The position numbers and the translations under genes were made by a program. From contig OZ244744.1 of assembly GCA_965219455.1 (NCBI GenBank), positions 4,576,001 through 4,640,000 of the forward strand: 64,000 nucleotides of DNA. The letters are read 5' to 3'. Origin of the DNA: Candidatus Latescibacterota bacterium (lineage in GTDB: Bacteria; Latescibacterota; UBA2968; GCA-2709665). Positions 1 through 64,000 of this stretch are shown here, piece after piece. Positions within the stretch are counted from its first letter, which is position 1; every line of letters starts with the position of its first letter. The notes beneath the pieces were generated by a model that saw only the letters and a program-made list of their open reading frames with translations, was not told where the DNA came from and did no database searches.

Positions 1-255
1 AACTGACCGATATCCGTCAGGTCCCACCGCTGATCCATGAGCTTATGCAAACTTAGTACTGTTTCAATTAAGTTTCTTGCGTTCAATTCCACCCGTTACG
101 GACGAAAAGCTTGAGGGGTAGGATTTGGGTGGAATGGATTTCTGATCTCCGGAAAGAGTGGGTGGACTCCGGCAGTGAAATCGGCTGACGTACATCAAGT
201 TAACTGACAGTGAGGTCATCCTTCTGTTTGTCCGGGGAACTGGAAATCGCACATC

Positions 256-345
256 ATATATCACAGCAATTCCCACTGCGCGCCATTCGGCGCTTGGCCA
301 AACGGCACAGCCCTTCGGGCTGTCGGGAATTGTCTAACGTTAACA
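256..345 (+). repeat. attC-like site (variant left core ATATATC)
   Basis: cACatcataTATC-ac-agcaattccc...gggaattg-tctaac-GTTAACA; internal cagcccttcgggctg hairpin. Confidence 0.65.
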
Positions 346-550
346 GAAAGCACGCGCCAAAGTCAAAACAGGCGGCCGTCCCGGCCGCCAGGAAAATCTT
401 TGAACCACTTCTCTTGCTTGATGGATTTGTTCTACAGCGAATGAGCTATACGGAGTTTTTTCGACCAGATTTTTCCGTAAAGGCAAGAGTTGGCGGCGAG
501 AAGACCAATATGAGTGCACAATAAGTGAAAGGCTACCCGGTGACGGTCAA

Positions 551-1426
551 ATGAAGCTACACATTCTCGGTAACGGTGGTCCGCGTCCCAGCCGTATGGG
601 TGAACGCTACGGGTGTTCCTGCATTCTCGAGATCGGTGACGATCGTATCATGGTTGATTGCGGCCCCGGCACCACCTACAAGATGGCACGCATGGGAATG
701 AGTCCTACACAGGTGAATTCGGTTTTCCTAACTCACCATCATTCGGATCATATCGTTGATTTCCCGTGTTTTGCCTTGCTACGGTTCGATCTAGACCCCG
801 GCGATCTTCCTCCCCTCAGAGTCTTTGGTCCGCCTCCGACTGTCGAATTCGTCGATCGCCTTTTTGGCAAGGACGGCGCCTTCCTTTCCGACGTCGTTGC
901 GCGTCGAGAACACCACATCAGCCACCACGGGCACGTGGGGAGAGGCGGAACGCTTCCCCGTCCGGGCATGAAGGTCGATGTATCCGACATCAGTTCGGGA
1001 GCGGTTGTCGAGGGGAAAGGTTGGAAGGCGACGGCTGTACAGGTTCCTCATGTCGAGCCTTACCTAACCGAGCTAGCGTACCGGATCGATACGGATAGCG
1101 GCAGCGTACTCTTCCTGTGCGATGCAGCGGACTGTCCCGAACTGAGGCCATTGGCCAGGGGGGTTGATACATTCGTTACGGGGCTCTCTATGCGCAATTT
1201 CAAGGAGAATGACGAAGATGCTTCGCATCCGATCCGGGGCGTCAGCGCGGACATATCAGAGGTCGTTGACATCGCTAATGAAGCTGGAATATCGAGGGTC
1301 GTGGTCATCCACTGCGGTTCGCCGCGCAGTGAGGACATCGTCGGCAGGCTCCGCCGAGGCTACCATGGGAATGGATATAGCGGTTGTATCGTGCGTCCTG
1401 ACGAGCTTACGACTGTTGAGATATAG
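551..1426 (+). CDS. MBL-fold metallo-hydrolase (RNase Z/AtsA-like)
   Basis: LGNGG start, VDCGPG, THHHSDH metal-binding motif. Confidence 0.88.
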   Translation: MKLHILGNGGPRPSRMGERYGCSCILEIGDDRIMVDCGPGTTYKMARMGMSPTQVNSVFLTHHHSDHIVDFPCFALLRFDLDPGDLPPLRVFGPPPTVEFVDRLFGKDGAFLSDVVARREHHISHHGHVGRGGTLPRPGMKVDVSDISSGAVVEGKGWKATAVQVPHVEPYLTELAYRIDTDSGSVLFLCDAADCPELRPLARGVDTFVTGLSMRNFKENDEDASHPIRGVSADISEVVDIANEAGISRVVVIHCGSPRSEDIVGRLRRGYHGNGYSGCIVRPDELTTVEI

Positions 1427-1688
1427 GTTGTGTAAGAGCGAGGAATCGGCCTTAACCCGGCACGGATAATTGATCTTCGACATTCTACCGTATGTTGGGG
1501 ATTTCTATGGAGCAGCTGTGGCGCCTGGCGCAAGAAACCCAACACCCCCACCCAGAAAATCGCGCACAAGAAACAATAACCACTCCATCCTGATTTCTTC
1601 ACAGCGAATGGATTTACCTCTCGATCTCATTGTAAGCTCTGCGAGCTCACGCGAAGATCAGGGAGTAATTCAATACCAGGAGAAACCA

Positions 1689-3146
1689 ATGACGGACGAG
1701 AAAGCGGCCTTCCTATTCATCGACAATACGTTAATCGAGAATCTCGACGGCGTCGTGCAAGGGGTCGTACCCGCAAAGAAGGCTTCGCAACAGCCGCTGA
1801 TTGAGAAGGATCGGGCCTGGGAAGAGGAGTGGCTGATCGGCGGCTACGTCAACGTCCTGTACGACGACGACGAAGATATCTTCAAGATGTGGTACGGCGT
1901 GGGCCGAAGATTGAGCGAAGCGCGTGGCGACGTGGCGGACGGACTGGCCTACGCCGTGTCCCAAGACGGGATCCACTGGGAAAAACCCGTCCTCAACCTC
2001 GTCGAGGACAGCGGCAGCAAAGAGAATAACCTGGTCTTTCCCTTTTTGAGGTGGGGGGCCGGGACAGGCGTCATGAAAGACCCCATCGAAACAGACCCAG
2101 CCAAGCGCTACAAGATGCTCTTTATGTTCCAGAGCGGAGACATGATATTCGCCGGCATTGTCCAGCCGGTCTGTGTGGCGTATTCTGCCGACGGAATTCA
2201 TTGGAACGTGCCCCAACGCTGGCTCAACCCGGTCATTCCACAGGGCTCGGATACCCACCTGGTCGCATATTGGGATGCAAAAATTCACCGCTACGTCGTT
2301 TATCTGCGGGGCCGGCCTAACGTGCGCATCATTTGCATGGCCGAGAGCGATGATTTCGAAAACTGGACCCCGCGCAAGATCATCGTCGCACCCGATGAGC
2401 ACGATCCCCCGCAGGACCAGGAGTTTTACGGCATGAGTTCGCTGGCGTATCGCGACTTTCGTATCGGCTTCCTGTCCGTGTTTCACACGCTCCACGAGGG
2501 GTGGATCGCCCGAAACCGGATCGAAGATTGGATGCCCGAATGGATGAACCGGATGGACATTCAGTTGACCTACTCGAAGAACGGCCGGACCTGGCATCGG
2601 GCGGGCAACCGTGAACCCATTCTGGAATGTGGCCCCCGCGGTAGCCACGACAGTGGAAATGTCTATCCGTCTCATGCCCCCTTTGTCCGTGGCGACGAGA
2701 TCTGGGTCTATCACAGCTGCTCAAACGAATTGCACGGCGAGGGGACGCGCTACGGCGAAGAATCCCGGCGGGGAATCAATCTGGCAAAGATCGAAAAGGA
2801 TCGGCTGGTCTGTCTGAAGACGGAGGCGCAGGGGGTCGTGACCACGGTCCCGCTGAGTATCGAGCCCAATGCATTGTGGATCAACGCCGATGCGACCGGC
2901 GGGTCACTGCGAGTGGAGATAGTCGATCCGTTTGACCGGGTCGTGCCGGGTTTTGGCAAAGAAGACTGCAGACTCTTCTCAGCGAATGAAACAGAATACC
3001 GGGTACAATGGAAAAGCGATCCGCAAGGCGCAGTCGGGGATAAAGAGGGTGGGCTCGAAGAGAAGATGGTCTCACAGGCACGCGGGGGGGTCAAGGTCAA
3101 AGTGTACCTTGACCGCGCCAAGCTATTTGCTCTTTATGCGTCCTAA
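1689..3146 (+). CDS. Beta-propeller glycoside hydrolase-like protein (GH32/GH43 clan-like)
   Basis: Repeated S-x-DG-x-x-W Asp boxes, FKMWY, RYKM; AGGAG RBS before ATG 1689 (ORF-track start 1470 is over-extended). Confidence 0.7.
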   Translation: MTDEKAAFLFIDNTLIENLDGVVQGVVPAKKASQQPLIEKDRAWEEEWLIGGYVNVLYDDDEDIFKMWYGVGRRLSEARGDVADGLAYAVSQDGIHWEKPVLNLVEDSGSKENNLVFPFLRWGAGTGVMKDPIETDPAKRYKMLFMFQSGDMIFAGIVQPVCVAYSADGIHWNVPQRWLNPVIPQGSDTHLVAYWDAKIHRYVVYLRGRPNVRIICMAESDDFENWTPRKIIVAPDEHDPPQDQEFYGMSSLAYRDFRIGFLSVFHTLHEGWIARNRIEDWMPEWMNRMDIQLTYSKNGRTWHRAGNREPILECGPRGSHDSGNVYPSHAPFVRGDEIWVYHSCSNELHGEGTRYGEESRRGINLAKIEKDRLVCLKTEAQGVVTTVPLSIEPNALWINADATGGSLRVEIVDPFDRVVPGFGKEDCRLFSANETEYRVQWKSDPQGAVGDKEGGLEEKMVSQARGGVKVKVYLDRAKLFALYAS

Positions 3147-3267
3147 AGCCATTTGGGGGTTCAACAATCATCCACGGCGAATAAACTGCATCAAGTTTTT
3201 CGGCTACGAATGGAATATGCCGAACTTTCTACGCAGAATCACAAGTCAGGCCGTACGGAGGTCCACT

Positions 3268-4395
3268 ATGAAGTGGGAACTGCTGCATCCGGACCAGGAG
3301 CAAGCCGAGGATGTACCCTGTAAGCGGGCGGCCTTCGGCGGGATGTTGAGCTACAATGGATGCGTCTACCTGTTCGGGGGGATAAAAGTGATGTACGGCC
3401 GGCCGAAAGGGCCTGGAGATCTTTCCGTCCAGGGCTCATTGAACGACCTGTGGCGCTACGACCCGGGTCGAGGCCGGTGGACGCGGTTGGAAGACCACGA
3501 TGGGCGCATCGGGTTCAGTCCGTCCGATACCAGACCGTGTACTCGGAAGCTCACGACCTGGCTGCCCGTGAACGGCAGGCTCTATCTTTTTGGAGGGTCC
3601 TCGGTGCGGGGCCCCGGCAAAGGGGCGATCAAGCTGAACGATCTCTGGGCCTACGATCCGAAGACAGCCTCGTGGGAGCTGATAGAGCCCGACGACGGGC
3701 GCGCATCAGGAATAACGGCGGATGGGCATCGTCCCGCCGGGTCGGGCGGGATGGGGGCGGCCGTTCTGGGTGATTACCTGTACCTGATGGGGGGACATGG
3801 CGCGATGACGCACGCACAGCTGTGGACCTACAAGGCGCCGGCCGGGAAATGGGAGCACCTGGGGCCTGCGTCGAATGGGCGCAACGGTTGGCCGCCGAAA
3901 CGATACTGTCCCGTGCTGGCCGGCTGGAACGGCAGGCTCTACCTGTGGGGCGGTCGGGACAGTCAGGGTCGAGCGCCGGAGTTCTACAACGATCTGTGGG
4001 AATACGATCCCGACGGAGGCGCCTGGACCTGCATTCAGGAGAACCGGGCAGATGACGTTGCACGGCCTTCCCCTCGGTACGGGCTGGGATACGCTGTGAT
4101 CGGAGATCACCTGTATCTGTTCGGAGGATTTGCAGGAGGGGAAGGGGAGCACCCCCAGCTGAACGATCTGTGGCAGTACGATCTTCGTGCCGGCCGGTGG
4201 GACTGTCTATATCCACACAACGGTGCGGAGGATTGCTCTGCTGGCGCCGAACGTCCCGGTGTCAGGCGAATCCCCGTTATGACAGTGGGGGGCGAGTCCG
4301 TCTATCTCTTCGGGGGGCTGGACCTGGCTACCGGGCCGCACGGGGACGGGCCGCTGGCGGCGTACAACGATTTCTGGCGCGGAACACCGGCCTGA
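3268..4395 (+). CDS. Kelch-repeat beta-propeller protein, copy 1
   Basis: Repeated LYLFGG...NDLWxYD units; GGAGG before ATG 3268. Confidence 0.9.
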   Translation: MKWELLHPDQEQAEDVPCKRAAFGGMLSYNGCVYLFGGIKVMYGRPKGPGDLSVQGSLNDLWRYDPGRGRWTRLEDHDGRIGFSPSDTRPCTRKLTTWLPVNGRLYLFGGSSVRGPGKGAIKLNDLWAYDPKTASWELIEPDDGRASGITADGHRPAGSGGMGAAVLGDYLYLMGGHGAMTHAQLWTYKAPAGKWEHLGPASNGRNGWPPKRYCPVLAGWNGRLYLWGGRDSQGRAPEFYNDLWEYDPDGGAWTCIQENRADDVARPSPRYGLGYAVIGDHLYLFGGFAGGEGEHPQLNDLWQYDLRAGRWDCLYPHNGAEDCSAGAERPGVRRIPVMTVGGESVYLFGGLDLATGPHGDGPLAAYNDFWRGTPA

Positions 4396-4424
4396 CAGGG
4401 CATTTCTTAAAGGAGATTCCGTAG

Positions 4425-4476
4425 TTGCATGCGAAGACCGAAGTCAATCCGATCCAGTTCGAGGTGATCCGCAACG
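4425..4476 (+). pseudogene. Hydantoinase B/oxoprolinase N-terminal fragment (17 codons)
   Basis: AGGAG RBS, TTG start, HAKTEVNPIQFEVIRN, then an abrupt break. Confidence 0.65.
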
Positions 4477-4479
4477 GAT

Positions 4480-4929
4480 GATCATCAAGGTGATGGACGT
4501 TTGCGCCTTGTGGACGACGTGAGGCAGTCGTTCCATGACAAAGTGATCCGTCTGACCATAATCGGGCGAGGTGGGCCATTGCAGGAATTGGAAGGCGCAA
4601 TCAAAACAAGGTGCAATGGTGCGGTGGAGACACATTGCTTCGAGAATTGGTATTCTCCTGGATGGTACTGGTTGACAGTGCACGATGAGAAGGCCACAAA
4701 AGACCAGGCTATTCGCATTGTGATGCGAGAGTGGGGTCTGGAAGGATCAGAGCTAGTGGTGTTCGGAGATGGTGACAACGATATTCGTATGCTTCAAATG
4801 GCTGACCGCGCGATTGTCGTCTCGAATGCAACAGATGAAGTGAAGAGGCATGCCACCGAAGTGATTGGCAGCAACAACGAGGATAGCGTTGCGAAGTTCA
4901 TTCGGGAGGATTGGACAGGGGCTGCCTAA
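4480..4929 (+). pseudogene. Cof-type HAD hydrolase, C-terminal half only
   Basis: KATKDQAI...VFGDGDNDIRML...SNA motifs; N-terminal DxD motif absent; stop TAA lies in the attC core. Confidence 0.8.
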
Positions 4930-5080
4930 CACACGCTGCACCCGACCTGGCTATCGGACTGGCACTCAAAGCACTCGAAGCCGGCCATCGCGTCTACTTC
5001 ATCACCCTTCACGACCTCGTCGCAATGCGCCAATCCGGCTTCCCCGGGCCAGTCCCCTTCGCAGACGCCAAACGTTAGCT
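4924..5080 (+). repeat. attC-like site with an internal IstB-like patch
   Basis: GCCTAAC...gcgccaatccggct...aacGTTAGCT; 3' part matches the 12150-12301 site. Confidence 0.75.
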
Positions 5081-5109
5081 GCAATCAGACTCCGAGCCAA
5101 TCTGACAAC

Positions 5110-5430
5110 ATGAGCCTTCCAGGTTACAGCACGGGAATCCATCCTATTCTCAGCTTGCATTCAATGCGTCGGGGATCCCCTGGGGTCGTCTTGACCATGG
5201 ATACAATATGGCGAGAACTCGAAGGGAAGGATGCGGATAAGTATGGCGAGTTCTGTAGGTTTGCCAGAGAGTATCCGAGGTGTTACAGGTACCCTCTGGA
5301 ATGTGCCGACTTCCGACTAAGGACCATCCACAACCTCTGCAAGTCGGCGCACAAGGGACTTTCAACAATGCAGGAGCCGAAATTTGAGTCCTTTGAGGTG
5401 TCGATCGGCAATGTCAGGGTACAGCGATAA
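5110..5430 (+). pseudogene. Hypothetical cassette ORF, probably 3'-truncated
   Basis: Starts after attC; its stop is supplied by a 69-bp module also found at 35750. Confidence 0.4.
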
Positions 5431-5477
5431 TTTCAGAGCGAGACAAAATTCCAATGGTGTGCGTTGAAGGTCAGCCG

Positions 5478-5577
5478 CTCTAATGCTTCGCTCTATCGGG
5501 GAGCGCTGCTGTCGCGACGCTCCGTCGGCCATTCGGCAACCCGCTACGCGGATGCGCGAGTGGCCAGAAGGTTAGAC
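5478..5577 (+). repeat. attC-like site (left end degenerate)
   Basis: ggccattcggcaacccgctacgcgg...GTTAGAC. Confidence 0.6.
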
Positions 5578-5640
5578 GAAAGGCAGCAATGGCGTCGAGT
5601 CAGGCCCGTGGATTGGGACGCGGGGCAGGATATTTGCGGC

Positions 5641-5666
5641 ATATCGCTTATTACGATATATTATGT
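5641..5666 (+). promoter_or_regulatory. Putative TA operator/-10 region
   Basis: Palindrome atatcg-cttatta-cgatat overlapping TATTAT just upstream of higB. Confidence 0.4.
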
Positions 5667-5668
5667 AG

Positions 5669-5956
5669 GTGCACGTAATCTCACGCAAAGCCCTCCGAGC
5701 GTTTTGGGCACGGCATCCCGAAAGCGAGAAGCCTCTGAGTCGCTGGTTCAAGATCATGCGGCAAACTCAGTTTGGGAGTTTCGCGGCATTGCGCCACACC
5801 TTTCCTTCGGCCGACAAGGTCGGCGAATTCGTTGTGTTCAACATCGCCGGCAGCAAGTAACGTCTTATTGTATCTATACACTTCAACCGGGGCAAAGTAT
5901 ACATCCGTCATGTGCTTACACACCAAGCCTACGACCGTGGAGGATGGAGGACATGA
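5669..5956 (+). pseudogene. higB: HigB-family toxin with an in-frame nonsense codon (TAA 5858-5860)
   Basis: VISRKAL...VFNIAGSK*RLIVSIHFNRGKVYIRHVLTHQAYDRGGW; the frame continues past the stop. Confidence 0.88.
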
Positions 5957-6351
5957 GTGTCATTACCCCACAGCTTCAGCGATCCTGGACGCAAGTGAGT
6001 GCGTTACTCAAGATTCAGAATGAGCAGGAATACGACCTGGCCCTGGCGCGGCTCAACAGCCTGATCGATGAAGTAGGCACTGATGAACGGCATCCGCTTT
6101 ATTCTCTGCTCGATACGTTGGGCACCATTGTCCACGCTTGGGAAGAACAACACCATTCCATGCCCAGGTTGGAGGGCGCCGATCCACTCCGGCTTCTCAT
6201 CGAGGAGCATGAATTGACCCAGTCGGATTTGCCGGAGGTGGGTTCGCAAGGGGTGGTTTCTGAGATTCTGGAAGGTAAGCGAGAGCTAAACGTCCGGCAG
6301 ATACGTGCTTTGTCCAGGCGATTTGGCGTCTCGCCCTCAGTATTCGTATAG
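5953..6351 (+). CDS. higA: HigA-family HTH antitoxin
   Basis: ATGA overlap with the toxin; LTQSDLPEVGSQGVVSEILEGKRELNVRQIRALS HTH. Confidence 0.9.
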   Translation: MSVITPQLQRSWTQVSALLKIQNEQEYDLALARLNSLIDEVGTDERHPLYSLLDTLGTIVHAWEEQHHSMPRLEGADPLRLLIEEHELTQSDLPEVGSQGVVSEILEGKRELNVRQIRALSRRFGVSPSVFV

Positions 6352-6387
6352 GCCAAGGTGTAGGGACATTCTCCGAAACTGCCCGAG

Positions 6388-6470
6388 GTCTAACACCGTG
6401 CCCCCGCCTTCGGGTTTACGCCCGTCCCCCAACCTGCTTCGCAGGTTCACGGCCCGTGAGATCGTTGACT
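6388..6470 (+). repeat. attC-like site
   Basis: GTCTAACaccgtgccccc...aacctgcttcgcaggtt...GTTGACT; close to 31392 site. Confidence 0.8.
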
Positions 6471-6566
6471 GCACGCAAGAAATCAAAGAATGGCACACAC
6501 CGACTACCGTGGGGTTCCTTTTTCGTATGTCATAATAACTTTTTCACAAAGCAATGTGGGGACTGG

Positions 6567-6998
6567 ATGGATGAAACGAAATGTGTTTTCTGTGAGATCG
6601 TGGAAGGAACTAAGAGCGCAAGGATTGTATACGAGACGGACTCTGTCATCGCGATGATAGATCCAAGGCAAGCAATTCCTGGGCACATTCTGGTCATTCC
6701 CAAAGAGCACTTTCAGGACATCTATGCCCTGTCAGAGGAAGCAGGATTCGGGATTATGAAAGCTATGATCCTACTTTCTCAAACCGTCAAAAAAGCATTC
6801 GCGCTTGACGGATTAAGCATATGGCAGAGCAATGGGCCAGGCGCTCACCAGGAAGTCCCCCATGTGCATTTTCATATCCACCCAAGGATGATAGACGATG
6901 GTTTATTGAGAGTTTATCCACGGTGGTTAGATCGTCTACCTGATCAAGAGTTGGATTCATATGCAGAACGGATCAGGCAAGCTCTGATCGACAACTGA
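6567..6998 (+). CDS. HIT family hydrolase
   Basis: CVFCEI, PGHILVIPK, HVHFHI triad. Confidence 0.92.
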   Translation: MDETKCVFCEIVEGTKSARIVYETDSVIAMIDPRQAIPGHILVIPKEHFQDIYALSEEAGFGIMKAMILLSQTVKKAFALDGLSIWQSNGPGAHQEVPHVHFHIHPRMIDDGLLRVYPRWLDRLPDQELDSYAERIRQALIDN

Positions 6999-7012
6999 CG
7001 AACTATGCATAC

Positions 7013-7081
7013 TGCTGGATTTCAAGTGCATTGTCAGCCCGTATAATGTGTATGCCCACGACGGTAATTGGGCTGAGGGAG
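7013..7081 (+). repeat. 69-bp copy of an internal segment of the FMN reductase gene (31201-31269)
   Basis: tgctggatttcaagtgc...ctgagggag, one mismatch. Confidence 0.9.
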
Positions 7082-7306
7082 TATCACGTGTGGAATGATG
7101 ATCCAAGGAAGGCGACTGCCTCCACGGATTTTGTTCATGGCTTTGTAGGACGGGAGGACGCGGTGAGCTATCAAGACAAGGCTCTCGATGATATTGTTGA
7201 ATGGATGCGGTTCGAGTGAGTGGCGATATTTGAGACTTGGGATTTCAGTTTCACGACTAAATTGCTCCCGTTTTTTGTGCCCCAATGGGTTGGCGAAATC
7301 CGATAG

Positions 7307-7567
7307 CACAGGGAGAGGTCGGTACAGACCGCGTTTGACCGGGCTTGCGAGAGAGCGAAAATTGTCCAGCGGATACCGACGCTACGGCATTCCTTTGCGA
7401 CACACCTGCTTGAACGCGGGACGGACCTGCGATATATCCAGGTGTTGCTCGGGCACGTAAGACCAAAGACCACACAGATCTATACTCGGGTGACGAATGG
7501 GGATCTCGCGAAAATCCAGAGCCCGCTGGATGCATTGATGGAAGAAAGGGAGGCAGTTTTTGATTAG
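7307..7567 (+). pseudogene. intI: Tyrosine recombinase (integron integrase-like) C-terminal remnant
   Basis: Not in the ORF track; reads [60 protein letters not shown]...IQSPLDAL; HxLRH has become PTLRH; N-terminus lost. Confidence 0.85.
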
Positions 7568-7583
7568 AGACCCACCATAGGAA

Positions 7584-7697
7584 GCATTCCTGAACATGTT
7601 CGGGCTACAAGCTTCAGCGTGGAATGTTCCCGAACGTTCGCAGATCTTCGGATCAGGTACGCATTACCGTAACTGTTCGGTAATACCGTAGTTAGCA
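7584..7697 (+). promoter_or_regulatory. attI-like site 1, downstream of the integrase remnant
   Basis: Homologous to 27547-27659 up to taataccgtaGTTA, then diverges; bases after GTT pair with the cassette end at 12142-12156. Confidence 0.75.
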
Positions 7698-7826
7698 GAA
7701 ATCGCCCCCACCACCCCCAGAAGAACCGTGATTGCGTGCAAAAATAGCCCCACCCTCCCCACCATCAACACTCGTTCCTATACTTGGATTTATGCGACAG
7801 CGGAGAAATCCCGAGTCAGATCTTCC

Positions 7827-9535
7827 CTAGCGCGGCTTCGCTTTGCTCAGCCGCAACCAAATAGGTGGTAGTCAAGAGCAGATAGTTTTAGGGTATGCAA
7901 AACGGCGTTCATCCCCTATGATGGTGGTACCCACCGCCATCAATGGAAGGAGGAACGCCGTGAAAGACTTCGTGGACCAATGTAGTGAAAAAATCACCGG
8001 AGTGGTATCCTGTTTTGATCGGGTTCTGTTCAAAGGGTACCTGCCGCTGGGATTTGGAACTGCGATGGAGCGGTTCATCAGCAATCAGGGTTTATTGTTG
8101 AAGGACTTCAAGCGTTTTGTGATGACGCATTCCGATACGATCAAAGCCCACGCGGAGGCGATGGCAAACAAGCACGAGCGCCCGTTCATCTATCTGCAAC
8201 GCAACACCATCAGGAAAGAGGACGAAGCGCGACGGTTGGCAAAACACGATGGGATCACGCAAGGCCTGGTCTGTGTGTTTCGGGCCCTGGAAGGCTGCCA
8301 GAGTTTCAAGCTGGTTCCAGGGGAAGGAAGGCCTCGCCTGATCAACGCACAACGGAAATGCCTATGCTACTACTTTTACTGGATTGACCGGGAGTTCGGG
8401 TTGATGCATATCCGCATCCAGTCCTGGTTCCCGCTGGTGGTGCAGATCTGTCTCAATGGCCACGAGTTCTTGGCGCGCAAGCTCGAGCAACACGGCATCG
8501 CCTATGAAAAATCAGACAACGCTTTTCTATGGATTGCCGATGTGGACCGGGCGCAACGCTTTGCCGATCGTTTTGTGGGCAAGAATTGGCCGCGCATTCT
8601 CTCGGCGTTCGCCCGCAAGGTCAACCCCCTGCTCAAAGACCTGCTTTCGGGCATGGACTACTACTGGGTCGTTGACCAAGCCGAGTTCGCCACCGACGTG
8701 ATGTTCCAAAGCCCCCACGCCCTGAAGGTGCTGTATGAAAACCTGCTCAGACACACGGTGCTGTGCTTCTCTCCCCAGGACATCTTGACCTTCCTGGGCC
8801 GCAAACTCCACGGCAATTTTCAGGGCGAAGTCCTCACGGACTTCAAAAACAAACGCCACAAAGGCGCAAGAGTCAAACACCGGATGTGCGAGAACTGGAT
8901 TAAAATGTACGACAAACACGGGTGCGTACTACGCGTCGAAACAGTGATCAACCATCCAAGGCAGTTCAAGGTCCGCCGCTGGGGCATACGGCGAGGACAA
9001 CGCGTGATGGGCTGGTATCCCATGGCCAAAGGCGTGGCCAACCTCTACCGCTATCGGGAAATCTCGTTGACGGCCAACCAACGCTACTTTCAGGCGCTGT
9101 CCGCAGCCCCTGACGCCGCTACCGGACATCAAAGCCTCACCACACTGGCGCGGCCACGCAGGCACAAGGGACGTACCTATCGGGGCTTCAACCCCGCCGA
9201 CCCTGCCGACCTCGCCCTGTTTACCGCTGTGTTGAAAGGCGAACACGCCCTGATGGGCTTCCGCAACCAGGACATCCGAACACACCTCTTCCAACATCCA
9301 GCATCCCTGCTGCAACGCACTCGGCACGCCAATGCCACCAGCCGCCGCCTCAAACGCCTACACGTCCGCGGCCTTATTGCAAAAATCCCACGGTCCAGAC
9401 GGTGGCGCGTCACACCCGAAGGGCACAAAATACTCGCCTTGTCTTTGACCCTTTACCATCAACACCCTACAACTAAACAAGCAGCATGAATAATTATCTA
9501 CGCATTTTGCGTAGAAGTCACACTGTAAGACTCTA
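7827..9535 (+). mobile_element. IS-like element with subterminal hairpins and no terminal inverted repeats
   Basis: gcggct...agccgc(aaccaaa) hairpin at left, tctacgca-ttt-tgcgtaga at right, CTA at both junctions; lies inside a cassette defined by matched ends; boundaries approximate. Confidence 0.6.
7960..9489 (+). CDS. Putative transposase of an unclassified family with C-terminal winged HTH
   Basis: GGAGG then GTG 7960; SCFDRVLFKG, WIKMYDK..LRVETVIN, GFRNQDIR...RLHVRGLIAKIPRSRRWRVT. Confidence 0.65.
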   Translation: MKDFVDQCSEKITGVVSCFDRVLFKGYLPLGFGTAMERFISNQGLLLKDFKRFVMTHSDTIKAHAEAMANKHERPFIYLQRNTIRKEDEARRLAKHDGITQGLVCVFRALEGCQSFKLVPGEGRPRLINAQRKCLCYYFYWIDREFGLMHIRIQSWFPLVVQICLNGHEFLARKLEQHGIAYEKSDNAFLWIADVDRAQRFADRFVGKNWPRILSAFARKVNPLLKDLLSGMDYYWVVDQAEFATDVMFQSPHALKVLYENLLRHTVLCFSPQDILTFLGRKLHGNFQGEVLTDFKNKRHKGARVKHRMCENWIKMYDKHGCVLRVETVINHPRQFKVRRWGIRRGQRVMGWYPMAKGVANLYRYREISLTANQRYFQALSAAPDAATGHQSLTTLARPRRHKGRTYRGFNPADPADLALFTAVLKGEHALMGFRNQDIRTHLFQHPASLLQRTRHANATSRRLKRLHVRGLIAKIPRSRRWRVTPEGHKILALSLTLYHQHPTTKQAA

Positions 9536-9594
9536 AATCCAAAGCTCGAGATAATTATCAACCATTCGATTGACCGAAAACAAGGGAGGCGAGA

Positions 9595-9711
9595 ATGTTC
9601 GGCATAGGTCTTTGGGAAATCCTGCTTGTCCTCCTCTTGGGCATGATAGGTTTCTGGCTGTGGATGCTCATTGAATGTGCAGTTAAGGAACCGTCCACTA
9701 AACTGGGGTAA
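9595..9711 (+). pseudogene. PLDc_N-like small membrane protein, N-terminal half
   Basis: GGAGG RBS; MFGIGLWEILLVLLLGMIGFWLWMLIECAVKEPST; continues at 11470. Confidence 0.65.
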
Positions 9712-9731
9712 CCCCAGAGAGAGGTGACGCG

Positions 9732-11108
9732 ATGGTACCCTGGATCTTCGTGCACAATCCCCTGGAGCACTGGCTGGACGACTACCCGCGCATCTTCGAC
9801 GCGTGGGAGGCGGGAGGGGTGGGCGGCATCGTGGTGGGACGGATGTGGCTCAGGAACGAGGCCGGCATGCCGTTGTGGGGGGACACCCTCACCCCCTCGT
9901 TTGCGGCGGACCCAAAGGTGTACGCCGCGTTCGGCATCAAGCCGCCCCCGGAAACGGCCCGCACCCCCGAGAGGGAGAAGCAGCTCCACGCGCTCCTCGA
10001 CAACGCCGCCTCCCGGGGCTGGCACATCATGATCTTCGACTCCAGAGACGGGCTCCGGCTGCTCTACCAGCGGGGCCAGGGTACCACCAGCGGCCTAGCC
10101 GAGGAGGAGGACCCTTTCGGGGCCATCGAGGTGGCCGCCGGGGTGCACGACCTGGCCAGTGCCTATCCCCAGGCCCACGGCGTCATCCTGGACCAGCCCG
10201 GTGAGACCTTCTACGAACTTGCCTTCCATCGGGGTAAGGCCCTACTGGAACTGGACGGTCGCATGCGGCACCGCTTGGAAGCCATCGGCGCCGATGTGGA
10301 GCGCGTCGCCCGCGGCATGGCGCACCTGAACGAGCGTTTCCACAACCTGACTCCGGATCTGGTGCGCTACCACGCGTCCGGCGGCATGCTGGGGGCACTG
10401 AACCTGTTCGACCTGAACGAGGATGCCCTGTACTGGCTGCGCGCCCGCCGCGAAGCGGCGCGGGGGTTCATGCGCGCCGTGCACGCGCAGATGCAGAGAG
10501 TGGGAGGGAAGGTGGAGCTGGGGGGCATTCCGCGCACCGCCGCTTTCTCGTCACTGACCGGGCACGAATTTGGCGAGATGGCGGAGTACTTCGACTACGT
10601 CTTCCCCAAGCACTACTTCTGGCACCGCGGGAATGACGGCCTCTACGGCACCATGGCCCGCTGGGTGCAGCAGGTCCTGGACTGGAACCCGACCCTGTTG
10701 GAGGCAGACGGCTTCGCCGTGGTCAAGGCCTTCCTGGGGCTGGAGCTTCCCGGGGTGCAGACCCTGGCGGACATGGAACTGGGGTTCCCCGAGGAGTTCT
10801 ACTCGGAGCTGGTGTACAACGAGACGCGCCGAGCGCTGGAGGCCATCGGGGATGTGAACAAGGTGATCGCCTGGGTGTCGACGGGGCGCCGTCCGCACGG
10901 GGGCGAGCCCATGACCGCCCGCGACCTGCACGGCATCCTGACCGCCTCCGAGCGGGCCGGCCTGCAGCGCTTCCTGTTCCAGCCGGACCCTGATCTGAGC
11001 GCCCCCGAATGGAGCGTGATCTCCGACCTGTGCGGCAAGCGCTGGCACCCGAGCCGCGACGGGTACTGGCCCTCGGACTCCAGCAGGCCCGACGCGTTCA
11101 GCAGGTAG
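9732..11108 (+). CDS. Conserved hypothetical protein (possible TIM-barrel/glycoside hydrolase-like), GC-rich
   Basis: 458 aa ORF with GAGG RBS and strong GC3 bias. Confidence 0.75.
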   Translation: MVPWIFVHNPLEHWLDDYPRIFDAWEAGGVGGIVVGRMWLRNEAGMPLWGDTLTPSFAADPKVYAAFGIKPPPETARTPEREKQLHALLDNAASRGWHIMIFDSRDGLRLLYQRGQGTTSGLAEEEDPFGAIEVAAGVHDLASAYPQAHGVILDQPGETFYELAFHRGKALLELDGRMRHRLEAIGADVERVARGMAHLNERFHNLTPDLVRYHASGGMLGALNLFDLNEDALYWLRARREAARGFMRAVHAQMQRVGGKVELGGIPRTAAFSSLTGHEFGEMAEYFDYVFPKHYFWHRGNDGLYGTMARWVQQVLDWNPTLLEADGFAVVKAFLGLELPGVQTLADMELGFPEEFYSELVYNETRRALEAIGDVNKVIAWVSTGRRPHGGEPMTARDLHGILTASERAGLQRFLFQPDPDLSAPEWSVISDLCGKRWHPSRDGYWPSDSSRPDAFSR

Positions 11109-11469
11109 GCATGCGCCCGTTGCGGGACTTATCTGCGGGATTCGTCGCTTCGCCGACTCGGGGAATCGACGTCCCCAGGAACCGGCTAATCACAACGTGA
11201 TTCACCCAATGCGCCGGAAGGCCCGATCCGCCGCGACCCCTTGGCAACGGACGCCACAGGCCCTGATCCCCGGCCGGCGTTTCCTCCCTGGCACATTGAC
11301 ATCAGGAGACCCCTTACGTATCGTTCAGAGAGATATGACACGTAAGGGAGACTTGACCATTTGTTGCCATCCTGGTCCTGTCTTCTCGCGTTTCCTCGGG
11401 TCTCTGATCTGCCCCTGCGAGCGCATCATGCTGTTGCTGGCATTGGGCGCCCGTCAATGTCAGTGGTAG

Positions 11470-11595
11470 CCTGGGCAGAAGTTGGGTTGGGGCATTACAA
11501 TTCTTGGCTCCAATGTCCTTGGTGCTTCTATCTATTTCTTATTTCGAAGACCTAAGCGGATTCGGGAACGCAATCAGGAATCACTTGAGCCGTAG
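11470..11595 (+). pseudogene. PLDc_N-like protein, C-terminal half
   Basis: PGQKLGWGITILGSNVLGASIYFLFRRPKRIRE...; matches the KxxW...GAxIY..RRP pattern. Confidence 0.65.
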
Positions 11596-12149
11596 CGAAC
11601 ATATCGAGCCTCCCATACACTTCGTGCGTGGTGCTCCGAAGTGACGGCCTCGGACATCGACGTAGAAGATCTGTATTGTCGGGCCATGAGCGCCGTCGCA
11701 AAATAAAGCGCTCCTGGACCCACCTCAACACCACTACCCACACATTGGCCTGTGTCACACCGGTTGCTTGATTTTTACACCTATCGAAGTGGCGAAAAGG
11801 CGACGGAGAAAATTGAATATCCGGCGGAATGCACCTTCGTCTTGTCCAAAAGCTCACTTGCTAATGACTTGACTATGCCGAAGGCTGCGCCCCTACCCAG
11901 AGGGCATGCCGCTAAGTTCGGGATCACTTTGCTCGCGTGCCGCTTGGAGGGGCCACTGCCCTTGCTGGTCCTGACGTGAAGGTTTTGGAGAGATGTCGTG
12001 ATCTCTTCGGTATTGCCTAGGGCTAAACCATTTTTTCGAATCGGATCTCAGGTCATCCCAATCAGATGAGAGGAACCAAACCTATGTCGCACGCTGTATG
12101 TACGCGCCGATCTCCAGGACCGAGAGGGGCGCCACCCCGATGCGACTTC

Positions 12150-12301
12150 TGCTAACACGGGCTATTCGCTCCGGTCGCTTCGCTCCCTCCGGCCCTTCGG
12201 GCACATTCCCCTTTGTCACGTCGCTTGCTGAGAGACGCAAGCGCCGCGCCAATCCGGCTTCGCCGGACCGGGGAACGTCGTATAGCCCGGGAACGTTATC
12301 T
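12150..12301 (+). repeat. Long multi-hairpin attC-like site
   Basis: TGCTAACacgggctat...atagcccgggaacGTTATCT with several internal hairpins. Confidence 0.85.
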
Positions 12302-12330
12302 GCAATTGCCCCAGAGATCGCGATGTCTAC

Positions 12331-12870
12331 GTGAAAACACCTCAACCCCCATCGAAGTGTTGGTTGCATAGCGAAGTGGGAGTCCGAAGATCCGAGATTG
12401 AGGGATCCGGTCTTTTCGCTGAGACCTTAATCACTGCCGGCACGAGGATTCTGCAGTTCGGCGGCGAGATTATCTCTCGAGATAACCTGCTGAAGATGAT
12501 CTCCGCAAGAGAAAGCAACCCTGATCTGCCTTACGTTGACAGTATCAGCGTTGCTGAAGGTCTTGATCTGTTCATTGTACCGAGACAGCAAGTCCATTTC
12601 TTGAATCACAGCTGTGATCCGACTGTTTGGCACGTTGATGCCTTCACTCTGGAATCCCGGAGAGACATACTAAAAAACGAAGAGATTTCAGTAGACTATG
12701 CCACGCAGGCGGATAGTTTTGAGTTCGCGATGAACTGCAATTGTGATTCATCCGAGTGCCGCGGTCTGATTACCGGAGAGGATTGGATGTCAACAATCCT
12801 TCGCACTCGGTACGGCGATCATTGGGTTCCGGTTTTACTCGCTCGAATTCGGGCAACCAAAAACGTTTAA
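12331..12870 (+). CDS. SET-domain protein with post-SET
   Basis: GSGLFA, FLNHSCDP, EEISVDY, CNCDSSECRG. Confidence 0.92.
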   Translation: MKTPQPPSKCWLHSEVGVRRSEIEGSGLFAETLITAGTRILQFGGEIISRDNLLKMISARESNPDLPYVDSISVAEGLDLFIVPRQQVHFLNHSCDPTVWHVDAFTLESRRDILKNEEISVDYATQADSFEFAMNCNCDSSECRGLITGEDWMSTILRTRYGDHWVPVLLARIRATKNV

Positions 12871-12931
12871 TAAAAAACACTGAAGACGACTTCGAGATTC
12901 TTAACGCATCGCATTAGCTAGGGACAACTGC

Positions 12932-13019
12932 AGCTAACACGTCGGGCTGCGGCTCCGGCCCTTTCGGGCCTCCGCAGCAACCTGCTGGCGCAGGTTCGCA
13001 GCCCGCGGGAACGTTATAA
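12932..13019 (+). repeat. attC-like site
   Basis: AGCTAACacgtcgggctgcg...cgcagcccgcgggaacGTTATAA. Confidence 0.85.
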
Positions 13020-13209
13020 GCCATGCCAGCGTTCCTCCAAAAGCAGGCGGCCGTCCTGGCCGCCCAAGAGAATCTCACTACGTTCTTCAGTAGCGGAAAT
13101 TTCGCTTGAAGAACTTAATTAAGATATGTAGATTTATAGCAGGTCTATAGGTGACCAATCGCAGCAGAATTGAACCGTCTTTACCATATTAAAAACAATA
13201 TGATATATA

Positions 13210-13695
13210 ATGATTCCTAAGGTCAACATCGAGACATCTATTCCCAGTTTCTATTACGAAACACGTACAGAACCCGAGATGGCTGCAAAGCGGACTTGGA
13301 CACGCCAGTGGTGGGACGAACGGCGTGAGGGTTATGAGATTTTCACCAGTGAAGCGGTTATCGATGAACTCAGTGGAGGAGAGTATCCTAACAAGGACCG
13401 AGTATTGGCCCTGGTTGCTCCTTTGCCACTGCTGCCAATTGAACGAGAAATCGCTGAGATTGTAGAAGCATATATCCAACACCAGATGATGCCTAGTGAT
13501 CCCCTGGGCGATGCACTCCATCTTGCTACAGCCTCTTATCATAAGTGTGAATTTTTGCTCACATGGAATTGCAATCATCTGGCTAACGCGAATAAGTTTG
13601 CCCACATCAAGCGAGTCAACACTATTCTTGGCTTATATGTGCCCACGTTGGTGACTCCGCTGGAACTCCTAGGAGATATTGAAGATGAAAGATGA
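13210..13695 (+). CDS. PIN-domain (VapC-like) toxin
   Basis: IETSIPSFY, SEAVIDEL, DALHLA, LLTWNCNHLAN. Confidence 0.88.
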   Translation: MIPKVNIETSIPSFYYETRTEPEMAAKRTWTRQWWDERREGYEIFTSEAVIDELSGGEYPNKDRVLALVAPLPLLPIEREIAEIVEAYIQHQMMPSDPLGDALHLATASYHKCEFLLTWNCNHLANANKFAHIKRVNTILGLYVPTLVTPLELLGDIEDER

Positions 13696-13855
13696 TCCGA
13701 CCATTCGTAGGATTCGTGAAGTGCGTCATAGGATTTCGGAGCAATGTGATCACGACCCAGAGAAATTGGTGGCGTATTACATAAGACGCCAGAAAGAGCA
13801 TCCTGAGAAGCTGGTGCGGAAAAGTAGAGAAGAATCGGTGAAACGGGAGACATAA
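13685..13855 (+). CDS. Small putative antitoxin partner (56 aa)
   Basis: MKDDPTIRRIREVRHRISEQCDHDPEKLVAYY; overlaps the PIN gene end; below ORF-track cutoff. Confidence 0.7.
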   Translation: MKDDPTIRRIREVRHRISEQCDHDPEKLVAYYIRRQKEHPEKLVRKSREESVKRET

Positions 13856-13974
13856 TCCCTCGTTCTTCTTTCAAGATTTCCGCTGAATAATTCATTTAGC
13901 GGAAATTCTGTTTCAGCGACAAAGCGGCCTTGCCATCCGTGGCAAGGCCGCCCCCGCCCCCCGGCTGGCACAAC

Positions 13975-14058
13975 ACATAACACGTCCGTGCCCGGCTACG
14001 GGCCATACGGCCCTTCGCGCAACCGCTTCGCGGTTCGGGCACGGCGAAAACGTTAGCC
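13975..14058 (+). repeat. attC-like site (main family)
   Basis: ACATAACacgtccgtgcccg...caaccgcttcgcggttcgggcacggcgaaaacGTTAGCC. Confidence 0.9.
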
Positions 14059-14169
14059 GCAATTAATAGAGCATTGATTTCCATACGTAGTTAGACAGCA
14101 CGAGACAGCCTGTCCGCACTTTTACAGTCCAATTGCGACGCAATTCTTACAGCAACACAAGAGGATATA

Positions 14170-15090
14170 ATGAGTATTGCTACTGAACCCTGCCCTGGGC
14201 AGCTACGCCACCACTCTTACGCCGTGGTGCGCGGTTTGTTCGACGCAGCGACGACAAAACGGCTGCGCGAGATCTGTGAGCGAGTGCTGGAACAGTGGCG
14301 GCGCGCTCCTCGCTGTGACAATCCACCGGTGGGGCCCCAGGCCAATTACATGAGGCACCTGAACGACCCGGAATATCACCGCGATCACCCCGACGATCTC
14401 GCCTTTCTGCTCAATGCCATGGGGTCGCCCCAAGTTGTCGAATCGCTGAGCGCAGCCTTGGATGAAGAATTCCTCTTCGCCTTGAGCAGTCTCTACTGTA
14501 ATCCGACCGGAGAAAGCCAGGACGGATTTTGGCACAAGGACAAGATCGGTGCAGAAGCAGACGTATCCCGGAGACCGGAGACCGGAGCCGGGTTGCAGAT
14601 GCAAATCGCATTGGTCCCTACCGACGATCTCGAATTGGTGCCGGGGTCTCACCTGCGTGACTACTCCCCCGAAGAGCACGCGATCTGCGTCGCCGATGAT
14701 GGGATCCACAACCGCTCGAACGATATGCCTGGCGCCGTTCGTCTCCACCAGGAACCCGGTGACGCGGTGCTGTTTACCCAGTTGTGCATTCATCGGGGCC
14801 GCTATCACACCGACAAGCTCAGGCGCTCGTTGATGATCTCGGTAAAAAAACGGGCCGCCGCAGAGTTCACGATGCGCCAGCGGGGGCTGAACTACGCCAG
14901 TGACCAGCCATGGTTTTTGCTGCCGCAATACTTCGATGGCGTCAGTGAGGATGCGCGAGCGTTCTTCCAGGAATTCGTCGGCTTCTACGCCCCGCATTGG
15001 CGCGCCCGGCTGACGGAGGTGTTGAAGTACTCGAGTCTGGTACAAAGCCTGGTGGAAGCCGGCGAGCCGTACCCGTTTTTTGGTGAATGA
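14170..15090 (+). CDS. Phytanoyl-CoA dioxygenase (PhyH) family 2OG-Fe(II) oxygenase
   Basis: WHKD, LVPGSH, PGDAVLF, IHRG. Confidence 0.85.
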   Translation: MSIATEPCPGQLRHHSYAVVRGLFDAATTKRLREICERVLEQWRRAPRCDNPPVGPQANYMRHLNDPEYHRDHPDDLAFLLNAMGSPQVVESLSAALDEEFLFALSSLYCNPTGESQDGFWHKDKIGAEADVSRRPETGAGLQMQIALVPTDDLELVPGSHLRDYSPEEHAICVADDGIHNRSNDMPGAVRLHQEPGDAVLFTQLCIHRGRYHTDKLRRSLMISVKKRAAAEFTMRQRGLNYASDQPWFLLPQYFDGVSEDARAFFQEFVGFYAPHWRARLTEVLKYSSLVQSLVEAGEPYPFFGE

Positions 15091-15169
15091 GAAGTCTGTC
15101 TGAATGAGTTAGCGGCTACATTTTGATACATAAGGCCCCGACAATGAACGGATACGAATTAATCACGAC

Positions 15170-15270
15170 GGCTAACACCGGCTTTACGCTTCGGGGCATC
15201 CGCCCCTCGGCCCTGCGGGCACATGGGCCTTTGGGACTGGCCCACGTCGTAAAGCCAAGAACCGTTAACC
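15170..15270 (+). repeat. attC-like site
   Basis: GGCTAACaccggctttacg...cgtaaagccaagaaccGTTAACC. Confidence 0.85.
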
Positions 15271-15447
15271 GAAAGCGGCGCAAGTGTTCCCAGCCACATT
15301 ACCCCAAAAAATCGCGCACAAAAGGCAACAACCACCTTATTTTGAAGTCTTCCACGGCGAATAAACTGTATCAAGTTTTTCGGCTACGAATGGAATATGC
15401 CGAACTTTCTCCGCAGAATCACAAGTCAGGCCGTGCGGAGGTCCACT

Positions 15448-16575
15448 ATGAAGTGGGAACTGCTGCATCCGGACCAGGAGCAAGCCGAGGATGTACCCTG
15501 TAGGCGGGCGGCCTTCGGCGGGATGTTGAGCTACAATGGATGCGTCTACCTGTTCGGGGGGATAAAAGTGATGTACGGCCGGCCGAAAGGGCCTGGAGAT
15601 CTTTCCGTCCAGGGCTCATTGAACGACCTGTGGCGCTACGACCCGGATCGAGGCCGGTGGACGCGGTTGGAAGACCACGATGGGCGCATCGGGTTCAGAC
15701 CGTCCGATACCAGACCGTGTACCCGGAAGCTCACGACCTGGCTGCCCGTGAACGGCAGGCTTTATCTTTTTGGCGGGTCCTCAGTGCGGGGCCCCGGCAA
15801 GAGGGAGATCAAGCTGAACGATCTCTGGGCCTACGATCCGAAGACAGCCTCGTGGGAGCTGTTAGAGCCCGACGACGGGCGGGCATCAGGAATAACGGCG
15901 GATGGGCATCGTCCCGCCGGTTCGGGCGGGATGGGGGCGGCCGTTCTGGGTGATTACCTGTATCTGATGGGGGGACATGGCGCGATGACGCACGCACAGC
16001 TGTGGACCTACAAGGCGCCGGCCGGGAAATGGGAGCACCTGGGGCCTGCATCGAATGGACGCAACGGTTGGCCGCCGAAACGATACTGTCCCGTGCTGGC
16101 CGGCTGGAACGGCAGGCTCTACCTGTGGGGCGGTCGGGACAGTCAGGGTCGAGCGCCGGAGTTCTACAACGATCTGTGGGAATACGATCCCGACGGAGGC
16201 GCCTGGACCTGCATTCAGGAGAACCGGTCGGATGATGTTGCACGGCCTTCCCCTCGGTACGGGCTGGGATACGCTGTGATCGGAGATCACCTGTATCTGT
16301 TCGGAGGATTTGCAGGAGGGGAAGGGGAGCACCCCCAGCTGAACGATCTGTGGCAGTACGATCTTCGTGCCGGCCGGTGGGACTGTCTATATCCACACAA
16401 CGGTGCGGAGGATTACTCTGCTGGCGCCGAACGTCCCGGTGTCAGGCGAATCCCCGTTATGACAGTGGGGGGCGAGTCCGTCTATCTCTTCGGGGGGCTG
16501 GATCTGGCTACCGGGCCGCACGGGGACGGGCCGCTGGCGGCGTACAACGATTTCTGGCACGGAACACCGGCCTGA
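15448..16575 (+). CDS. Kelch-repeat protein, copy 2
   Basis: Near-identical to 3268-4395. Confidence 0.9.
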   Translation: MKWELLHPDQEQAEDVPCRRAAFGGMLSYNGCVYLFGGIKVMYGRPKGPGDLSVQGSLNDLWRYDPDRGRWTRLEDHDGRIGFRPSDTRPCTRKLTTWLPVNGRLYLFGGSSVRGPGKREIKLNDLWAYDPKTASWELLEPDDGRASGITADGHRPAGSGGMGAAVLGDYLYLMGGHGAMTHAQLWTYKAPAGKWEHLGPASNGRNGWPPKRYCPVLAGWNGRLYLWGGRDSQGRAPEFYNDLWEYDPDGGAWTCIQENRSDDVARPSPRYGLGYAVIGDHLYLFGGFAGGEGEHPQLNDLWQYDLRAGRWDCLYPHNGAEDYSAGAERPGVRRIPVMTVGGESVYLFGGLDLATGPHGDGPLAAYNDFWHGTPA

Positions 16576-16604
16576 TAGGGCATTTCTTAAAGGAGATTCC
16601 GTAG

Positions 16605-16694
16605 TTGCATGCGAAGACCGAAGTCGATCCGATCCGGTTCGAGGTGATCCGCAACGCGCTGCTGAAAGCGACGGAGGAGATGGCGATTGCGCTA
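16605..16694 (+). pseudogene. Hydantoinase B/oxoprolinase N-terminal fragment (30 codons) fused to unrelated sequence
   Basis: VDPIRFEVIRNALLKATEEMAIAL. Confidence 0.7.
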
Positions 16695-16860
16695 CTGGAA
16701 TTCATGCCGAGATCCCATTTCACGGTTGAGGAACTTGACACGTTCGAGGCCAAAGTTGAGCGAGGGAAGCCCTTACTCTCACCCCTGGCCTACAAAGCGA
16801 CCAAGGCAGGAATAGGATCGAAACGCCTTACCATAGCCTCGTAGGGAGAGAGGTGACTTC

Positions 16861-16941
16861 ACATAACACGACCGTGCCCGGCGACGGGCTGCGCCCTTCG
16901 CGCAAACGCTACGCGGTTCGGGCACGGCGAGAACGATATCT
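16861..16941 (+). repeat. attC-like site (right core GAT)
   Basis: ACATAACacgaccgtgcccg...gggcacggcgagaacGATATCT. Confidence 0.85.
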
Positions 16942-17032
16942 TGAAGAGACCAAAATCACAGTATCGGCCTGCAAATCAAGATAACAAGGTTTGTTATCAA
17001 ACACCCGAATTAACAACCGCATGGAGGACCCA

Positions 17033-17230
17033 ATGAGGTACAAAGTTGCCCTTCATAAATCCGACGAAGGCTTTAGCGTTTCGGTGCCTGGCTTGCCAGG
17101 TTGTTGGTCACAAGGAAACACGGAAGATGAGGCGGTTGCAAACATCGAAACAGCAATTCGTGAATATCTTACTGTCGTTGACGATCTGTTAGATGGCGCG
17201 GAGATACGAGAGATCGAGTTGACGGTATAG
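17033..17230 (+). CDS. hicB: HicB-family antitoxin
   Basis: VSVPGLPGCWSQGNTEDEAVANIETAI. Confidence 0.88.
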   Translation: MRYKVALHKSDEGFSVSVPGLPGCWSQGNTEDEAVANIETAIREYLTVVDDLLDGAEIREIELTV

Positions 17231-17231
17231 G

Positions 17232-17303
17232 ATGCCAAAAATTCCAGGTGTCAGCCATTTGAATGCCGTGCGAGCTTTTGAGAAAGCGGGGTTTCGCATT
17301 TGA
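17232..17303 (+). pseudogene. hicA: HicA toxin truncated after 23 codons
   Basis: MPKIPGVSHLNAVRAFEKAGFRI*; the G-x-H motif region is missing. Confidence 0.75.
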
Positions 17304-17643
17304 TGTGTTCAACCCGAGCCTGTCATGGCACCGTCTCGATCCTGACAGGTGGTCCCCGGTCAAGACCATCTCAGATCCACGAACAGGTTATCGGCTCCGC
17401 ATTGAATTACAGGGGCGGTACGACCGTGCGCTTCAGGTAAGTGCAGGCACGTACCGGATTCTCGACGAAGCCGACCAAGAGGTCTCTCGGCATGAGTTGC
17501 GATTAAGAATGCTGTTCCCCGCCGAGCTTGAAGCTCTACTTCACTACAATGGATTTCTCATTGAATCCCGAGTTGGGAACTTCGACGGCGCGGCATTCTC
17601 CGGTAACGCGAGCAAGCAAGTGGTCACCTGCAAGATTCGATAG
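17302..17643 (+). pseudogene. C-terminal fragment of a class I SAM methyltransferase
   Basis: DVFNP...LRMLFPAELEALLHYNGF...GNFDG. Confidence 0.65.
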
Positions 17644-17741
17644 AGAGCAGCGCAACGCCAAATGACTGAGAGCCATTCCAGAGGCACAACGGGCAGAGAG
17701 CCAAAAACCTTTCGGGCGTGCATTGTGTTCCAGCACCCTTA

Positions 17742-17903
17742 GAAGCTGTTTTAAAATCCCCGGTGAGTTCCCGAGCGCAAGCGAAAAGGTATCGGTCCAG
17801 GCGGCCGAATCCGCCCGTATCTAGGGATACGGGCGGATTTGGCCAACGCCGACCGACGCATTTGCAGCCGCGCGAAGACCGCTGGGGGTTTTAAAACAGC
17901 TTC
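17742..17903. mobile_element. MITE with terminal inverted repeats and TTA duplication
   Basis: gaagctgttttaaaa / ttttaaaacagcttc flanked by TTA; internal aatccgcccgtatc hairpin. Confidence 0.8.
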
Positions 17904-18041
17904 TTAGGGCTTGGCCTGAAGGGGGCGCGCCGCAATCGTGTAACACATGGCCCCCGGCTCGCCTCGCTCGACCAAAAGAGCCGTGAGCGAAGAGTTGGCT
18001 GACTGCAAAAACACTGATTTCTTGTCTGATGCACGGCTCCT

Positions 18042-19121
18042 TTGGGGCCATCACCGTTATGCGAAAGTGAGTTCGATTTGTTTAGAGCGGATCTCTTCCA
18101 GGCGCACCTGGAAAACTGGGAACTCATTCTGCAGGAGCGAACCGTTGAAGCCATCGAACGGATCGCGTCTGTTCCTGGCGTTGCGGGTGTGATTCTTGGG
18201 GGTAGCGTTGGGCGAGGAATGGCGTGGCCTATATCAGATATAGACCTCATCTACATTACTACCAGGGCGGCGGACAACAGTCTTCCAAAAGCAGTGGACG
18301 AGCTTGCGTTGTCCATCACAAGGGAGTGGGCTCGGGACACGTGGCCGACGTCTGTTGACGCAGGCCGACTCCATTTTACAGCCGATGAGGCAGACGACTT
18401 GATCAAAGGCAAGCGTCACTTGGATAAGCTGATGGCCAGTGAGAGGACTTTCCATGCGACCGACAAGAGCCACCTCGGTCAATCAGTTCACGCGTCTGAG
18501 GATTGCGATACTCCTGCATTTGTTGTGCTACTTTCCGATGGTCGATTTGACCCAACGGTTGTCCGGGCACGCCAAATCGAGCGAGTCAGACGTGTAACCA
18601 GGCTCGCCCATCGAGTGAAGTCACATCTGCAGGCAGGTCGTCTGATTGAGGCAGGGATCTCTATACAGGAACTCGCGCGTGTTATAATCCCATATCTGAA
18701 GGAAAGGTGGGGGCATGGAGATCGGTCCTTTGGAAGGGTTTTCACTCGTTTTTGCGTTCTGGCTCACGAGCACCAGGAAGAAGGAATTGCGAATCGCCTC
18801 ATTCGACTGTTCTCTCTTACGGCGGATGAGGTAGAAGCAAGGTACGCCAAGGCTCCCGCTAATGTTGAGGAGCGGCACATCACATCGTATCTATCCCGCC
18901 TGGCCGTGGGCGAGGAGATCACGGAGCTCGATGACAAACGCGATGTCCTGTATGCCTATACGTGGTATGCAGTTCGTACTGGTGAAACTGGTTCGTGGCT
19001 CCTCAATGAGGATCTGCACAAGTCTCAACTCAAGTTGTCACTGGATCAAACAGCATCCATATGGGCCGAGGTGGTCTCGAAGGAGCCGGATTGCGTATCC
19101 AGCGAACTCACCTTCGCATAA
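18042..19121 (+). CDS. Nucleotidyltransferase-domain protein
   Basis: GGSVGRGMAWPISDIDL (GS-x10-DxD); start uncertain; stop in the attC core. Confidence 0.75.
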   Translation: MGPSPLCESEFDLFRADLFQAHLENWELILQERTVEAIERIASVPGVAGVILGGSVGRGMAWPISDIDLIYITTRAADNSLPKAVDELALSITREWARDTWPTSVDAGRLHFTADEADDLIKGKRHLDKLMASERTFHATDKSHLGQSVHASEDCDTPAFVVLLSDGRFDPTVVRARQIERVRRVTRLAHRVKSHLQAGRLIEAGISIQELARVIIPYLKERWGHGDRSFGRVFTRFCVLAHEHQEEGIANRLIRLFSLTADEVEARYAKAPANVEERHITSYLSRLAVGEEITELDDKRDVLYAYTWYAVRTGETGSWLLNEDLHKSQLKLSLDQTASIWAEVVSKEPDCVSSELTFA

Positions 19122-19199
19122 CACGTCCGTGCCCGGCTTCGGGCCATTCGGCCATTCGCGCAACCGCTACGCGGTTCGGGCACGGAGAAAACGTCGCAC
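19116..19199 (+). repeat. attC-like site (right core GTC)
   Basis: GCATAACacgtccgtgcccg...gggcacggagaaaacGTCGCAC. Confidence 0.88.
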
Positions 19200-19256
19200 G
19201 AAAAATGAGGGCCTGGTCAATCAATTGGCCGGCACTGTTCACAGATAGCGTGAAAT

Positions 19257-20024
19257 ATGGGTTTAGACGAGCATGTTGCTACATGGAAAGGTGAAGAGGA
19301 ACAACCCTTCTTGGGATGGGACTTTTCCTATCTGGATGGCAGGATGTTAGAAGGGCAAGCTCCATGGTCGTATTCTTCACGGGCTGCCGAGCTCATGCGT
19401 CGATGCTCGTCTGTCATTGACCTGGGAACAGGTGATGGTGAGAGGTTCCTGAACTTACAGGAATTTTGGCCAAAAGTGGTTGTGGCAACGGAGGAATATG
19501 CACCTAACCTCAAGTTGGCAACAGAACGTCTCGTTCCATTGGGAGCGAAAGTTGTAGATGTTCGATTGACTGATTGCGATTCAGTGCCTCTTTTCGATCG
19601 CAAGTTTGATCTCGTTCTAAATCGCCATTCCGCCTTCAATCCCAATGAAGTTGCCCGTATTCTCACGCCTGGCGGTACATTCCTGACACAGCAAGTTCAC
19701 GGGTTATGGGCCTATGACTTACTGGCAGCGTTTGACGCTAAACCGCAATGGCCCGGATCCACCCTTGAAAGGTATGTGGCTCAATTGAGAACGACGGGCC
19801 TGACTATTCTCAATGCCGAAGACTGGTCTGGCCGGCTGGCTTTCGCCGACGTGGGCGCCGTGGTCTATTACTTGAAGGCTGTTCCCTGGCTGGTTCCTGG
19901 GTTTTCAGTCGAAACGCACGTGGAGTTCCTGTTAAGGCTGCAACGCCGTCTTGACAGCGGCGATGGGTTGGCTTTCGCAGCGAGGAAATTCCTGATTGAA
20001 GGGCAAAAGGAGGGGCCAGCTTGA
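19257..20024 (+). CDS. Class I SAM-dependent methyltransferase
   Basis: GWDFS, DLGTGDGE, FDLVLNRH, GGTFLTQQV. Confidence 0.9.
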   Translation: MGLDEHVATWKGEEEQPFLGWDFSYLDGRMLEGQAPWSYSSRAAELMRRCSSVIDLGTGDGERFLNLQEFWPKVVVATEEYAPNLKLATERLVPLGAKVVDVRLTDCDSVPLFDRKFDLVLNRHSAFNPNEVARILTPGGTFLTQQVHGLWAYDLLAAFDAKPQWPGSTLERYVAQLRTTGLTILNAEDWSGRLAFADVGAVVYYLKAVPWLVPGFSVETHVEFLLRLQRRLDSGDGLAFAARKFLIEGQKEGPA

Positions 20025-20058
20025 AAGGCGCCAAATGGTATCGATTGTGATCGTTTTC

Positions 20059-20171
20059 GTGTGACAGCGCGGTGTTGTGCTGCGGCGCGGAGCCTGTCCT
20101 GAGCCTGCCGAAGGGCGCCCTGGCCTTCGGCAACCCGCTTCGCTGGTTCGGCAATCGGTGAGACGTCACAC
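20059..20171 (+). repeat. attC-like site (GAC/GTC cores) containing a REP-like unit
   Basis: GTGTGAC...gagcctgtcctgagcctgccgaaggg...GTCACAC. Confidence 0.78.
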
Positions 20172-20240
20172 GCAAGCGGGGCCAGATATGGTAAGGATAT
20201 GAGTGGTGTGTCCTCCACCGCTTCTGACGGAGGTCTTTTT

Positions 20241-20867
20241 ATGCATGTATACGTAGTCTTCGCGCACCCTACGAGGAGGTCTTTTACCGGGGAGGTTTTG
20301 GACGAATTGTGTCGAGGATTCGACGATGGAGGACATTCATACGAGATCGGGGACTTGTATGAAATGGACTTCAAATGCGAAATGCACCTGGATGAGTACA
20401 CTCGCGAGATGAACGTCCAGGGTAATCGCTCCGCCCTCCCCATACCATCGGACGTGGAAGTCGAACACAGCAAGATCAGCAGGGCAGACGGCCTGGCCTT
20501 TGTTTTTCCCGTTTGGTGGAGCGACTGTCCGGCAAAGTTGAAGGGATGGTTCGACCGGGTTTGGGTCTGCGGATACGCCTACGAGTACCAGTTTGCCAGG
20601 GAGACCTATCCGTTTCCGCGACTCTCAGTCGAAAGGGCTCTCGTTCTCTGTCCGGTGGGTAATACTCTAGAGGGTCTGGAAGAGACTGGTATTGCTGAAG
20701 CCATGAGGCGGTTATACACACATGATCGCCTCCGCCCTGACGCGGGTGTGAAGCATTGTGAGTTCGCACTCCTTCCCGGAATGGCAGATCACTTTGCAAC
20801 ATCGAGCAACAGGGCAAGGAATCTTGAGACCGCGTATCAGTATGGCAGGAACTTCCTGATGAAGTGA
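20241..20867 (+). CDS. Flavodoxin-fold NAD(P)H dehydrogenase (quinone)
   Basis: VFAHP..SFT, FPVWWSDCPAKLKGWFDRV. Confidence 0.9.
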   Translation: MHVYVVFAHPTRRSFTGEVLDELCRGFDDGGHSYEIGDLYEMDFKCEMHLDEYTREMNVQGNRSALPIPSDVEVEHSKISRADGLAFVFPVWWSDCPAKLKGWFDRVWVCGYAYEYQFARETYPFPRLSVERALVLCPVGNTLEGLEETGIAEAMRRLYTHDRLRPDAGVKHCEFALLPGMADHFATSSNRARNLETAYQYGRNFLMK

Positions 20868-20960
20868 AGCAACGTGAAACGCCAGCCTCATTCGATCTGA
20901 GGATGTAGCTGGTTTGCGGCCTCGTCTTCCTGGAAAGCAGCACGATAGTCCCTGGCACGC

Positions 20961-21047
20961 GTGTATCAGCAGCACGTGCGGCTCGGGCCATCCCGGCCCT
21001 CACCCAACTTGCCTTCGGCAGGTTCGCAAGTGCGCGGAACGTAATCG
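20961..21047 (+). repeat. attC-like site (degenerate)
   Basis: GTGTATC...aacttgccttcggcaggttcgc...aacGTAATCG. Confidence 0.65.
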
Positions 21048-21056
21048 GCAATAGTT

Positions 21057-21941
21057 TTGGGGCAGGTCATGATTTATGGCTGCGACGGACTTGAATCGCG
21101 AATAGCGGACCTGACCGGACGAGAAGTGGACCGGCTGCTACCGGTTCAGGGAGGTTACACAAACGCCTGCCGAAGAATCGTGAAATTCCGGGACGGAAAC
21201 ACGGCATTTGCGAAGTGTGCTACGGACCGGCGCACCAGTGGGTGGCTATATTCTGAGATTTCGATCTATCGCCAGCTTTCCGGCGATTTCATGGCGGCCG
21301 TTTTAGCGTGGGATGAGGAGGAACCTCCGTTGCTTCTATTGGAAGATCTGAGCGGGAACCCATGGCCTCCGCCCTGGACTGCTCCTGGTGTCGATATGGT
21401 TCTCGACAGCCTGGCGATGATACATGAAAGCCAGGCGAGTGTGCCCGAATATCGCGAGATCTTCACTCATGGAGGTTGGCACGAAGTTGCGGCGCACCCG
21501 GAGGCCTTCCTGTCGATACGCGTTGCAAGTGAATCGTGGTTGACAACGTGTCTACCCACCCTCCTGGAGGCGCATGATAGCGTTGAACCTGGAGGCAAAG
21601 CGCTTGTCCATCTTGACGTGAGAAGCGATAACGTCTGCTTTCGTGCCGACCGGGCCGTTTTAATCGACTGGAACAACGCCTGCTCCGGCAATCCCGATCT
21701 CGACATTGCCTTCTGGCTGCCCAGCCTTCACCACGAGGGCGGGCCGCCTCCACAGGATATTCTTTCGGGCGCCGGTCACCTGGCGTCGTACGTTACGGGG
21801 TATTTGGCTTCGCGTGCGGGGTTGCCGGACCTGCCTCATACACCGTTGGTTCGCAATCTGCAGAAGGCGCAGCTGAATGCAGGGCTTCAGTGGACGGTTC
21901 AGGAACTTGGACTACCTGAACCGGACATGATGGGAAGATGA
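21057..21941 (+). CDS. APH/choline kinase-like phosphotransferase
   Basis: HLDVRSDN, LIDW; start may be ATG 21069. Confidence 0.85.
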   Translation: MGQVMIYGCDGLESRIADLTGREVDRLLPVQGGYTNACRRIVKFRDGNTAFAKCATDRRTSGWLYSEISIYRQLSGDFMAAVLAWDEEEPPLLLLEDLSGNPWPPPWTAPGVDMVLDSLAMIHESQASVPEYREIFTHGGWHEVAAHPEAFLSIRVASESWLTTCLPTLLEAHDSVEPGGKALVHLDVRSDNVCFRADRAVLIDWNNACSGNPDLDIAFWLPSLHHEGGPPPQDILSGAGHLASYVTGYLASRAGLPDLPHTPLVRNLQKAQLNAGLQWTVQELGLPEPDMMGR

Positions 21942-21977
21942 ATGTCTTTGGCGTGACCCGAACGGGAAGGAGGTAAC

Positions 21978-22754
21978 GTGGCTGGGAAAGATTTCGACAG
22001 GTTTGTCAATCTCGACTCCATCGCGGATGGCTTCTTCAGAGACGCCGTCGTGGGCCACGTCTCGGTGTATTGCGAAGTATTCGCAGAACGGCTTGTCTCA
22101 GTCTATGTGTGGGGAAGTGTTCACCGGAATGAAGCAGTACCCGAAGTTTCCGATCTTGACCTGCATCCGTTTATCCTGGACTCCGTCACCGATGCGGACA
22201 GGTTCCAGTTGCGGGATTCCGAGGCATCCCTTCAAGAGGAGTTCCTCGCGACTCATGGGCTTGTGACACCGCGATCTGTTGACAGGGTATCCGAGGTCGC
22301 AACGCGCCTCCGCTACGACGCCACGCTCGTCTGGGGAGAGGATCTGATTAAAGGGATGGAGATTCCACCCCCCGATCCCGTCGGCGCGTTCCGCGACCCA
22401 CGGGAGCTTGTTCGATATGCAGCGGGATTGCGGGAGGAGAACACAACCGACTTCTCCCTTCCTGACGAGCCCTCATTGCGCCTCCGTAAGCTCGGACGCC
22501 TGGCCGTGCTGGGTGGCGGGTATCTCCTCATGGCAAGCGGAGGCGGGTATTCCCTCAAGGGGTCGGAGGTTCTTCCGCTGCTGGAAGAGGTCTCTCCAGA
22601 TTGGCGAGGATTTCTGAGGAAAACTTCTGAAATCTATGTTCATCCCGTCCAACCGAGCGAGAGCGAGGTAGACGAATATCTGTCTCAACTGGTTGAGTGG
22701 ATGGAATGGATCGAAGATCAACTGCAGGATGAGTCAGCTGTGAGCCGCACCTGA
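21978..22754 (+). CDS. Nucleotidyltransferase-domain protein
   Basis: VYVWGSVHRNEAVPEVSDLDL; AGGAGG RBS. Confidence 0.8.
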   Translation: MAGKDFDRFVNLDSIADGFFRDAVVGHVSVYCEVFAERLVSVYVWGSVHRNEAVPEVSDLDLHPFILDSVTDADRFQLRDSEASLQEEFLATHGLVTPRSVDRVSEVATRLRYDATLVWGEDLIKGMEIPPPDPVGAFRDPRELVRYAAGLREENTTDFSLPDEPSLRLRKLGRLAVLGGGYLLMASGGGYSLKGSEVLPLLEEVSPDWRGFLRKTSEIYVHPVQPSESEVDEYLSQLVEWMEWIEDQLQDESAVSRT

Positions 22755-22820
22755 TCCGCGCCATCATCGCGAATGGGCGATCATTAACACTGAACGAAAG
22801 AGGCTGGCAAGGGCGACTTC

Positions 22821-22909
22821 CGCGAACAAGCAGGACTTCGGCTCCGGCGCATTCGAACGTCCGACCTGACTTGCTTGCGGAAAGTTCGCAGCCCGAGCGG
22901 GCGTTTTCG
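22821..22909 (+). repeat. attC-like site (degenerate)
   Basis: gACttccgcGAAC...gttcgcagcccg...GTTTTCG. Confidence 0.65.
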
Positions 22910-22940
22910 GAAATAGACTCATTCGAGGGAGTTACCAACG

Positions 22941-23708
22941 TTGAGCGAAGACGTCAGACGTTTTTACGATGACTTAGCTGCTGATTACCATCACGTTTAC
23001 GCAGAGTGGGAATCGGCAATCGAACGGCAGTCGTGTGTACTGGATCGGTTGATTCAACGTGAATCGTCAGTAGATGCATCGCTTGTCCTGGACTGTACAT
23101 GTGGAATAGGCACCCAGGCAATTGGCCTGGCGCGGCGAGGATACGAAGTCTTCGCGTCCGATCTTAGTCCGAAGGCGATTGCCAGGGCGAAATCAGAAGC
23201 AGCTAACCGGGGACTGACGGTTGAATTCGCCGTTGCCGATGTTCGTGAGGTGGAATGTGCCTTCGCCCACAAATTTGACGTCGTAATAAGTTGTGATAAC
23301 TCACTACCGCATCTCTTGACTGACGAAGACTTGACCCTCGCTCTCCGAAGCATTCGGCGCACACTTGCGGGTAATGGACTGTTTATTGCCAGTACTCGCG
23401 ATTACGATTGGCTGCTCGCGGAAAGACCGTCGTTTATGGGTGCGAACGTTCAGGATGTACCGGAGCGCGAGGTCATATCGTTTCAGATCTGGGACTGGTC
23501 GAAGGAATCAGATACCTATTTGATTCGGCTTTTCATAATGAGCCAGAAACCGAGTGGATGGCAAGTAAGAGAGGTTAGGACTCGCTACCGGGCGATTCGG
23601 CGCAAGGAGCTCACTCTAGCCCTGGAGTCCGCCGGATTCTCGAAAATCGCCTGGCATACACCTGAACAGTCTGGTTATTTTCAACCCGTTGTGACGGCGC
23701 ATGCCTAA
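22941..23708 (+). CDS. Class I SAM methyltransferase (glycine/sarcosine N-methyltransferase-like)
   Basis: LDCTCGIGTQ, FDVVISCDNSLPHL. Confidence 0.88.
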   Translation: MSEDVRRFYDDLAADYHHVYAEWESAIERQSCVLDRLIQRESSVDASLVLDCTCGIGTQAIGLARRGYEVFASDLSPKAIARAKSEAANRGLTVEFAVADVREVECAFAHKFDVVISCDNSLPHLLTDEDLTLALRSIRRTLAGNGLFIASTRDYDWLLAERPSFMGANVQDVPEREVISFQIWDWSKESDTYLIRLFIMSQKPSGWQVREVRTRYRAIRRKELTLALESAGFSKIAWHTPEQSGYFQPVVTAHA

Positions 23709-23721
23709 TAGAGTCTACTTC

Positions 23722-23810
23722 CGATAACAGCACGTTTTGCGCTACGGCGCTGATCGCGCCTTGGCCTTCGGCAACCGCTTCGCGGTTCCCAAACCGGCAT
23801 AACGTTACAC
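23722..23810 (+). repeat. attC-like site
   Basis: CGATAAC...ggccttcggcaaccgcttcgcggtt...aacGTTACAC. Confidence 0.85.
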
Positions 23811-23907
23811 GCAAGGGCCGTCTTTCCTGAATTGGAGCAAGACAATACCGTGATAACCCTGAAAAACCAACCTGCAACCCGTGACCGAGTGGGGGGAGCC
23901 CTAATCA

Positions 23908-24414
23908 ATGCCTCGTGACATTGGTCCAGGAACTCACCTGTTTTGGTCGGCGAAGTCCGGCCTTCATTCAGGAGCCGTTGTAAGACCTGGGGACTTCCAA
24001 ACCCGTTTAATGCGTCAGGTCCTGATCGAAGTCCAAACGGACTCTCTCGCGGTAACGGTTCCAGATGCCGCCGAGACAGGTCGTGTCATGATGGAACTCG
24101 CGTGGGAGACTGTTCGTCTACGGGAATTTCCCCATAGGCCAAGTCGGTTTGACTGCCTCTTTCTCTGGCCGGAAGCGAGTGCTGCCAGACGATTCGACTC
24201 CCATAGGGAAGCGTGCGAACTGTATGACGTCGAGATTCTTGAATGCTCACGCGCGTTCGCTGCTGATATGAACCTGATAAGTTACTTCGAAGAATTCGAA
24301 ACCCTTCAATCGATGTTCGAGCGGGCGCGACGATACTGGCAGAACGAGAGAAAGGACGAGCACGGGGAGATCCTGTTGGAAGGTACAATTCGGATTCAGG
24401 GGACAATCTTGTAG
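23908..24414 (+). CDS. DUF2441-like protein
   Basis: ELAWETVRLREFPHRPSRFDCLF...ARRYW...EILLEG. Confidence 0.65.
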   Translation: MPRDIGPGTHLFWSAKSGLHSGAVVRPGDFQTRLMRQVLIEVQTDSLAVTVPDAAETGRVMMELAWETVRLREFPHRPSRFDCLFLWPEASAARRFDSHREACELYDVEILECSRAFAADMNLISYFEEFETLQSMFERARRYWQNERKDEHGEILLEGTIRIQGTIL

Positions 24415-24587
24415 ATGAATACCGGGGCAGACTTGCTGTTCTCGAATTGCAGCGTGACCGCGCAGGGCAAGCGATACACATTGTGTGGGGCATCCCGGCC
24501 GGAAATACCTCACCCGCCGTTGTAGTGACGGCCTATCGCCCCAACAGACAGGATTGGGACGAGGGTTTCATCAGGAGGCGAACATGA
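24414..24587 (+). pseudogene. DUF4258-like toxin, C-terminal remnant
   Basis: LQRDRAGQAIHIVWGIPAGNTSPAVVVTAYRPNRQDW; no start; ATGA overlap with the partner. Confidence 0.7.
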
Positions 24588-24799
24588 CGAGCAGAGTGAC
24601 TACGAAACTCGTGCGCGCAGGGGAATATGCTGCGGAAGTGGAAGTGGAGTTGATCGATGGTGACGCGGGATGGCCGCCCAATCTTTCGGTCAGAGATGCT
24701 GAAAAGCTGGATGATGTTCGTGAGGCTCTACGGATCTGTAACCTGGAGCAGGCGGCTCAGATGGCTCGGGTATTCCGGCTGACCCCGATTGAGGCGTGA
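24584..24799 (+). CDS. Putative antitoxin partner of the DUF4258-like toxin
   Basis: KLVRAGEYAAEVEVELI...DAEKLDDVREALR; AGGAGG RBS. Confidence 0.7.
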   Translation: MTSRVTTKLVRAGEYAAEVEVELIDGDAGWPPNLSVRDAEKLDDVREALRICNLEQAAQMARVFRLTPIEA

Positions 24800-24860
24800 A
24801 GCACCTCAACTTCCCGAAGGACATTGTCCATCGCCCGGACATTAAAAGGAACCATATAGC

Positions 24861-25566
24861 GTGAAAGTGGCTCTTGGTGTCCCCCAAGTAAGACTAAACC
24901 GGCAGGATAATCTCTCCGGCTTGATGCAGATGACTGAGGATGCCGCAGACGTCAATGCAGAGATGATTGTTTTTTCCGAAGCGGCGATTACAGGATTTGT
25001 AAATACCGGGGACCCCGATTATGATCTGTCTCTTGGTCAATCGATTCCCGGAGTTGCTTCAGAGGCACTTTGCCAGCTTGCTGCCAGATGCCGAATTTGG
25101 GTGGCAACAGGTTTCTTTGAACGAGTTGAGGATCGCCTCTACACCGATTGGAACCGCTGCCTTTTTGCTTTGTGGCGATCTATTCAATAATACCTGCTTT
25201 TCTCGGTTGAAGGCACTAAATCCGGACTGGTTGTTGTATCCTATGGCTCGCGGGTTTGATGAAGATGTTGCAGATACGGCTATGTGGCATAGACAGGAAA
25301 AGTACCTTTATGCCCGGCGAGCGCGAGAGGCCGGCGTCAATATGATGTTGGTCAATCAGTTGACAGACGACGAAATGGGAGGTTTCTTCGGCGCTGCTTT
25401 ATTTGTCTCAAGATCAGGTGAGATTCTGGGTGAATTTCCTTTAAAAGAAGAAGGCATGTTGCTCATCGATATACCAGAATGTACCCAACAGCACGCACGG
25501 CGGGGCGCGTCAGGTCCGCAGCACGGGATTGTCCCACCTGCCCCAGGAGAGCCGCGCTGCCCATAA
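24861..25566 (+). pseudogene. Carbon-nitrogen hydrolase (nitrilase family) with an internal deletion/frameshift
   Basis: IVFSEA in one frame and FLLCGD in another; the catalytic Lys segment is missing near 25140. Confidence 0.75.
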
Positions 25567-25640
25567 TCTCTTTTTCAGCCCGTTTTCGGCGGACATAGGG
25601 CGTCGGCCACACGCCTCGTGGCCAGGAATAGCAGGTCGTG

Positions 25641-27303
25641 ATGACCAAATCTCTCCTGAATCACCCCACTCTCGAGGTCAATCGCAAACAGGCCAAAGCT
25701 CTCGTTCGGGATTTCGCCGCCGGCATCCCCGAAAGCCATCGCTTGTGTCCCGGAGCAGCTTCCCGGACGTGTGAAACCCATCACGGGACGCGACGCTCAG
25801 TTCGTGATCGCACGGGAGTCCGGTTATCACGGATGGACAGCGTAGAGGTCGGCTACTATGGGCAAATCTGCTGAATTGAAGTGGGCAGTAGAAGCGGCCG
25901 AGAAGGCCATCCACGCCAACGATACCGCTCGCCTGGACAGCCTCCTTGCGGAGCACCCGGGTCTGCTCACGTGGCGCAATCCGGACGACGAGCGCCCCGT
26001 TCTGCTTTACGCTACCACCTCCTACGCCAACTTTCCCGGCGCCGAGAATGAAGTTGTCTTCAACCGGCCCGACTGTGCCCGCCTGTTGATTGAAGCTGGC
26101 GCGGTTATGCATCCCCGGGTCTACTTGAGGGCAATCGACACCGGTGCACACGGCATGCTGGCGCTGTTTGACGAATACGGCGTACTGCCGGAAAACCTGC
26201 GTACGTTGACCGCGAGGGGCGATCTCGATAGGGTGCGGGGATGTTTCGACCCTGCCGGCGTCCTGCGCAACGTCGGTCGCCCGGAGGCGGAACTGCGCAC
26301 CGGGTACACCGGCGCCGAGGCGGACTGGCCCGATCCCGCGGATGATCGGTTGATCGTCGCCGACGCGTTTCTCTACGCCTGCCGGCTGGGTCATCGCGAC
26401 ATCGCGCATTTACTGATGGATCGTTGCCTTCAGCTCGACGACAATCTTCGGACGCGCGTGGCGGCATGGCAGGGGAAAACGGCCTTTGTCGATTACCTGC
26501 TGGAGAAGCGGCCAGAGGGGGGAAGACAGGCGCGTTCCTACCGGGAGGCGAACGACGACCCCGGTCTGATCTGGCGTCGGGCCGTGGAACTGCGCCTGCT
26601 CGCCGCCCTGGACGAGGGCAACGCGGAATCCATCCGCGATCTGCTCGCGACCGAATCTTTCCTCCTGGGCCCCCGCTATCTCGAGACCCAGGAAATGATG
26701 CTTGCAGCCGCGGCCTGCTCCGAGGGAAAACTGCCGGTAATCGAAGCCGTGATCACGGCCGGCGCGGCCATCGCCACGGTGGATGAACCGCCGGTGTCTC
26801 GCGCCGTCCTCTATGCTCTCGAATACGGGAATGCCGACTACGTTCCGGCCTTGTCGCAAATCTGGCCCGTGCCTGACGATCTGCCCCACGCTGCCGGTCT
26901 GGGCAACCTGGAGGCAGTCGAAAAGAGGTTCGCCGACGGCTATCCGCAGTTGGGCGATCCATCCTTGTATGCCTGCCCACCCGGGGAATCACCATTGGCC
27001 AGCGTTCAGGAGATCGTCGATAGGGCTTTGGCCTGGGCGGTGCAGAACGGGAACTACCAGATCGCGGACTATCTCCTGGATCACGGCGCGAATATCAACA
27101 CGAGATGGAGTACCCACGAGCCGGCAAGCATCCTGCACGAATGCGTCTTCGCCGGCCGCATGGAACAGGTCGTGTATCTCGTTCGCAAAGGGATCGACGT
27201 GACCCTCAGGGATCATCGACACGATGCCACCCCGGAAGACTGGGCACGGCACGCGGGACAAAAGGAAGTCGCCGAATATCTGGCGGGATTGAAAGGTACG
27301 TGA
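25641..27303 (+). pseudogene. Ankyrin-repeat protein; N-terminus disrupted (intact ORF 25858-27303)
   Basis: PTLEVNRKQAK...DAQFVIARESGYHGW N-terminus broken by a frameshift and a TAG; ALAWAVQNG, LLDHGANIN, ILHEC ankyrin motifs. Confidence 0.75.
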
Positions 27304-27460
27304 TCTGCGGTTTCGTTTGCCCTGTTTAACAAGCTCATCCGGCGGACTGTGGAGAATCCCGGCTGTTTCGACCAGCCTTGACGGGGGTGAAGCTGAGTCA
27401 AATTCAAATTACATGCGCCGGCATCGGGAAATAACCTTCATGTTGGGCAATTCTGCATAC

Positions 27461-27527
27461 GGATCTCGCAAGAACCCAAAGGCACCTTGATGTAATAATG
27501 AATGAGAATGAAGCAGAATGCGATTAA
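27461..27527 (+). pseudogene. Second, highly eroded integrase 3' end
   Basis: DLARTQRHLDVIMNENEAECD* aligns codon for codon with [21 protein letters not shown] at 7502-7567. Confidence 0.7.
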
Positions 27528-27546
27528 GGACGGTAGCTGATTAATT

Positions 27547-27659
27547 GCATTCCTGAACATCTTCGGCTACAAGCTCCAACGTAACATGCTTTCGAACGTT
27601 CGCAGATCCTCCGACCAGATACGAATTACCGTTGCTGTTTTGTAATACCGTAGTTATAG
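27547..27659 (+). promoter_or_regulatory. attI-like site 2
   Basis: gcattcctgaacat...ggctacaagct...cgaacgttcgcagatc...taataccgtaGTTATAG; homologous to 7584-7697. Confidence 0.75.
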
Positions 27660-27669
27660 GAAATGCCAA

Positions 27670-28335
27670 ATGACCCCAAGCGACGATGCTTCTTACGGCG
27701 ATTCCTCGGTGTGGGATAGCCGCTTCAAACGCGAAGGTGATTTGGATTGGGGAGGGTTCTGGATAGATCCTTTTGTGGACACTTTAGCCGAGAGCAATTG
27801 CAGGAAGGTTCTGGATCTGGGATGTGGGTCGGGGAACGACGTACGTCGTCTTGCAAATTTAAACCTCCAAGTCACGGGTCTGGATTTTTCGAAAATAGCG
27901 CTAGACATCGCCCGTTCGCAGCGGAATCCGAGAGCCGGTTTTGTGAGGGCTGATATGGCTAGGGGGCTTCCGTTTCTCAAACGGTGCTTCGATGCCGTCT
28001 TTTCGAACGTGGCGCTTCACATGTTCGACGACATGATGACGAGGGCTGTCATTCAGGAGGTAAAGCGCATTCTCCGCCCCTCAGGGATTTTTGTCTTTCA
28101 CGTGAACTCAGTTGATGACCGTGAGCTACGAGCACGCCGGAGGCAGGTATCCGAGAAACTGGGGCCGAACCGGGTGCGTGAAGCGGATGGCCAGACAGTT
28201 CACTTTTTCTCTCAATCCGAGCTTGAAGGTCACTTTCAAGAGTGGACGCATCTTGAGATCGAGCACCTATTCGTACCTGATGGAATAACAGGAAAGCCTT
28301 TCAAAGCCGTCTGGCGAGGATGTGCGCGGAATTGA
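27670..28335 (+). CDS. Class I SAM-dependent methyltransferase
   Basis: VLDLGCGSG, GLDFS, FDAVFS. Confidence 0.9.
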   Translation: MTPSDDASYGDSSVWDSRFKREGDLDWGGFWIDPFVDTLAESNCRKVLDLGCGSGNDVRRLANLNLQVTGLDFSKIALDIARSQRNPRAGFVRADMARGLPFLKRCFDAVFSNVALHMFDDMMTRAVIQEVKRILRPSGIFVFHVNSVDDRELRARRRQVSEKLGPNRVREADGQTVHFFSQSELEGHFQEWTHLEIEHLFVPDGITGKPFKAVWRGCARN

Positions 28336-28369
28336 GATTGCTGTGGCAAGGAAAAAGGTTTAGCACTAG

Positions 28370-28452
28370 CTATAACGCGTCCGTGCCCGGCTGCGGGACA
28401 TTCGGCCCTTCGCGCAACCACCGTGCGGATCGGGCACGGCGAGACGTTAGCT
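28370..28452 (+). repeat. attC-like site (main family)
   Basis: CTATAACgcgtccgtgcccg...cgggcacggcgagacGTTAGCT. Confidence 0.88.
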
Positions 28453-28519
28453 GAGAATAGCCGCGAAGACATTCTCTTCCTCTTTTTCATTGCAGGCAAT
28501 GCGTGAATCGGAGACCAGT

Positions 28520-29572
28520 ATGATATTTACCAGACGTATATGGCCCATGTTGGCGGTATTATTTATGGCATCGGACGCCAAGGCCAATGGCTTCGCCATG
28601 GGTCATCGCCATGTTCCAATAGTGGTGGACGTAGACGTAACCCTTCACACCGGGGAAACCGTGCGCTTGCGAGCTGGTCAGCCCATCTACGTTAACGACG
28701 AATTCCGGACGTATTATCGCGAACAACCTGTCGAGATCCCTTCAAGTGCCCTGCCGGCATCACTCGATGGATACCGTCTTTATAGACAAAGGAGCTTGAA
28801 ACGGAGCGCCAGCCTACTTTCGTTGGAGGCCTCAGAGGAGGCAAATCCGATTGCGAGGACATGGCTATACCTCTTGGCCGGGCACTCATATGTAATAGGT
28901 GGCGGCTTTACCGACAAGAGAGCAAATGAGGCTTACCAAAGGGCAACCGAGCCGCCATTGAACGTGTACAGTCCATACGGTCTATTCTTCAACGCAAAGC
29001 TTCTCGCAGGCAATAGGGACTATCGAAGGGCGAAGCGGGTGCTGCGGCGAATCAGGGAGAAGTTTGGTGAAGACGCAATTGATGCAGTTGGATCGACAAA
29101 GAGTGTCATGCTATTCACGACCTATACTCATGGATCTGCCATAACCGAGGGATATTTTAGGGGATTTCGCGGTCTCAGTTGGTCGATCCAAATTTTGGAT
29201 AGACTGCTTAAGGCACAGCAGAAATATCAAATGGGCGATCAAAGGGTTGAGTCTGAGGATTTGTGGAAGTACTTCCCTCCGAAAGCATCCTTGGGAGTCC
29301 CAAAGCCTGATGAGGCGCAGGAGTTGCTCCGACGTATTGTCACAGAATACCATGCGTCGGACGTGGCACCCGTGGCCTACTTCCGGCTCCTGACTTACTA
29401 CGAGGCTCCTTATGAATTCAATGGGGACGACATTGCCAGATACCGATTCGAATTTTGCCAAATGACGAAGTTCCTATCGAAGTATCCAGACAGCAAAATA
29501 AGCGATGATGCGCGGAAGAGACTGGCCAAGGCGGGGAAGTTCTTGAAGGACAGAGGAATCCTGCCAAGGTAG
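28520..29572 (+). CDS. Exported hypothetical protein with TPR-like helices
   Basis: Signal-peptide-like N-terminus; FLSKYPDSKISDDAR-type motif. Confidence 0.65.
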   Translation: MIFTRRIWPMLAVLFMASDAKANGFAMGHRHVPIVVDVDVTLHTGETVRLRAGQPIYVNDEFRTYYREQPVEIPSSALPASLDGYRLYRQRSLKRSASLLSLEASEEANPIARTWLYLLAGHSYVIGGGFTDKRANEAYQRATEPPLNVYSPYGLFFNAKLLAGNRDYRRAKRVLRRIREKFGEDAIDAVGSTKSVMLFTTYTHGSAITEGYFRGFRGLSWSIQILDRLLKAQQKYQMGDQRVESEDLWKYFPPKASLGVPKPDEAQELLRRIVTEYHASDVAPVAYFRLLTYYEAPYEFNGDDIARYRFEFCQMTKFLSKYPDSKISDDARKRLAKAGKFLKDRGILPR

Positions 29573-29601
29573 TCGATACGTATCACCCGGGCGGCAACTC
29601 C

Positions 29602-29687
29602 AGCTTTCACGACGGGCTTCGGCTCCGGCGTATTCGCGCCTTCGCCAATCCTGCTTCGCAGGTCCGCGGCCTGCGAGGACGATATAT
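29602..29687 (+). repeat. attC-like site (right core GAT)
   Basis: AGCTTTCacgacgggcttcggctccgg...cctgcttcgcagg...GATATAT. Confidence 0.7.
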
Positions 29688-29722
29688 AAAATGGGAAGAG
29701 AGAATCAACATAACTTGAGGTA

Positions 29723-30625
29723 GTGACGATGAATGACCAGTTCAGGCTAAACTGCGGGCTGTTACGCTTGTTTGACGAGTTTGACTTGGTTCCAGATGAG
29801 TTGGCGCCTGGCTTCCAATATGAACTCTCACATCCTGAACTCGAGCGTCTGCGCGAAGCATATAGACTTGATCAGGTTGCAGGAGGTGGAGACGAATGGT
29901 CCAGGGTCCTGAACCTAATGCAGTGGATGTCAGAAGGCGTATGCCACAGAGGCGACATTACCAAATCGTTGCCCGAAGTCTGTAAATCCCTGCCCATGAA
30001 CGCTTCGGAACTTCTCAGATATTCGTTCGGCAAAGGTAAGGACTATGGCATCAACTGCTACATGCTGTCTATCGTGCTGACAGAGGCCTGCCTATCTCTG
30101 GGATTGCAGAGCCGAATAGTGTCTCTGAATCCATTGAATCCATACGACTATGACAATCATTTGGTTACGGTGGTTTGGTGTACTTCTCGCTCGAAGTGGG
30201 TGATGGTCGACCCCTCGTACAATGCATATCTATGTGACTCTGAAGGACTGATCCTGAGCCCATGGGAGACCAGGGACCGACTATGCCGACACAAGACCAT
30301 CTTCTGCAACGACGAGCTGAGTTACAATGGAGCCAGGTACAACCCAGAAGACTATCTGACGTACATGGCGAAGAACTTGCTCTACATGCACTCCCCATGT
30401 TTTAACGGATTCGGAAGCGTTACTTCAGGTAAGACGTGGCTCACGCTGGCCCCGAAGCACCTGGACGTTTGCAAGCGAGAGACATACAACATGAAGTGGC
30501 GTGAGGAGGCCGAGAGCGGGAACTGGGAGTACGAAGAACTTCGTAGTAGTCTCGAGAAGCGAAGGCTGGCGGGAGGCCACGCGTACACGTCATCTGTCGC
30601 GTCTTTTGCGCAAGCGCCGAACTGA
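29723..30625 (+). CDS. Transglutaminase-like domain protein
   Basis: GINCYMLS, DNHLVTVVW, KWVMVDPSYN (Cys-His-Asp). Confidence 0.82.
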   Translation: MTMNDQFRLNCGLLRLFDEFDLVPDELAPGFQYELSHPELERLREAYRLDQVAGGGDEWSRVLNLMQWMSEGVCHRGDITKSLPEVCKSLPMNASELLRYSFGKGKDYGINCYMLSIVLTEACLSLGLQSRIVSLNPLNPYDYDNHLVTVVWCTSRSKWVMVDPSYNAYLCDSEGLILSPWETRDRLCRHKTIFCNDELSYNGARYNPEDYLTYMAKNLLYMHSPCFNGFGSVTSGKTWLTLAPKHLDVCKRETYNMKWREEAESGNWEYEELRSSLEKRRLAGGHAYTSSVASFAQAPN

Positions 30626-30669
30626 GCAATACACCGGCAGAGAATTGCCCGAGCGAAAATTCCCACTTT

Positions 30670-30763
30670 ATATATCACGTCCATTTGCGCTGCACGGCAT
30701 ACGGTGCCTGGCGCTTGCGCGCACCCCGCATGCACGGGGTCGCAAATGGTGAGGACTTTAGAG
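30670..30763 (+). repeat. attC-like site (left core ATC)
   Basis: ATATATCacgtccatttgcg...cgcaaatgg-tgaggac-TTTAGAG. Confidence 0.75.
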
Positions 30764-30800
30764 GCCATGCGAAGCAGGCCGATTAAAACGGAAGTTTCAG

Positions 30801-31379
30801 ATGAGGATTTCAGTCGTCAGCAGCAGTCTCAATGCCGATAGTCTCAGCAGGGTGCTTGCCGCCATGTGTCGGACCGCTCTGGAGGACATGGGCATTTCCG
30901 TTGATTTCATCGATCTTCGACAACTTGATCCACCGAATTTCGACGACGACGAGATCTATTCATCCGAGGTGTACCAATCGTGCCACAGGATCATTGCGGC
31001 ATCTGATGCGGTAATATTGGCCAGTCCGGTATACAACTGGGCGTGCTGCTCTGAGCTCAAGAAATTTGTCGAGTATATAGGCTCTACGCCACCAAACGGA
31101 TCGCTCAGAGGAGCATTCTATGACAAGGTCGTGATGTTTGTCAATTCGGGTGGCTTGCCGCACAGCTATATGGCGTTTGCGTCGCTGGCAACGTCCCTTA
31201 TGCTGGATTTCAAGTGCATTGTCAGCCCGTATAATGTGTATGCCCACGACGGTAATTGGACTGAGGGAGGCGAACTCGACGACGCAACTACGGCCAGGTT
31301 AAAGAAGTCACTTTCTGTACTGATTGAGCTTGCGGAGCGACTCAAGAGCCGATCATATGGGTCGAACTGGGAAATCTGA
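30801..31379 (+). CDS. NADPH-dependent FMN reductase
   Basis: SSSLNADSLS, SDAVILASPVYNW...ELKK. Confidence 0.88.
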   Translation: MRISVVSSSLNADSLSRVLAAMCRTALEDMGISVDFIDLRQLDPPNFDDDEIYSSEVYQSCHRIIAASDAVILASPVYNWACCSELKKFVEYIGSTPPNGSLRGAFYDKVVMFVNSGGLPHSYMAFASLATSLMLDFKCIVSPYNVYAHDGNWTEGGELDDATTARLKKSLSVLIELAERLKSRSYGSNWEI

Positions 31380-31391
31380 GTCGTGTACAGC

Positions 31392-31471
31392 CTATAACAC
31401 CGTGCCCCCGGCTTCGGGCTTACGCCCCTCGCGCAACCGCTTCGCGGTTCGGGGGCACGAAGACGTTACAC
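31392..31471 (+). repeat. attC-like site
   Basis: CTATAACaccgtgcccccg...cgggggcacgaagacGTTACAC. Confidence 0.9.
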
Positions 31472-31545
31472 GACATGGGAAGACTGCGGCCAGAGAGCGC
31501 GCGCCGCCATCCACAACATTTGACAATATCTCGTTCGGGGGCACA

Positions 31546-33384
31546 ATGTCTGATCATCGAATGAATTTCCTAATCAGAGAAATGACAAAAGAGTTTCGAA
31601 ACGTTTGTGCCAGCGTGGCAATGGTTGTCCGTACTGCCCCAAGTCAGACAGTGCGCCTGGTTGTCCTAACGCTAGGCCTCGGGTCAGGACCAGCTGCGAT
31701 CCTGTACATTCAGAAGATAGTCATTGATGAAGTCGTGGAGCACAAGGACTATTCAGTTGATGCATCTTTGTCAGTTGCTCTTATCGTGGGGATGATTGCC
31801 TTTGTTACATGCAATCTTCTGATGGACTCCATCGAGACGATTCAGGGATTCCGAGTGCAGATTTTTGGGCGGGTTGTTGAGGGCAGAATAAAGGAGAGGG
31901 TATATCATAAGGTCGCAACGTTTAACGATATAGCACTTTTTGAGACACCCGAGCTATTGAACGAACTCGAGCTTGCGCTTCGCGGAGTTGGTAGACTAAG
32001 GAGTCTTACCGCCGTAGTTGGGAATCTTTTGATCGGAACGTTCATGGTGATTCCTGTATTGGTTCTGTCAGCTTCGATCGAGTGGTGGGTTCCGATCGTG
32101 ATTTTCGGCCTGATGGTGCCGTCTGTTTGTGTTCAGCTCTATTACGAACAAAAGGCGTGGAACGTAGAGGCGCGACAAGCAAGTCTTCAAAGGCAGGTCG
32201 GGATCTTCGAAAGGATCCTGACTTCGAAGGAATTCGCAAAGGAGCTTCGGTTGTTCGGGATCCAGTCGTTGATCCTCGATCGTTGGAAGGATAAGTTCTG
32301 GTCTGTCTTCAGAGAAAGCTACGAGGTGACGAGGCGTGGAACTTATCAGATTCTATTTTGGTCGCTACTCAGCGTTGTCGGAGTCGGTGCGCCGTTCGTG
32401 TACGTTGTTCTCGCAGTCTTGGATGGGCGTTTTTCGGTCGGCGATTTAGCCCTCTACGTTGGTCTTGTGTACCAGGTACAGCGCAGCATCTTCATCCTGG
32501 TCGACAATACGTCCAGGCTTCGGACTGTTGGGTTAGCTATCGGGCCTATCTTTCGCATTCTCAATCTTGAACCGGAACTGAAGGATCAAGGCGGAGAAAT
32601 CGTTGAACGAGATGAAACAGCCATTGACATTGACGGACTGTCCTTCTCGTATCCCGGTGAGACTCGTCTTGTACTGAAAGACATTAATCTGAGACTGCGA
32701 GCCGGGGAGACAGTTGCAATTGTTGGAGAGAACGGAGCAGGAAAAACCACGCTTGTAAAGTTGCTATGTCGGCTCTTCGACCCTGTGAAGGGATCAATTT
32801 CCTGGAATGGTATGGATATCAGGGAAATTGGCTTAGCGGATCTAAGACGAAGAATCGGTACGGTGATGCAGGACTTCGCACGGTTTCCGCTTTCGGGGGC
32901 AGAGAACATTGGCATCGGGTCAATTGACAACCTGTGTGATAGGGATGCTATTGAAGCCGCAGCCACCGGTGCCGGACTTCGTGAGGTCCTTAAGACGCGG
33001 CCAGGATTTATGGACAAGCACTTAACAAGGGAACTCGATGACGGTATTGAACTATCTGGGGGGGAGTGGCAGCGGGTAGCACTTGCTCGAGCCTTCATGA
33101 GGCTGTCGCGATGCAGCCTGGTAATCCTGGACGAGCCTACTGCGGCCCTGGATCCGAAAACGGAGTATGAAATACACTCCGTTCTGGCAGACATTGCTAA
33201 GGACAAAACTTCCGTGATTATTACACATCGGCTTTCCCTCGCTCGAATTTCTGACAGGATCGTTGTTCTTGAAGATGGTAGAGTCGTGGAGGAGGGCACG
33301 CATGAGGAGTTGATGTCGATCAAGGGCGTGTATTCATCAATGTTCATGCGGCAAGCCATTCGTTACACGGATAATCTGGCATAG
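31546..33384 (+). CDS. ABC exporter, fused permease/ATPase (peptide-exporter type)
   Basis: TM helices, AKELRLF, GENGAGKT, LSGGEWQR, ILDEPT. Confidence 0.92.
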   Translation: MSDHRMNFLIREMTKEFRNVCASVAMVVRTAPSQTVRLVVLTLGLGSGPAAILYIQKIVIDEVVEHKDYSVDASLSVALIVGMIAFVTCNLLMDSIETIQGFRVQIFGRVVEGRIKERVYHKVATFNDIALFETPELLNELELALRGVGRLRSLTAVVGNLLIGTFMVIPVLVLSASIEWWVPIVIFGLMVPSVCVQLYYEQKAWNVEARQASLQRQVGIFERILTSKEFAKELRLFGIQSLILDRWKDKFWSVFRESYEVTRRGTYQILFWSLLSVVGVGAPFVYVVLAVLDGRFSVGDLALYVGLVYQVQRSIFILVDNTSRLRTVGLAIGPIFRILNLEPELKDQGGEIVERDETAIDIDGLSFSYPGETRLVLKDINLRLRAGETVAIVGENGAGKTTLVKLLCRLFDPVKGSISWNGMDIREIGLADLRRRIGTVMQDFARFPLSGAENIGIGSIDNLCDRDAIEAAATGAGLREVLKTRPGFMDKHLTRELDDGIELSGGEWQRVALARAFMRLSRCSLVILDEPTAALDPKTEYEIHSVLADIAKDKTSVIITHRLSLARISDRIVVLEDGRVVEEGTHEELMSIKGVYSSMFMRQAIRYTDNLA

Positions 33385-33443
33385 TTATGAGTATAGCAAG
33401 CTCATCGAAATGACGTACTCGATTTTGATAAAGGGGACATGAA

Positions 33444-33605
33444 ATGAAGACGTATGGACGATGTCACGATCAATTTGTTTCTCAAGAATTTGGAAGCGAA
33501 GGGTTGCTGCTCAGTCTTCAAACGGGGCAATATTTCTCACTGAATCACACTGCTATTGCAGGCACCCAGTTCACGGAGTTTCCACGACCGATTACAGTGG
33601 GTTAA
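33444..33605 (+). pseudogene. PqqD/RRE-like N-terminal fragment
   Basis: VSQEFGSEGLLLSLQTGQYFSLNHTA, then runs into the attC. Confidence 0.55.
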
Positions 33606-33679
33606 TGCTGCGCCGCCTTCAGGCGGCTTGGCCTTCGCCAACCGGCTAAGCCGGTTCACAAACCCACAAAACGTTACCT
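33589..33679 (+). repeat. attC-like site
   Basis: CGATTACagtgggtt...aaccggctaagccggtt...aacccacaaaacGTTACCT. Confidence 0.75.
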
Positions 33680-33719
33680 GCAATGCGCCGCTACGGCCGG
33701 TTCCGGGCCGAGAAAACCA

Positions 33720-34697
33720 ATGGAATCCCGCTATCCCAGATCTAGAGACGAAACGGGCCCACTGCCTGATCAGCCGGAGATCACGGAACTCTGCAAGCGA
33801 TTCTGGGGTCTGGAAGTAACAAACGTCCGCAGGGCGAATTCACGGTGCGTCTTCTTTTGCGACAGTTTGCGGGACGGACTCGTTGTGTTCCGCGTGAATC
33901 CGGGATGGGACGGTTCGACCCATCCCAAAACCATTGTGGAATTCGTTCGACACCTTGCCGATCGCGGCGCGCCGTGCCCTGATATCCGTCCAACCACGGA
34001 TGGCAGCCCCTGCAAATCCGTTCGAGACCTCGTGATTTCGGTCGAGAGCTTCCTGGAAGGAGAGGTTGTAGACCGCGTCGATACGCTCCGCAACGTGGGG
34101 GAGGCTCTCGCACGGGTTCACGATGCGAGCGAAGACTTTCCGATCTACAGTTCAGAAGTCAAAGATGCGCGGCTGTACATCTCGGATGCTCTCGAGTATT
34201 GCGAGAGGACGAGGTTCTCCTCGAACGCGGCAGATGCAGTCACTCGGCTTCGAGCACAGTTGAAATACACACCGAACAAGATGAACGTTCGTTGGCTCTT
34301 CTGTCGTGGAGATGTGCGAAGTTGGAACACGATTGCTTCCCCGTCAGGTGAGGTCCGATTCACCGACTTTAATTCTGCTCACTTCGCTCCGGCGCTTGTG
34401 GATGTGGTGATGGTCCGGATGCAATGGCTGATGGGGACCGTGGGTCGACAGCTTACAGACGAGGAAATGCAGCGGTTCGTGGAGGGGTACTTCTCAGTCC
34501 GGCCTCCCTCAGATGATGAACGTACCGCACTCCCGCTTATCTTCGCGGCCTACTATGCCAGGCGCCTCTGCCAGCTCCACCGGAAATGGGGTCCGAGGTC
34601 GCCTAATCGGAAAACCTGGAAACTGGAAGACCGAATTCTCGCTCTCCCGCATGCGGCGATTCGTATGGGCGAGGCTGCAATCGAAGGCATAGATTGA
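33720..34697 (+). CDS. Phosphotransferase (APH/homoserine kinase type II-like)
   Basis: GEALARVH, RGDVRSWN, TDFN. Confidence 0.78.
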   Translation: MESRYPRSRDETGPLPDQPEITELCKRFWGLEVTNVRRANSRCVFFCDSLRDGLVVFRVNPGWDGSTHPKTIVEFVRHLADRGAPCPDIRPTTDGSPCKSVRDLVISVESFLEGEVVDRVDTLRNVGEALARVHDASEDFPIYSSEVKDARLYISDALEYCERTRFSSNAADAVTRLRAQLKYTPNKMNVRWLFCRGDVRSWNTIASPSGEVRFTDFNSAHFAPALVDVVMVRMQWLMGTVGRQLTDEEMQRFVEGYFSVRPPSDDERTALPLIFAAYYARRLCQLHRKWGPRSPNRKTWKLEDRILALPHAAIRMGEAAIEGID

Positions 34698-34797
34698 AAG
34701 GCAAGAATCAGGCAACCCGATGCTCGCCGACCCCCGAGGCCCGAATTCATCGCGCGCAAAGAACAGAACCATTCCAAACCAAAATGTGAGGTAACAA

Positions 34798-35754
34798 GTG
34801 GCGGCATCCCAAGTGATTGAGCTTGCGGAATTTCGGCGAAAGCTAAGCGCAATTCTACCGGAAAATTGTAGACCTTTTGTGTGTCAAGGGTCACCTTACG
34901 ACTGCAAGGTTTTTGTCGTAGGTCTAAATCCCGCCACCCCAATGAAGGATGTCTTCTGGCAGTATTGGAGTGATTCTACAGGTTTTGACAAAGATTCCTG
35001 GTTCGAAGCCTACAAGATTGAAAGGAAGAGTCGCCCCCTTAAACCAGGAAAGAAGAGCCGTCGTGATGTTGGCACTACTCGGCGCAATTTGAACAAACTC
35101 GCTGATTTAATTGGTACTGACGAAATATTGGAGACGAATATCTATTCGAAGCCAACCGAACATTACACTGAACTTCGGGCTGAGGAGAAGGATACGGTAG
35201 TTTTCGAGTTCCTTATGACTGAAATCAAGCCAAAGTTAATCATTTCGCACGGAAAAGATCCTGCGAGATATTTCGATCGTAAAGTTCGAGAGTTTGGCGA
35301 TTTTGAGATAGAAACGGTCATCAAAAAGGGCAATAGCTATGATATCATGAGTGTGCCACACTTATCAATAGGCTGGTCAACTAAAAAATTGGCAGTATTG
35401 GCTGATATCATATACAATAATATCCGAACTGCGAAGGGCAGCGTTTCCGCGAATTCAATTGTCGAACGTAACCAAGAACCTGTGGGCTTAAACAGCCGCG
35501 ACGTCCTAGATTTTCCCGATTGTTTAGAATACGTCAATGAGAATGGTCATGCGAATTCTATTGCTGCGATCCATAGGAGTAAAGCCAATTTGGATCCAAG
35601 CATATCAATTGAGTATTGGTGGGGCAACGCTGAAACGCCATCAGAGCGCGCAAGATGTATTCGTGGAGCGATTCGTAGAATCTCTGCTGAGCTATTGAAA
35701 GAGGGAAGATGCTCCAAGAATTTCAACGCAACATATCGAGTCGTATCTGGATAA
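34798..35754 (+). CDS. Uracil-DNA glycosylase-like domain protein with C-terminal extension
   Basis: VFVVGLNPA, LETNI, IKPKLIISHG, VPHLS. Confidence 0.6.
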   Translation: MAASQVIELAEFRRKLSAILPENCRPFVCQGSPYDCKVFVVGLNPATPMKDVFWQYWSDSTGFDKDSWFEAYKIERKSRPLKPGKKSRRDVGTTRRNLNKLADLIGTDEILETNIYSKPTEHYTELRAEEKDTVVFEFLMTEIKPKLIISHGKDPARYFDRKVREFGDFEIETVIKKGNSYDIMSVPHLSIGWSTKKLAVLADIIYNNIRTAKGSVSANSIVERNQEPVGLNSRDVLDFPDCLEYVNENGHANSIAAIHRSKANLDPSISIEYWWGNAETPSERARCIRGAIRRISAELLKEGRCSKNFNATYRVVSG

Positions 35755-35839
35755 TTTCAGAGCGAGACAAAATTCCAATGGTGTGCGTTGTAGGTCAGCC
35801 ACTCTAAGGCTTCGCTCTTGATTGGCGCGCGCTGCCATC

Positions 35840-35930
35840 ATTTGACACCGCGTCTGCGCTTCAGTCGCTACGCTCCATCGGCCATTCGGCAACCCGCTTC
35901 GTGGGTTCGCAAGTGAACAGAACGTTATCC
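35840..35930 (+). repeat. attC-like site
   Basis: ATTTGAC...ggccattcggcaacccgcttcgtgggttcgc...GTTATCC. Confidence 0.75.
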
Positions 35931-35933
35931 AAC

Positions 35934-36707
35934 ATGAAAACGCACAGATTTAGTGGTCTTTTCTTTGACCTTTACGGTACAATCCTTGTTTACGGGGACA
36001 TGATAATGGCCTGGGAAGATTGGTTTGACTCCATCCGTGAGTCAATGAAGGAATTTGGAGTGAATGTCGAGAAAGACTGCCTTCGAAAAATCTGCACTGG
36101 ATTTTTCAGCAAACCGGAACCCCCTATGGATGGCGTCAAAGGCCTAACGCCGTATGAGCGACGTATTGGGGCTTTGGGAGACCAGCTTGGAGTCGAATTT
36201 ACAGCGCGAGAGATGTCAGACATTTCGGAAAGGAGTGTACACTCTTGGTCACGACACACCTTTCCCGATCCTCAAGCCCAAAGCCTACTGAACGATTTGA
36301 GGGGCTCGCATCGAATGGCCCTAATCACGAATTTCGATCATCCACCCCATGTACATTCTCGCCTCGCGGAACTGGGACTCAGACAGTATTTCGATGCTGT
36401 TGTTGTATCGGGAGAGGTAGGTTCAAAAAAACCCGATCCAGGGATCTTCACCCTGGCGCTGGACAAGATTGGAATGGCAGCAGAGGACGTTGCGTTCATT
36501 GGCGATTCTATTGAGGACGACATCGGAGGGGCTAAAGCAATTGGAATGACTCCAATTCTGATTGATAGAAAAGGCAGGGGCACCGAGCCGGCCGCCCGAG
36601 ATTTCGGCAGCGAGAATTCTGATAATGAGCCAGGTTCCAGCACAGCATGTATAGATGGCGTACAGATTATTTCGTCGTTAGGTGCGCTTCGAAACATACT
36701 CATATAG
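35934..36707 (+). CDS. HAD-family hydrolase
   Basis: FFDLYGT, ITN, KKPDP, FIGDS..DD. Confidence 0.92.
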   Translation: MKTHRFSGLFFDLYGTILVYGDMIMAWEDWFDSIRESMKEFGVNVEKDCLRKICTGFFSKPEPPMDGVKGLTPYERRIGALGDQLGVEFTAREMSDISERSVHSWSRHTFPDPQAQSLLNDLRGSHRMALITNFDHPPHVHSRLAELGLRQYFDAVVVSGEVGSKKPDPGIFTLALDKIGMAAEDVAFIGDSIEDDIGGAKAIGMTPILIDRKGRGTEPAARDFGSENSDNEPGSSTACIDGVQIISSLGALRNILI

Positions 36708-36721
36708 TTTGTTTTCACGTC

Positions 36722-36797
36722 GGATAACAGCGCGGATTGCGCTGTGGCGCCTTCGGCAACCCCCTGCGCGGGTTCGCAAACCGGCGAAACGTTATGA
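36722..36797 (+). repeat. attC-like site
   Basis: GGATAAC...ccttcggcaacc...ggttcgcaaaccggcgaaacGTTATGA. Confidence 0.85.
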
Positions 36798-36800
36798 GAA

Positions 36801-37565
36801 ATGCCAAAGCAATACTATTGCTTGCCGACAGGGGGTCTCCAGCCCGTGAATAACCAGCCAAACCGCTCACCGATTAGTTGGGACGAGGCGTTCGCACACC
36901 GCTACGTCGAATGGTCCGCTCATATGACCGCGGATGTTGCTTTCTACGTTGAAATTGCGCGCAGGACTGACGGAGCCCTCGTCGAGCTTGCCGTTGGGAA
37001 CGGCCGTGTTGCCATCCCTGTAGCACAGGCGACAGGCCGGAGAGTGATCGGCATTGATTCCTCGCCCATAATGCTCGAACAAGCAAGCGCCCATGCGGCC
37101 GAAGCCGGCGTAGAACTAGACCTGCGAGAGGGCGACATGCGTGACCTGACGCTCGATGAGCCGGCGGCGCTGATCTACTGTCCATTCCGGGCGCTCCTGC
37201 ACCTGCCCACGTGGGACGACCGCCGGCGCACCTTCGAACGGGTCGCCGCGGCGCTGCGGCCAAACGGACGATTCGCTTGGAACGCTTTCGCCTTCGATCA
37301 CCGAATCGCTGCGCGGCTGGATGGCGAACATCAGGACAAGCCCGTCCCGCATATGATCCGTTACGCGGTAGGCGAGAACAGGATCGACATTACGCTCGAC
37401 GACGGCGGGAAGAGCTCCGTCTGGTGGGCAACCAAGAATGAATGGCTCGCGCTCGTCGATGTCGCGGGCCTTCAGGTGGAGGCGCTTTACGGCGGCTTTG
37501 CCCGCGAACCTTTCGGGGACGACAGCACGGAATACGTGTTCCTCGCAACCCCCAGGCCACCTTAG
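36801..37565 (+). CDS. Class I SAM-dependent methyltransferase
   Basis: ELAVGNGRV, GIDSS, GDMR; start may be GTG 36846. Confidence 0.88.
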   Translation: MPKQYYCLPTGGLQPVNNQPNRSPISWDEAFAHRYVEWSAHMTADVAFYVEIARRTDGALVELAVGNGRVAIPVAQATGRRVIGIDSSPIMLEQASAHAAEAGVELDLREGDMRDLTLDEPAALIYCPFRALLHLPTWDDRRRTFERVAAALRPNGRFAWNAFAFDHRIAARLDGEHQDKPVPHMIRYAVGENRIDITLDDGGKSSVWWATKNEWLALVDVAGLQVEALYGGFAREPFGDDSTEYVFLATPRPP

Positions 37566-37725
37566 CAGCCCGTTGAAAAAGTCCATCCGGGCTGCGTCCG
37601 GCCCTTGTGGCCGAATTACTGCGTTGCGCTCCCTCCCCGAATCCCCCGATTCGACGCGGTCGCGCGCCTTGTCTTCGGCCACAATGACTCGGCCTCGCCT
37701 GCAGAGCGACTTTATCAACGGACTG
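37566..37725. mobile_element. MITE (IS5-like ends) with TTAG duplication
   Basis: cagcccgttgaaaaagtc / gactttatcaacggactg flanked by TTAG. Confidence 0.8.
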
Positions 37726-38160
37726 TTAGCGGGCGAAGGGAACCTGAGTGGGCGACACAACTAGCTAGTGAACCGGTCGCCTACGGCATGCATACTACGC
37801 CGTATACATGTCCGCGCAGGCGTGGTTTGCGGCGATGCGACCAGGTGAAATAGTTGACAATCACACAGGCTTATTAAACCTGCTGTCCAATCAGATTCAC
37901 CAGCGTTCCCTGTTTCCAATGCAATGGAATGTGTCGTGTAAAGGCTGTTCAGAACTTTCTTCGATTTCGTTTTTGGGCCATCCCGAAACGGCTCGAATTG
38001 ACGACAGAGTGGAACCCCTATCACGACCCAGCTTAGAATAATTTTGGCCGCGGTTCGGTATGTTGCTATTTGCAACGAGGGATCGGCGTCTAAAGCGAAA
38101 TATTGACGAGTGGAAGAGGCAGCGCAATAGCACACGACTTAGGTGTTCTGACTAATTTCA

Positions 38161-38601
38161 ATGAAAACCCGTCACAGAGCCTACGCCTATATAACCAGCG
38201 GGAGCCGGCTGCTCGTGTTTACGCAACCGGGGGCGCCTGAAGCCGGAATTCAGGTTCCAGCGGGAACGATAGAGCCAGGTGAGAATCCTCGGGATGCGGT
38301 GATGCGAGAAGCAAGAGAGGAGACGGGTTTAGCCGAGCTCAGATGTGAACGGTTCCTGGCCCGGGATACCCGGGACATGCGGGATTGCGGGAGCGATGAA
38401 CTACAGTATCGCTGGTTTTTCCATTTGTCTGTGGAAGGACCAACAGAAGAAACCTGGCGTCATGGAGAATATTCTGAGGAAGGATCTCTCCTCCATCCGT
38501 TCGATTTCTTCTGGGCGGATGTCAGGGCACTTCCCAAGCTCGTTGCCAATTACGACGACAAGATTGACTTACTGGTAGAGTCAATGGACGCTGGCAATTA
38601 G
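38161..38601 (+). CDS. NUDIX hydrolase, copy 1
   Basis: GTIEPGENPRDAVMREAREETGL Nudix box. Confidence 0.92.
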   Translation: MKTRHRAYAYITSGSRLLVFTQPGAPEAGIQVPAGTIEPGENPRDAVMREAREETGLAELRCERFLARDTRDMRDCGSDELQYRWFFHLSVEGPTEETWRHGEYSEEGSLLHPFDFFWADVRALPKLVANYDDKIDLLVESMDAGN

Positions 38602-38611
38602 CGCAATCGTC

Positions 38612-38724
38612 CTATAACAGCCCGGTTTGCGCTGCGTCGCGGAGTTTATCCTGAGCTTGTCGAATGGCGCCCTGGCCTTCGTCAACCAGGCTGCGCCAGG
38701 TTCGGCAACTGCAAAACGTAAAGT
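38612..38724 (+). repeat. attC-like site with REP-like unit
   Basis: CTATAAC...cctgagcttgtcgaatgg...aaaacGTAAAGT. Confidence 0.78.
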
Positions 38725-38825
38725 GCCATGCCGGGGACGAAGTAAGGCAGCCTTCTAAGACCAGGTCATCCCGGATCTGTCGAAGTTCCGACACACGCAC
38801 TGGCAAAACATATAGGGTTTATGAA

Positions 38826-39473
38826 ATGAGCCATCTCTTTCTGTTTGGCGTGCTCACGATTCTACTGGCAGCAACGCCTCGCCACGAAGCGGCCTCAGGT
38901 CCGGAGGACGACTATGGACGGAGCCACCCGGACGGCCTGATCATCCCGTGGCAGTCGCTTCTTCAGGGCAAGGGCCTCGAAGGCTGGCGGGCGACCACGT
39001 CATCCGGAGCGTGGTCGCGCGTCGGTGACACCGTTGTGGGGAAGCTGGATGGCAAACGCAAGTCCCATATGTTCCAGGGCGATTCCAACTGGAAGAACTA
39101 CGAATATTCGCTCTTTGTCACGCTGGAAAAGGGCTCGTGCATGCAGTTCCCTTTCCGCGTTACTGACGACAGAAAGGGTTTCTACTTCGTCGAATTCGAT
39201 TACGCCTGGCAGTCAATTAACGTAACGTTGCGTGAGCCGGACCGTCATGGCGTCACCAAGCTCAGCGTCGTCAACTATCCCCTGGAGAAAGGACGCGAGT
39301 ACCACCTCATCATCTCGGCCAGGCAGCGCTCGCTGACTACCTATATTGACGGGAAGCTCGTCAACCAAGTTACCGATGCCAGGTACGACGGAGGCGGCAT
39401 CGGAATCGCAATGTGGTGGGACACTCGAGCGAAGTACCGCGATCCGAAGATACGGCACTACAAGTGGCCTTAG
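38826..39473 (+). CDS. DUF1080/3-keto-disaccharide hydrolase-like exported protein
   Basis: Signal peptide; GKGLEGW, WKNYE, YIDGKLV, GGIGI. Confidence 0.75.
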   Translation: MSHLFLFGVLTILLAATPRHEAASGPEDDYGRSHPDGLIIPWQSLLQGKGLEGWRATTSSGAWSRVGDTVVGKLDGKRKSHMFQGDSNWKNYEYSLFVTLEKGSCMQFPFRVTDDRKGFYFVEFDYAWQSINVTLREPDRHGVTKLSVVNYPLEKGREYHLIISARQRSLTTYIDGKLVNQVTDARYDGGGIGIAMWWDTRAKYRDPKIRHYKWP

Positions 39474-39694
39474 TGCTCGATCCCGGAAAAAGATCGGCGA
39501 AATCCGGTCGACCGGAAGCAGTGAAGACAGCTATCAGCTCTCAGCCGTCAGCTTGAATCAGTAACCCGATCGGTTGATGTCACCGCCGTGAAGAGGCAGA
39601 TCGAGTACGGGCGCAGAGATTGCACTTCGAAAAGCTCAGCACAAGCAACGCAGCGAGACCGGATGCATGGATGCCCTCAAGTAGAGCACGCATC

Positions 39695-39747
39695 CTGTAA
39701 CTGCACGGACCGCGCTTCGCGGGTTCGCAAACCAGGGTTCGTTAATT
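39695..39747 (+). repeat. Internally deleted attC-like site
   Basis: CTGTAAC...cgcttcgcgggttcgcaaacc...GTTAATT. Confidence 0.6.
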
Positions 39748-40019
39748 GACAGGGCGGTTTGAAAGGCCTATTGGAAAAACTCTGAGGAGTAGAATTGGTA
39801 TCCCACGAGTCCTTATTCGGATTTTGCTTACCGATGCAGATTTCGTTACATTTCCGGAAGGATTTCATCGATAATATCCGCATCGCAAGGAGAACAAAGG
39901 CCTAAAATCTTTCGGTTCTTCGGTAACATCATTCGCATGTTTTTCGAACCGAGAACACAGTGCTATCAGCCAAATTTTCATGCCTATTGTCACGATAACC
40001 TTGCCGTTTACGCTGTGGA

Positions 40020-40303
40020 TCACCGCTGTCCAGGAACGAAGCCGATTTTGGACAGGTGTGACCTTTTGTGTTTTTGTGCCTTTTGTGGCAAATGTTTTTT
40101 CGCGGCAAACTGGTAGAGCGGGACAATAGCCACAAAAAGCACAGAAGGCACAGAAGGACTACAAGCCAAAGGGTGGGTGAAAAAACGTCTGCAGTCCGTA
40201 CGAAATATTGGCGTTTTTCGCAGCTATTCAGTCGTTCACGAAATAAGCTTTTTTGCCTTATGTCACTGTTGTCCAAGAACGAAGCAGATTTTGGACAGGT
40301 GTG
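40020..40303. repeat. 41-bp direct repeats flanking a REP-like inverted repeat
   Basis: tcacYgYtgtccaRgaacgaagcMgattttggacaggtgtg at 40020 and 40263; ccttttgtgtttttgtgccttttgtggc / gccacaaaaagcacagaaggcacagaagg. Confidence 0.75.
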
Positions 40304-40459
40304 GCTGTGGATGACATAGAACTGATCGCAGGGACCTTGCCACGCCGTCAACAACGATTCGTCGAAGCCTGGGCGGAGTTGCATCAGGAGGAGCTACTTG
40401 AAGATTGGGGTCGGCTCCAATCCGGGTATCTTCCCTTGCCGATCGATCCGCTCCGTTGA
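40304..40459 (+). pseudogene. DUF4160-like toxin, C-terminal remnant
   Basis: LIAGTLPRRQQRFVEAWAELHQEELLEDW...IDPLR; N-terminus replaced by the repeat element. Confidence 0.75.
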
Positions 40460-40470
40460 GGGGGTTTAGA

Positions 40471-40776
40471 ATGAGTCATCCAATTTATCGAGTCGTTTCG
40501 TTCGAGATTGTCCAGCCACATCGGATTAAAGTCAGATTCAACGATGAGACGACTCAGGTCATCGATTTTCGACCAGTTCTTGAAGGCGAGTTGTTCGGAC
40601 CTCTGATGGATGAAGTACTCTTCAATCAGGTGCGTATCGATACTGAGGTGCATACACTCGTCTGGCCGAATGGTGCTGACTTTGATCCAGCCACGCTTCA
40701 CGATTGGCCAGTTCATGAGAAAGAATTGAGGAAAATGGCCGGGCGTTGGTCAGAAGCACTGGCAGGAAATGAATGA
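40471..40776 (+). CDS. DUF2442-domain antitoxin
   Basis: VRFND, GELFGPL, FNQVRID, TLVWPNGADFDP. Confidence 0.85.
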   Translation: MSHPIYRVVSFEIVQPHRIKVRFNDETTQVIDFRPVLEGELFGPLMDEVLFNQVRIDTEVHTLVWPNGADFDPATLHDWPVHEKELRKMAGRWSEALAGNE

Positions 40777-40836
40777 AATCAGGGGGTGATCGTTGCCTGT
40801 CGAACTCTACTGTGATTTGACAGACCACCACATCGG

Positions 40837-40880
40837 TTGATACGGCACCTCCGGCAACGGGGGTGCCGAGAATGTTACAG
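40837..40880 (+). repeat. Short degenerate attC-like site
   Basis: cggcacc...ggtgccg-agaat-GTTACAG; GTTACAGGAC pairs with gtcctgtagc at 41365. Confidence 0.55.
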
Positions 40881-40917
40881 GACCTGTGAGACAAGGATCT
40901 CTCCAACCCCAACTCCG

Positions 40918-41358
40918 ATGAAAATCCGCCACAGAGCTTACGCCTATATAACGCAGGGGAGCCGGTTGCTCCTCTTCACTCAACCCGGGGCTCCGGAAGC
41001 CGGCATTCAGGTTCCCGCGGGGACGATCGAGCCGGGGGAGAATCCTCGGGATGCCGTAATGCGAGAAGCAAAAGAGGAGACGGGTTTAACCAAGCTCAAT
41101 TGTGAACGGTTCCTGGCCCGGGATACCCGAGACATGCGGGATTGCGGCAGCGATGAACTACAGTATCGCTGGTTCTTTCATTTGTCTGTGGAAGGACCAA
41201 CAGAAGAAACCTGGCGTTACGGCGAACATTCGGAGGACGGATCTCTCATTCATCCGTTCGATTTCTTCTGGGCGGATGTCAGAACGCTCCCCAGGCTCGT
41301 CGCCGGTTACGATGACAAGATTGACTTATTGATAGTGTCAATGGGCGCACACAAGTAG
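40918..41358 (+). CDS. NUDIX hydrolase, copy 2
   Basis: Diverged paralog of 38161-38601. Confidence 0.92.
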   Translation: MKIRHRAYAYITQGSRLLLFTQPGAPEAGIQVPAGTIEPGENPRDAVMREAKEETGLTKLNCERFLARDTRDMRDCGSDELQYRWFFHLSVEGPTEETWRYGEHSEDGSLIHPFDFFWADVRTLPRLVAGYDDKIDLLIVSMGAHK

Positions 41359-41367
41359 AATAACGTC

Positions 41368-41428
41368 CTGTAGCGGCTAGGCGCCGTAGGCAACCGTTTC
41401 GCGGTTCGCGCGCGGCGAGGACTTGCAC
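41368..41428 (+). repeat. Degenerate attC-like site
   Basis: caaccgtttcgcggttcgc hairpin; both cores mutated. Confidence 0.55.
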
Positions 41429-41470
41429 AGATGATGACCGGCCAGTCCGGTGTCGGAGTGGATAGAAGAA

Positions 41471-42319
41471 ATGACTGAACGAATCAACTGCGATGACTTC
41501 GCCGAGCAGTATTCAGCGATGGCGTCAGATATGGATGCTGGCGGAGATCTTGACCAACGCGATCAGGCAATTCGTACGGAAGCCGATGGACTGCTTGGGA
41601 CAAAAGGCTTGAGAGGTCTACTCAATGACTACGGTACTCCTCATGTCACGGGTAGTTACCCTTAATTCGACAAAAACAGCAACGCGGCGCCGCGACGAAA
41701 CCTTCCGAAACGGGCCGAAAAGGTCGTCCGGAAGGACATTTTTTCCGTTCACGTCCAGTGACCTGAAGTATCCTGGAAATCCGACGTCAAATCGCCTTTA
41801 TTCACTTGCGTATATTCGAATTAAAGTCCCCGAAAAATGTCGAATCAAGGTTACGCTCTGCACTTGATGACCTGGAGGGATCTCGATATCTATCTGGAAC
41901 AGCCAAATCTATCTGTCGAATCGTTCTTTCGTTTGGGAGGCAGGATCGCATCCTGCCTGGCTCCGGTAAGAATGAGTTTTCGCAATGAACGTATTAACCG
42001 GACACCAAACCTACCGTTGGGTCTTTATTGGGGTGTCTATCTCGGGGACGAAAGGAAAGGCGCCTGGAAGATTGATATCTGGGCCGTTGATTCTGAAGAA
42101 TGCGAGCGCCAGCTTCAGTTTAATCGACGACTTGCAGCGGCCCTGACACCTTCATTTCGTAGTAAGATTCTCAGCATCAAACAGGCCTGTTGGAAGGATC
42201 CTGGCTATCGGAAGACGTATACGAGTCAAGACATATACCGTGCGGTGATAGAACAAGGCATTGAGGATGTTGATGGCTTCAAAGACCTCATGGAGGGCAG
42301 GGGAGTGAGCGTCTGTTAA
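41471..42319 (+). pseudogene. Nucleotidyltransferase-like gene interrupted by a MITE
   Basis: PHVTGSY | ALHLMTWRDLDIY rejoins in frame when 41660-41854 is removed. Confidence 0.8.
41660..41850. mobile_element. MITE with IS1380-like ends and TTAC duplication
   Basis: ccttaattcgaca / tgtcgaatcaagg; TTAC on both sides. Confidence 0.82.
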
Positions 42320-42400
42320 CACCATGGCGGCTGCGGGCTTTTCGGTTCTTCGCACAACCGATACGACGGCACATACTCATAGGTTCCGAGAAAGTCACGC
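42314..42400 (+). repeat. Degenerate attC-like site
   Basis: TGTTAAC overlapping the stop; ggctgcgggc...cgcacaaccg; GTCACGC. Confidence 0.55.
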
Positions 42401-42439
42401 GTCACTTGCATTCCGATAATTCATCGCCTCAGGTTTTGC

Positions 42440-43399
42440 ATGACCGCGCCAAAACCTCTGCTTCCATACCAGGAATTCATCGAATATGAAATCTCGTTTT
42501 CGGTGGCGCAGGCTATTTGCTTAAAAGCCGGTATTCCAGAACCGAGGTCGATCCGTCGACTGAGGCGTGGTGAAGTGAATGCGATCTTTTTGCTGGAGTT
42601 GCCCGGTGTTGACTTGCTTGTTTTGAAGATTTGGGTCAGATGTTCAGACGATGAGGTGATGCGAAGCGAAGAAGGCGTTGTCAGAATTGTCCAGCGTGAA
42701 TCTTCGGTGCCTACGCCACCCTGGGTCTACGTCTCATCGGGTGACGCCCTTGTCCCTTATCCTCATGCGCTGATTGAGTACGTGGGCGGCGTCGATGTTG
42801 ACCAGATTTGGAGCGAGATAAACATCGAAGACAAAGAGAAGATTCTTGTTCAATGCGCGTGTCATTTACGGGCCCTCCACTCAATTCCTCTCGGGCCGCG
42901 TGCCGCCGCCATTCTCGGCGACCCAATAAGCGGATATGAGTGGCGGAAGTCTGAGGAGAACAGATTCCAACGGGCAATCGGGCGTCTCCGGAAGCAAGGC
43001 TGGCTTGGGAAAGGCACCCTTGATCGTTGCACCGTTCTATGGGCGGACCATGTCGATTCTCTGGGAGAAACGGAAGTTGACGCCATCGTGCACCATGACT
43101 TTCAGCTGCAGAATCTTCGTTTAGATCCGGGGACCCGGAATCTAATGGCGGTTTTGGATTTTGGAAATGCCGGGTGTGCACCGGCATTCACCGACTCGCG
43201 GGATCTTTATCTCAGCGTCTTCCTCAAAACACCAGAACTATCTGATTGCTTCTGGCGAACCTATGGAATGCTGGGTGCTGATCAAGAACTCGTCCTGAAA
43301 CTCCACTCCCTTGCAAGGGTGTTGGACATCCTCGCCGCATACCAGGGTCCGGCGCCGGCAGGCTGGGACCGAACAACCGTGCTGAAGCTCCTCGAATAG
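42440..43399 (+). CDS. APH-family phosphotransferase
   Basis: VLKI, VHHDFQLQN, VLDFG. Confidence 0.85.
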   Translation: MTAPKPLLPYQEFIEYEISFSVAQAICLKAGIPEPRSIRRLRRGEVNAIFLLELPGVDLLVLKIWVRCSDDEVMRSEEGVVRIVQRESSVPTPPWVYVSSGDALVPYPHALIEYVGGVDVDQIWSEINIEDKEKILVQCACHLRALHSIPLGPRAAAILGDPISGYEWRKSEENRFQRAIGRLRKQGWLGKGTLDRCTVLWADHVDSLGETEVDAIVHHDFQLQNLRLDPGTRNLMAVLDFGNAGCAPAFTDSRDLYLSVFLKTPELSDCFWRTYGMLGADQELVLKLHSLARVLDILAAYQGPAPAGWDRTTVLKLLE

Positions 43400-43408
43400 A
43401 CGGCGGCC

Positions 43409-43481
43409 TGCAAACCACCGCCTTACACGACGGGCCGCGAAATTGGGTGCCGCAATTTCGCACACCGGCAAAACGTCACGC
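43409..43481 (+). repeat. Degenerate attC-like site
   Basis: cgaaattg...caatttcg hairpin; aaaacGTCACGCgacAT. Confidence 0.55.
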
Positions 43482-43484
43482 GAC

Positions 43485-44096
43485 ATGGTAATGGGACATC
43501 GACGAGTAAAACTCGCTTCTCCGAAGCACCGGATCGGTCGGCGGATCCATGTGGTTGGTAATAGTTGCTCTGGAAAGAGCACGCTGGGCAAACAGTTGGC
43601 GACTGCGCTTCAGGTCCCGCTTGTGGAGTTGGATGCACTCAATTGGCGACCCGGCTGGGTGGGGTTGAACGAAACAAACCCGAAGGAACTTGAGAGTCTC
43701 ATAGCGAAGGCGACTGATGGAGATGGATGGGTTGTCGCTGGTTCATATATGAGTTTTTCGCAACGTGTTTTTTGGCCGCGATTGGAGACGGTGGTTTGGC
43801 TGGATTTACCCATGTACCGGCTCGTCTGGCGCGTACTCTCGCGATCGTGGCGACGCTGGCGGTCAAAGGAACTGCTTTGGGGCACCAACTATGAGCGGTT
43901 TTGGCCCGCGCTGAAGATTTGGAACAAGGAAGACTCTCTCGTGTGGTGGATTGTTACGCAGCATGCGCGCAAACGTCGGAACATGCGAGCCTACATTTCA
44001 GAGCCCCGCTGGCAGCACATACAGTTCATGCGTCTTGGATCATCGGCCGAAGTTGCTGCATTTTCTCATGTAAATGGACTTAAGCCTTATACCTGA
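43485..44096 (+). CDS. Adenylate kinase-like P-loop protein (FlaR/topology modulation family)
   Basis: GNSCSGKST, ELDALNW, WVVAGSY. Confidence 0.85.
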   Translation: MVMGHRRVKLASPKHRIGRRIHVVGNSCSGKSTLGKQLATALQVPLVELDALNWRPGWVGLNETNPKELESLIAKATDGDGWVVAGSYMSFSQRVFWPRLETVVWLDLPMYRLVWRVLSRSWRRWRSKELLWGTNYERFWPALKIWNKEDSLVWWIVTQHARKRRNMRAYISEPRWQHIQFMRLGSSAEVAAFSHVNGLKPYT

Positions 44097-44181
44097 TTCT
44101 CGTGTGCAGTGTCCCTCTGAGTGAGCAGAAGCGTCGAAGGGAAACCCCGGCAATGCCTGAGCGGAAGTCACATCCCACAGC

Positions 44182-44345
44182 CTATAACAGCACGGTCTAG
44201 GCTGCGGTCGCGGAGCCTGTCCTGAACTCGCCGAACGGCGTAATGGCCCTCGGCAACCCCTCGAAACGCTTCGACGCTCTTCTATAGGCTCAGAGTTAGG
44301 GCTCAGCGGCCGAGCTCGGCGTTCGCGAAACGGGTACAGTTTATG
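44182..44345 (+). repeat. Long attC-like site with REP-like inserts
   Basis: CTATAAC...gagcctgtcctgaactcgccgaacgg...gccgagctcggc...GTTTATG. Confidence 0.7.
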
Positions 44346-44437
44346 CAAAACTGGCGCACGGCCAAACCACTCCATCCTGGAATTTTCCAAAGTGAGTTGG
44401 CACACATCTTCGGTACAGGCGATATCTGGGCTTGACG

Positions 44438-45061
44438 ATGATCAATCCTTGGCTGAATGTTCCCGTCGCTGATTATAAGATGCACATGGATCATGAGTCG
44501 GTTCGCCAGGGCGAGATGATTCGGAAGCATCTTAATGATTGCCTGATACGGTTTGACCCGAAATCCCTCATGTATTTGGGTGCTGGTATAGGTAACGGTT
44601 TGGAGGGCGCTCAAGCTTCCGGGTTAAGCGATATTCTGGCCGTGGACGTTAATCCTGAGTATCTGGCAATCCTTCGCAAAAGCTATAAGATGCTTACAGC
44701 ATTGCGAACAGAACAATGCAGTTTTCCAGAAGGCTTCAGTGACCCAGGCTGTTTTAATCTGGCTTACGGCGCGTTGTTTTTTGAGTACGTGGATTTGGAG
44801 TCATCGCTGGCAGCTATTGCCGCGCATCTCACCCCAGAGGGTCACCTGGTAGCACTCCTACAGCAGCAATCGGAACAGGGACGAATGGCGAGGTCCGGGG
44901 TGGCTTCTCTTGAAGCGATCCTGCCAATCATGTCGCTTCACACTCCATCTACATTCACGGATATAGCAGACCAGGCTGGTGTGTTCAGGCACGTTTCAAC
45001 GATGCATATTGTGAGCCCCTGTGGAAAGCCGTTCTGTGAAATCACACTTCAAACGGCCTAG
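44438..45061 (+). CDS. Class I SAM methyltransferase-like protein
   Basis: NPWL, YLGAGIGNG, AVDVNPEY; stop is within the CTAG target. Confidence 0.8.
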   Translation: MINPWLNVPVADYKMHMDHESVRQGEMIRKHLNDCLIRFDPKSLMYLGAGIGNGLEGAQASGLSDILAVDVNPEYLAILRKSYKMLTALRTEQCSFPEGFSDPGCFNLAYGALFFEYVDLESSLAAIAAHLTPEGHLVALLQQQSEQGRMARSGVASLEAILPIMSLHTPSTFTDIADQAGVFRHVSTMHIVSPCGKPFCEITLQTA

Positions 45062-46603
45062 GAGCCTGTCGGAATACGTATGGATAAGGGTTTGAATACA
45101 GTGTCGACAGGAGGAATGAGAGGTGGATGGAGCGCGACGACGAGTTACGGCCTCGTCCTATGCGGGACTGGGAAGCCAGTCATGCCGATAGAGCTTCAGG
45201 AGGTTGTGGGTGATGCAGATGAGGGTCCATTCTGCGGTGACTTTTTTGATGCCTCTGAAGGTGAAGCGGTCGAAGCCTCGAAGTTGCTTGATCTGTCCAA
45301 ACACGGGTTCCACGATGTGCTTTCGTTTTGCGTAGGTGCATCGCCCTTTGATGGTGCGTAACTTTCTGGCCATTCTCTCTTTGGGCGTTGCGTTTTTGGG
45401 GATGCGGCCGCGTGGGGGCTTGGGATCCGGGTCTGTGTGTTTGTGTTTTTGGGTGGCAATGTAAGCATCGATGCCTTTGGGTAGCTTCTGTATCTCGTGT
45501 TGGTTGTAGTATCCTGAATCCGCGGTTAGGCGTTTTGGATTCTGGCCCGTATGGGTCTTGATCCGCTTGACCATGGATACCGTCTGATTTTTGTCGTTGG
45601 CGTCCTGGGTAACGTCGGCCGCCAGGATGATCTGCGCCTTCTCATCAACGGCAGCCTGACAGTTGTAGGCTTGCAGGAAGGTGCCGCCCGAAAGCATAAT
45701 CCGTGAGTCCGGGTCGGTGAAATTGCGCTGTTTTTTGGCATCCGGTTCTTTGGAAGGGGGTCTTGGCTTCCTCCCGGGGCGTTTGCGTTTCTCGCGCTTT
45801 TTCAATTTTTCTTCATAGGCCGCCTGTTTGGTGGCATACTCCGCTTGTGCGTCGGCTTCCAGTTCGGCCATCGCCTCGCGGATCTTTGCCAGACGCCCTT
45901 TCCCGAACGCCCAGCCTTCGGCGGGCTCGTCGCCGCGCTTGCCCTTGCCATAAAGCGCATCTTCGGCAGCGTCCGTCGCTTCGGCCTGCGCCAGAAGACG
46001 CTTGACCTCGACCTCGAGTTCTGACGCCTTCTTCTTCATGCGGCCATAGCTCATCGCTTTGTGCTTCGAGGCGTTCGCCTTGACTTTCGTGCCATCCAGC
46101 GCCACGTGTCCCAGTTTGACCAGACCGCCCTTCTGGCAAAGCCCGAGTACCTGAGTGAACATACCGGACAGCGCCTTGAGATGACGCTCTCGAAACGCCG
46201 CGATCGTATCGTGATCCGGATGCTGATCCAAACTCAACACGCGGAACGCCACAGAGTCATACGTGGCATGCTCGATCTTCCGCGAACTCGTGATGCCTTC
46301 ACAATAGGCATACAACAGTAGGCCTACCATCATTCTCGGATCGTACGGCGGTTGGCCACCCTTCGACCCATCATACGACCCATAGATCGACGACAAATCC
46401 AGTTGCCCGACGATGTCTAAAATGAAATACGCCTTGTGCTGGTTCGGAAGCCAGTCCCGTAGATCCGCAGGCAACAGCATCATTTGCTCTGGATGGTATT
46501 CGCGAAAACGCGTGGGAGTGTCCATCACAACCTCTAGTTTAGGGTCCTTGCCGACACTCCTATTATACGAAACTTTTACCCTGTTGGGTACTCCGACAGG
46601 CTC
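45062..46603 (-). mobile_element. IS1182-family element A
   Basis: IRs gagcctgtcggaatac / gtactccgacaggctc; CTAG duplication. Confidence 0.92.
45158..46528 (-). CDS. IS1182-family transposase
   Basis: LLPADLRDWLP, YDPRMM, ALDGTKVKANAS, ADSGY, VEPVFGQIK. Confidence 0.93.
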   Translation of the reverse strand: MMDTPTRFREYHPEQMMLLPADLRDWLPNQHKAYFILDIVGQLDLSSIYGSYDGSKGGQPPYDPRMMVGLLLYAYCEGITSSRKIEHATYDSVAFRVLSLDQHPDHDTIAAFRERHLKALSGMFTQVLGLCQKGGLVKLGHVALDGTKVKANASKHKAMSYGRMKKKASELEVEVKRLLAQAEATDAAEDALYGKGKRGDEPAEGWAFGKGRLAKIREAMAELEADAQAEYATKQAAYEEKLKKREKRKRPGRKPRPPSKEPDAKKQRNFTDPDSRIMLSGGTFLQAYNCQAAVDEKAQIILAADVTQDANDKNQTVSMVKRIKTHTGQNPKRLTADSGYYNQHEIQKLPKGIDAYIATQKHKHTDPDPKPPRGRIPKNATPKERMARKLRTIKGRCTYAKRKHIVEPVFGQIKQLRGFDRFTFRGIKKVTAEWTLICITHNLLKLYRHDWLPSPA

Positions 46604-46607
46604 CTAG

Positions 46608-48241
46608 GAGTCTGCGCCGCAGAAAAATTCATTTCAATGGACAGGTAATGGTAGGTATAATGGGTCGTGCAGTTGAGAAATGTCAAGCAGTAAAGAGGTT
46701 GTGAGTTGTGTCAACGGAGGAAGCTATCGATGCCGACGACCTTTCGTGCGTATCACCCGGACCAGATATTGCTGTTGGCGCCTGATCTTCGGGAGTGGGT
46801 GCCTGAAGGTCATCTGTCGCATCAGGTGAGCGATCTGGTGGATTCACTGGATCTGGGGTCGTTCTACGCGCCCTATGAAGGCGATGGGCGTCGCAACGCG
46901 CCTTATGAGCCATCGATGATGTTGAAGGTATTGATATATGGGTACGCGACGGGTGTGCATTCGTCTCGTGCGATCGCTCGGAAGCTGGAGGAGGACGTGG
47001 CGTTTCGTATGTTGGCGGCAGGCAATTTTCCACAACACCGGACGATCTGCGAGTTTCGCCGTCGTCACCTAAAAGATTTCGGGCGTTTGTTCGTGGAGGT
47101 GGTTGGTGTGGCGCGGGAGATGGGTCTGGTACGTTTCGGGACGCTCTCTTTAGACGGCACGAAGGTACGAGCGAAGGCGAGCAAGCGTAAGGCCATGAGT
47201 TACGAGCGGATGTTGAAGGAACAGGCTCGTCTGGAGAAAGAGATCGAGGCGTTGCTTTCGGGGGCTGTGTCGATTGATGCCGAGGAGGACGCGCGTTACG
47301 GCGCGGATGTTCGTGGCGACGAGTTGCCGGTCGAGTTGCAGCGCAGGCAGGTTCGTCTGGCGGCGATCAGGGCGGCTCGGGAGCGTCTAAAAGCATCGCA
47401 ACGAGCCGTCGACGATGCGCGCGGGCGCAAACCCGGACAGAAGCGCAACCCGAAGGGCGGGCGGCCGTACAAAAGAGCTTATGGCGAGCCCGACCCGAAG
47501 GCTCAGAGCAACTTCACGGACCCCGAGTCACGGATCATGAAGACGAGCGCGGAGGGTTTCCAGCAGTGCTACAACGCGCAGACGGTGGTGGACGCCGAGC
47601 GTCAGATCATCGTGGCTGCGCATCTGGGGTCAGCGGCCACCGATCAGGGCTTTATGCTCCCTTTGCTGGATGGGGTGCAAGAGACATTCGGGGTCAAGCC
47701 CGGTGCGGTTCTGGCGGACGCGGGCTACTGCAACGAGGAGGACTTGGCCACGCTTGAGGAACGTGGCATCGATGGTTACGTGGCGCTGGGGCGGGAGGCC
47801 AAGGAAAGGGTGGACGTCGATTCGGAGACGCTTCCGGCGACGCATCGCATGGGCGAAAAACTGGCCAGCCCGGAAGGTCGGGGCCTGTATGCGAAGCGCA
47901 AGTGGCTCTCGGAGGCGCCCAACGGATGGATCAAGGAGATATTGGGCTTCCGACGCTTCAGCTTCCGGGGTCTGGAAAAGGTGCGTGCCGAGTGGGACCT
48001 GGTCTGCCTGGCGTTGAACGCCAAGCGGATGGCAGCGTTGACGATGTGTTGAGGCATGAGTTAGGGCGTCCTGTGCTTGTGGACTCCACATACGGGAAGC
48101 CACGATCCCTAATACCTCGCCCTCAACACGACTGCCTGCCACGATGACCGCGCTCGAAACTCATCATACCATTCCCAACATAACGCCGAACCCGACACCG
48201 ACACCTATCGCCCTTTGTAAAAACTCCTGCGGCGCAGACTC
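46608..48241 (+). mobile_element. IS1182-family element B
   Basis: IRs gagtctgcgccgcag / ctgcggcgcagactc; CTAG duplication. Confidence 0.92.
46730..48052 (+). CDS. IS1182-family transposase
   Basis: GGAGG RBS; LDGTKVRAKAS, NFTDPESRIM, LADAGY. Confidence 0.93.
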   Translation: MPTTFRAYHPDQILLLAPDLREWVPEGHLSHQVSDLVDSLDLGSFYAPYEGDGRRNAPYEPSMMLKVLIYGYATGVHSSRAIARKLEEDVAFRMLAAGNFPQHRTICEFRRRHLKDFGRLFVEVVGVAREMGLVRFGTLSLDGTKVRAKASKRKAMSYERMLKEQARLEKEIEALLSGAVSIDAEEDARYGADVRGDELPVELQRRQVRLAAIRAARERLKASQRAVDDARGRKPGQKRNPKGGRPYKRAYGEPDPKAQSNFTDPESRIMKTSAEGFQQCYNAQTVVDAERQIIVAAHLGSAATDQGFMLPLLDGVQETFGVKPGAVLADAGYCNEEDLATLEERGIDGYVALGREAKERVDVDSETLPATHRMGEKLASPEGRGLYAKRKWLSEAPNGWIKEILGFRRFSFRGLEKVRAEWDLVCLALNAKRMAALTMC

Positions 48242-48444
48242 CTAGGATCCTGTTCGAATTCGCTTTATTTTCCTGTCCTATAAAGCAGCGAACGCGTCCA
48301 CGCGATCGATCACACAGACGGGTCCAGACGACGTGACGACAACGGATGTCGTTTCGATAAGAATATTCGAGAACTTCCGGCCTGCCTGCTTGCAATTCGT
48401 GAGGATGATGTGCGTCAGTGCAGTGCCTGGGTAGGGAAAACCAG

Positions 48445-49278
48445 ATGATGAAGACGTTGGCGAACAGAGTAGCCGTCGTGACTGGAGCTAGTCGAGGCGG
48501 GGGGAAGGGGATTGCCACTGCGCTCGGCGAGGCCGGCGCGACTGTTTACGTGACGGGACGCAGCATTCGCGGGAACCAGACCACAGACATCCCCAGCGAA
48601 ACCATAGAAGATACGGTCGAAACGGTGGGTGAACGAGGGGGTGTGGGGATTCCTGTCCAGGTAGATCACTCGCAGGATGAGCAAGTTGAAGAACTCTTCG
48701 GTCGAGTAAAGAGAGAACAAGGACGGCTGGATGTGCTTGTGAATAACGCCTGGGGCGGCTACGAGATGGACGACGGATTCTGGGGGCGAAAACGGTTCTG
48801 GGAACTCCCAATGCGACAGTGGGAACTCATGCACGGAGCCGGGTTGAGGTCCCATATGACCGGCGCACGGGGCGCTATTCCGATCATGCTGGAACAGGGG
48901 CACGGTCTGATCGTCAACACCACCTCTGGGCTCACTCCAGACAGCAAATTCCACCCTAATCTGTTCTATGACACCTTTAAGGCCGCGATATATCGAATGA
49001 CAAAAGGAATGGCACGGGAATGCCGGGAGAACGGTATAGCAGTCATCCTGCTGTCGCTTGGCGACGAGCACCTCTACATGCGAACGTGGGAACCGGACGC
49101 GAACACCAAACCTGAAGATCTGGAGAATACTTTTACACCAGTGTACTCGGGCCGGGCGATCGCAGCCTTGGCCGGTGATCCCGAGGTTATGTGCAAGGCC
49201 GAAACGAGACCATATCTTGAGATCCCCGATTTGGCACGAGAATACGGATTTAGAGACGTCGATGGACGACAGCCCTGA
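48445..49278 (+). CDS. Short-chain dehydrogenase/reductase
   Basis: TGASRGGG, LVNNA, YDTFK. Confidence 0.92.
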   Translation: MMKTLANRVAVVTGASRGGGKGIATALGEAGATVYVTGRSIRGNQTTDIPSETIEDTVETVGERGGVGIPVQVDHSQDEQVEELFGRVKREQGRLDVLVNNAWGGYEMDDGFWGRKRFWELPMRQWELMHGAGLRSHMTGARGAIPIMLEQGHGLIVNTTSGLTPDSKFHPNLFYDTFKAAIYRMTKGMARECRENGIAVILLSLGDEHLYMRTWEPDANTKPEDLENTFTPVYSGRAIAALAGDPEVMCKAETRPYLEIPDLAREYGFRDVDGRQP

Positions 49279-49413
49279 CGATTCACTTCGGGAGAGTTGC
49301 ACCAACGCAGAAAGGTCCACCTGCGCTCTATTCGCGGCGTTTATCCTGTTCTTGCCAAAGGGCTACCTTCTTCCTGATTACAGAAATGTAAGTAGAAAGA
49401 GGGAGAAACAGGC

Positions 49414-50250
49414 ATGTGCATCCAGAACGATGTTCCCGAAATGGTGCTGATACCATCCGGGGAATTTCTGATGGGCGCTGTAAATGACGATGATATGGGC
49501 TTCACCGGGGCCTCCCGTGAAGAGAAGCCCCAGCACATGGTCGATCTGGAAGCATACACGATCGATACCCATCTGGTTTCTGTAGAGCGGTATCACAGAT
49601 TCATACAGGCAGTGGACTATCGCCCTGAGAGTTGGCAGGACAACTGGCTGAATGCCCCCTTGCAGCCTGTAAGGAGTATATCATTGTCAGATGTTCTTGA
49701 ATATTGTGATTGGGCGGGAAGAAGGCTGCCCACGGAGGCTGAATGGGAGAAGGCAGCCCGAGGAGGGCTGGTCAACATGCCGTATCCGTGGGGTGACGAT
49801 GCATTTGATGGATCGCAAGCGGCAGATCGCAAGAAAGAAGAAGGCCCTCCGGACGTCGGCATGTTTCCACCAAACGGGTATGGTCTTTACGACGTGGTTG
49901 GCTCCTTGTGGCAATGGTGCAGAGACGACAGGCGACTTTATACCAATGACCGCAGACACCGTCCCGTGGGCCCCCTGGGAGGCGAAACGCGTTCGGCGCG
50001 GGGAGGCCGGACTGGTATTCCAGCCCGTTTCATAAGAGATGCTCCAGGCGGGGGAGTGTGCGTTTGGCAGGTGGGTCGGGCAATCTGGGATTCCGATGTG
50101 TTCGCGACGATCTCAAGGACTGATTGGGCGGCGTTGACGACGTGTCTTTTCGACTTCGGCAAGGAAGCGCTGCAGCAGACTTTATTGCTTGGCTGGAATA
50201 GGAGACGTGGCTATCATATTCCGAGCGTTCACCAGTTTAGCCTCAAATGA
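49414..50250 (+). CDS. FGE-sulfatase (SUMF1) domain protein; C-terminus possibly frameshifted
   Basis: GEFLMG, RLPTEAEWEKAARGG, PNGYGLYD. Confidence 0.82.
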   Translation: MCIQNDVPEMVLIPSGEFLMGAVNDDDMGFTGASREEKPQHMVDLEAYTIDTHLVSVERYHRFIQAVDYRPESWQDNWLNAPLQPVRSISLSDVLEYCDWAGRRLPTEAEWEKAARGGLVNMPYPWGDDAFDGSQAADRKKEEGPPDVGMFPPNGYGLYDVVGSLWQWCRDDRRLYTNDRRHRPVGPLGGETRSARGGRTGIPARFIRDAPGGGVCVWQVGRAIWDSDVFATISRTDWAALTTCLFDFGKEALQQTLLLGWNRRRGYHIPSVHQFSLK

Positions 50251-50289
50251 GGCACGCTCCCATTCCGCCTCGTTTGTCATCCCAGCCCG

Positions 50290-50319
50290 TTGACCCGCTC
50301 GGGCGTCCCGTTGTATGAT
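50290..50319 (+). promoter_or_regulatory. Sigma70-like promoter
   Basis: TTGACC-18 bp-TATGAT upstream of the DUF362 gene. Confidence 0.45.
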
Positions 50320-50362
50320 GGGTCCACACCAGAACCGCCGTTTACGCGAGGAGAGCATAGAG

Positions 50363-51571
50363 ATGAACCATGAATTCAGCGTTCGTGCAGTCCATTGCGA
50401 TCACCGGGCCTCCGATGAGGAGGTCTACGAGAACCTCGTTCGAGCCACCGCCCCCCTTGAGCGCTCCTGGGAGAAGCTGCGGAAGGCGGGCCGCATCGCT
50501 CTCAAGTTCAACATGGGGCATACGAATGTGATTCATTTCGAGGGCCGCCGTCGAGAGCTTGTCGACGACGCTGTCTGCCGCGCCGTCCTTCGGCTCCTGC
50601 GCGAGCGGACTTCATCCACACTTGTCGCAGCCGACACATTCTGCCGGGCCGCGACCGGGGCCGCGACGGACTACTTCAACTACCTTCCGCTGCTCGAGGA
50701 ATTCGACGTCGAGTATGCGGAGTCAAACCTGCCCCCCTTCGCCGAGTACGACGTGCCGGGAGGCGGCTGCATGTTCCAGCGCTACACGCTCAGCCGCTGC
50801 TTCAGCGAAGCAGATGAGGTCGTCTCCGTCGCCAAGATGAAGAACCACCTCTTCATGGGCGTCACGCTTTGCACAAAGAACCTGTTTGGCCTCACGCCCA
50901 CGATCCCGCCGGAGGGACGCGTGCGCACCTATTTCCACCACGCAATCCGGCTGTCCTACGTGCTCCCCGATCTGGCGCGTATTACCAACCCGTGCCTCAA
51001 TATCGTCGACGCCACGACAGGTCAATGGGGTCGTGAGTGGGACGGCGAGGGCCGCCTGTGCAACGCCCTCATCGCTGGCGACCAGATTATAGCCACCGAT
51101 GCCGTCGGCGCCCACCTGATGGGGCACGATCCCGCGTCAGATTGGCCCACGCCACCATTCCGTCGCGACCGCAACCATCTGCTCGTCGCCGCGCAGAGCG
51201 GATTCGGAACGGTCAATCTCGACGAAATTGACTTCAAGAGCGAGGTCGAGGGTCCGTTGAACGAATTCGACTCTGTCGAGGAAGATCCGCCTGCTATCAT
51301 GGCCACGGTAAGGGAAACGGCTTGCGAGCAGGGACTCTTCTATCGCGATCGTATGCAGGCGATGATCGAGGAACACGGAGGGAACTTCGTCTATCTGCAA
51401 GACGGCGAGGTCAAGTGGAGCGGCGAGAACCCGGCGCACATCAGGAGCCATCGCGAGTTTACCGGAAAGAAACCCGGCAGCGCGTTGTTCCTCAAGAAGG
51501 TCGATCCCGAGGAACGCGAAGGAGAGCGCTTTGAAGCCTATGAGGATTGCCTCAGGCGCATTCGCGCCTGA
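50363..51571 (+). CDS. DUF362-domain protein
   Basis: ALKFN, SVAKMKNH..GVTLCTKNLFG, IATDAV. Confidence 0.82.
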   Translation: MNHEFSVRAVHCDHRASDEEVYENLVRATAPLERSWEKLRKAGRIALKFNMGHTNVIHFEGRRRELVDDAVCRAVLRLLRERTSSTLVAADTFCRAATGAATDYFNYLPLLEEFDVEYAESNLPPFAEYDVPGGGCMFQRYTLSRCFSEADEVVSVAKMKNHLFMGVTLCTKNLFGLTPTIPPEGRVRTYFHHAIRLSYVLPDLARITNPCLNIVDATTGQWGREWDGEGRLCNALIAGDQIIATDAVGAHLMGHDPASDWPTPPFRRDRNHLLVAAQSGFGTVNLDEIDFKSEVEGPLNEFDSVEEDPPAIMATVRETACEQGLFYRDRMQAMIEEHGGNFVYLQDGEVKWSGENPAHIRSHREFTGKKPGSALFLKKVDPEEREGERFEAYEDCLRRIRA

Positions 51572-51640
51572 GTCTCCCTCATCCATTTCCTATCAAGGTG
51601 CTTTCGACACATTATCCTGAGCATAGGAGGACCAATTGGG

Positions 51641-52444
51641 ATGGCTCAGAGACACTTCTTACTCCCCTGTGTATTCGTGCTCAGCTTCGCATTGCCAGTC
51701 GTTGGCGAAGTCGAAAGCAAGGGACCAAGTATGACACGTGAAGACATTTTCAAAGCCGTCCAATCTCTTTCAAAGGAAAAAGATCTATTCTCTGCCAGCG
51801 AATTTGTACTCGGACTTAAGAATGAAGCAGAAATTGTTGGGGCTTACAGCAACCTTGTTCTCGACTGCTACCAGAAGGCCAAATCCACGGAGCAGGTGCT
51901 TCACTTTGCAAATGCCGGCATCCACTACTGCCTGGCTCGAGCATCAACGTACGATGGAAAGGATGATGATGCGGCAAAAAAGCTTCGATTTGCTGCCAAG
52001 AGGATGGCGACGAACGCAGCATCTTCTACCTGGACCGGCTGGGAGGAGCCCGGGGTGACGATTTTTCCAGACCAGATGCGACAGGGTCTTGCAATGGCCC
52101 GATATAGCGTTCGGCAATTGCACGAGCTCGATCCGAGCGCTGCTCAGCTGGCGTTCACTTACTGGTTTCTCGGCGTACAACTCATTGCTCAGGAGTCACA
52201 TGGGGAAGCCCTTTTAGTCCTGGTACATGCTCGCGATTACAGCAAGGCGCACGGCACCAGCCCTGATGAACTAGCCATGTTAGAGGGCTATATCGGGCTG
52301 ACAAGGATCCTGAATGGCGAAAAAGACGTCGGCGAATCGGAGTTCGGCTCCTCAGTCTCGGCCCTGGAATCACGCGAGAACCAGGATGCCAAGTTTTATG
52401 CGAAGCAGCTACTGAGTGTACGTGCCTTCTTTGTGAAACAGTAA
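51641..52444 (+). CDS. Exported helical hypothetical protein
   Basis: AGGAGG RBS; signal-peptide-like N-terminus. Confidence 0.7.
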   Translation: MAQRHFLLPCVFVLSFALPVVGEVESKGPSMTREDIFKAVQSLSKEKDLFSASEFVLGLKNEAEIVGAYSNLVLDCYQKAKSTEQVLHFANAGIHYCLARASTYDGKDDDAAKKLRFAAKRMATNAASSTWTGWEEPGVTIFPDQMRQGLAMARYSVRQLHELDPSAAQLAFTYWFLGVQLIAQESHGEALLVLVHARDYSKAHGTSPDELAMLEGYIGLTRILNGEKDVGESEFGSSVSALESRENQDAKFYAKQLLSVRAFFVKQ

Positions 52445-52497
52445 AAAGCAGGACGACGATCGCTTCTTCGATCTTTCGGCTGGAAAAACAACACGGC

Positions 52498-52581
52498 TCT
52501 TAACACGAGCACCCACGGCTTCGGGGCTTCGCCCCTACGCGCAACCGCTACGCGGGTTCGTGGGTGCCAAGAACGTTATGT
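52498..52581 (+). repeat. attC-like site
   Basis: TCTTAACacgagcacccacg...cgtgggtgccaagaacGTTATGT. Confidence 0.88.
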
Positions 52582-53107
52582 GCCCTGGCATTTTTTGACT
52601 GAGCATGCAGGAGAGCGGGGACACAGCAGAACCATTGAGACATTGTGGAGACCCGGAATGGACGATCGTGCGTTTTCAGAGATTCGGGATATGCTGGATC
52701 AAGGGATTGCCATCGAGGAGACGCGGGAGCAGGTTAGCCAGGGTTTTCGGGATGTGGCCGACGCGCTGACCGACTATCATCAGGCTCTCGATGCGATGCG
52801 ACAGTGGCAGCAGTATTACAATCACCAGTGACCGCATTAGACGATTCAGTATCTCTGTCCGATCGACTATTGCCGCGGCGATCCTGCTTCTCGTACCGCA
52901 CAACGCGACCAGAAACTCGTGCAGGGCGCCCAACGTCGCAGGATGTATTGGCAAACCAAATCCGAAATCTCAACCTTACAAACCTCTCACATCCAAAAAC
53001 ACGCCGATTGTCTCACTTTGAAATAGGCAAAACACGTTGTCTCTTGTCGTGTAATTGAAAACTGCATGACCCTGTGTCAGGTATGTCATATTGGGAGCAC
53101 TTTGATT

Positions 53108-53554
53108 ATGGTTGAAATCTCCGTACGACTTGCCACCGATACCGACATGGACTGGTGCAAATATACCCTGACACTCGACTCCGGCTACCCAACTCATCAG
53201 CTCCCCGGTCTGAGTGAGTTGATCGTAGCTGAATCAGATGGCCAATTGGTAGGCGTGTTACACCTTGCGCATTTGTGGCCAGGCCAACAAGGAGGGACCC
53301 CATATATCAGCGGAATCATCGTGATCACGGAATATCAACGCAGAGGAGTTGGAAAGGCGCTTTTAGGTTTTCTGGAGCGTCTTTTGAAAGAACGAGGTCA
53401 GAGGGTTCTGCTGAGCTCGTGTGTTATCAACGAGCATGTACCTCAATCCTGGCATAGGCACGTGGGCTTCAAGAACTGTGGGAATCTGGAGGGAATTCCC
53501 TTTGATGATGAATTGGGAGAGGTGTTCTTCTACAAGCGACTGGATCCGGGGTGA
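53108..53554 (+). CDS. GNAT acetyltransferase
   Basis: VITEYQRRGVGKALL, WHRHVGF. Confidence 0.85.
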   Translation: MVEISVRLATDTDMDWCKYTLTLDSGYPTHQLPGLSELIVAESDGQLVGVLHLAHLWPGQQGGTPYISGIIVITEYQRRGVGKALLGFLERLLKERGQRVLLSSCVINEHVPQSWHRHVGFKNCGNLEGIPFDDELGEVFFYKRLDPG

Positions 53555-53555
53555 A

Positions 53556-53712
53556 TTCTCTTGAGGCGATCCTGCCAATTATGTCGCTTCACACTCCTGG
53601 CGCATTCAGGGATATCGCAGACCAGAGTGGCGGGTTAAGGCACGTTTCCACGACGCACATTACGAGCCCATGCGGGAAGCCGTTCTGTGAAATTACCCTT
53701 CAAAGGGCATAA
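53556..53712 (+). pseudogene. Diverged 3' fragment of the 44438-45061 methyltransferase
   Basis: SLEAILPIMSLHTPGAFRDIADQ...PCGKPFCEITLQRA*. Confidence 0.85.
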
Positions 53713-53806
53713 GAATCTGTCGTAACTCGATTGATTGTTGCATCCTAATCCGTGGCGAACGTGTACAGACGATCTATAGCGTAGATCATTCAGCTCGGAG
53801 AGTGAT

Positions 53807-55048
53807 ATGAACGGGCGAATCCGTATCCTACTGTTGTTGGCAGCACTGTTGTTGAGCGGGGCAACAATCGACGCGAACGAAAATCCAACCTTGAATACCA
53901 ACGTGGAAGAGATCGTAACCGAGGTTGCTCCCGGATTGGTTCGGACGCACATTTCCGCGGACTCGACCAGCGAGGGTCTTCCCCAGAATATTCACGTGGC
54001 GCAGATGGACCTGCGGAAGTACCGATTGAAGTTGGTTATGGCGATGAATCAGATCATCGGGCAGGAGGCGACAAGCGACATCGCGAGGAGATACAACGCG
54101 CTTGTGGCCGTTAATGCGGGATACTCGTTTTCGAACAACCCATGGAACATTTTTCACGGCGACCCAAGCGAATTCTTTGTTCTGGATGGGAAGATCCTTA
54201 GCGAACCAAGAACGCCCGGTCGCAGGAGCGTTGGAATCTGCACGAGGAACGACAGGCAGACCATGATCGTCGCGGAACCACTGCTAAGTGTAGCGGTTGC
54301 AATGGATGGGAGGGAAGAAAACGAGGTGACCGGGATCAACCGGAGACGAAATGAAGTCCGAGGCTGGGATAAAGATGGGGAGGAAAAAGAGGAACTCGAC
54401 AAAAACGACCTCATCCTCTATACACCTGAGTGGAACCGAAGTACATTAACCGACCAGGCGGGTGTCGAGGTGATCGTGCGGGAAGATACGGTTTCAGCCA
54501 TCCACGTGAATGTGGGATCCAGCCTAATCCCCTCCGACGGATACGTCCTTTCCGGATCGGGCAGGTACGCAGCCTGGTTGAAACAGCACGCCCGTGTGGG
54601 CTCAAAGGCGAAGATCAGCCATCAGCCGACCTCCCGAGAAAATCCTGGGAGCCCCCTTCCTCTGGAAGACTGCAGCTATACGAGTGCTGGAACGCTGCTG
54701 ATCCGAGATGGTCGGCGGTTTACTGAGTACGCGAGTGAGGCCTTTGAACCCTGGTTCTTTGATGGAAGACATCCAAGGACGGCAATTGGCATATCGGAGG
54801 ACGGAAACACGCTGTGGCTGATAGTCGCTGATGGTCGTCAGCCCAGTCTGGCCATGGGGATGACCCTACCGGAACTCTCGGATCTCCTTGCAGACCTTGG
54901 CGCGCACAATGCCTATAACCTGGACGGAGGGGGATCCAGCACGATGGTGGTTCGGGGGGAGGTGGTGAACAGTTACTCGGACATTCACCGGGGTGGCGTA
55001 CGCAAGGAACGCCGCCGATGCGATGCAATATTGGTGTTTCCACGATAG
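53807..55048 (+). CDS. Phosphodiester glycosidase (NAGPA-like) exported protein
   Basis: AVNAGY, RHPRTAIG, ADGRQ, NLDGGGSS. Confidence 0.9.
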   Translation: MNGRIRILLLLAALLLSGATIDANENPTLNTNVEEIVTEVAPGLVRTHISADSTSEGLPQNIHVAQMDLRKYRLKLVMAMNQIIGQEATSDIARRYNALVAVNAGYSFSNNPWNIFHGDPSEFFVLDGKILSEPRTPGRRSVGICTRNDRQTMIVAEPLLSVAVAMDGREENEVTGINRRRNEVRGWDKDGEEKEELDKNDLILYTPEWNRSTLTDQAGVEVIVREDTVSAIHVNVGSSLIPSDGYVLSGSGRYAAWLKQHARVGSKAKISHQPTSRENPGSPLPLEDCSYTSAGTLLIRDGRRFTEYASEAFEPWFFDGRHPRTAIGISEDGNTLWLIVADGRQPSLAMGMTLPELSDLLADLGAHNAYNLDGGGSSTMVVRGEVVNSYSDIHRGGVRKERRRCDAILVFPR

Positions 55049-55059
55049 ACAAATGGACA

Positions 55060-55111
55060 GCCCGGCCTGCCACAACCGCTCCGCGGTTTCGGGCACGGCG
55101 ATATGTTTTGC
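55060..55111 (+). repeat. Partial attC-like site (right half)
   Basis: caaccgctccgcggtttcgggcacggcgatatGTTTTGC. Confidence 0.7.
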
Positions 55112-55283
55112 GAAACTGGCGCAAGAGCGAAACCCAACGTCCCCAGCCCGATAACGCCCAAGACCCCAATCCCTGCCCTCACCGAACCAGCTACCATGAA
55201 GTTGTTCTCGTTGAGGATTGTCCTGAAGATGCGATTATCTCCATACTGAGTGTTTTCTGAGAGTCCAGGTTAAGGATATTGAC

Positions 55284-55823
55284 GTGCTGGAATTGAAACC
55301 TTTCGCAAGAGACGATTTTGAACGTCTGATCAATTGGATCCCTTCTCCGGAGCTTCTATTGCAGTGGGGAGGTCCGAGCTTTACTTATCCGTTGGATAAA
55401 ACACAGCTTGAAATGTACATTCGGGAGTCGGAAGGTCATCGGCCTAAAAGGAAGATTTTCAAGTCGGTGGATACCGCTTCCGATTCAGTTATTGGTCATA
55501 TTGAACTTAGCGGCATTGATCTACAGAACAAAAGTGCGAGAGTTTGCCGTGTTTTGGTTGGCGATCCATCCTATAGAGGGAAAGGAATTGGCACTCAGAT
55601 GATGAAGCAAATCCTGGCCCTGGGATTCAATCAGTACGGTTTGCATCGCATCGATTTGGTTGTGTTTGACTTCAATACGTCCGCTATCAAATGCTACGAG
55701 AAGCTTGGCTTCGTAAAAGAAGGGTGTTTCAGAGAATGTCGCAAGATAGGCGACGAATACTGGAGTCTTTATCAGATGAGCATCTTGGAATCTGAGTGGA
55801 GAACATCACTGGCCGAGTCTTGA
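55284..55823 (+). CDS. GNAT acetyltransferase (RimJ/RimL-like)
   Basis: YRGKGIG, FDFNTSAIKCYEKLGF. Confidence 0.9.
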   Translation: MLELKPFARDDFERLINWIPSPELLLQWGGPSFTYPLDKTQLEMYIRESEGHRPKRKIFKSVDTASDSVIGHIELSGIDLQNKSARVCRVLVGDPSYRGKGIGTQMMKQILALGFNQYGLHRIDLVVFDFNTSAIKCYEKLGFVKEGCFRECRKIGDEYWSLYQMSILESEWRTSLAES

Positions 55824-55844
55824 AGGAGAATCGGTTGCACTTAT

Positions 55845-55953
55845 TCTCCGGTCACATCCGGTGAACTCAAGAATTGTCCAATTGTAAAGTCAAATCGCCT
55901 TTGTTCTTCTGGGCAAATTCAAACTAACCTCGCCGAAATATGCCGAATCAAGG
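55845..55953. mobile_element. Remnant right end of the IS1380-like MITE
   Basis: gtcaaatcgccttt...tgccgaatcaagg homologous to 41745-41850. Confidence 0.7.
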
Positions 55954-55976
55954 CTAACGCCTTGAGAGGCTTCTGA

Positions 55977-56879
55977 ATGATCAGATACGAGAGCCGTCCA
56001 ATTATCGTGCTGGGGGTAGAGCGCAGCGGGACCTCTGTCGCTGCCGAGATGGTACATAGATGGGGCGCCTATGCTGGCGCTTCCGAAAGGCTGCACGAAG
56101 CTGATACCCATGCGCCCAGAGGATATTGGGAATATCTGCCGTTATGGGATTTTCTGGCCGAGTTAGGTGACTTTGCTTCCGGAGCGACGTGGTGGGACCG
56201 TGACTTCCAGCAGCGAATAGAAGACAAAGCCACTGAACCAGGGTACAGAATTAAAGCCGTTGAACTGATGTCAGAAATGCATAACGGTGGTCCCTTTTTC
56301 TGGAAGGACCCTGCGCTCGCCCATTTTTTGCCGTTTTGGAAACAGATATGGGAAGAGGCGGTTTATGTAATCACGATTCGCAACCCTCTCGATGCAGCAG
56401 TGTCGTGGCAGAAGTTCATTATGCCGTCCAATGTGAAGGTTCGAGTCTCTTTTGTCGCGTTGAATTTGCTGCGTTGGCAGCGCATGATGACACTGATACT
56501 GCATCACACAGAAGATTCGGCGCACCGGATCTTTCTTGGCTACGAAGACATCATGCTCAAACCACGCGAGCAGGCCAGGAGATTATCAGAATTCCTGAAC
56601 TTGAAGTTTGAGAACCGCCCTTCAAGAATTCAGGCGATGGTTGAGGCAGTTGACCCTCGACTGTGGCGGAATTATTGCAGGATCCCCTTTGAGGAAGTGC
56701 CTGAAGCTACAGATCAACAGAAAGCGCTCTATATCTTTGCAAGGCAGAAAATCATCAATCCATTCGAGCACTTCGACATCGCAGAGTACCCACTCCCGCC
56801 TGGGCATCTTGAGTTCCTGAACGTTCAAGAGGCTCTTCTGAAAGCCTGTCGTGACCTTGAAACGCCAACGAACGCATAA
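55977..56879 (+). CDS. Sulfotransferase family protein
   Basis: LGVERSGTS, WKDP, IRNPLD, YED; stop in the attC core. Confidence 0.85.
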   Translation: MIRYESRPIIVLGVERSGTSVAAEMVHRWGAYAGASERLHEADTHAPRGYWEYLPLWDFLAELGDFASGATWWDRDFQQRIEDKATEPGYRIKAVELMSEMHNGGPFFWKDPALAHFLPFWKQIWEEAVYVITIRNPLDAAVSWQKFIMPSNVKVRVSFVALNLLRWQRMMTLILHHTEDSAHRIFLGYEDIMLKPREQARRLSEFLNLKFENRPSRIQAMVEAVDPRLWRNYCRIPFEEVPEATDQQKALYIFARQKIINPFEHFDIAEYPLPPGHLEFLNVQEALLKACRDLETPTNA

Positions 56880-56953
56880 CTCCGTGCCCCGCGTCGGCGC
56901 AGGGACACCTTAGTTTAACCGCTGCGCGATTCGGTGGCACTGCGACGTTTTAA
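56874..56953 (+). repeat. attC-like site
   Basis: GCATAACtccgtgcc...ggcactgcgacGTTTTAA. Confidence 0.75.
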
Positions 56954-56995
56954 ACTAACGGCAATAAACCGAAGCCTGGCAGTTCGTCGAGAGAT

Positions 56996-57208
56996 ATGGG
57001 AATGGTTGTCCTGGTTACCGGCGCCTTCGGAAAAGCTGCCTTCTCCATCGTAGAGGCACTAAACGAAGGTGGCCACGTTGTTAGAGGATTCGATCTGCCA
57101 GAAACGGACTGTCCCGATTGCACGAGACGTAATCTGAAAAAAACCATACTGGGGAGGGTAGAGAATTTCGGAGAGGTCGAAGTCGCCATCCGCCTGAATA
57201 ATGCATGA
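56996..57208 (+). pseudogene. NAD-dependent epimerase N-terminal fragment
   Basis: VLVTGAFG...GHVVRGFD; only 70 aa. Confidence 0.6.
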
Positions 57209-57305
57209 ACTGTCACGGATTGCGGTTTCACGAAGCAGAGACAGCTTCCGAGCGAATCCCAATGTATAATCCATTCTGGATTTGAATTGTTCAAAACAGA
57301 CGAGA

Positions 57306-57551
57306 CCTACCCCCTATCCCCCTTCCTGAGAGGAAGGGGGAACTGTGTTCGGTTGATGAACGATTGGATAGGATGAAGAGGTCTCGATTGATGAAAAAAT
57401 CCGGGCGAAATATCGTGATTGGTCGGCGAGTTGCGCTTGGAAAGTGACGAGATGGCGTTCTCCAATCAATCAGAGTTTATATGATACAGCATTTACGCAA
57501 CGCTTGGATCAACTCCCCCTCTCCTCGCAGGAGAGGGGGCTGGGGGGAGAG
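57306..57551. repeat. Pair of G/C-rich REP-like hairpins
   Basis: tcccccttcctgagaggaaggggga and ccccctctcctcgcaggagagggggctggggggagagg. Confidence 0.65.
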
Positions 57552-57632
57552 GTTCGTGCAGGTTAAACGCTTGCACCAGGAACCCGCAGCCTTTGGAGCC
57601 GAGCACAATAATAACACAGGAGGTGGAGAGCG

Positions 57633-58028
57633 ATGGCCCGAGAGATCATTCATCCGGCGAGTGTCCACTCGACGGCGGGGGTGGGTTACTCTCACGTAGC
57701 GAAGGCCGGCGACACGGTCTACATCGCCGGTCAGATTGCGCTGGACGCGGACGGCGCTCTGGTAGGGAGAGGCGATATCGAGGCGCAGACTCAACAGGTC
57801 TACGCGAATCTTCAGGCCATCCTGGAGGAACTCGGAGGTGGTCTGAAAGACATCGTCAAGTTAACCACTTATCTGACCGAACGCAGCCATCTGGAGGCCT
57901 TTCGTCGTGTCCGAAACCGCTTTTTCAGTGACGCTTTCCCCCCGAACACGCTGTTGTTCGTCAGCGGCCTCGCTCATCCCGATTACCTCGTTGAGATTGA
58001 AGCCGTAGCATTCCTTCCAGGCAGTTAA
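57633..58028 (+). CDS. RidA/YjgF family protein
   Basis: GYSHVAKAGDTVYIAGQ, LVEIEAVA. Confidence 0.92.
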   Translation: MAREIIHPASVHSTAGVGYSHVAKAGDTVYIAGQIALDADGALVGRGDIEAQTQQVYANLQAILEELGGGLKDIVKLTTYLTERSHLEAFRRVRNRFFSDAFPPNTLLFVSGLAHPDYLVEIEAVAFLPGS

Positions 58029-58049
58029 AACGATTGGTGGATTAAAGAT

Positions 58050-58994
58050 ATGGACACTTTGGCGATTGCTCCCTGGAACGACGAAGATCTGGAGCCGGTG
58101 ATCGACCTCTGGCAGCGGGTGTTTGCAGACCGGAAATATGATTTCCATATGGATGAAGCGGGGTTTCGGCAGCGCGTCTTGGCTCATCCGGATTTTGATC
58201 CGGAGGGGGCGTTAATTGCACGGATGGACGCAAGGGTTGTCGGGTTTGTTCTGGCGGTGGCGCCAGGACCAGGGGAGACGGGCTACCTGAGCGTGTTGAT
58301 GGTGGATTCCGGTTTTAGGCAAAAGGGGATTGGGGGCATGCTCCTGGATGCAGCGGACGGATATCTGGCGGGTCGCGAAAAGAGCGAGATGCGGATCGGT
58401 TACAAGGGCAATCCAATCTCATTTGCAACAGGTGTCGACATGAAGACGCCGGCCTACACGTTTTTCCTGAATCGCGGATTCCGCAACCGCGGGTCGGCGA
58501 GTCTGTTTATGGAAACGACGTTTGCGGAGTTTGAGCTTCGGGAGGAGATCGAAGGATACATTGAAAATAACCGATCTCGAGGCATCCTGTTCGGGATGTG
58601 CGAAGCCGGACATCGGGAGGCGCTGTGTGGGTTTATGAAGGCACTGTTCCCGGGCGGTTGGGAGGCTTCTGTGAAAGGATGTATGGACGGAGATCCACCA
58701 TATCCCGTGCTGATCGCCACGGACGGGCCGACAGTGGTGGGTTTCGCCGGGCCGGCCCACGTGGGCAAGGATGGAAGCGGCGGCTTTACCGGGATCGGGA
58801 CACATCCGCACTACCGGCGGGGCAAGATCGGTACGGTGCTGTTCAACCTGATGTGCGCGGAGTTCAAGAAAGGTGGTGTGGCACGCAACACGCTCCATAC
58901 GGGACTGAATAATCCGGCTCAGGAGATCTATTTCGGCGCCGGGTATCGTGTGCGGCAGTTGGTGGATTATGGTCTGGTAAAACGCTTGGGGTAA
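58050..58994 (+). CDS. Tandem-domain GNAT acetyltransferase
   Basis: FRQKGIG and YRRGKIG motifs. Confidence 0.85.
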   Translation: MDTLAIAPWNDEDLEPVIDLWQRVFADRKYDFHMDEAGFRQRVLAHPDFDPEGALIARMDARVVGFVLAVAPGPGETGYLSVLMVDSGFRQKGIGGMLLDAADGYLAGREKSEMRIGYKGNPISFATGVDMKTPAYTFFLNRGFRNRGSASLFMETTFAEFELREEIEGYIENNRSRGILFGMCEAGHREALCGFMKALFPGGWEASVKGCMDGDPPYPVLIATDGPTVVGFAGPAHVGKDGSGGFTGIGTHPHYRRGKIGTVLFNLMCAEFKKGGVARNTLHTGLNNPAQEIYFGAGYRVRQLVDYGLVKRLG

Positions 58995-59212
58995 TATGGT
59001 TTCACTCAGAGGAGTTGCATTCGTTGAGACGTTGGAGGATATATGCCTTCTGTGGCGTTTTTTTGACGTAAATCTTTGTTTTAATAAAGTTATAGTATAT
59101 ACAACAGGCTTAATGGGGACGGTGCAGGGGCGCCTCACATGGTGGATCGAGATGCCCGGCCTTTCGGCCAGTAACGGGCCGCTCCACCTCCCATAACCCT
59201 TCGGATGAAAAA

Positions 59213-59683
59213 GTGCACAGAAACTGTCCGTTTTCCGGTGGGTGTCGGTGCGGAGATGCGCGTTACGGACTTCGGAACCCGCCTCTCTTCGTTCATGCAT
59301 GTCATTGCCTTGACTGTCAGAAAGCTTCGGGTTCTGCCTTCGGGATTACAACCATTGTCCTGGAGAGCGATCTCACGTACGATCAGGGGAAAATTGTCGC
59401 GAAGCCTGTCGCGTCGCATCGAACGACGTTCGTCTGCGAATCCTGCGAGGATGTAATCTACAGGACTGTTGCTCATCACCCTGGCACCGCGCTACTCAGG
59501 TCGCAGACGTTGGACGACATGAGGGAACTTGAGATAAATGCGCACATCTGGACCAAAGAAAAGCACGCCTGGCTCGAGCTGCCGGCACATATTCCTCAGT
59601 TTGAAGAAGGATACGACAGGAACAAGGTCTGGCCTCAAGAGAGCCTGGACCGACTGGGCAATGAACTGCGAAAAACAACCTGA
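59213..59683 (+). CDS. GFA/CENP-V family protein
   Basis: GGCRCG, CHCLDCQK, FVCESC, HIWT. Confidence 0.85.
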   Translation: MHRNCPFSGGCRCGDARYGLRNPPLFVHACHCLDCQKASGSAFGITTIVLESDLTYDQGKIVAKPVASHRTTFVCESCEDVIYRTVAHHPGTALLRSQTLDDMRELEINAHIWTKEKHAWLELPAHIPQFEEGYDRNKVWPQESLDRLGNELRKTT

Positions 59684-59711
59684 ATCGCCGGAGTCGGCGG
59701 GCTGCACAGGC

Positions 59712-59796
59712 CGCCAACCCGACGGTGCGCGGCTCGGTACATTCGCACCCTCGCCCCACTGTCCTCGGCAGCGCACGCACTGCGGTAATGTTCGAT
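59712..59796 (+). repeat. Degenerate attC-like site
   Basis: CGCCAAC...gtgcg...cgcac...GTTCGAT. Confidence 0.55.
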
Positions 59797-59880
59797 GACA
59801 CGGACTAAGCGAGTTGGGAAAACGAAATGCGGGCCATTCTTTTCAATCCATATGAAACGTTGAAAACGGAATACAATCCT

Positions 59881-60000
59881 GATCGACACAGTTTGCGCTT
59901 CGACACCCCTCGACAAGCTCATAGCAAGGATCAGAGAACTGGCTCCGGGTGCCGGCTTACCGGCCGAGCTCGGGGTTCGCAAACCGTGGAAACGTTATGG
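59881..60000 (+). repeat. attC-like site with REP-like insert
   Basis: GATCGACacagtttgcg...tcgacaagctca...cgcaaaccgtggaaacGTTATGG. Confidence 0.75.
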
Positions 60001-60042
60001 GCATGCCGTAAAAATTGAATCTGATTCACGAATACTTACTCT

Positions 60043-60375
60043 ATGAAGTTGCCTAACGGAATAAATGCGGCCATCCCTACCGAGAAAGTCAAGCAATATC
60101 TGCTTTCCGATGTACATGCCGTAGGTCGAGCAAAAGCGAAATTCTTCCGTGGTTTTGGGTATGGGCAGGAGGACCCCTCTGTCATCAAAGCTGATTTAGC
60201 ATCCATTGCGCGAAATGAGTAAGTCTCCGAAGCCATAGAGACACGTCATGGCACCAAGTATATCTTGGATGGTCGTGTGAAAACCCCATCGGGTTCGAGT
60301 GTTCGGATTCGGATGGTCTGGATAGTAGAATCTGGTTCAGATAGGCCTCGTCTGGTGACAGCCTATCCAGCTTGA
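60043..60375 (+). pseudogene. DUF6883-like toxin with an in-frame TAA at 60220
   Basis: MKLPN...KVKQYLLSDVHAVGRAKAKFF...RNE*VSE...HGTKY...WIVE...PRLVTAYP. Confidence 0.8.
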
Positions 60376-60390
60376 TCAAGGAGGATTGAA

Positions 60391-60624
60391 ATGACTGAAT
60401 TGGATATGGTGGTTCTCAAGGAGTCGATTGTAGAGCACGGTCTGGTGGCCGGAGATGTGGGCACGGTGGTACATAGATATGCGGACGACGAGGCGTCGGA
60501 GGTAGAGTTCGTGGATACTCAGGGCACCACCATTGCAGTTCTGACTCTGGAAGATTCAGCAGTACGCCCTCCCCTGGCGGGTGAGATCTTACATGTTAGA
60601 GACGTGTCACCTGCCACCTCCTGA
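60391..60624 (+). CDS. DUF4926-domain protein (putative antitoxin)
   Basis: ELDMVVL...GLVAGDVGTVVH...EVEF. Confidence 0.85.
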   Translation: MTELDMVVLKESIVEHGLVAGDVGTVVHRYADDEASEVEFVDTQGTTIAVLTLEDSAVRPPLAGEILHVRDVSPATS

Positions 60625-60655
60625 ATTTTCAATGAGCGCTATTGCGTGCCACGGT

Positions 60656-60748
60656 CCATAACAACACAGTGTTGCGCTGCGGCGGCTTTTTCCGCCCCGG
60701 TCTTCGACAACCCTCTGCGCGGGTTCGCAGCCCACGGGAACGGACGGC
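60656..60748 (+). repeat. attC-like site (right core eroded)
   Basis: CCATAAC...gcgctgcggcgg...caaccc...gggttcgcagccc. Confidence 0.7.
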
Positions 60749-60861
60749 GCAGGATTTCGAGCATCGCACGTTCCTTCCTTGTCCGCATTTCTGTTACCCT
60801 GGTCGTCGCAGTCGTTGCGCTCGAAACGCCCGGCGCGAACCCGATAGAGGAGAAGAAAATA

Positions 60862-61932
60862 GTGTCCGAATCGAAGCGCGAGCATCTGAGCAAGGTTCTG
60901 GACGTCGAAAGGACGCGTGTCTGGACCCGTATCATCAGCGCGTTTCACGACATGCTTCGGGCGCCGGGTCAAACGGAATGGTCGCCCGCGCGGCTTCAAG
61001 GCGTGCTGGGCAATGCCTTCAGTTTCGAAATGAAGAAAGGCGGCGGGGACGTCTGGCAGGAGGGGAACCTGGACTGGTGGCTGGTCTTCGAGACCCGCCC
61101 GGAAGAGGAACTGGGCTGCCGAATTCAGCGCTTTCAGACGCGCCAGGGGGATACGGACCCCGACGAAAGCAGGAAGATCAAGGCTGCCGCCTGGGACGCC
61201 GTTCGGGCAAGCATCGACCGCGGGATACCGGCGGCTGCGTGGGCCCCTATGTATCCAAAAGAGGACCCAGCCCGCGATTGGGGTCTCCTGGTGGGTTACG
61301 ACGAGGCGGACGAATCCTACATCGTTCGCCGTCGCGGCGGGGAATTCGGTGTTCGCTACGACGCGATCGGAGACGTCGGCCCTCCCGAAGATTTTTGTGT
61401 GCTCGTCTACGATGGATCGGAGCAGGTGGACGTGCCGAGCACCCACGTCAAGGCACTAAGGAACGCGGTCGCGTTTGCGAACGGGACTCGATACGATACG
61501 GACAAAGCCCCAATCAAAGTGGCTGCTCGGGGCCTCGCCGCCTTCGAACTCTGGCGGGACGCCATCGCATCGGGAGCGAGTCCCGATCCCGGTCAGCGGC
61601 ATCCGAGGAGCCACGGAATCGTTAAGGATACTCAAAGCCACGCAGGAGTACTGACGTCACTCCGCGGATACGCCGCTGCTTATCTGCGGGACCTCACCGA
61701 TGTATTCCCGGTGGCCGCCTCCGAACTCGAATCAGCAGCCGGTCACTACGATCGCGTCGCCGAAGCGTCTGGTAAGCTCTATTCGGTCTGCGAGCGCTCC
61801 AGGGATGCGGACGAATTTACCGATGACGCGCGCGCCGAGGTGAGCAGGCTCATTTCGACCGCGCTCCAGGCGGAACGAGACGCAATTGCCAGTGTCAAGG
61901 CGGCACTCGCGCTTATCGAAGCGACCGAGTAG
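60862..61932 (+). CDS. Hypothetical protein (start uncertain; possibly exported)
   Basis: Long GC-biased ORF; its nominal 5' part overlaps the attC. Confidence 0.65.
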   Translation: MSESKREHLSKVLDVERTRVWTRIISAFHDMLRAPGQTEWSPARLQGVLGNAFSFEMKKGGGDVWQEGNLDWWLVFETRPEEELGCRIQRFQTRQGDTDPDESRKIKAAAWDAVRASIDRGIPAAAWAPMYPKEDPARDWGLLVGYDEADESYIVRRRGGEFGVRYDAIGDVGPPEDFCVLVYDGSEQVDVPSTHVKALRNAVAFANGTRYDTDKAPIKVAARGLAAFELWRDAIASGASPDPGQRHPRSHGIVKDTQSHAGVLTSLRGYAAAYLRDLTDVFPVAASELESAAGHYDRVAEASGKLYSVCERSRDADEFTDDARAEVSRLISTALQAERDAIASVKAALALIEATE

Positions 61933-62338
61933 GTGCAATCGCATAGAAATTGTAGGTATCTGCACGTGGCACGCCCGCCAACATGACCGCGCGGCGGAAA
62001 CGTCAGCGTATATGTATAACGCCTATAGGTCGAATAAAGACCTGGGTTGGAAGAATAGCCAGAAGATCCCACGATCACTGCTTATTTAGATGACCATCTC
62101 CTGGAAACAACCTGTTCGTCTATGCGGCTGCTACGCCGCCACGGTCTTCCGTAAACCTGGATGGCGCCACGCAAGGTGATCTGAAGACGGTCCAATTGCA
62201 ATTAGATGGTAGTTCAGGTCTTCTGATCGAGGAAGACAAAAAACTCCAATACTAATTGCAACGGTATTGAATAGTGGCTATCTTTGATGCGTTGGAAAGC
62301 ATCTTTGGAGGGAATAGTCGATAGTCGGGGACAGCGAA

Positions 62339-62560
62339 ATGAGCAATATCAAATTCAGGGTACTCATCGAGCAGGACGAAGACGGCATTTTTGTGGCCGA
62401 GGTTCCCGCTTTACCAGGGTGCATTTCGCAAGGGTCTACTCGAAAGGAAGCCCTGGAAAATGCGCAGGAAGCGATGGAGCTCTTTATTGAGAGTCTGGAA
62501 GCCCATGGGGACCCGATTCCTCCCGCGATTACGGAAGAAATCATCGAGATTAAAATTTGA
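62339..62560 (+). CDS. hicB: HicB-family antitoxin
   Basis: IEQDEDG.FVAEVPALPGCISQGSTRKEALENAQEA. Confidence 0.9.
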   Translation: MSNIKFRVLIEQDEDGIFVAEVPALPGCISQGSTRKEALENAQEAMELFIESLEAHGDPIPPAITEEIIEIKI

Positions 62561-62781
62561 GCCCGCTCCCGGTTGTGTCCGGTCGCGATGTTGTCAGCGC
62601 ATTGGGAAAGATCGGCTATGAGTACGATCGTCTACGCGGAAGCCACAACGTATTACGACTGAATCGAGAACCCTATCGCCGTATCGTAGTTCCCAACCAC
62701 AGGCAGGTAGCCAAAGGAACTCTTCGAGCGATCATTCGCGAGGCCGGTTTGACCGTGGAAGAATTCCGAGCCCTGATGTGA
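62557..62781 (+). CDS. hicA: HicA-family toxin
   Basis: LPVVSGRDVV.AL...RGSH...VVPNH...GTLRAII. Confidence 0.88.
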   Translation: MSPLPVVSGRDVVSALGKIGYEYDRLRGSHNVLRLNREPYRRIVVPNHRQVAKGTLRAIIREAGLTVEEFRALM

Positions 62782-62920
62782 ACTGATTTCCAACATCGTC
62801 TACGGCAAAATTGGTACGCCTATCAGGAAAAAAACACGAAACGGGGTGATGACCGCCCCGTTGTTTCTTTTGATGATCTTTCAGATTCACGTCTCTTCCA
62901 ATGCATCCACTTATGCTAAG

Positions 62921-63037
62921 GTGACCGAAGACAAGGCGCGCTCCCTCCCCGAATCCCCCGATTCGGGGAGGGAGCGCAACGCAGTAATTCGGCCACAAGA
63001 GCCGGCCGCAGACCGGATGGACTTTTTCAACGGGCTG
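62921..63037 (-). mobile_element. Partial inverted copy of the 37566-37725 MITE
   Basis: ggactttttcaacgggctg-ctaa end; shared internal sequence. Confidence 0.8.
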
Positions 63038-63052
63038 CTAAGGTCGGTAGAA

Positions 63053-63113
63053 AGCCAACAGCTCAGCAGGCCTGTTAACGTTGCGCGGTTCGTGGTCACG
63101 GACGACGTTTTCT
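63053..63113 (+). repeat. Degenerate attC-like site
   Basis: AGCCAAC...gcgcggttcg...acGTTTTCTgcaAT. Confidence 0.55.
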
Positions 63114-63151
63114 GCAATAAAATGACTTCCCTGACACGGGAGGCAAGCGGC

Positions 63152-63964
63152 ATGGTCAACACAAATCTGCCGGTGATTACACGAAGCAGGTTGGTATCAG
63201 ACTTATCGAAACTGGGGCTTGCCGCTGGCGACACCTTGATGCTGCATGCTTCTGTCAAGGCAGTCGGCTGGATCGTAGGGGGCCCTGAAATGGTGCTTCG
63301 GGCGATCCTGGACGTGCTCGGTTCAACGGGGACCTTGATGATGTACGTGAAGTGCGAGGAGCCGTTGAACGAAATCGAAGATTGGCCGGAGGAATGGCAG
63401 AAAGCCTATCTGGAAGAATGTCCGCCATTTGATCCTTCCCGGACTCGCGCATTTCGTGAGTGGAGCATCCTTACAGAGTACCTGCGCACGTGGCCAGGGG
63501 CACGTTGCAGCGCCCATCCCGAGGCACGAGTGGCAGCAGTTGGCGCGAGGGCGGATTGGATAACGTCAGACCATCCGCTTCAGTTTGGTTACGGCGCGGA
63601 TTCCCCCCTCGAGAAGTTGTGCGAAGTTCGGGGGAAAATACTCCTGCTTGGACAGCTTTTCGATAGCCTCACCATTCTCCACTACGCGGAACACATTGCT
63701 GACGTGCCCAACAAGAGAACAGAGCGCTATCGATGGCCGGTTTTGCGCGGCGGCACGTGCGAATGGATAGCGTTCGAGCAGTTCGATACTTCCAATGGAA
63801 TCGTTGACTGGCCCGATGGCAGCTATTTCCAGTCCATTTCAAAAGAGTATATGGCTCGCGGACGCTACGCGGAGGGGCGGGTTGGAGCCGCAGACTCGTA
63901 TCTGTTCGACGCCCGGGATCTGGCAGACTTCGCGATCGCATGGATGGAAGAACAGTTCGGTTAG
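63152..63964 (+). CDS. aac(3): Aminoglycoside 3-N-acetyltransferase family protein
   Basis: LGLAAGDTLMLHASVKAVGWIVGG, PPFDP, SAHP, TILHYAE. Confidence 0.88.
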   Translation: MVNTNLPVITRSRLVSDLSKLGLAAGDTLMLHASVKAVGWIVGGPEMVLRAILDVLGSTGTLMMYVKCEEPLNEIEDWPEEWQKAYLEECPPFDPSRTRAFREWSILTEYLRTWPGARCSAHPEARVAAVGARADWITSDHPLQFGYGADSPLEKLCEVRGKILLLGQLFDSLTILHYAEHIADVPNKRTERYRWPVLRGGTCEWIAFEQFDTSNGIVDWPDGSYFQSISKEYMARGRYAEGRVGAADSYLFDARDLADFAIAWMEEQFG

Positions 63965-64000
63965 CCGTGGTCAGGGTGTGCGCTGCGGTCGACCTCACGG

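Follow-up and report, generated by a model that had tools for sequence, protein, structure and literature searches.

Gene and site content of the locus

The window, as we call the whole stretch of 64,000 nt analysed here, consists of genes that alternate with attC-like sites at a median site spacing of 1100 bp (n = 22, range 549–4642). Its host is a sponge-associated Candidatus Latescibacterota bacterium with a genome of 5.8 Mb. Open reading frames of at least 150 aa are almost all on the + strand (47/50), and the cassette genes encode GNAT acetyltransferases, SAM methyltransferases, APH-family kinases, NUDIX, PIN, HicB and HAD proteins, FMN reductases and AAC(3), a gene content typical of chromosomal integrons. 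The array begins approximately 25 kb upstream of the window and goes on for at least 32 kb downstream, spanning approximately 121 kb (genome positions 4,550,737 to 4,671,813). One further site lies apart from it, at 4,734,827, and a second, small array is found at 2.54 Mb. The features of the window are given below, with site scores from the covariance model R2.

254..347, +, attC-like site: 52.4 bits, E 1.2e-11; three-hairpin apex in DNA fold
5505..5579, +, weak attC-like match, doubtful: 15.6 bits, E 0.13; within an ORF
6386..6472, +, attC-like site: 39.4 bits, E 4.2e-8
7307..7564, +, remnant of insertion-less tyrosine recombinase, C-terminal ~87 codons
7565..7694, +, attI-like region ending in GTT, G at 7692
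7830..9533, +, insertion sequence of 1704 bp, outside the array proper
12148..12303, +, attC-like site, long form of 156 nt: 44.4 bits, E 1.8e-9
12930..13021, +, attC-like site: 89.3 bits; fold z -5.6
13973..14060, +, attC-like site, main family, best match: 97.8 bits, E 4.9e-24
14053..15264, +, duplicated cassette, PhyH-family dioxygenase gene and its site; second copy at genome 4550848-4552060
15168..15272, +, attC-like site: 54.2 bits; three apex hairpins
16859..16944, +, attC-like site, main family, R' mutated (GAT for GTT): 69.6 bits
17736..17909, +, MITE-like insertion, outside the array proper; 26-nt terminal inverted repeats
17936..18064, +, weak attC-like site, 129 nt: 12.7 bits, E 0.78
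19114..19201, +, attC-like site, main family, R' GTC: 85.5 bits
20057..20173, +, attC-like site: 22.3 bits, E 0.0019
20959..21049, +, attC-like site: 51.3 bits
22819..22911, +, attC-like site: 28.8 bits, E 3.3e-5
23720..23812, +, attC-like site: 52.1 bits
28368..28454, +, attC-like site, main family: 75.6 bits
29600..29689, +, attC-like site: 65.1 bits
30668..30765, +, attC-like site: 53.9 bits
31390..31473, +, attC-like site: 72.8 bits
33587..33681, +, attC-like site: 37.2 bits
35838..35932, +, attC-like site: 32.0 bits, E 4.4e-6
36720..36799, +, attC-like site: 48.8 bits
38610..38726, +, attC-like site: 21.6 bits, E 0.003
40833..40882, +, short attC-like match: 20.0 bits, E 0.0081
41355..41431, +, weak attC-like match: 13.3 bits, E 0.55; nhmmer match too
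42312..42402, +, attC-like site: 39.5 bits
43418..43483, +, weak attC-like match: 14.6 bits, E 0.24
45158..46528 (-) and 46706..48052 (+), two IS1182-family transposase genes: NF033551, 360.8 and 370.3 bits, cut-off 270
52496..52583, +, attC-like site, main family: 83.6 bits
55062..55103, +, degenerate 3' half of a main-family site: nhmmer E 0.9; sequence read by eye
56872..56955, +, weak attC-like match: 17.3 bits, E 0.043
59710..59798, +, attC-like site: 51.9 bits
59876..60002, +, weak attC-like match: 17.8 bits, E 0.033
60657..60750, +, attC-like match: 20.9 bits, E 0.0046
62846..63964, +, aminoglycoside 3-N-acetyltransferase family gene: NF033082, 343.8 bits (cut-off 270); PF02522, 216 bits

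A first-pass annotation had described an array of about 35 attC-like sites of roughly 45–165 bp, and this array is real and far above chance. Structure-aware searches were decisive: a literal search for the 3' motif gave only five matches with up to two mismatches (1.31 expected; 1 of 100 shuffles reached five). The covariance model that the annotation had suggested as a check was built from 7 seed sites (R1); a scan of 264 kb with it gave 48 matches at E ≤ 1, all but one on the + strand. Its successor R2, built from 36 sites and run on the window with filters off, returned 32 matches at E ≤ 1 (31 on the + strand and one weak match on the other); all 25 at E < 0.01 were on the + strand. Together with two or three degenerate remnants seen by eye, the 31 matches come near the proposed number, and their lengths (50–156 nt) near the proposed range. 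The main family with its ccgtgccc/gggcacgg stem is present at 13977, 16863, 19118 and 28372, and the other stems quoted in the annotation at 12934, 15172, 30676 and 52500. Genome-wide, with 150 of 3527 candidates scored, all 39 R2 matches at E ≤ 0.001 were on the + strand and at two loci, while in array DNA of G000 and the sister genomes G013 and G011 all 87 matches had the orientation of the array. Sites are dense from approximately 12 to 43.5 kb of the window and sparse beyond: the interval 52–61 kb has just five R2 matches, and the interval 43.5–52.5 kb, in which the pair of IS1182-family transposase genes lies, has none.

The sites follow one plan, in which TAAC and GTTA outer boxes enclose a covarying stem of 9 bp and an apex of two hairpins. 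AAC and GTT boxes are conserved at a fixed distance (35 of 49 sites each), and the 3' apex hairpin is nearly invariant. Structure is conserved over sequence, as first proposed: in the 36-site alignment, which was itself fitted to the covariance model, 93.2% of cells are paired and 22 of 26 pairs are compensatory, against 71.6% paired cells in shuffles (0/500 reached 93.2%) and 29–43% pairing in slid controls. An independent MAFFT/RNAalifold analysis of the 7 seeds gave the same fold, with compensatory changes in 9 of 22 pairs. When 15 sites were folded singly as DNA, most also had the apex of two or more hairpins; the long site 12148..12303, for example, is multi-branched (-41.6 kcal/mol, z -5.0), although a branched apex is by itself no novelty. 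The weak site 17936..18064 has TAAC...GTTA ends and an 8-bp stem despite its low R2 score. Contiguous L arms are present in 28 of 36 sites, most stems have no extrahelical bases, and the extra bases (+2 to +5 nt) are on the L'-R' side in 36/36 sites. In the canonical attC described in PMC2727003, extrahelical bases sit on the R''-L'' arm, and PMC7790495 presents I2 as the IntI element that docks them. Since the L arms are contiguous in most sites and the asymmetry is opposite to that of canonical attC, the site geometry fits a recombinase without I2.

Two insertions do not belong to the array itself. The 1704-bp insertion sequence is precisely absent in G013 and G011 and has 11 full or near-full copies in the genome (93–100% identity); its 548-aa ORF has no match in Pfam or NCBIfam. 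The MITE-like element, with 45 BLAST matches in the genome, is absent from G013 and from a metagenome contig in which 165 nt are skipped, with a 5-nt ambiguity.

Cassette gain, loss and reordering

Gene order differs among sister genomes, unlike the fixed order that the first-pass annotation would have expected of terminators or REP elements, and breakpoints are enriched at the GTT of the sites. In G013, two cassettes are in swapped order and 11.9 kb of cassettes (17.7–29.6 kb of the window) is missing. Ends of homology blocks with G013 fall within 30 nt of a predicted GTT in 14 of 88 cases, whereas 2.3 are expected and none of 1000 random draws gave more than 9; for G011 the count is 8, not above the random-draw maximum of 9. 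The other ends (74/88 for G013 and 64/72 for G011) lie more than 30 nt from predicted GTTs. Homology with G013 and G011 restarts 4 nt from the GTT of site 254..347, and blocks from both genomes end or start 2–5 nt from the GTT position of 30668..30765; a G013 block stops 3 nt from the GTT of 36720..36799, and G013 homology begins 2 nt from the GTT position of 60657..60750. The body of site 29600..29689 stands behind another gene in G013. Some breakpoints are at the 5' TAAC box (e.g. 17945 and 29608): G013 homology stops exactly at the TAAC of the weak site 17936..18064, and a G011 block stops at the 5' box of the weak site 56872..56955.

The two copies of the PhyH cassette are 99.9% identical and stand behind two different sites, with identity beginning at the upstream site's GTTA. 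At the right end identity extends 19 nt beyond the GTT, which we attribute to conservation at the beginning of cassettes: 45 of 49 sites have G at position +4 after GTTA. One large duplication, of 3168–4476 as 15348–16656, has no bounding sites. One metagenome contig omits exactly one cassette, from 13008, in site 12930..13021, to 14048; the 1039 nt equal the GTT-to-GTT distance. A further 21 contig ends start right after the GTTA (14055/14056) of site 13973..14060, with differing continuations. Across species, cassettes are 99–100% identical while flanks are 88–90% identical; in G011 the proximal array is 99.6% identical to that of the present genome and the chromosomal flank 88.3%. The array thus behaves as a sedentary integron, with gain, loss and reordering of cassettes among sister genomes.

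An insertion-less relative of IntI

The recombinase remnant at 7307..7564 is 85% identical to residues 246–332 of an intact 333-aa protein from a sister genome and matches TIGR02249 positions 229–315 at 80.6 bits, with one TAG in frame. All three copies of this recombinase in the genome are degraded, so the array is probably frozen here, while sister species keep intact copies. These are the closest relatives of IntI but lack its I2 insertion of approximately 41 residues: among solved structures VchIntIA (2a3v, E 2.8e-43) matches best, although the match skips chain residues 171–239, and alignment with a true IntI from the same family of genomes (41% identity) has gaps of 25, 6 and 10 residues. 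Patch II and the HxLRH box are 58–59 aa apart in 17/17 measurable short proteins and 100 aa apart in 5/5 measurable IntI. No protein exceeds the TIGR02249 cut-off in this genome or in the 14 sister genomes of the genus; canonical IntI is found elsewhere in the phylum in 17 of 168 genomes. The sole recombinase linked to the array is an IntI relative without the insertion that is considered necessary for capturing cassettes.

Each recombinase gene copy is followed by a conserved attI-like sequence of approximately 130 nt, with three GTTCG-type boxes and three small hairpins. Seven related loci are conserved through its GTT and diverge immediately after. On its left, the recombinase module starts exactly at the G of a site's GTT in G000, and at an attI GTT in G013. 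The intact G013 gene and its G011 counterpart both adjoin arrays, the latter at the array head beside conserved chromosomal flank. At all four loci with a long copy (L028–L031), R2 matches lie only downstream of the gene, 41/41 on its strand; in G016 the short gene is on the strand opposite to the sites. Short recombinases or remnants occur in 6 of 7 genomes with at least 23 sites, 3 of 22 with 1–15 sites and 1 of 12 with none, although related genomes among these do not count as independent cases.

The recombinase belongs to a very large family: it has 7969 or more relatives at E ≤ 1e-20, with 57–66% identity in other phyla. Its members are commonly companions of IS91, as on a Paracoccus plasmid where a relative lies beside a gene annotated as IS91 family transposase; its primary role may therefore be transposon-related. 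Units of 2.5 kb combining an integrase with a Y2 transposase, each bounded by G/TT, are present in six copies in G020 and three in G017. Their recombinases cluster with IntI and the array-linked proteins, apart from Xer, and that of G020 is 51% identical to the array-linked recombinase.

Interpretation and comparison with known systems

The window is probably the middle of a sedentary integron-type array whose cassettes were exchanged by an insertion-less tyrosine recombinase of the IntI sister group. The super-integron first proposed holds in that this is a very large, non-proteobacterial cassette array with structure-conserved sites; one defining feature, an insertion-bearing IntI, is missing. 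A cassette comprises one or a few genes on the + strand and, behind them, an attC-like site. As a single strand the site is predicted to fold into an outer R box, where CnnnTAAC pairs with GTTAnnnG, then a spacer that is unpaired and asymmetric, and an L stem of 9–11 bp closing a three-way junction of two hairpins. Such folded strands are the putative substrate. Crossover is predicted at or beside the G/TT of the 3' box, as in integrons, and the short recombinase probably catalyses it. Its gene faces the array, and the first cassette starts at the GTT that closes the attI-like sequence behind the gene. Bounded by G/TT on both sides, the module can occupy the array head or interior as cassettes do, and relatives of it are fused with an IS91-type Y2 transposase gene.

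A less likely explanation is an orphan classical integron, or CALIN (IntegronFinder's term for a cluster of attC sites without an integron integrase), built by a lost I2-bearing IntI; the short modules would then be selfish passengers, either integrase-bearing cassettes or IS91 relatives, that do no more than insert at attI and attC GTTs. Canonical IntI does exist in the phylum, and in G017 two integrase+Y2 units stand at the attI GTT directly downstream of one, with the third unit inside an attC of canonical appearance (GCCTAAC...GTTAGGC). Like cassettes, the modules occur in several copies and are bounded by G/TT. As in a CALIN, 20 of 29 site-bearing genomes have no short recombinase at E ≤ 1e-30, and the present array has no functional integrase near it. 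However, arrays differ among the 14 sister genomes although none has IntI, and their cassettes are far closer in identity than the flanks. G020 has 70 sites and no IntI, yet its six units, 98–99.6% identical, are inserted at GTT, so something besides IntI acted recently. The array-head position of the G011 gene, the sites without the extrahelical bases that IntI reads, and the mere 6 sites of the present type in IntI-bearing G017 also argue against a CALIN. Unlike CALINs, the array contains, inside it or at its head, remnants of a specific recombinase and an attI-like site, with intact copies in sister species.

It is improbable that an IS91-type Y2 (HUH) transposase, and not the tyrosine recombinase, makes the GTT-bounded insertions of the units by its choice of target tetranucleotide, the likeness to integron junctions being coincidental. 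The 394-aa ORF of the units is indeed Y2_Tnp plus Zn_Tnp_IS91 (206.6 and 110 bits), and one of nine left flanks ends in CTTG, a typical IS91 target. The other eight have ...AG or ...AAG in front of TT instead of CTTG or GTTC; all nine insertions are at the same position inside attI-like or attC sites, rather than at the loose tetranucleotides of IS91. The unit ends carry an attC-like R''/L''/L'/R' site with the same asymmetry, and the G013-type module has the same G/TT ends without a Y2 gene. In a subgroup of the IS91 family (ISfinder), a tyrosine recombinase gene lies upstream of the Y2 transposase gene, an arrangement the units resemble; in contrast, array-head copies (G011, G013, L030 and L031) are followed by the attI-like region and cassettes, with no Y2 gene.

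REP/BIME-like intergenic palindromes or intrinsic terminators that take no part in recombination are very improbable: the GC-rich hairpins do stand just after genes, all on the coding strand, but no T-run follows them, their boxes keep a fixed distance, they are confined to two loci among the candidates scored, and the window has no Rfam match. Sister genomes also differ in gene content, and GTT junctions recur in metagenome contigs, at attI loci and in duplicated cassettes.

The integron-type array resembles superintegrons such as that of Vibrio cholerae, with its VCR sites, in being long and one-directional, with promoterless-looking cassettes that each pair a gene with an imperfect palindrome of AAC...GTT boxes, unpaired spacer, L stem and variable, sometimes branched, apex. 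An attI-type G/TT junction beside a tyrosine recombinase gene, toxin–antitoxin, acetyltransferase and methyltransferase genes among the cassettes, and cassette duplication and turnover between relatives are also shared. Unlike in superintegrons, the recombinase lacks I2, its gene faces the array and its module is itself cassette-like, while the sites mostly lack extrahelical bases in their L stems, have their length asymmetry on the opposite arm, and have a conserved, covarying two-hairpin junction that includes the nearly invariant 3' hairpin. The candidate phylum of the present host is not among the phyla that PMC8618304 lists as bearing integrons.

In G017 a canonical IntI gene lies directly upstream of an integrase+Y2 unit. 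Its integrase gene, attI and cassettes run in the same direction, as they do in the present system and in the 'inverted' integrons of, for example, Treponema denticola, where intI has the direction of the cassettes. The integrases of 'inverted' integrons keep the IntI insertion, whereas the present recombinase lacks it.

Site structure and detection

We consider it very probable that the window is an integron-type cassette array. Read directly from the sequence, its sites have the form TAAC-ACG(T)-stem-[two hairpins]-stem'-CGAGAAC-GTTA and lie directly 3' of plus-strand genes. In a greedy ORF map gene and site alternate, 47 of the 50 ORFs with 150 aa or more lie on the plus strand and the median site-to-site spacing is 1100 bp between 12 and 43 kb; sites thin out past 43.5 kb, at two IS1182-family transposase genes. 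A covariance model of the sites (R1, seven seeds) gave 48 matches at E ≤ 1 in 264 kb, 47 of them on the plus strand. A second model (R2) and a 36-site alignment (A4) were built from the 36 best matches. With filters off, R2 found 32 matches in the window (G000:C1:4576001-4640000; the source genome, G000, is one contig of 5.84 Mb), 31 on the plus and one on the minus strand, 25 with E < 0.01. Genome-wide, all 39 R2 matches at E ≤ 0.001 were on the plus strand, 36 between 4,550,737 and 4,734,915 and three at 2.543–2.547 Mb, counts that are lower bounds as only 150 of 3527 candidates were scored. Two minus-strand matches, one of R1 at 10421-10503 (E 0.0023) and one of R2 at 58698-58781 (E 0.83), were taken as chance. 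An identity of the sites as REP/BIME elements or intrinsic terminators was rejected, R2 matches being limited to two loci and no T-run standing behind the sites.

Simpler searches were less useful. A first ad hoc TAAC...GTTA scan returned 24 candidates, about half of them within genes, and the covariance models were used instead; the 12 pairs reported by a generic inverted-repeat finder included hardly any of the sites, whose stems are too short and interrupted for it. The literal 3'-end motif was matched five times against 1.3 expected, too weak by itself, and an Rfam search of the window gave no matches, Rfam apparently holding no attC family. Sites of the same type form a second array in G000:

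genome 2,529,543-2,546,679 (loci L016/L017), plus strand, second small array

It has two cassettes in common with the main array (97.6% identity over 2437 bp and 96.8% over 946 bp), and its surroundings yielded no recombinase gene.

Of fifteen sites folded as single-stranded DNA, most form an outer TAAC/GTTA helix followed by an internal loop and a 9–11-bp stem, topped by a multiloop that bears two or three hairpins, in agreement with the first-pass annotation, which had read the apex as two or more hairpins; fold z-scores were mostly −2.6 to −5.6, with three weaker values (−0.8, −1.4 and −1.4). That annotation also held that the inner stems covary, with structure conserved over sequence, and the alignments bear it out. 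Both-side changes occur in 22 of 26 pairs of A4, where 93.2% of cells are paired, compared with 71.6% in shuffles (0/500 reach the observed value) and 29–43% for slid partners, a pairing level inflated by the fitting of the alignment to the model. Independently, the stem and the two apex hairpins were predicted by RNAalifold from a MAFFT alignment of the seven seeds, in which 9 of 22 pairs show compensatory changes. The L''/L' stem, formed by the inner arms, is a 9-bp helix with compensatory changes in seven of nine pairs and 93% of cells paired, so that structure is kept and sequence is not.

At the modelled positions of 49 main-array sites, AAC and GTT are each found in 35, while a C at −4 (41/49) pairs with a G at +4 (45/49), giving an R box of CnnnTAAC/GTTAnnnG. 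The L arms are gap-free in 28 of the 36 aligned sites. The available text of PMC2727003 places the unmatched (extrahelical) bases of canonical attC on the R''-L'' arm and describes apices from 3 nt up to the branched structure of VCR sites. In most of our sites such bases are absent from the R''-L'' arm; the spacer is asymmetric in 36/36, with 2–4 nt on the 5' side and 6–9 nt on the 3' (L'-R') side, and it is this L'-R' spacer that holds the extra bases. Because VCR sites are already branched, the branched apex is not new in kind; the new features are the missing extrahelical bases and the reversed asymmetry.

Cassette exchange and cargo

Gene order, on which the first-pass reading had been staked, is not fixed between sister genomes of the genus, and breakpoints relative to one of them, G013, are enriched at GTT. 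The arrays of G013 and a second sister, G011, are collinear mosaics: the order of two cassettes is swapped in G013, which also lacks the 11.9 kb at window 17.7-29.6 kb. In G011, the proximal array is 99.6% identical to that of G000 over 7.8 kb, against 88.3% for the chromosomal flank. Ends of homologous blocks were counted within 4,547,700-4,672,000, leaving out blocks that were inverted, shorter than 400 bp or below 80% identity. For G013, 14 of 88 ends lay no more than 30 nt from a predicted GTT (mean of 2.3 and maximum of 9 in 1000 random draws); the signal for G011 was weaker (8 of 72; mean 1.8, maximum 9). Insertion sequences, divergence or undetected sites account for many block ends. 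Some coincide with the TAAC box rather than with GTT, and at the 17936 site G013 homology stops exactly at GTGTAAC, to be followed by the body of a 29600-type site. Given breakpoints at either end of the sites and the reversed asymmetry, the top or the bottom strand could be the one that reacts, and the recombinase may accept either.

Individual events also point to cassette movement. Window 14071-15283 equals genome 4550848-4552060 at 99.9% identity, which, allowing for an 11-nt indel, starts at GTTA in two upstream sites that otherwise differ and stops 19 nt past the GTT of the shared downstream site. One metagenome contig skips 13009-14047, whose 1039 nt are the exact GTT-to-GTT distance of two adjacent sites. 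A further 21 contig ends (eight and seven in one run, six in another) match to 14055/14056, just past GTTA, and then continue differently, each time in sequence resembling a cassette start; as assembled contigs, these attest presence, not frequency. Contig joints that go back along the array (e.g. 19142 to 14026) were discarded as candidate excised circles, since they join near-identical sites instead. Window 3168-4476 and 15348-16656 are 97.8% identical copies of a Kelch-repeat gene segment; they were not accepted as a cassette move because their ends are not at sites, and comparison of the copies points to duplication or recombination without mediation by sites.

Pfam and NCBIfam searches identified cargo of families typical of chromosomal integrons: GNAT acetyltransferases, six SAM methyltransferases, three APH-family kinases, two NUDIX hydrolases, PIN and HicB (toxin–antitoxin) genes, HAD hydrolases, FMN reductases, a metallo-beta-lactamase-fold protein and an AAC(3)-family acetyltransferase. 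The resistance-type families among them (AAC(3), APH, metallo-beta-lactamase fold) bear on environmental reservoirs. The AAC(3)-family gene (window 62846-63964) scores over the NCBIfam cut-off, its longest ORF having approximately 110 extra N-terminal residues; a second copy, 86–87% identical, is found elsewhere in the arrays of G013 and of G011. A similar leader (ACAGAAAGCACGCGCC...) opens several cassettes just past the site GTTA, along with a GC-rich hairpin of the type GGCGGCCGTCC(C/T)GGCCGCC:

window 347-410, shared leader and hairpin
window 13020-13075, shared leader and hairpin
window 13915-13960, shared leader and hairpin
genome 4552049-4552100, shared leader and hairpin

Recombinase copies and the attI-like junction

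G000 has no match to the IntI model TIGR02249 over its 265-bit cut-off (best 88.9), so that an I2-type intI was not found there, and none of the 14 genomes of the genus has a canonical IntI over this cut-off. The first-pass description as a super-integron therefore holds for the integron-type array and its attI-like junction and fails for an integrase carrying I2. What G000 does contain, on the array strand, are TIGR02249 fragments at genome 4547491, 4556745 and 4583289 (the last at window 7289-7537). By locus alignment only the last 56–90 or so codons remain of the head copy; the second has an internal deletion of approximately 400 bp, and about 87 codons are left of the window copy. No further copy was found in G000, the two remaining matches being Xer-like (33–36% identity). 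As all copies are broken, the G000 array is probably static unless served in trans. Operationally, and provided that the sites count as attC, it would be classed as a CALIN, with at least two attC and no integron integrase nearby. In G013 the gene is an intact ORF of 333 aa whose C-terminus is nearly identical to the G000 fragments. We refer to this protein, which lacks the I2 insertion, as the short recombinase.

Every copy is followed by approximately 130 conserved nt with three GTTCG-type boxes and three small hairpins. Seven loci (two in G000, one each in G013, G011 and a Gemmatimonadota MAG, and two in further Latescibacterota MAGs) are alike up to CC(G/A)TAGTT and diverge from the next base into cassette-like sequence. 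Judged by sequence, this divergence is the signature of an attI junction, with a putative attI site adjoining the integrase gene and cassettes joined at G↓TT. R2 matches lie only downstream of the gene in the four loci with a long copy, and all 41 matches in 14 loci are on its strand; in G011 the gene stands at the array head, approximately 0.8 kb from where the conserved chromosomal flank ends. One locus departs from this same-direction layout: L079 (G016:C1:1716001-1730000), in a related genome, carries an intact 331-aa homologue on the strand opposite to the sites on both of its sides. The Gemmatimonadota contig, L043, combines a C-terminal recombinase fragment (79% identity) with the attI-like region and six sites belonging to this family, which reflects either inter-phylum transfer or a binning error.

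Sites of this type occur in 29 of 41 searched genomes of the order, and the short recombinase, intact or broken, in 10 of the 41 at E ≤ 1e-30, compared with two for canonical IntI (17 of 168 across the phylum). It is present in six of seven genomes with at least 23 sites, three of 22 with 1–15 and one of 12 with none, a pattern rather than a test, since kin are not independent. Most public sequencing runs containing the sequence are labelled sponge metagenomes, from 12 studies. We regard the insertion-less recombinase as probably the cognate enzyme of the array.

Relatives of the recombinase and other mobile elements

By Pfam, the short recombinase consists of Phage_int_SAM_4 and Phage_integrase domains. 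It scores 218.6 bits with the NCBIfam XerA-type/integron-integrase model (cut-off 220) and 214 bits with TIGR02249, in two stretches that skip model positions 175-234. Its best solved relative is VchIntIA (2a3v, E 2.8e-43), ahead of XerA (7.5e-35), with chain residues 171-239 skipped, and it is 41% identical to a true IntI from the related genome G017, with gaps of 25, 6 and 10 residues (41 in total) in the IntI-specific domain region. The GKxxKxR patch and the HxLRH box are 100 aa apart in five of five measurable IntI and 58–59 aa apart in 17 of 17 measurable short proteins. In a quick maximum-likelihood tree of 35 proteins, two Xer split off (support 100), leaving an unresolved three-way split of 12 canonical IntI (99), 17 short array-type proteins (87) and four IS91-companion integrases (83). 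At loci of more distant homologues R2 found nothing in Bacillota (L032), Saprospiraceae (L033) or Emticicia (L039); at L033 a large operon, and no cassettes, follows the gene.

The recombinase module itself resembles a cassette and has transposon relatives. In G013 it starts at GTT in the attI-like region of a truncated head copy, and the same sequence in G000 (99.0% over 1753 bp) begins precisely at the G of GTT in an ordinary site, 4555108-4555254. Related 2.5-kb units encode, besides a Y2_Tnp/Zn_Tnp_IS91 protein, a recombinase of 283 aa that shares 51% identity with the G013 protein:

L071:4846-7352 (genome G020), integrase plus Y2 unit
L077:4699-7233 (genome G017), integrase plus Y2 unit

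There are six copies in G020 (97.9–99.6% identical; a seventh comparison gave 94.4%) and three in G017. In 9/9 the left flank reads ...GTT↓GAAC and the right ...CG↓TTA followed by variable cassette-like sequence, and the units always lie at the G↓TT of attI-like or attC sites. The left flanks in G020 resemble the attI-like region; in G017 two units sit at a GTT 191 nt behind the true IntI gene and the third within a canonical-looking attC. The right end has its own GTTCAAC box, an 11–12-bp stem and a longer 3' spacer, the asymmetry of the array sites. This suggests a link of rolling-circle elements with integron-type recombination. The array-linked copies differ from an IS91 family with companion integrase: no Y2/HUH gene lies directly downstream of those in G000, G013, G011, L030 or L031, whereas the G020 and G017 units do have one. 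Among homologues elsewhere, that of a Paracoccus plasmid has an annotated IS91 family transposase beside it. On the Rufibacter tibetensis plasmid NZ_CP012644.1 (L081:3795-6792) at least six small same-strand ORFs lie behind the homologous gene, with 60–190-nt TAAC...GTT(A/G) hairpin sites between them, apparently a similar array.

The main rival to a cognate short recombinase, less probable but still credible, is an orphan classical integron array invaded by parasitic integrase cassettes. It is weakened by the recent IntI-free insertions at G↓TT in G020, and by a site geometry that matches a protein without I2. According to the available text of PMC7790495, I2 docks the extrahelical bases and is needed for cassette capture, its deletion inactivating IntI1. 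Tentatively, and with all parts taken jointly, we propose a distinct integron lineage that would function with neither the I2 helix nor extrahelical bases. The recombinase of this lineage would come from an I2-less sister group of IntI that is also the source of IS91-type companion integrases; it would read a three-way-junction attC with reversed asymmetry, might accept either strand and would travel as a cassette.

The I2 insertion is seen in the field as what turned a Xer-like recombinase into an integron integrase. If our proposal is true, I2 did not have to be acquired for single-strand cassette capture; integrons may have their origin in IS91-linked integrases, the partner transposase of which produces single-stranded circles; and finders requiring an IntI-specific motif overlook or misclassify an entire class of arrays in uncultured phyla and would under-count them. 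With a species-variable array, a sole linked recombinase without I2 and sites without the bases that I2 reads, the I2 claim is directly testable with two cloned parts. With such arrays, gene-cassette capture would reach into a candidate phylum of sponge symbionts, and integron-type sites would be tied to IS91-type elements; candidate hosts are Latescibacterota, the Gemmatimonadota MAG (L043, six matches) and the Bacteroidota plasmid with TAAC...GTTA sites. In the accessible portion of the literature, we found neither an insertion-less integrase with attC arrays nor an IS91-linked integrase acting at attC, and prior description of either is possible. Nor did that portion contain integrons in Latescibacterota, a phylum that the supplementary taxon tables of surveys may list; it is not among the 14 phyla with integrons in the available text of a 2021 review (PMC8618304).

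Two further elements in the window are separate from the array. A 1704-bp insertion sequence (7830-9533) is precisely absent from G013 and G011 and has 11 full or near-full copies in G000 (93–100% identical); its flanks suggest a TA or CTA target duplication, and its 548-aa ORF, with no Pfam or NCBIfam match, may be an undescribed transposase. A 174-bp MITE-like element (17736-17909) with 26-nt terminal inverted repeats and a 5-nt end ambiguity (CTTAG) is absent from G013 and from one metagenome contig; it has 45 BLAST matches in G000 and very high contig depth in sponge metagenomes.

Follow-up and report, generated by a model that had tools for sequence, protein, structure and literature searches.

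Co-oriented recombinase remnants and attI-type sites in a probable inverted-layout integron-like array of Candidatus Latescibacterota

A 64,000-nucleotide stretch of a Candidatus Latescibacterota genome (contig OZ244744.1, positions 4,576,001 to 4,640,000; hereafter the window, and the genome G000) is part of a co-oriented array of attC-type sites that is probably a degenerate integron-like array of inverted layout with multiple platforms, run by a relative of IntI without the IntI-specific insertion. A preliminary description of the window reported two platforms embedded in the array, each consisting of an integrase 3' end and an attI; both are real and embedded, but the count was low, as the genome holds five such units (c1 to c5), of which c1 and c5 are not embedded. 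We propose a sedentary integron-like array whose recombinase gene points at the cassettes, with a primary attI-type site directly behind the stop codon. Multiple remnant/attI modules could arise because gene and attI would fall within a site-bounded interval once any upstream site exists; modules would then be able to move as cassettes do, by being carried along, excised, or re-inserted, the attI acting as the 3' site of the block, and any attI copy could admit new cassettes. Decay of the recombinase genes would have followed, leaving the array in G000 frozen.

Covariance models R1 and R2 for the attC-type sites were built from the array itself. Model R2 gave 52 matches in 300 kb, 52/52 of them on the + strand and spanning genome positions 4550739-4736800, and in the whole genome 38 of the 42 attC matches at E ≤ 0.001 fall within 4550739-4734913. 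The sites are imperfect hairpins with AAC...GTT ends, conserved in structure and variable in sequence, and as such are those of an integron array: 89.6% of cells in their alignment are paired, compared with 26-47% in slid controls, and compensatory changes occur in 17 of the 18 model base pairs, with 0/500 shuffles as good. The gap between sites has a median of 1150 bp, and the gene content of the cassettes (GNAT, methyltransferase, APH, NUDIX, HAD, DUF2442) is typical for integrons. Duplicated cassettes, namely a Kelch gene and a PhyH cassette, are present as well.

A genome-wide blastn search, one of the checks proposed in the preliminary description, found the five co-oriented units, each a recombinase 3' remnant joined to an attI-type site of ~125 bp; tblastn with a full-length relative missed the c4 remnant, which is recognizable at the DNA level only. 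The unit junctions lie at genome positions 4547792, 4557298, 4583694 (window 7694), 4603656 (window 27656), and 4733802, so that only c3 (window 7289-7694) and c4 (window 27461-27656) fall inside the window. Two further weak partial blastn matches occur elsewhere in the genome. While c2, c3, and c4 are embedded, c1 forms the array head, with no attC upstream of it by model R2 in the 300 kb searched, and sits after a peptidoglycan-binding-type gene that is also present there in G011; c5 heads a separate small array. The recombinase residues kept are ~278-372 in c1 and c3, 107-192 plus 321-372 in c2, and a few codons in c4 and c5, and the G000 genome contains remnants only, with no intact copy of the gene. 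The copies differ from each other by 8-30% and by their truncations, and G000 c1 resembles a hybrid joining the flank of G013 c1' to the 3' part of G013 c2' (98.7%). How the modules were copied can be reconstructed provisionally: c1 and c3, like c1' and c3' of G013, share a near-identical 5' end of homology (372 bp, 88.7% identity), and this near-equal truncation fits the copying of an already broken module, possibly via homologous instead of site-specific recombination, which counts against the explanation we favor.

All features described in the window are on the + strand. The c3 block is bounded on its left by an attC-type site at 6388..6470 (R1 65.9 bits, R2 54.4 bits), with R' GTTGACT and an R'', GTCTAAC, that is 4/4 complementary to the preceding junction, and it carries a HIT-family open reading frame (ORF) at 6456..6998 (Pfam HIT, E 1.9e-19). 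The c3 tyrosine recombinase 3' remnant (7289..7567) corresponds to about residues 278-372 of a 376-aa relative. Within it, following a TAG at 7304-7306, the open frame 7307-7564 encodes 86 stop-free residues that start HRERSVQ, include TTQIYTRV, and match Pfam Phage_integrase positions 107-169 of 172 (E 4.6e-15), bearing out the unannotated tyrosine-recombinase C-terminus described near 7307-7567; at the protein level the remnant shares 95% identity with its counterpart in G011 and G013. The c3 attI-type site (7568..7694), for which no Rfam family matched, contains the AAC/GTT-centered repeats GAACATGTTC, CGAACGTTCG, and CCGTAACTGTTCGG and terminates in CCGTAG|TTA, where the crossover separates G7691 from T7692. 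The first cassette behind it (7692..12301) ends in the attC at 12150-12301 (R2 42.6 bits) and is interrupted by a 1703-bp insertion sequence at 7830..9532 (548-aa ORF, 11 genome copies), which is not part of the platform and is missing at this place in G011 and G013 and in metagenome contigs of three of four runs (joint 7826-9533). Ten attC-type sites recognized by the covariance models lie between c3 and c4 (12150..23810), starting at 12150, 12932, 13975, 15170, 16861, 19116, 20059, 20961, 22821, and 23722. Unit c4 consists of the eroded last ~22 recombinase codons (27461..27527), a copy that had been described before and that is confirmed by DNA alignments only, and an attI-type site at 27528..27656 with the crossover between G27653 and T27654. 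The first cassette behind c4 (27654..28452) holds a methyltransferase ORF at 27670-28335 (Pfam Methyltransf_25, E 1.2e-21) and the attC at 28370-28452 (67.2 bits); no left-hand attC for c4 was found within the 3.6 kb searched, which counts against the explanation we favor. The sites behind the two recombinase copies are homologous, as first noted, with 82.9% identity over 111 bp (7584-7694 versus 27547-27656, E 2e-25), and both terminate in CCGTAGTTA, which puts GTT at 7691-7693 in c3 and at 27653-27655 in c4.

Homology among all five units stops exactly at CCGTnGTT|A. The 7-mers at the c3 and c4 junctions, GTTAGCA and GTTATAG, are 7/7 complementary to the start of the next attC (TGCTAAC at 12150 and CTATAAC at 28370, respectively); the c1 and c2 junctions are likewise 7/7 complementary to the next R'', and that of c5 is complementary at 5/7. 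A naive binomial for four perfect attI junctions in five gives 2e-7, the background being 7/7 in only 1.4% of the 2653 R''/R' pairs that are not adjacent in this array. At positions 4-7, moreover, the reverse complement of R'' agrees perfectly with the preceding junction in 19 of 44 neighbor pairs; agreement with the 3' junction of the site itself is seen in 2/44, and the rate among non-adjacent pairs is 2.2%. The end of homology together with the complementarity to the next R'' places the crossover at G|TT, in agreement with the earlier deduction of a crossover in GTT from pairing with the far end of the first cassette. The cassettes are discrete, circularly permuted units cut between G and TT, and since the attI junction 7-mers pair with the next attC, the attI-type site was a recombination partner of these cassettes.

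Comparison with relatives agrees with the idea, already put forward in the preliminary description, that the array had several entry points. The orthologous c4 sites of G000, G003, G001, and G006, all members of the genus, are followed by four different sequences (GTTATAGG, GTTAGGCG, GTTATGTG, and GTTATATG, respectively), and those of G001, G003, and G006 align through CCGyAGTTA and diverge right after GTTA; the embedded site therefore behaved as an entry point. The c2 block (DUF4160, DUF2442, and coiled-coil ORFs, recombinase gene, and attI) also speaks for the proposed array, as it has exact GTT boundaries in two contexts: it starts precisely at GTT, following an attC in G000 and the c1' attI in G013. 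G006 has a GNAT-like cassette between the c4-orthologue attI and the methyltransferase cassette, with an R'', CATATAAC, that matches GTTATATG 8/8; the attC beside this c4 orthologue is missing its 3' half, and the two do not form a clean empty/filled pair. In metagenome data, the first cassette of c3 follows another attC, the break falling at 7691, a weak observation from one contig (depth 16.5). The attI-type site adjoins the recombinase in each of the five copies, as it does for the intact genes of G047, G044, and G013. The inverted arrangement described from the remnants, with the recombinase pointing into the array and an attI-type site on its 3' side, recurs in the intact genes of G047 and G044: the 376-aa gene of G047 stands at an array head with three attCs downstream and none upstream in 6 kb, and the gene of G044 also has three attCs downstream and none upstream of the attI-type site. 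Among the 21 clade loci outside G000, ~14 have co-oriented attCs nearby, one (G016) has them in the opposite orientation, and six have none within short flanks. Both the G016 gene, which lies in opposite orientation inside the array, and the many genomes of the genus in which attCs and attI-type sites are present with no detectable recombinase remnant count against our explanation.

It is conceivable, if unlikely, that the recombinase gene is cassette cargo and the ~125-bp "attI" an unusual attC, in which case the copies would be cassette duplicates and there would be no dedicated platform. The c2 block, with GTT boundaries on both sides and its occurrence in two contexts, would suit such an origin as well; so would c3, flanked by an attC on one side and by its own site on the other. 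In addition, the center of the c4 site is the best, although insignificant, attC-model match in its 3.9-kb neighborhood (E 0.39), and an R''-like GCATTAAC occurs ~30 nt before GTTATGC in the c2 site. However, neither attC model finds the attI-type site at E ≤ 0.1, and its sequence is conserved across two families (G047 and G044), whereas attCs vary. It also stands at array heads right after non-cassette genes, as at c1, or without an attC upstream, as in G047 and G044, and what follows it differs from genome to genome, as would be expected of a preferred entry point.

The preliminary description took the gene for an integron integrase, an identification that does not hold in the defining sense, as the IntI-specific additional domain (I2 region) is absent from this recombinase family. 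The phmmer alignment to 2A3V splits in two stretches, between which query residues 217-243 (27 aa) face IntI4 residues 171-239 (69 aa), and MAFFT alignment shows a ~45-aa insertion in four canonical IntI of relatives that is absent from all eight family members. The G013 and G047 proteins score 214.0 and 214.2 bits on TIGR02249 (cut-off 265) and 140.3 and 139.8 bits on NF011946 (cut-off 435), below the cut-off in each case; scores as high as 469 bits are reached by the canonical IntI of relatives. The best solved relative is nonetheless VchIntIA 2A3V (IntI4; sequence E 2.8e-43, fold E 1e-15), and the C-terminal SPLD tail is common to the family and IntI and missing in Xer. XerC/XerD identity was rejected, with 194 and 186 bits versus cut-offs of 335 (TIGR02224) and 330 (TIGR02225), as was XerA-type identity (NF040815, 218.6 and 215.7 bits, just below the cut-off of 220). 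The two Xer-like genes of G000 are 31-34% identical to the family and are without the SPLD tail. In the tree, the family groups with the four canonical IntI apart from the two Xer genes of G000 (support 100/100; internal order unresolved), a grouping that, given just two Xer rows and the lack of an outgroup, cannot show sisterhood with IntI. The full-length homologues adjoin arrays and group with IntI; the outcome that the preliminary description had named as speaking against it, clustering with XerC/D or phage integrases and never beside cassette arrays, was not observed. These affinities place the recombinase in the insertion-less "integron-like" group of simple tyrosine recombinases. An IS91-associated recombinase was considered and rejected, as an attI-type site and cassettes, and no transposase, lie behind this clade's genes; the multi-copy 283-284-aa genes of G020 and G017 form a separate clade and have downstream a zinc-finger ORF, which we take to be IS91-type.

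The IntI-specific domain is thought necessary for handling folded attC sites; with this domain absent, the cognate role of the enzyme is inferred from linkage, and we infer that this recombinase, rather than a lost canonical IntI, made the junctions. As to the suggestion that any current activity must come in trans, there is indeed none in cis, where only remnants and the two Xer-like genes are present, but neither this family nor canonical IntI supplied a trans candidate in the G000 genome. There is a small chance that a canonical IntI, since lost, built the array and that the stubs and ~125-bp ends come from an unrelated integrative element targeting attC/GTT. Such sites are targeted in known integrons by IS1111-attC elements and by group IIC-attC introns; at class level, 6 of 61 relatives (0/15 in the genus) have canonical IntI, and some members of the wider recombinase group are borne on transposons, namely the multi-copy genes found in G020 and G017; in G017 a canonical intI is directly followed by a gene of this multi-copy type. 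This origin is at odds with the DNA behind this clade's genes, which is site plus cassettes with no transposase, and with the pairing of junction 7-mers with the next attC, and no second element end was seen. The attC type is, moreover, scarce near canonical intI, with one match in the 75 kb around these genes in G017, G060, and G054, and abundant in genomes without canonical IntI (28-46 matches each in G015, G016, G020, G057, and G058); attC abundance, as judged from these matches, tracks the insertion-less recombinase rather than canonical IntI. Equally improbable is copying by segmental duplication and homologous recombination only, with embedded sites that were never entry points: the shared 5' homology ends of c1/c3 and c1'/c3', the hybrid look of c1, and the duplicated Kelch gene and PhyH cassette agree with it, but not the four different sequences after the orthologous c4 sites with divergence exactly at GTTA, the perfect match of 4/5 junctions to the following cassette's own attC, or the degree of difference and the different truncations among copies.

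Returning to the insertion-less recombinase, full-length family members carry an extra ~95-aa N-terminal beta/alpha domain. Pfam HARP (cut-off 25) scores 26.7 bits in one of the three members scanned, 20.2 bits in another, and 15.2 bits in the G047 protein. The model of the domain (pLDDT 81) matched XPB (E 0.047) and SMARCAL1 HARP (E 0.099) in Foldseek, and VIA-align gave UvsW Z 6.5, XPB Z 5.7, and HARP Z 4.5, all within the range that the tool calls common. The domain may read structured DNA in place of the I2 helix. We tentatively suggest, as a possibility somewhat short of even, that an insertion-less IntI-like lineage, with a HARP/XPB-like N-terminal domain replacing the I2 helix, runs folded-attC cassette arrays in Latescibacterota and beyond (metagenome contigs), and that its gene-plus-attI module moves like a cassette; because the gene points into the array, the module would have moved in this way, and arrays would thereby gain several entry points. 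If true, the lineage would show in a living system that cassettes can recombine without I2, and it would bear directly on the "chicken-and-egg" question of the origin of attC sites and the I2 domain raised in PMC4792948.

The array resembles Vibrio-type sedentary chromosomal integrons in its length of ~100 kb or more, single structurally conserved attC type, accessory genes, and interspersed insertion sequences. In Vibrio-type integrons, by contrast, intI is divergent and encodes a canonical IntI, and there is one platform. The "inverted integron-integrase" group of the Treponema type, in which intI is transcribed towards the cassettes (PMC3607928, PMC4889954), shares with the array described here the co-orientation of gene, primary site, and cassettes, a long sedentary array, and a crossover in GTT; the enzyme there is a canonical IntI with the additional domain, unlike the insertion-less enzyme here, and where PMC3607928 treats attI it gives only one per integron, whereas five stub/attI modules occur here, three of them inside the array. 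CALIN with nearby intI pseudogenes, reported for 15 of 279 CALIN in PMC4889954, are similar in having an attC cluster without a functional integrase and pseudogene remains adjacent to it; the remains here, in contrast, are multiple and each keeps an attI, and they would miss the IntI-specific profile because the family is without that domain. The "integron-like" simple tyrosine recombinases of bioRxiv 10.1101/542381, described there as close IntI relatives without the insertion, with only IS91 and IS3 transposon recombinases named as members, are insertion-less like this family, which our tree joins with canonical IntI and the IS91-type copies; the account given of them there does not mention attC-array linkage or an attI. 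Finally, in the Delta-attI-type cassettes of mobile class 1/2 integrons described in PMC12901181, a full or partial attI within the array likewise provides a cassette-like unit with its 3' recombination site; there the attI remnants are short and lie beside resistance genes, in integrons with an intact canonical IntI1, whereas the units described here are chromosomal, also carry recombinase remnants, and belong to a different recombinase lineage.

Translation of window positions 7307-7564 gave an open frame of 86 aa that matches the C-terminal third of the Pfam Phage_integrase profile (E = 4.6e-15), and the approximately 125 bp following its stop codon aligned with positions 27528-27656 at 82.9% identity over 111 bp (E = 2e-25). 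Both of these attI-type sites end in CCGTAGTTA, and the similarity between them stops exactly at that point; ahead of the second site, a remnant of 22 codons is recognizable only by DNA similarity. The open frame, the Pfam match, and the site alignment show that the pairs of recombinase remnant and homologous site at 7307-7694 and 27461-27656 are real. The preliminary description had counted two such platforms embedded in the array; both are present (hereafter, c3 and c4), but a blastn search with the site raised the genome-wide count to five co-oriented copies, with site ends at contig positions 4547792 (c1), 4557298 (c2), 4583694 (c3), 4603656 (c4), and 4733802 (c5). Measured against a 376-aa relative, c1 keeps about residues 280-372, c3 keeps about residues 278-372, c2 keeps residues 107-192 joined out of frame to 321-372, and c4 and c5 have few codons left; since c1 and c3 share a truncation, at least one copy must have been made once the gene was already broken. 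Pairwise identity is 89-92% among c1, c2, and c3 and 69-83% in comparisons with c4 and c5. With no attC-type site upstream of it, c1 heads the array; c2, c3, and c4 are embedded modules, and c5, lying 62 kb beyond the last attC of the main array, heads three to four more sites. The blastn search also returned two weak partial matches to the site, at genome positions 2047810 and 2530121. The latter matches the last part of the site over 27 nt (2530121-2530147), lies 12.8 kb upstream of a small second cluster of three co-oriented attC matches (2542942-2546677), and may be a sixth, almost erased platform.

In integrons, the 5' end of a cassette (TTRRRY) is expected to be complementary to the R'' box of the attC that belongs to that cassette. 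Among consecutive sites with a spacing below 3.5 kb, reverse-complemented R'' was identical to positions 4-7 of the preceding junction in 19 of 44 cases, which are not fully independent, as some cassettes are duplicated; the same test scored 2/44 against the site's own 3' junction and 2.2% across 2653 non-adjacent pairs. The attI-type junctions matched the next R'' at 7/7 positions for c1, c2, c3, and c4 and at 5/7 for c5, against a background rate of 1.4% for a 7/7 match. This complementarity confirms that the crossover falls in GTT, where the preliminary description had placed it.

The source genome is a single contig of 5.84 Mb. Three home-made attC finders (based on R''/R' complementarity with minimum-free-energy folding or on L''/L' 7-mers) either returned false positives or scored one strand as often as the other (257 versus 261), and covariance models were used in their place, the first built from eight window repeats and the second from the hits of the first. 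Applied to 300 kb around the window, the second model detected 52 sites between 4550739 and 4736800, every one of them on the + strand; 28 are inside the window, and 10 are inside the interval 7307-27659. At E ≤ 0.001, 38 of the 42 matches in the whole genome fall between 4550739 and 4734913. Site length ranges from 65 to 152 nt (median, 89), and the sites run from nnnTAAC to GTTAnnn, with an outer stem and two inner hairpins. In their alignment, which was fitted to the model and so favors the result, 89.6% of cells are paired and compensatory changes occur in 17/18 pairs; none of 500 shuffles reached the observed level, and slid registers were 26-47% paired. Non-overlapping open reading frames (ORFs) of at least 70 aa between sites lie mostly on the + strand (64/79) and encode GNAT, methyltransferase, APH-type, NUDIX, HAD, DUF2442, and similar products.

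Several cassettes drew separate attention. A Kelch-repeat gene is present in two copies 12,180 bp apart with ~98% identity (window 2932-4395 and 15397-16575), and the PhyH cassette at 14049-15283 has a second copy at genome 4550848-4552060. Three cassette ORFs belong to the APH phosphotransferase family (21057-21938, 33720-34694, and 42440-43396), and one at 62846-63961 belongs to the aminoglycoside 3-N-acetyltransferase family (PF02522, E = 5.7e-64); by family assignment, this environmental genome thus carries resistance-like genes. The array also contains a back-to-back pair of DDE transposase genes (DUF772 plus DDE_Tnp_1) at 45161-46528 (-) and 46706-48049 (+), in a stretch poor in attC matches. 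An insertion sequence of 1703 bp (7830-9532) occurs in 11 copies in the genome at 93-100% identity; its 548-aa ORF has no Pfam or NCBIfam match and may represent an undescribed transposase family.

Around c3 and c4, an Rfam search of window 6000-29000 (E ≤ 0.1) gave no matches. Across 6950-7900, a scan with the sigma-70 consensus, which may not be the host's, returned one promoter-like site versus 0.8 expected, so that a cassette promoter in the c3 remnant is not supported, and a terminator scan of the same interval returned none. A 69-nt stretch containing TTTCAA-16 nt-TATAAT is 99% identical between 7013-7081 and 31201-31269, the two cassettes concerned being unrelated in the rest of their sequence; at c3, the stretch separates the HIT ORF from the recombinase remnant. 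At the left boundary of c4, the covariance model with filters off found no attC in 23800-27460; an attC-like inverted repeat noticed by eye near 27318-27400 is a candidate. When the attC model was compared with the neighborhood of c4, its inner hairpins matched best at the center of the attI-type site (27559-27607), an insignificant match (E = 0.39) that hints at sequence elements shared by attI and attC. The DNA upstream of c3 is connected with the leader of the c2-type gene by a 14-nt identity (TTGCTCCCGTTTTT), but this link (E = 0.002 in a small search) is too weak to support derivation of c3 from a c2-type gene.

Relatives carry the modules in more complete or differently placed forms. The original platform position is c1, where relative G011 has a nearly complete recombinase gene with a frameshift directly after the same peptidoglycan-binding-type gene that precedes c1 in our genome. 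At c2, relative G013 has a 333-aa gene with all catalytic motifs, lacking the N-terminal ~105 residues of longer relatives. The c2 block, which comprises the recombinase gene and attI together with ORFs for DUF4160, DUF2442, and a coiled-coil protein, starts exactly at GTT, following an attC in our genome and the attI of the c1-equivalent unit in G013, and ends at the GTT of the c2 attI, beyond which the cassettes of the two genomes differ. Either the c2 block moved or cassettes entered at c1; in each case, attI and attC sites must have undergone site-specific exchange. The ~110-bp attI-type site was found in 13 of the 14 other genomes of the genus, often in multiple copies, and every match ends at the crossover (query positions 406-425). 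The c4 orthologues in G003, G001, and G006 align through CCGyAGTTA and then run into unrelated sequence; c4 and these orthologues are followed by GTTATAGG, GTTAGGCG, GTTATGTG, and GTTATATG. In G006, a GNAT-like cassette of ~0.9 kb, whose R'' matches the junction at 8/8 positions and whose attC has lost its 3' half, stands between this attI and the methyltransferase cassette that follows c4 in our genome. On these comparisons, the embedded c4 attI appears to vary like an entry point. Unlike c4, the c3 junction is identical in our genome, G003, G011, and G013. The first c3 cassette is present in 12/14 genomes of the genus, and no clean empty site for c3 was found among the 14: in G004 and G010, the cassette stands behind an attC, but its first ~140 nt differ. 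Over window 1-17741, differences from G011 and G013 amount to IS-size insertions and one rearranged block. Identity among our genome, G011, and G013 is 97.8-99.9% in the array and 88-92.6% in the chromosomal flank upstream, a gap that suggests that species have recently exchanged segments of the array.

Of the 24 metagenome runs listed, 20 contain the c3 region at least in part, many of them labeled sponge metagenome; seven sponge-labeled runs (X2-X5, X8, X11, and X13) hold part of it. Our impression is that ankyrin and Kelch repeat cassettes fit a host-associated lifestyle. The 1703-bp insertion sequence is absent at this spot in G011 and G013, and contigs of three of the four runs compared have the form without it (joint 7826-9533). 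In one contig from run X19, position 7691 follows the 3' end of a different attC, weakly indicating that the first c3 cassette also exists behind an attC; all four runs are represented by contigs, and many joints lie inside attC repeats, where assembly effects are possible. GTTAGC stands on both sides of a joint between 7698 and 14049 (one run, side 30), which makes that joint ambiguous.

Full-length members of the recombinase family are about 376 aa long (e.g., in G047). Every score against curated models was under its cutoff: 214 bits for TIGR02249 (IntI; cutoff, 265), 216-219 for NF040815 (XerA; 220), 184-194 for XerC (335), and 180-186 for XerD (330). The best solved relative is VchIntIA (sequence E = 2.8e-43; Foldseek E = 1e-15 with 34% identity, from a model with pLDDT 83). 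This sequence match is split, with 27 query residues facing 69 of IntI4, and in an alignment the ~45-aa insertion was present in 4/4 canonical IntI proteins from related genomes and 0/8 family members. Missing this IntI-specific insertion and scoring below the TIGR02249 cutoff, the gene is not, in the defining sense, the integron integrase that had been proposed. The family and IntI have in common a C-terminal SPLD tail, which Xer proteins lack. In a maximum-likelihood tree of 25 chosen rows, the array-linked clade grouped with canonical IntI, with an IS91-type clade, and with family members from other phyla; this group was separated from the two Xer genes of our genome (support, 100/100). The tree, which has no outgroup, does not resolve the order within the group or show which of its parts are sisters. 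In the predicted model, a beta-beta-alpha-beta-beta-alpha unit is built with confidence from the ~75 residues at the N terminus, with weak matches to HARP and to the N-terminal domains of XPB and UvsW; scores in the ESM Atlas were at most 0.86. Branched DNA is the ligand of all three of these domains. The recombinase family is large (of 8000 candidates scored, 7321 at E ≤ 1e-20), and a frequent NCBI name for its members is "site-specific tyrosine recombinase/integron integrase." These features agree with the "integron-like" subgroup of simple tyrosine recombinases, whose description gives the insertion as a feature of IntI alone (bioRxiv 10.1101/542381). Searching our genome with the remnant, TIGR02249, and a full-length relative recovered only remnants and two Xer-like genes. 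The supposition that activity is supplied in trans thus has no candidate here, as these searches recovered neither an enzyme of this family nor a canonical IntI, in cis or in trans; as a practical reading, the array is a frozen set of accessory genes with no resident recombinase.

Outside this genome, about 14 of 21 loci of the clade (with short flanks) have co-oriented attCs nearby, six have none, and at one the gene lies inside an array in opposite orientation. This last locus, L074 (G016:C1:1710001-1730000), encodes a 322-aa member at 12459-13424 on the strand opposite to the attCs. Left out of these counts were the multicopy recombinases of G020 and G017, which are followed by a zinc-finger ORF and which we take to be of IS91 type. 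At locus L070 (G017:C1:2480001-2500000), a canonical intI at 13504-14517 (about 465 bits, TIGR02249) has an insertion-less recombinase of the IS91-type clade directly behind it at 14891-15742 on the same strand, a pair present twice in G017. Canonical IntI (up to 469 bits) occurs in 6/61 relatives but is missing from all 15 genomes of the genus. It is also missing from the genomes with the most sites of this attC type (G015, G016, G020, G057, and G058; 28-46 matches each), and the 75 kb around three canonical intI genes held one attC match. Among metagenome contigs encoding family members, 7/80 had matches to the attC model, which is tuned to the Latescibacterota lineage; five had attCs downstream and co-oriented, and two had them upstream and divergent, as in the classical layout. 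Many genomes have attCs and attI-type sites with no recombinase remnant, which, like the IS91-type recombinases of G020 and G017, counts against regarding the linkage as settled.

Where intI and the array diverge, as is usual, the interval bounded by recombination sites does not include intI. Where the two are co-oriented, a single site anywhere upstream of the gene would place gene and attI within an excisable interval, and the module could then be carried as a cassette-like block with attI as its 3' site. Such a module resembles the delta-attI-type cassettes of mobile integrons, which have been shown to be functional (PMC12901181). Escudero et al. state that L-box reactions would put attI downstream of the cassette and that interplay of I2 with extrahelical bases normally blocks L-box placement (PMC4792948). 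An enzyme without I2 might lack this control over L-box reactions.

In the literature outside subscription journals and supplements, we found neither a report that links attC arrays to insertion-less relatives of IntI nor one of a chromosomal array with several recombinase-stub/attI modules inside it; by title or abstract, no integron literature on Latescibacter deals with such arrays. If the linkage is functional, cassette capture of the integron type would extend beyond the IntI clade in age or breadth, an unrecognized recombinase may belong to many of the arrays now classed as integrase-less CALIN, and the need for I2 in handling folded attC would be testable with natural proteins. Two features define an integron: a single attI and an integrase that has an extra domain found in no other recombinase. 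At the DNA level, the locus studied here passes the integron tests applied and carries all the hallmarks (G|TT crossovers, cassettes that are circularly permuted, and an array of structured attC sites), whereas the protein fails the defining IntI test, and we therefore file it as integron-like rather than as an integron. It differs from an integron in that the linked recombinase is without the IntI extra domain, several attI sites lie within one array, and the recombinase gene and attI travel together as a cassette-like block.

What the first reader, a model, noticed from the sequence alone, without database searches (positions are those of the whole stretch)
7691..36728. Cassettes carry private 15-20 bp terminal inverted repeats with a conserved position-11 A/C mismatch
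Seen, as cassette start versus reverse complement of the same cassette's end: 7691 GTTAGCAGAAATCGC / GTTAGCAGAAGTCGC (12156); 12295 GTTATCTGCAATTGCCCC / GTTAGCTGCAGTTGTCCC; 13013 GTTATAAGCCATGCCAGC / GTTATGTGTTGTGCCAGC; 22903 GTTTTCGGAAATAGACTC / GTTATCGGAAGTAGACTC; 27653 GTTATAGGAAATGCCAAA / GTTATAGCTAGTGCTAAA; 29681 GATATATAAAATGGGAA / GATATATAAAGTGGGAA; 35924 GTTATCCAACATGAAAAC / GTTATCCGACGTGAAAAC; also 5571 GTTAGACGAAAGGCAG / GTTAGACCTCGGGCAG. The arm sequence differs for every cassette, yet position 11 is A versus G in all eight (an A-C mismatch on the top strand, a T-G wobble on the bottom). Array-wide consensus: AC-N6-TAAC on the left, GTTA-N6-A(T/G) on the right. Established: canonical attC pairing outside the crossover is about the 7-bp R''/R' box. 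Inference: the long outer stem forms only in the excised or looped cassette, so it could bias directionality, make excision cassette-specific, or record how cassettes are made. This is the best candidate here for an undescribed variant of integron biology.
Basis: partly seen in the sequence, partly recalled or inferred. Interest (0 to 1): 0.9.

Follow-up and report, generated by a model that had tools for sequence, protein, structure and literature searches.

The report
Long outer stem on cassette recombination sites
Each gene cassette in this large chromosomal array begins with about 17 bases that pair with the bases just before its own recombination site, always with one odd pair at position 11, a longer and more patterned stem than ordinary integron cassettes show.

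Summary
All eight quoted start/end pairs are in the sequence as written, with A versus G at position 11. The window is one strand-uniform cassette array.

Across seven genomes of this clade, 94 cassettes had a matching R box. In these, start and end arms pair at positions 12-16 in 63-78% of cases, against 26-41% for non-cognate pairs. Position 11 is Watson-Crick in only 5 of 94 and A/G in 67.

As a control I took 127 cassettes from 32 IntI-linked loci of other phyla. Their pairing fades to background by position 13 and shows no dip at 11. That fits the published "9-11 nt" extension (PMC2727003).

So this is a lineage-specific variant of a known feature, not a new principle. The stem can form only in the excised circle. 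There the arms are about 9 kcal/mol more stable than the hybrid arms in the array. Any bias in direction of recombination is inferred, not shown.

A side finding may matter more. The arrays are headed by a tyrosine recombinase that lacks the IntI-specific domain, and no canonical IntI was found in the genus.

The parts
5571..5590 (+). start arm of a cassette (R' plus outer arm); its partner is 6375-6394
   Evidence: positions 1-7 and 12-16 match, position 11 is A/G, positions 8-10 do not match.
6375..6394 (+). R'' and its 5' flank (end arm) of the cassette that starts at 5571
   Evidence: attC hit 6388-6470, E = 1.8e-11.
7307..7567 (+). C-terminal remnant of a tyrosine recombinase gene, 86 codons
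   Evidence: PF00589; 44% identity to a canonical IntI and 52% to the recombinase type that lacks the IntI insertion.
7571..7690 (+). conserved attI-like sequence that ends ...GTAATACCGTA just before the cassette start
   Evidence: three copies in this genome end at a GTTA cassette start; the sequence recurs in the arrays of relatives.
7691..7708 (+). start arm; its partner is 12139-12156
   Evidence: 15 of 18 match, position 11 is A/G.
12139..12156 (+). end arm (R'' plus 5' flank) of the cassette that starts at 7691
   Evidence: attC hit 12150-12301.
12295..12312 (+). start arm; its partner is 12921-12938
   Evidence: 15 of 18 match, position 11 is A/G.
12921..12938 (+). end arm of the cassette that starts at 12295
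   Evidence: attC hit 12932-13019, E = 1.1e-19.
13013..13030 (+). start arm; its partner is 13964-13981
   Evidence: positions 12-18 all match, position 11 is A/G, positions 6-10 are mostly mismatched.
13964..13981 (+). end arm of the cassette that starts at 13013
   Evidence: attC hit 13975-14058, E = 3.2e-22.
   Evidence: the best 18-base frame within the extended pair 18054-18078 / 19100-19124 has 17 of 18 matches. No attC hit was called upstream of it.
19103..19122 (+). end arm of the cassette that starts at 18056
   Evidence: attC hit 19116-19199.
22903..22920 (+). start arm; its partner is 23711-23728
   Evidence: 16 of 18 match, position 11 is A/G.
23711..23728 (+). end arm of the cassette that starts at 22903
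   Evidence: attC hit 23722-23810.
27540..27652 (+). second attI-like sequence in the window, with no recombinase remnant beyond its last codons
27653..27670 (+). start arm; its partner is 28359-28376
   Evidence: positions 1-7, 10 and 12-14 and 16-18 match, position 11 is A/G.
28359..28376 (+). end arm of the cassette that starts at 27653
   Evidence: attC hit 28370-28452.
29681..29697 (+). start arm (the R' is GATATAT, not GTT...); its partner is 30660-30676
   Evidence: 16 of 17 match, position 11 is A/G.
30660..30676 (+). end arm of the cassette that starts at 29681
   Evidence: attC hit 30670-30763.
35924..35941 (+). start arm; its partner is 36711-36728
   Evidence: 16 of 18 match, position 11 is A/G.
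36711..36728 (+). end arm of the cassette that starts at 35924
   Evidence: attC hit 36722-36797.
13975..14058 (+). typical attC site of this family: R box, asymmetric internal loop, stem of about 11 bp with one bulged base, and a three-way junction with the conserved inner hairpin AACCGCTTCGCGGTT
   Evidence: bottom strand -26.9 kcal/mol, z = -3.9.

Best explanation
The 'private terminal inverted repeats' are the two halves of an extended R arm of each cassette's own attC site.

Shown:
- The window is a same-strand array of attC-like sites of one family.
- The crossover (G|TT) lies inside a stem whose distal part extends about 17 bp. In the array, the right half of that part therefore sits at the start of the cassette and the left half sits just 5' of R''.
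- The arms differ between cassettes but pair within a cassette. All four Watson-Crick pair types occur at positions 13-17.
- Position 11 is almost never Watson-Crick. The top strand has A opposite C in 71% of cases, which is a T.G wobble on the bottom strand.
- The pattern holds in seven genomes of the clade. It is absent from a broad sample of IntI-linked arrays of other phyla.

Inferred:
- The full stem forms only in the excised circular cassette. There it adds about 9 kcal/mol over the hybrid arm present in the array. That should help the free cassette fold and be bound for insertion, and leave resident sites weaker substrates for excision.
- The conserved letters at positions 1-4, 8 and 11-13 span about the length of a tyrosine-recombinase arm. 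They are probably contacts of the cognate recombinase, with position 11 as a structural landmark about one helical turn from the cleavage site.
- That recombinase is probably the Xer-like enzyme found at the head of these arrays, which lacks the IntI-specific domain.
For: - All CM hits with E <= 0.01 lie on the + strand; the only minus-strand hit (5512-5605, E = 0.024) overlaps the plus-strand attC at 5498-5577, as an imperfect palindrome would.
- Window's genome, 23 adjacent pairs with at least 6 of 7 R-box identities. Identity by position: 8.83; 9.65; 10.61; 11.04; 12.78; 13.74; 14.65; 15.61; 16.61; 17.48; 18.43. It is mostly at or near background after that (.04 at 19.43 at 22). Non-cognate pairs give .24-.41 at positions 12-18.
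- Six other genomes from three further families, 71 of 96 adjacent pairs with at least 6 of 7 R-box identities. Identity by position: 11.06; 12-16.63-.76; 17.46; about background (.25-.35) from 18. Matches at positions 12-18 average 3.78 in adjacent pairs and 2.15 in non-cognate pairs, p = 4e-16. Taken one genome at a time, five of the six give p < 0.05.
- Pooled 94 cassettes. At least 4 of 6 Watson-Crick pairs at positions 12-17 in 66 of 94, against 9.1% of non-cognate pairs. At least 5 of 6 in 47 of 94, against 2.7%. Position 11 is A/G in 67, A/T in 11, A/C in 6, and Watson-Crick in 5.
- Control. 127 cassettes from 32 of 80 IntI loci of other phyla, found by a generic hairpin finder and an exact R-box match. 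Identity by position: 8.78; 9.64; 10.56; 11.50; 12.46; 13.29; then background.
- The same generic method on the focal clade gave at least 4 of 6 matches at positions 12-17 in 27 of 41 cassettes. In the control set the figure is 10 of 127, with none reaching 5 (p = 4e-6).
- Energies of hairpins made from 20-nt arms: cognate bottom strand -13.2, cognate top strand -12.6, non-cognate -4.0 kcal/mol. The bottom strand is the more stable in 64 of 94.
- Recombinase. Six of six fetched loci with an intact or nearly intact copy have attC sites of this family directly downstream on the same strand.
- It lacks the IntI insertion (alignment). It scores 197-213 bits on TIGR02249, below the 265-bit cut-off, and profile positions 179-235 are unmatched.
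- No canonical IntI was found in 0 of 14 genomes of the genus, while 13 of 14 carry the attC family.
Against: - No experiment or read evidence shows that these cassettes move. This genome has only recombinase remnants, so the array may be inert.
- Only about two thirds of validated cassettes have a clear outer stem: 66 of 94 have at least 4 of 6 pairs. Twenty of the 43 adjacent pairs in this genome lack even R-box identity.
- Pairing declines gradually outward, from .76 to .46. That is also what slow decay of an ancestral hairpin would give.
- The bottom-strand advantage is small, 0.66 kcal/mol. Outside position 11, wobbles do not favour the bottom strand significantly (54 versus 38, p = 0.12).
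- The recombinase family is very large and often multi-copy, so it could belong to a mobile element that targets arrays.
- The control set holds neither Vibrio nor class 1 arrays. For those I rely on one sentence in PMC2727003; the two papers it cites were not held.
Confidence: 0.7

Rival explanations
1. Residue of origin, not function. Each cassette was born with a long hairpin, for example a terminator-like palindrome turned into an attC. The crossover split that hairpin, and the outer pairing is simply decaying without selection.
For: Pairing falls off gradually outward, from .76 at position 12 to .46 at position 17. About one third of validated cassettes lack a clear outer stem. One duplicated cassette differs by a 12-nt insertion inside its start arm.
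Against: The same profile, with the same sharp non-Watson-Crick position 11 and the same outer limit, recurs in seven genomes of four families, on cassettes with unrelated arm sequences and all four pair types. IntI-linked cassettes of other phyla show no such residue beyond position 12.
Confidence: 0.15
2. Family consensus only. The matches come from a conserved extended R'/R'' sequence shared by all sites, not from cassette-specific pairing.
For: Positions 1-4, 8, 11 and 12 are conserved across the array. G at position 8 occurs in 43 of 47 starts, A at position 11 in 40 of 47, and T or G at position 12 in 40 of 47. Non-cognate identity reaches .77 at position 8 and .41 at position 12.
Against: Cognate pairs beat non-cognate pairs at positions 12-24 (p = 8e-9) and at positions 12-18 in the relatives (p = 4e-16). 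At least 5 of 6 pairs occur in 47 of 94 cognate pairs against 2.7% of non-cognate pairs.
Confidence: 0.03
3. The conserved A11-T12-G13 is the start codon of the cassette gene. The mismatch would then be a by-product of coding constraint on one arm.
For: ATG stands at positions 11-13 in 17 of 47 starts. Three or four of these open the main ORF, for example at 36801 and 35934.
Against: Thirteen of the 17 ATGs open fewer than 50 codons. Twenty-three further starts have A at position 11 without ATG. The partner base is itself conserved as C, in 33 of 44 ends, and a coding constraint on the other arm does not explain that.
Confidence: 0.04
4. The units are transposon-like elements with private terminal inverted repeats that move by their own mechanism. 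The attC-like hairpins would be spacers between them rather than integron sites.
For: No canonical IntI is present. The arms look like 15-20 bp terminal inverted repeats.
Against: Most units carry no transposase. The arms start exactly at the conserved GTT/AAC of an attC-like palindrome. The R-box cognate rule of integron cassettes is obeyed. All units have one orientation. Target-site duplications were not looked for.
Confidence: 0.05

Closest known systems
Canonical integron attC (59-base element) R''/R' box and its published 9-11 nt extension
   Same: The cassette begins at G|TT. The first bases of a cassette complement its own R'', not the neighbouring one. Pairing goes beyond the 7-bp box (PMC2727003, introduction passage seen; PMC8352920, introduction passage seen). 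My control set pairs to about position 12.
   Different: Here pairing is interrupted at a fixed position 11, which is Watson-Crick in 5 of 94 cassettes. It then resumes for positions 12-17. The control set has neither feature.
Unpaired features of attC sites that set strand choice (extrahelical bases, unpaired central spacer, variable terminal structure)
   Same: A conserved departure from perfect pairing that differs between the two strands: A.C on the top strand, T.G on the bottom (PMC5027507 and PMC2727003, passages seen).
   Different: The known features lie inside the site, between the R box and the loop. This one lies outside the R box, in a part of the stem that exists only in the circular cassette. 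Its effect on strand choice is untested, and the computed bottom-strand advantage is only 0.66 kcal/mol.
Binding arms of Xer/Cre-type tyrosine recombinases, 11-13 bp outward from the cleavage site (recalled, not from a call)
   Same: The conserved letters at positions 1-4, 8 and 11-13 span about one such arm. The recombinase at the head of the arrays is Xer-like.
   Different: The arm here is formed by intrastrand pairing of two distant segments and carries a fixed non-Watson-Crick pair. Pairing continues for about four more base pairs.
[quoted passage not shown] 2016, PMC4889954, passages seen)
   Same: By IntegronFinder's definition, as described in those passages, this array would count as an attC cluster without IntI, with a non-IntI recombinase gene or remnant beside it.
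   Different: That paper found such recombinases beside fewer than three attC sites and concluded they are not integron integrases. Here one recombinase family stands at the head of same-strand arrays in six of six fetched loci. Supplementary Figures S1 and S5 of that paper could bear on this and could not be seen.

Membership tests
Integron gene cassette array (attC sites) | Imperfect palindromes bounded by ...AAC (R'') and GTT... (R') that fold as hairpins | tested here: met
   Covariance models built from the sites find 33-38 hits in the window. The consensus structure has 8 pairs with compensatory changes. Bottom-strand folds give z = -3.9 to -5.1 for three of four sites and z = -1.3 for the fourth.
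Integron gene cassette array (attC sites) | Sites on one strand, separated by mostly single ORFs in the same direction | tested here: met
   All model hits with E <= 0.01 lie on the + strand; one E = 0.024 hit on the minus strand (5512-5605) overlaps the plus-strand attC at 5498-5577. ORF lists.
Integron gene cassette array (attC sites) | R'' of a site complements the first bases of its own cassette, as expected for a crossover at G|TT | tested here: met
   Identity at positions 5-7 is .91-1.00 in cognate pairs against .27-.32 in non-cognate pairs, and .92-.94 against .28-.30 in the relatives. A duplicated cassette shares its sequence from the GTT onward apart from one insertion.
Integron gene cassette array (attC sites) | Unpaired central spacer and extrahelical G and T on the L'' arm | tested here: inconclusive
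   The folds show an asymmetric internal loop (3-5 nt on the 5' arm of the bottom strand) and one bulged base on the 3' arm. They do not show the canonical two extrahelical bases (four sites only).
Complete integron (IntI-defined) | Adjacent integrase carrying the IntI-specific insertion of about 35 residues (TIGR02249 above its cut-off) | tested here: not met
   The best score in this genome is 88.9 bits against a cut-off of 265. The recombinase family at the head of related arrays scores 197-213 bits and lacks the insertion. None of the 14 genomes of the genus has a canonical IntI.
Complete integron (IntI-defined) | An attI site next to the integrase gene where cassettes are inserted | tested here: inconclusive
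   A conserved sequence of about 114 nt follows the recombinase remnant and ends exactly at a cassette start. But it occurs several times per array, and its function was not tested.
Complete integron (IntI-defined) | Integrase-catalysed recombination of the folded bottom strand | not testable with these tools
   No assay was possible. No read evidence was sought.
Published 9-11 nt R-box extension | Consecutive complementarity of 9-11 nt from the crossover, then none | tested here: not met
   Positions 8-10 do pair (.59-.97). Position 11 does not (.04-.06). Pairing then resumes at positions 12-16 (.61-.78). The control arrays do fit the published description.

The most novel reading that the evidence does not exclude
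These arrays belong to a distinct class of integron-like system.
- Its integrase is a Xer-like tyrosine recombinase that lacks the IntI-specific domain, the part that reads the extrahelical bases of ordinary attC sites.
- At least one member has an extra N-terminal region of about 95 residues.
- The gene points toward the array.
- Its sites have a three-way junction and a 17-bp R arm with a fixed non-Watson-Crick pair at position 11.

On this reading, the extended arm and position 11 replace the canonical extrahelical-base code as the recognition signal. They also make the free circular cassette a far better substrate than resident sites.
Probability: 0.35. Interest if true: 0.85.

Novelty: new variant of a known kind. 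Interest (0 to 1): 0.62.

Why it matters
Integron sites are usually described as a 7-bp R box plus internal unpaired features that are read by an IntI-specific domain.

This site family is shared by 41 of 61 related genomes searched. It adds an outer helix that exists only in the excised cassette, and a fixed odd pair about one helical turn from the cleavage site. If that matters for recombination, it offers a simple physical reason why very large chromosomal arrays stay put while free cassettes still insert. It also offers a new design element for structure-specific recombination sites.

These arrays are headed by a recombinase without the IntI domain. That bears on an open question: what maintains the many attC clusters found in genomes that lack IntI (PMC4889954)?

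Tried and rejected
- Unbiased inverted 18-mer scan. The background was too high to be evidence on its own: 110 pairs, of which 6 to 7 were cassette pairs.
- First generic hairpin finders. They were too strict, giving 3 and 10 hits. The looser version recovers 10 of 25 model hits in the window among 67 candidates. I therefore used it only together with an exact R-box match.
- Start-codon explanation for A11-T12-G13. Rejected: 3 to 4 of the 17 ATGs open a long ORF.
- Model R2 on 80 IntI loci of other phyla gave 1 weak hit. Near the canonical IntI of G017 it gave none. The attC family therefore does not travel with canonical IntI in these samples.
- The two papers cited for the 9-11 nt extension (Rowe-Magnus 2003; Sundstrom 1991) are not held.
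- Larouche and Roy 2011 (PMC3053210) and the 2024 synaptic-complex paper (PMC11641012) held none of my search terms.
- Vibrio and class 1 arrays were not tested. The one genome-contig scan returned other phyla only.
- No sequencing-run search was made for circular junctions, because this genome has no intact recombinase.
- Bottom-strand wobble enrichment outside position 11 was not significant (54 versus 38, p = 0.12).


Full report
**What is in the window**

The 64-kb window is one large cassette array. A covariance model built from six hand-picked sites found 34 hits at E up to 10; all but one lay on the + strand, between 256 and 62008, and the exception (5512-5605, E = 2.2) overlaps the plus-strand hit at 5498-5577. 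The model covers only R'' to R', not the flanks. A second model built from 31 hits gave 38 hits in the window plus the 20 kb upstream.

The genome is a single 5.84-Mb contig. The array runs from about 4,547,789 to about 4,641,000, with scattered sites beyond that and a small second cluster near 2.54 Mb.

The sites fold on the bottom strand in this order: an R box, an asymmetric internal loop, a stem of about 11 bp with one bulged base, and a three-way junction that carries a conserved inner hairpin. The cassettes carry unrelated genes, including Kelch-repeat, ankyrin, metallo-beta-lactamase-fold and ABC ATPase genes.

**Check of the observation**

An unbiased scan for inverted 18-mers within 6 kb added a ninth pair, 18056/19122. 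It also returned about 100 chance pairs, so it proves nothing by itself.

The decisive test is anchored on the attC sites. In this genome there are 47 cassette starts (44 R' sites and 3 attI-like junctions) and 44 ends, which give 43 adjacent pairs and 2025 non-cognate pairs.
- Matches at positions 8-20 average 5.95 in adjacent pairs and 4.05 in non-cognate pairs (p = 2e-7).
- A banded local score over positions 12-24 gives p = 8e-9.

The non-cognate comparison already contains the family consensus. The excess is therefore specific to each cassette.

**Anatomy of the arms**

Among the 23 adjacent pairs with at least 6 of 7 R-box identities, identity by position is as follows.

| Position | 8 | 9 | 10 | 11 | 12 | 13 | 14 | 15 | 16 | 17 | 18 | 19 |
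|---|---|---|---|---|---|---|---|---|---|---|---|---|
| Identity | .83 | .65 | .61 | .04 | .78 | .74 | .65 | .61 | .61 | .48 | .43 | .04 |

From position 20 identity is close to the .22-.27 seen in non-cognate pairs (range .13-.43).

Position 11 is A in 40 of 47 starts. Its partner is C on the top strand in 33 of 44 ends.

ATG stands at positions 11-13 in 17 of 47 starts, but only 3 or 4 of these open a long ORF. A start codon therefore does not explain the conserved A.

**Other genomes of the clade**

The attC family occurs in 41 of 61 related genomes searched. I fetched arrays from six of them, in three further families, and found 104 sites. Two truncated or partial hits were dropped, which left 102 sites and 96 adjacent pairs.

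In the 71 pairs with at least 6 of 7 R-box identities the profile repeats.

| Position | 8 | 9 | 10 | 11 | 12 | 13 | 14 | 15 | 16 | 17 | 18 onward |
|---|---|---|---|---|---|---|---|---|---|---|---|
| Identity | .97 | .80 | .59 | .06 | .76 | .75 | .70 | .65 | .63 | .46 | about background (.20-.35) |

Pooling all seven genomes gives 94 cassettes.
- Position 11 is A/G in 67, A/T in 11, A/C in 6, and Watson-Crick in 5.
- At least 4 of 6 Watson-Crick pairs at positions 12-17 occur in 66 of 94, against 9.1% of non-cognate pairs.
- At least 5 of 6 occur in 47 of 94, against 2.7%.
- All four pair types occur at positions 13-17.

**Comparison with ordinary integrons**

Bouvier et al. 2009 (PMC2727003) state in a passage of their introduction, seen, that for most cassettes self-pairing extends beyond the 7-nt boxes to 9-11 consecutive nt. 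The two papers they cite for this were not held.

For my own control I fetched 80 loci around canonical IntI genes of many phyla. The focal attC model finds essentially nothing in them. I then located cassettes with a generic hairpin finder and required an exact match at R-box positions 4-7. Such matches make up 5.0% of candidate pairs, against 0.39% expected by chance. After removing duplicates, 127 cassettes remained in 32 loci.

| Position | 8 | 9 | 10 | 11 | 12 | 13 | 14 onward |
|---|---|---|---|---|---|---|---|
| Identity, control | .78 | .64 | .56 | .50 | .46 | .29 | background |

This agrees with the published figure. The control shows neither a dip at position 11 nor pairing at positions 13-17.

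The same generic method on the focal clade gave 41 cassettes. Of these, 27 have at least 4 of 6 matches at positions 12-17. In the control set 10 of 127 do, and none reaches 5 (p = 4e-6).

Vibrio and class 1 arrays were not in the control set.

**Energetics**

I folded hairpins made in silico from the two 20-nt arms, using DNA parameters.

| Arms | Strand | Mean energy (kcal/mol) |
|---|---|---|
| Cognate, 20 nt | bottom | -13.2 |
| Cognate, 20 nt | top | -12.6 |
| Non-cognate, 20 nt | either | about -4.0 |
| Cognate, positions 8-20 only | bottom | -5.7 |
| Non-cognate, positions 8-20 only | bottom | -1.8 |

- For positions 8-20 alone, the cognate versus non-cognate difference gives p = 9e-33.
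- The bottom strand is the more stable in 64 of 94 cassettes, by 0.66 kcal/mol on average.
- Outside position 11, wobble pairs do not significantly favour the bottom strand (54 versus 38, p = 0.12).

**Interpretation**

The arms are the distal part of each attC's R arm, and the crossover splits that arm. In the array every site has a hybrid, weakly paired R arm. Only the excised circle rebuilds the full stem of about 17 bp.

That much follows from the sequence and from the accepted crossover point. The R-box cognate rule and a duplicated cassette support that point here.

The rest is inference:
- that the stem aids folding and binding of the free cassette;
- that it damps excision;
- that position 11 is a recognition landmark.

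**The recombinase**

This genome has no canonical IntI. The best TIGR02249 score is 88.9 bits against a cut-off of 265. It has three C-terminal remnants of a tyrosine recombinase on the array strand (an N-terminal piece also matches beside the middle one, at 4,556,745-4,556,999). Each is followed by a conserved sequence of about 114-120 nt; for two of the three, at 4,547,789 and 4,583,691, I read that sequence ending exactly at a GTTA cassette start. For the copy near 4,557,000 the end was not read. A further copy of this sequence, at window 27540-27652, retains only the last few codons of the gene.

Intact relatives of that recombinase lack the IntI-specific insertion of about 35 residues (alignment). 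They score 197-213 bits on TIGR02249, with profile positions 179-235 unmatched. They carry PF13495 and PF00589. In G047 there is an extra N-terminal region of about 95 residues with no family match.

In all six fetched loci with an intact or nearly intact copy, attC sites of this family lie directly downstream on the same strand. In G017 the same holds for one copy, whereas its canonical IntI has no such site nearby. None of the 14 genomes of the genus has a canonical IntI, and 13 of 14 have the attC family.

There are caveats. The protein family is very large, widespread and often multi-copy. The attI-like sequence occurs several times per array. Cury et al. 2016 concluded that recombinases without the IntI domain next to attC sites are not integron integrases, but they saw them beside fewer than three sites (PMC4889954, passages seen). 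Their supplementary figures could not be seen.

**Verdict**

It is a lineage-wide variant of a known feature, the extension of R-box pairing. It has two properties I did not find described in six searches: a fixed non-Watson-Crick position 11, and a further helix of 5-6 bp beyond it.

Its function is untested. The link to a non-IntI recombinase is the more novel lead.

Noticed in passing
window 7307-7690; L133:1093-2220; L134, L135, L137, L140; L019:2828-3679: The arrays of this attC family are headed by a tyrosine recombinase that lacks the IntI-specific insertion and points toward the cassettes. In this genome only remnants are left. In six of six fetched loci of relatives, an intact or nearly intact copy is followed by same-strand attC sites.
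   Followed up: partly
window 7571-7690 and 27540-27652; genome 4,547,670-4,547,788 and about 4,557,180-4,557,294: A conserved attI-like sequence of about 114 nt occurs four times in this array and several times per array in genus relatives, often without the recombinase gene. It contains two ATTACCGTA-like direct repeats and ends at a cassette start. A true attI would be expected once per integron.
   Followed up: partly
window 14052-14075 versus genome 4,550,841-4,550,865: Two copies of one cassette are 99.9% identical over 1213 nt. They differ by a 12-nt insertion right after position 10 of the start arm, inside the outer stem. Both versions can still pair partly with the shared end arm, in different registers.
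   Followed up: partly
window 3168-4476 and 15348-16656: A Kelch-repeat gene segment is duplicated at two places in the array, 97.8% identical over 1309 nt.
   Followed up: no
window 42400-52500: A stretch of about 10 kb has no attC hit and includes long minus-strand ORFs (for example 45158-46528). It also holds paired inverted repeats at 45054-45080/46585-46611 and 46592-46626/48223-48257. It may be an insertion into the array.
   Followed up: no
window 7843-9489 and 9732-11108: Two long ORFs of 548 and 458 residues have no Pfam match. They sit together in one unusually long cassette of 4.4 kb (7691-12156).
   Followed up: no
window, position 19 of the arms in the 23 validated cassettes: Identity at position 19 is .04 against .22 in non-cognate pairs, as if pairing were avoided just past the end of the stem. 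This was not seen in the six relatives (.35).
   Followed up: no
G020 (six places, for example C1:4843392-4844129): Six near-identical copies of a homologue of the recombinase lie in 713-residue open frames, each with one in-frame TAG. This suggests a multi-copy mobile element related to the array recombinase.
   Followed up: no
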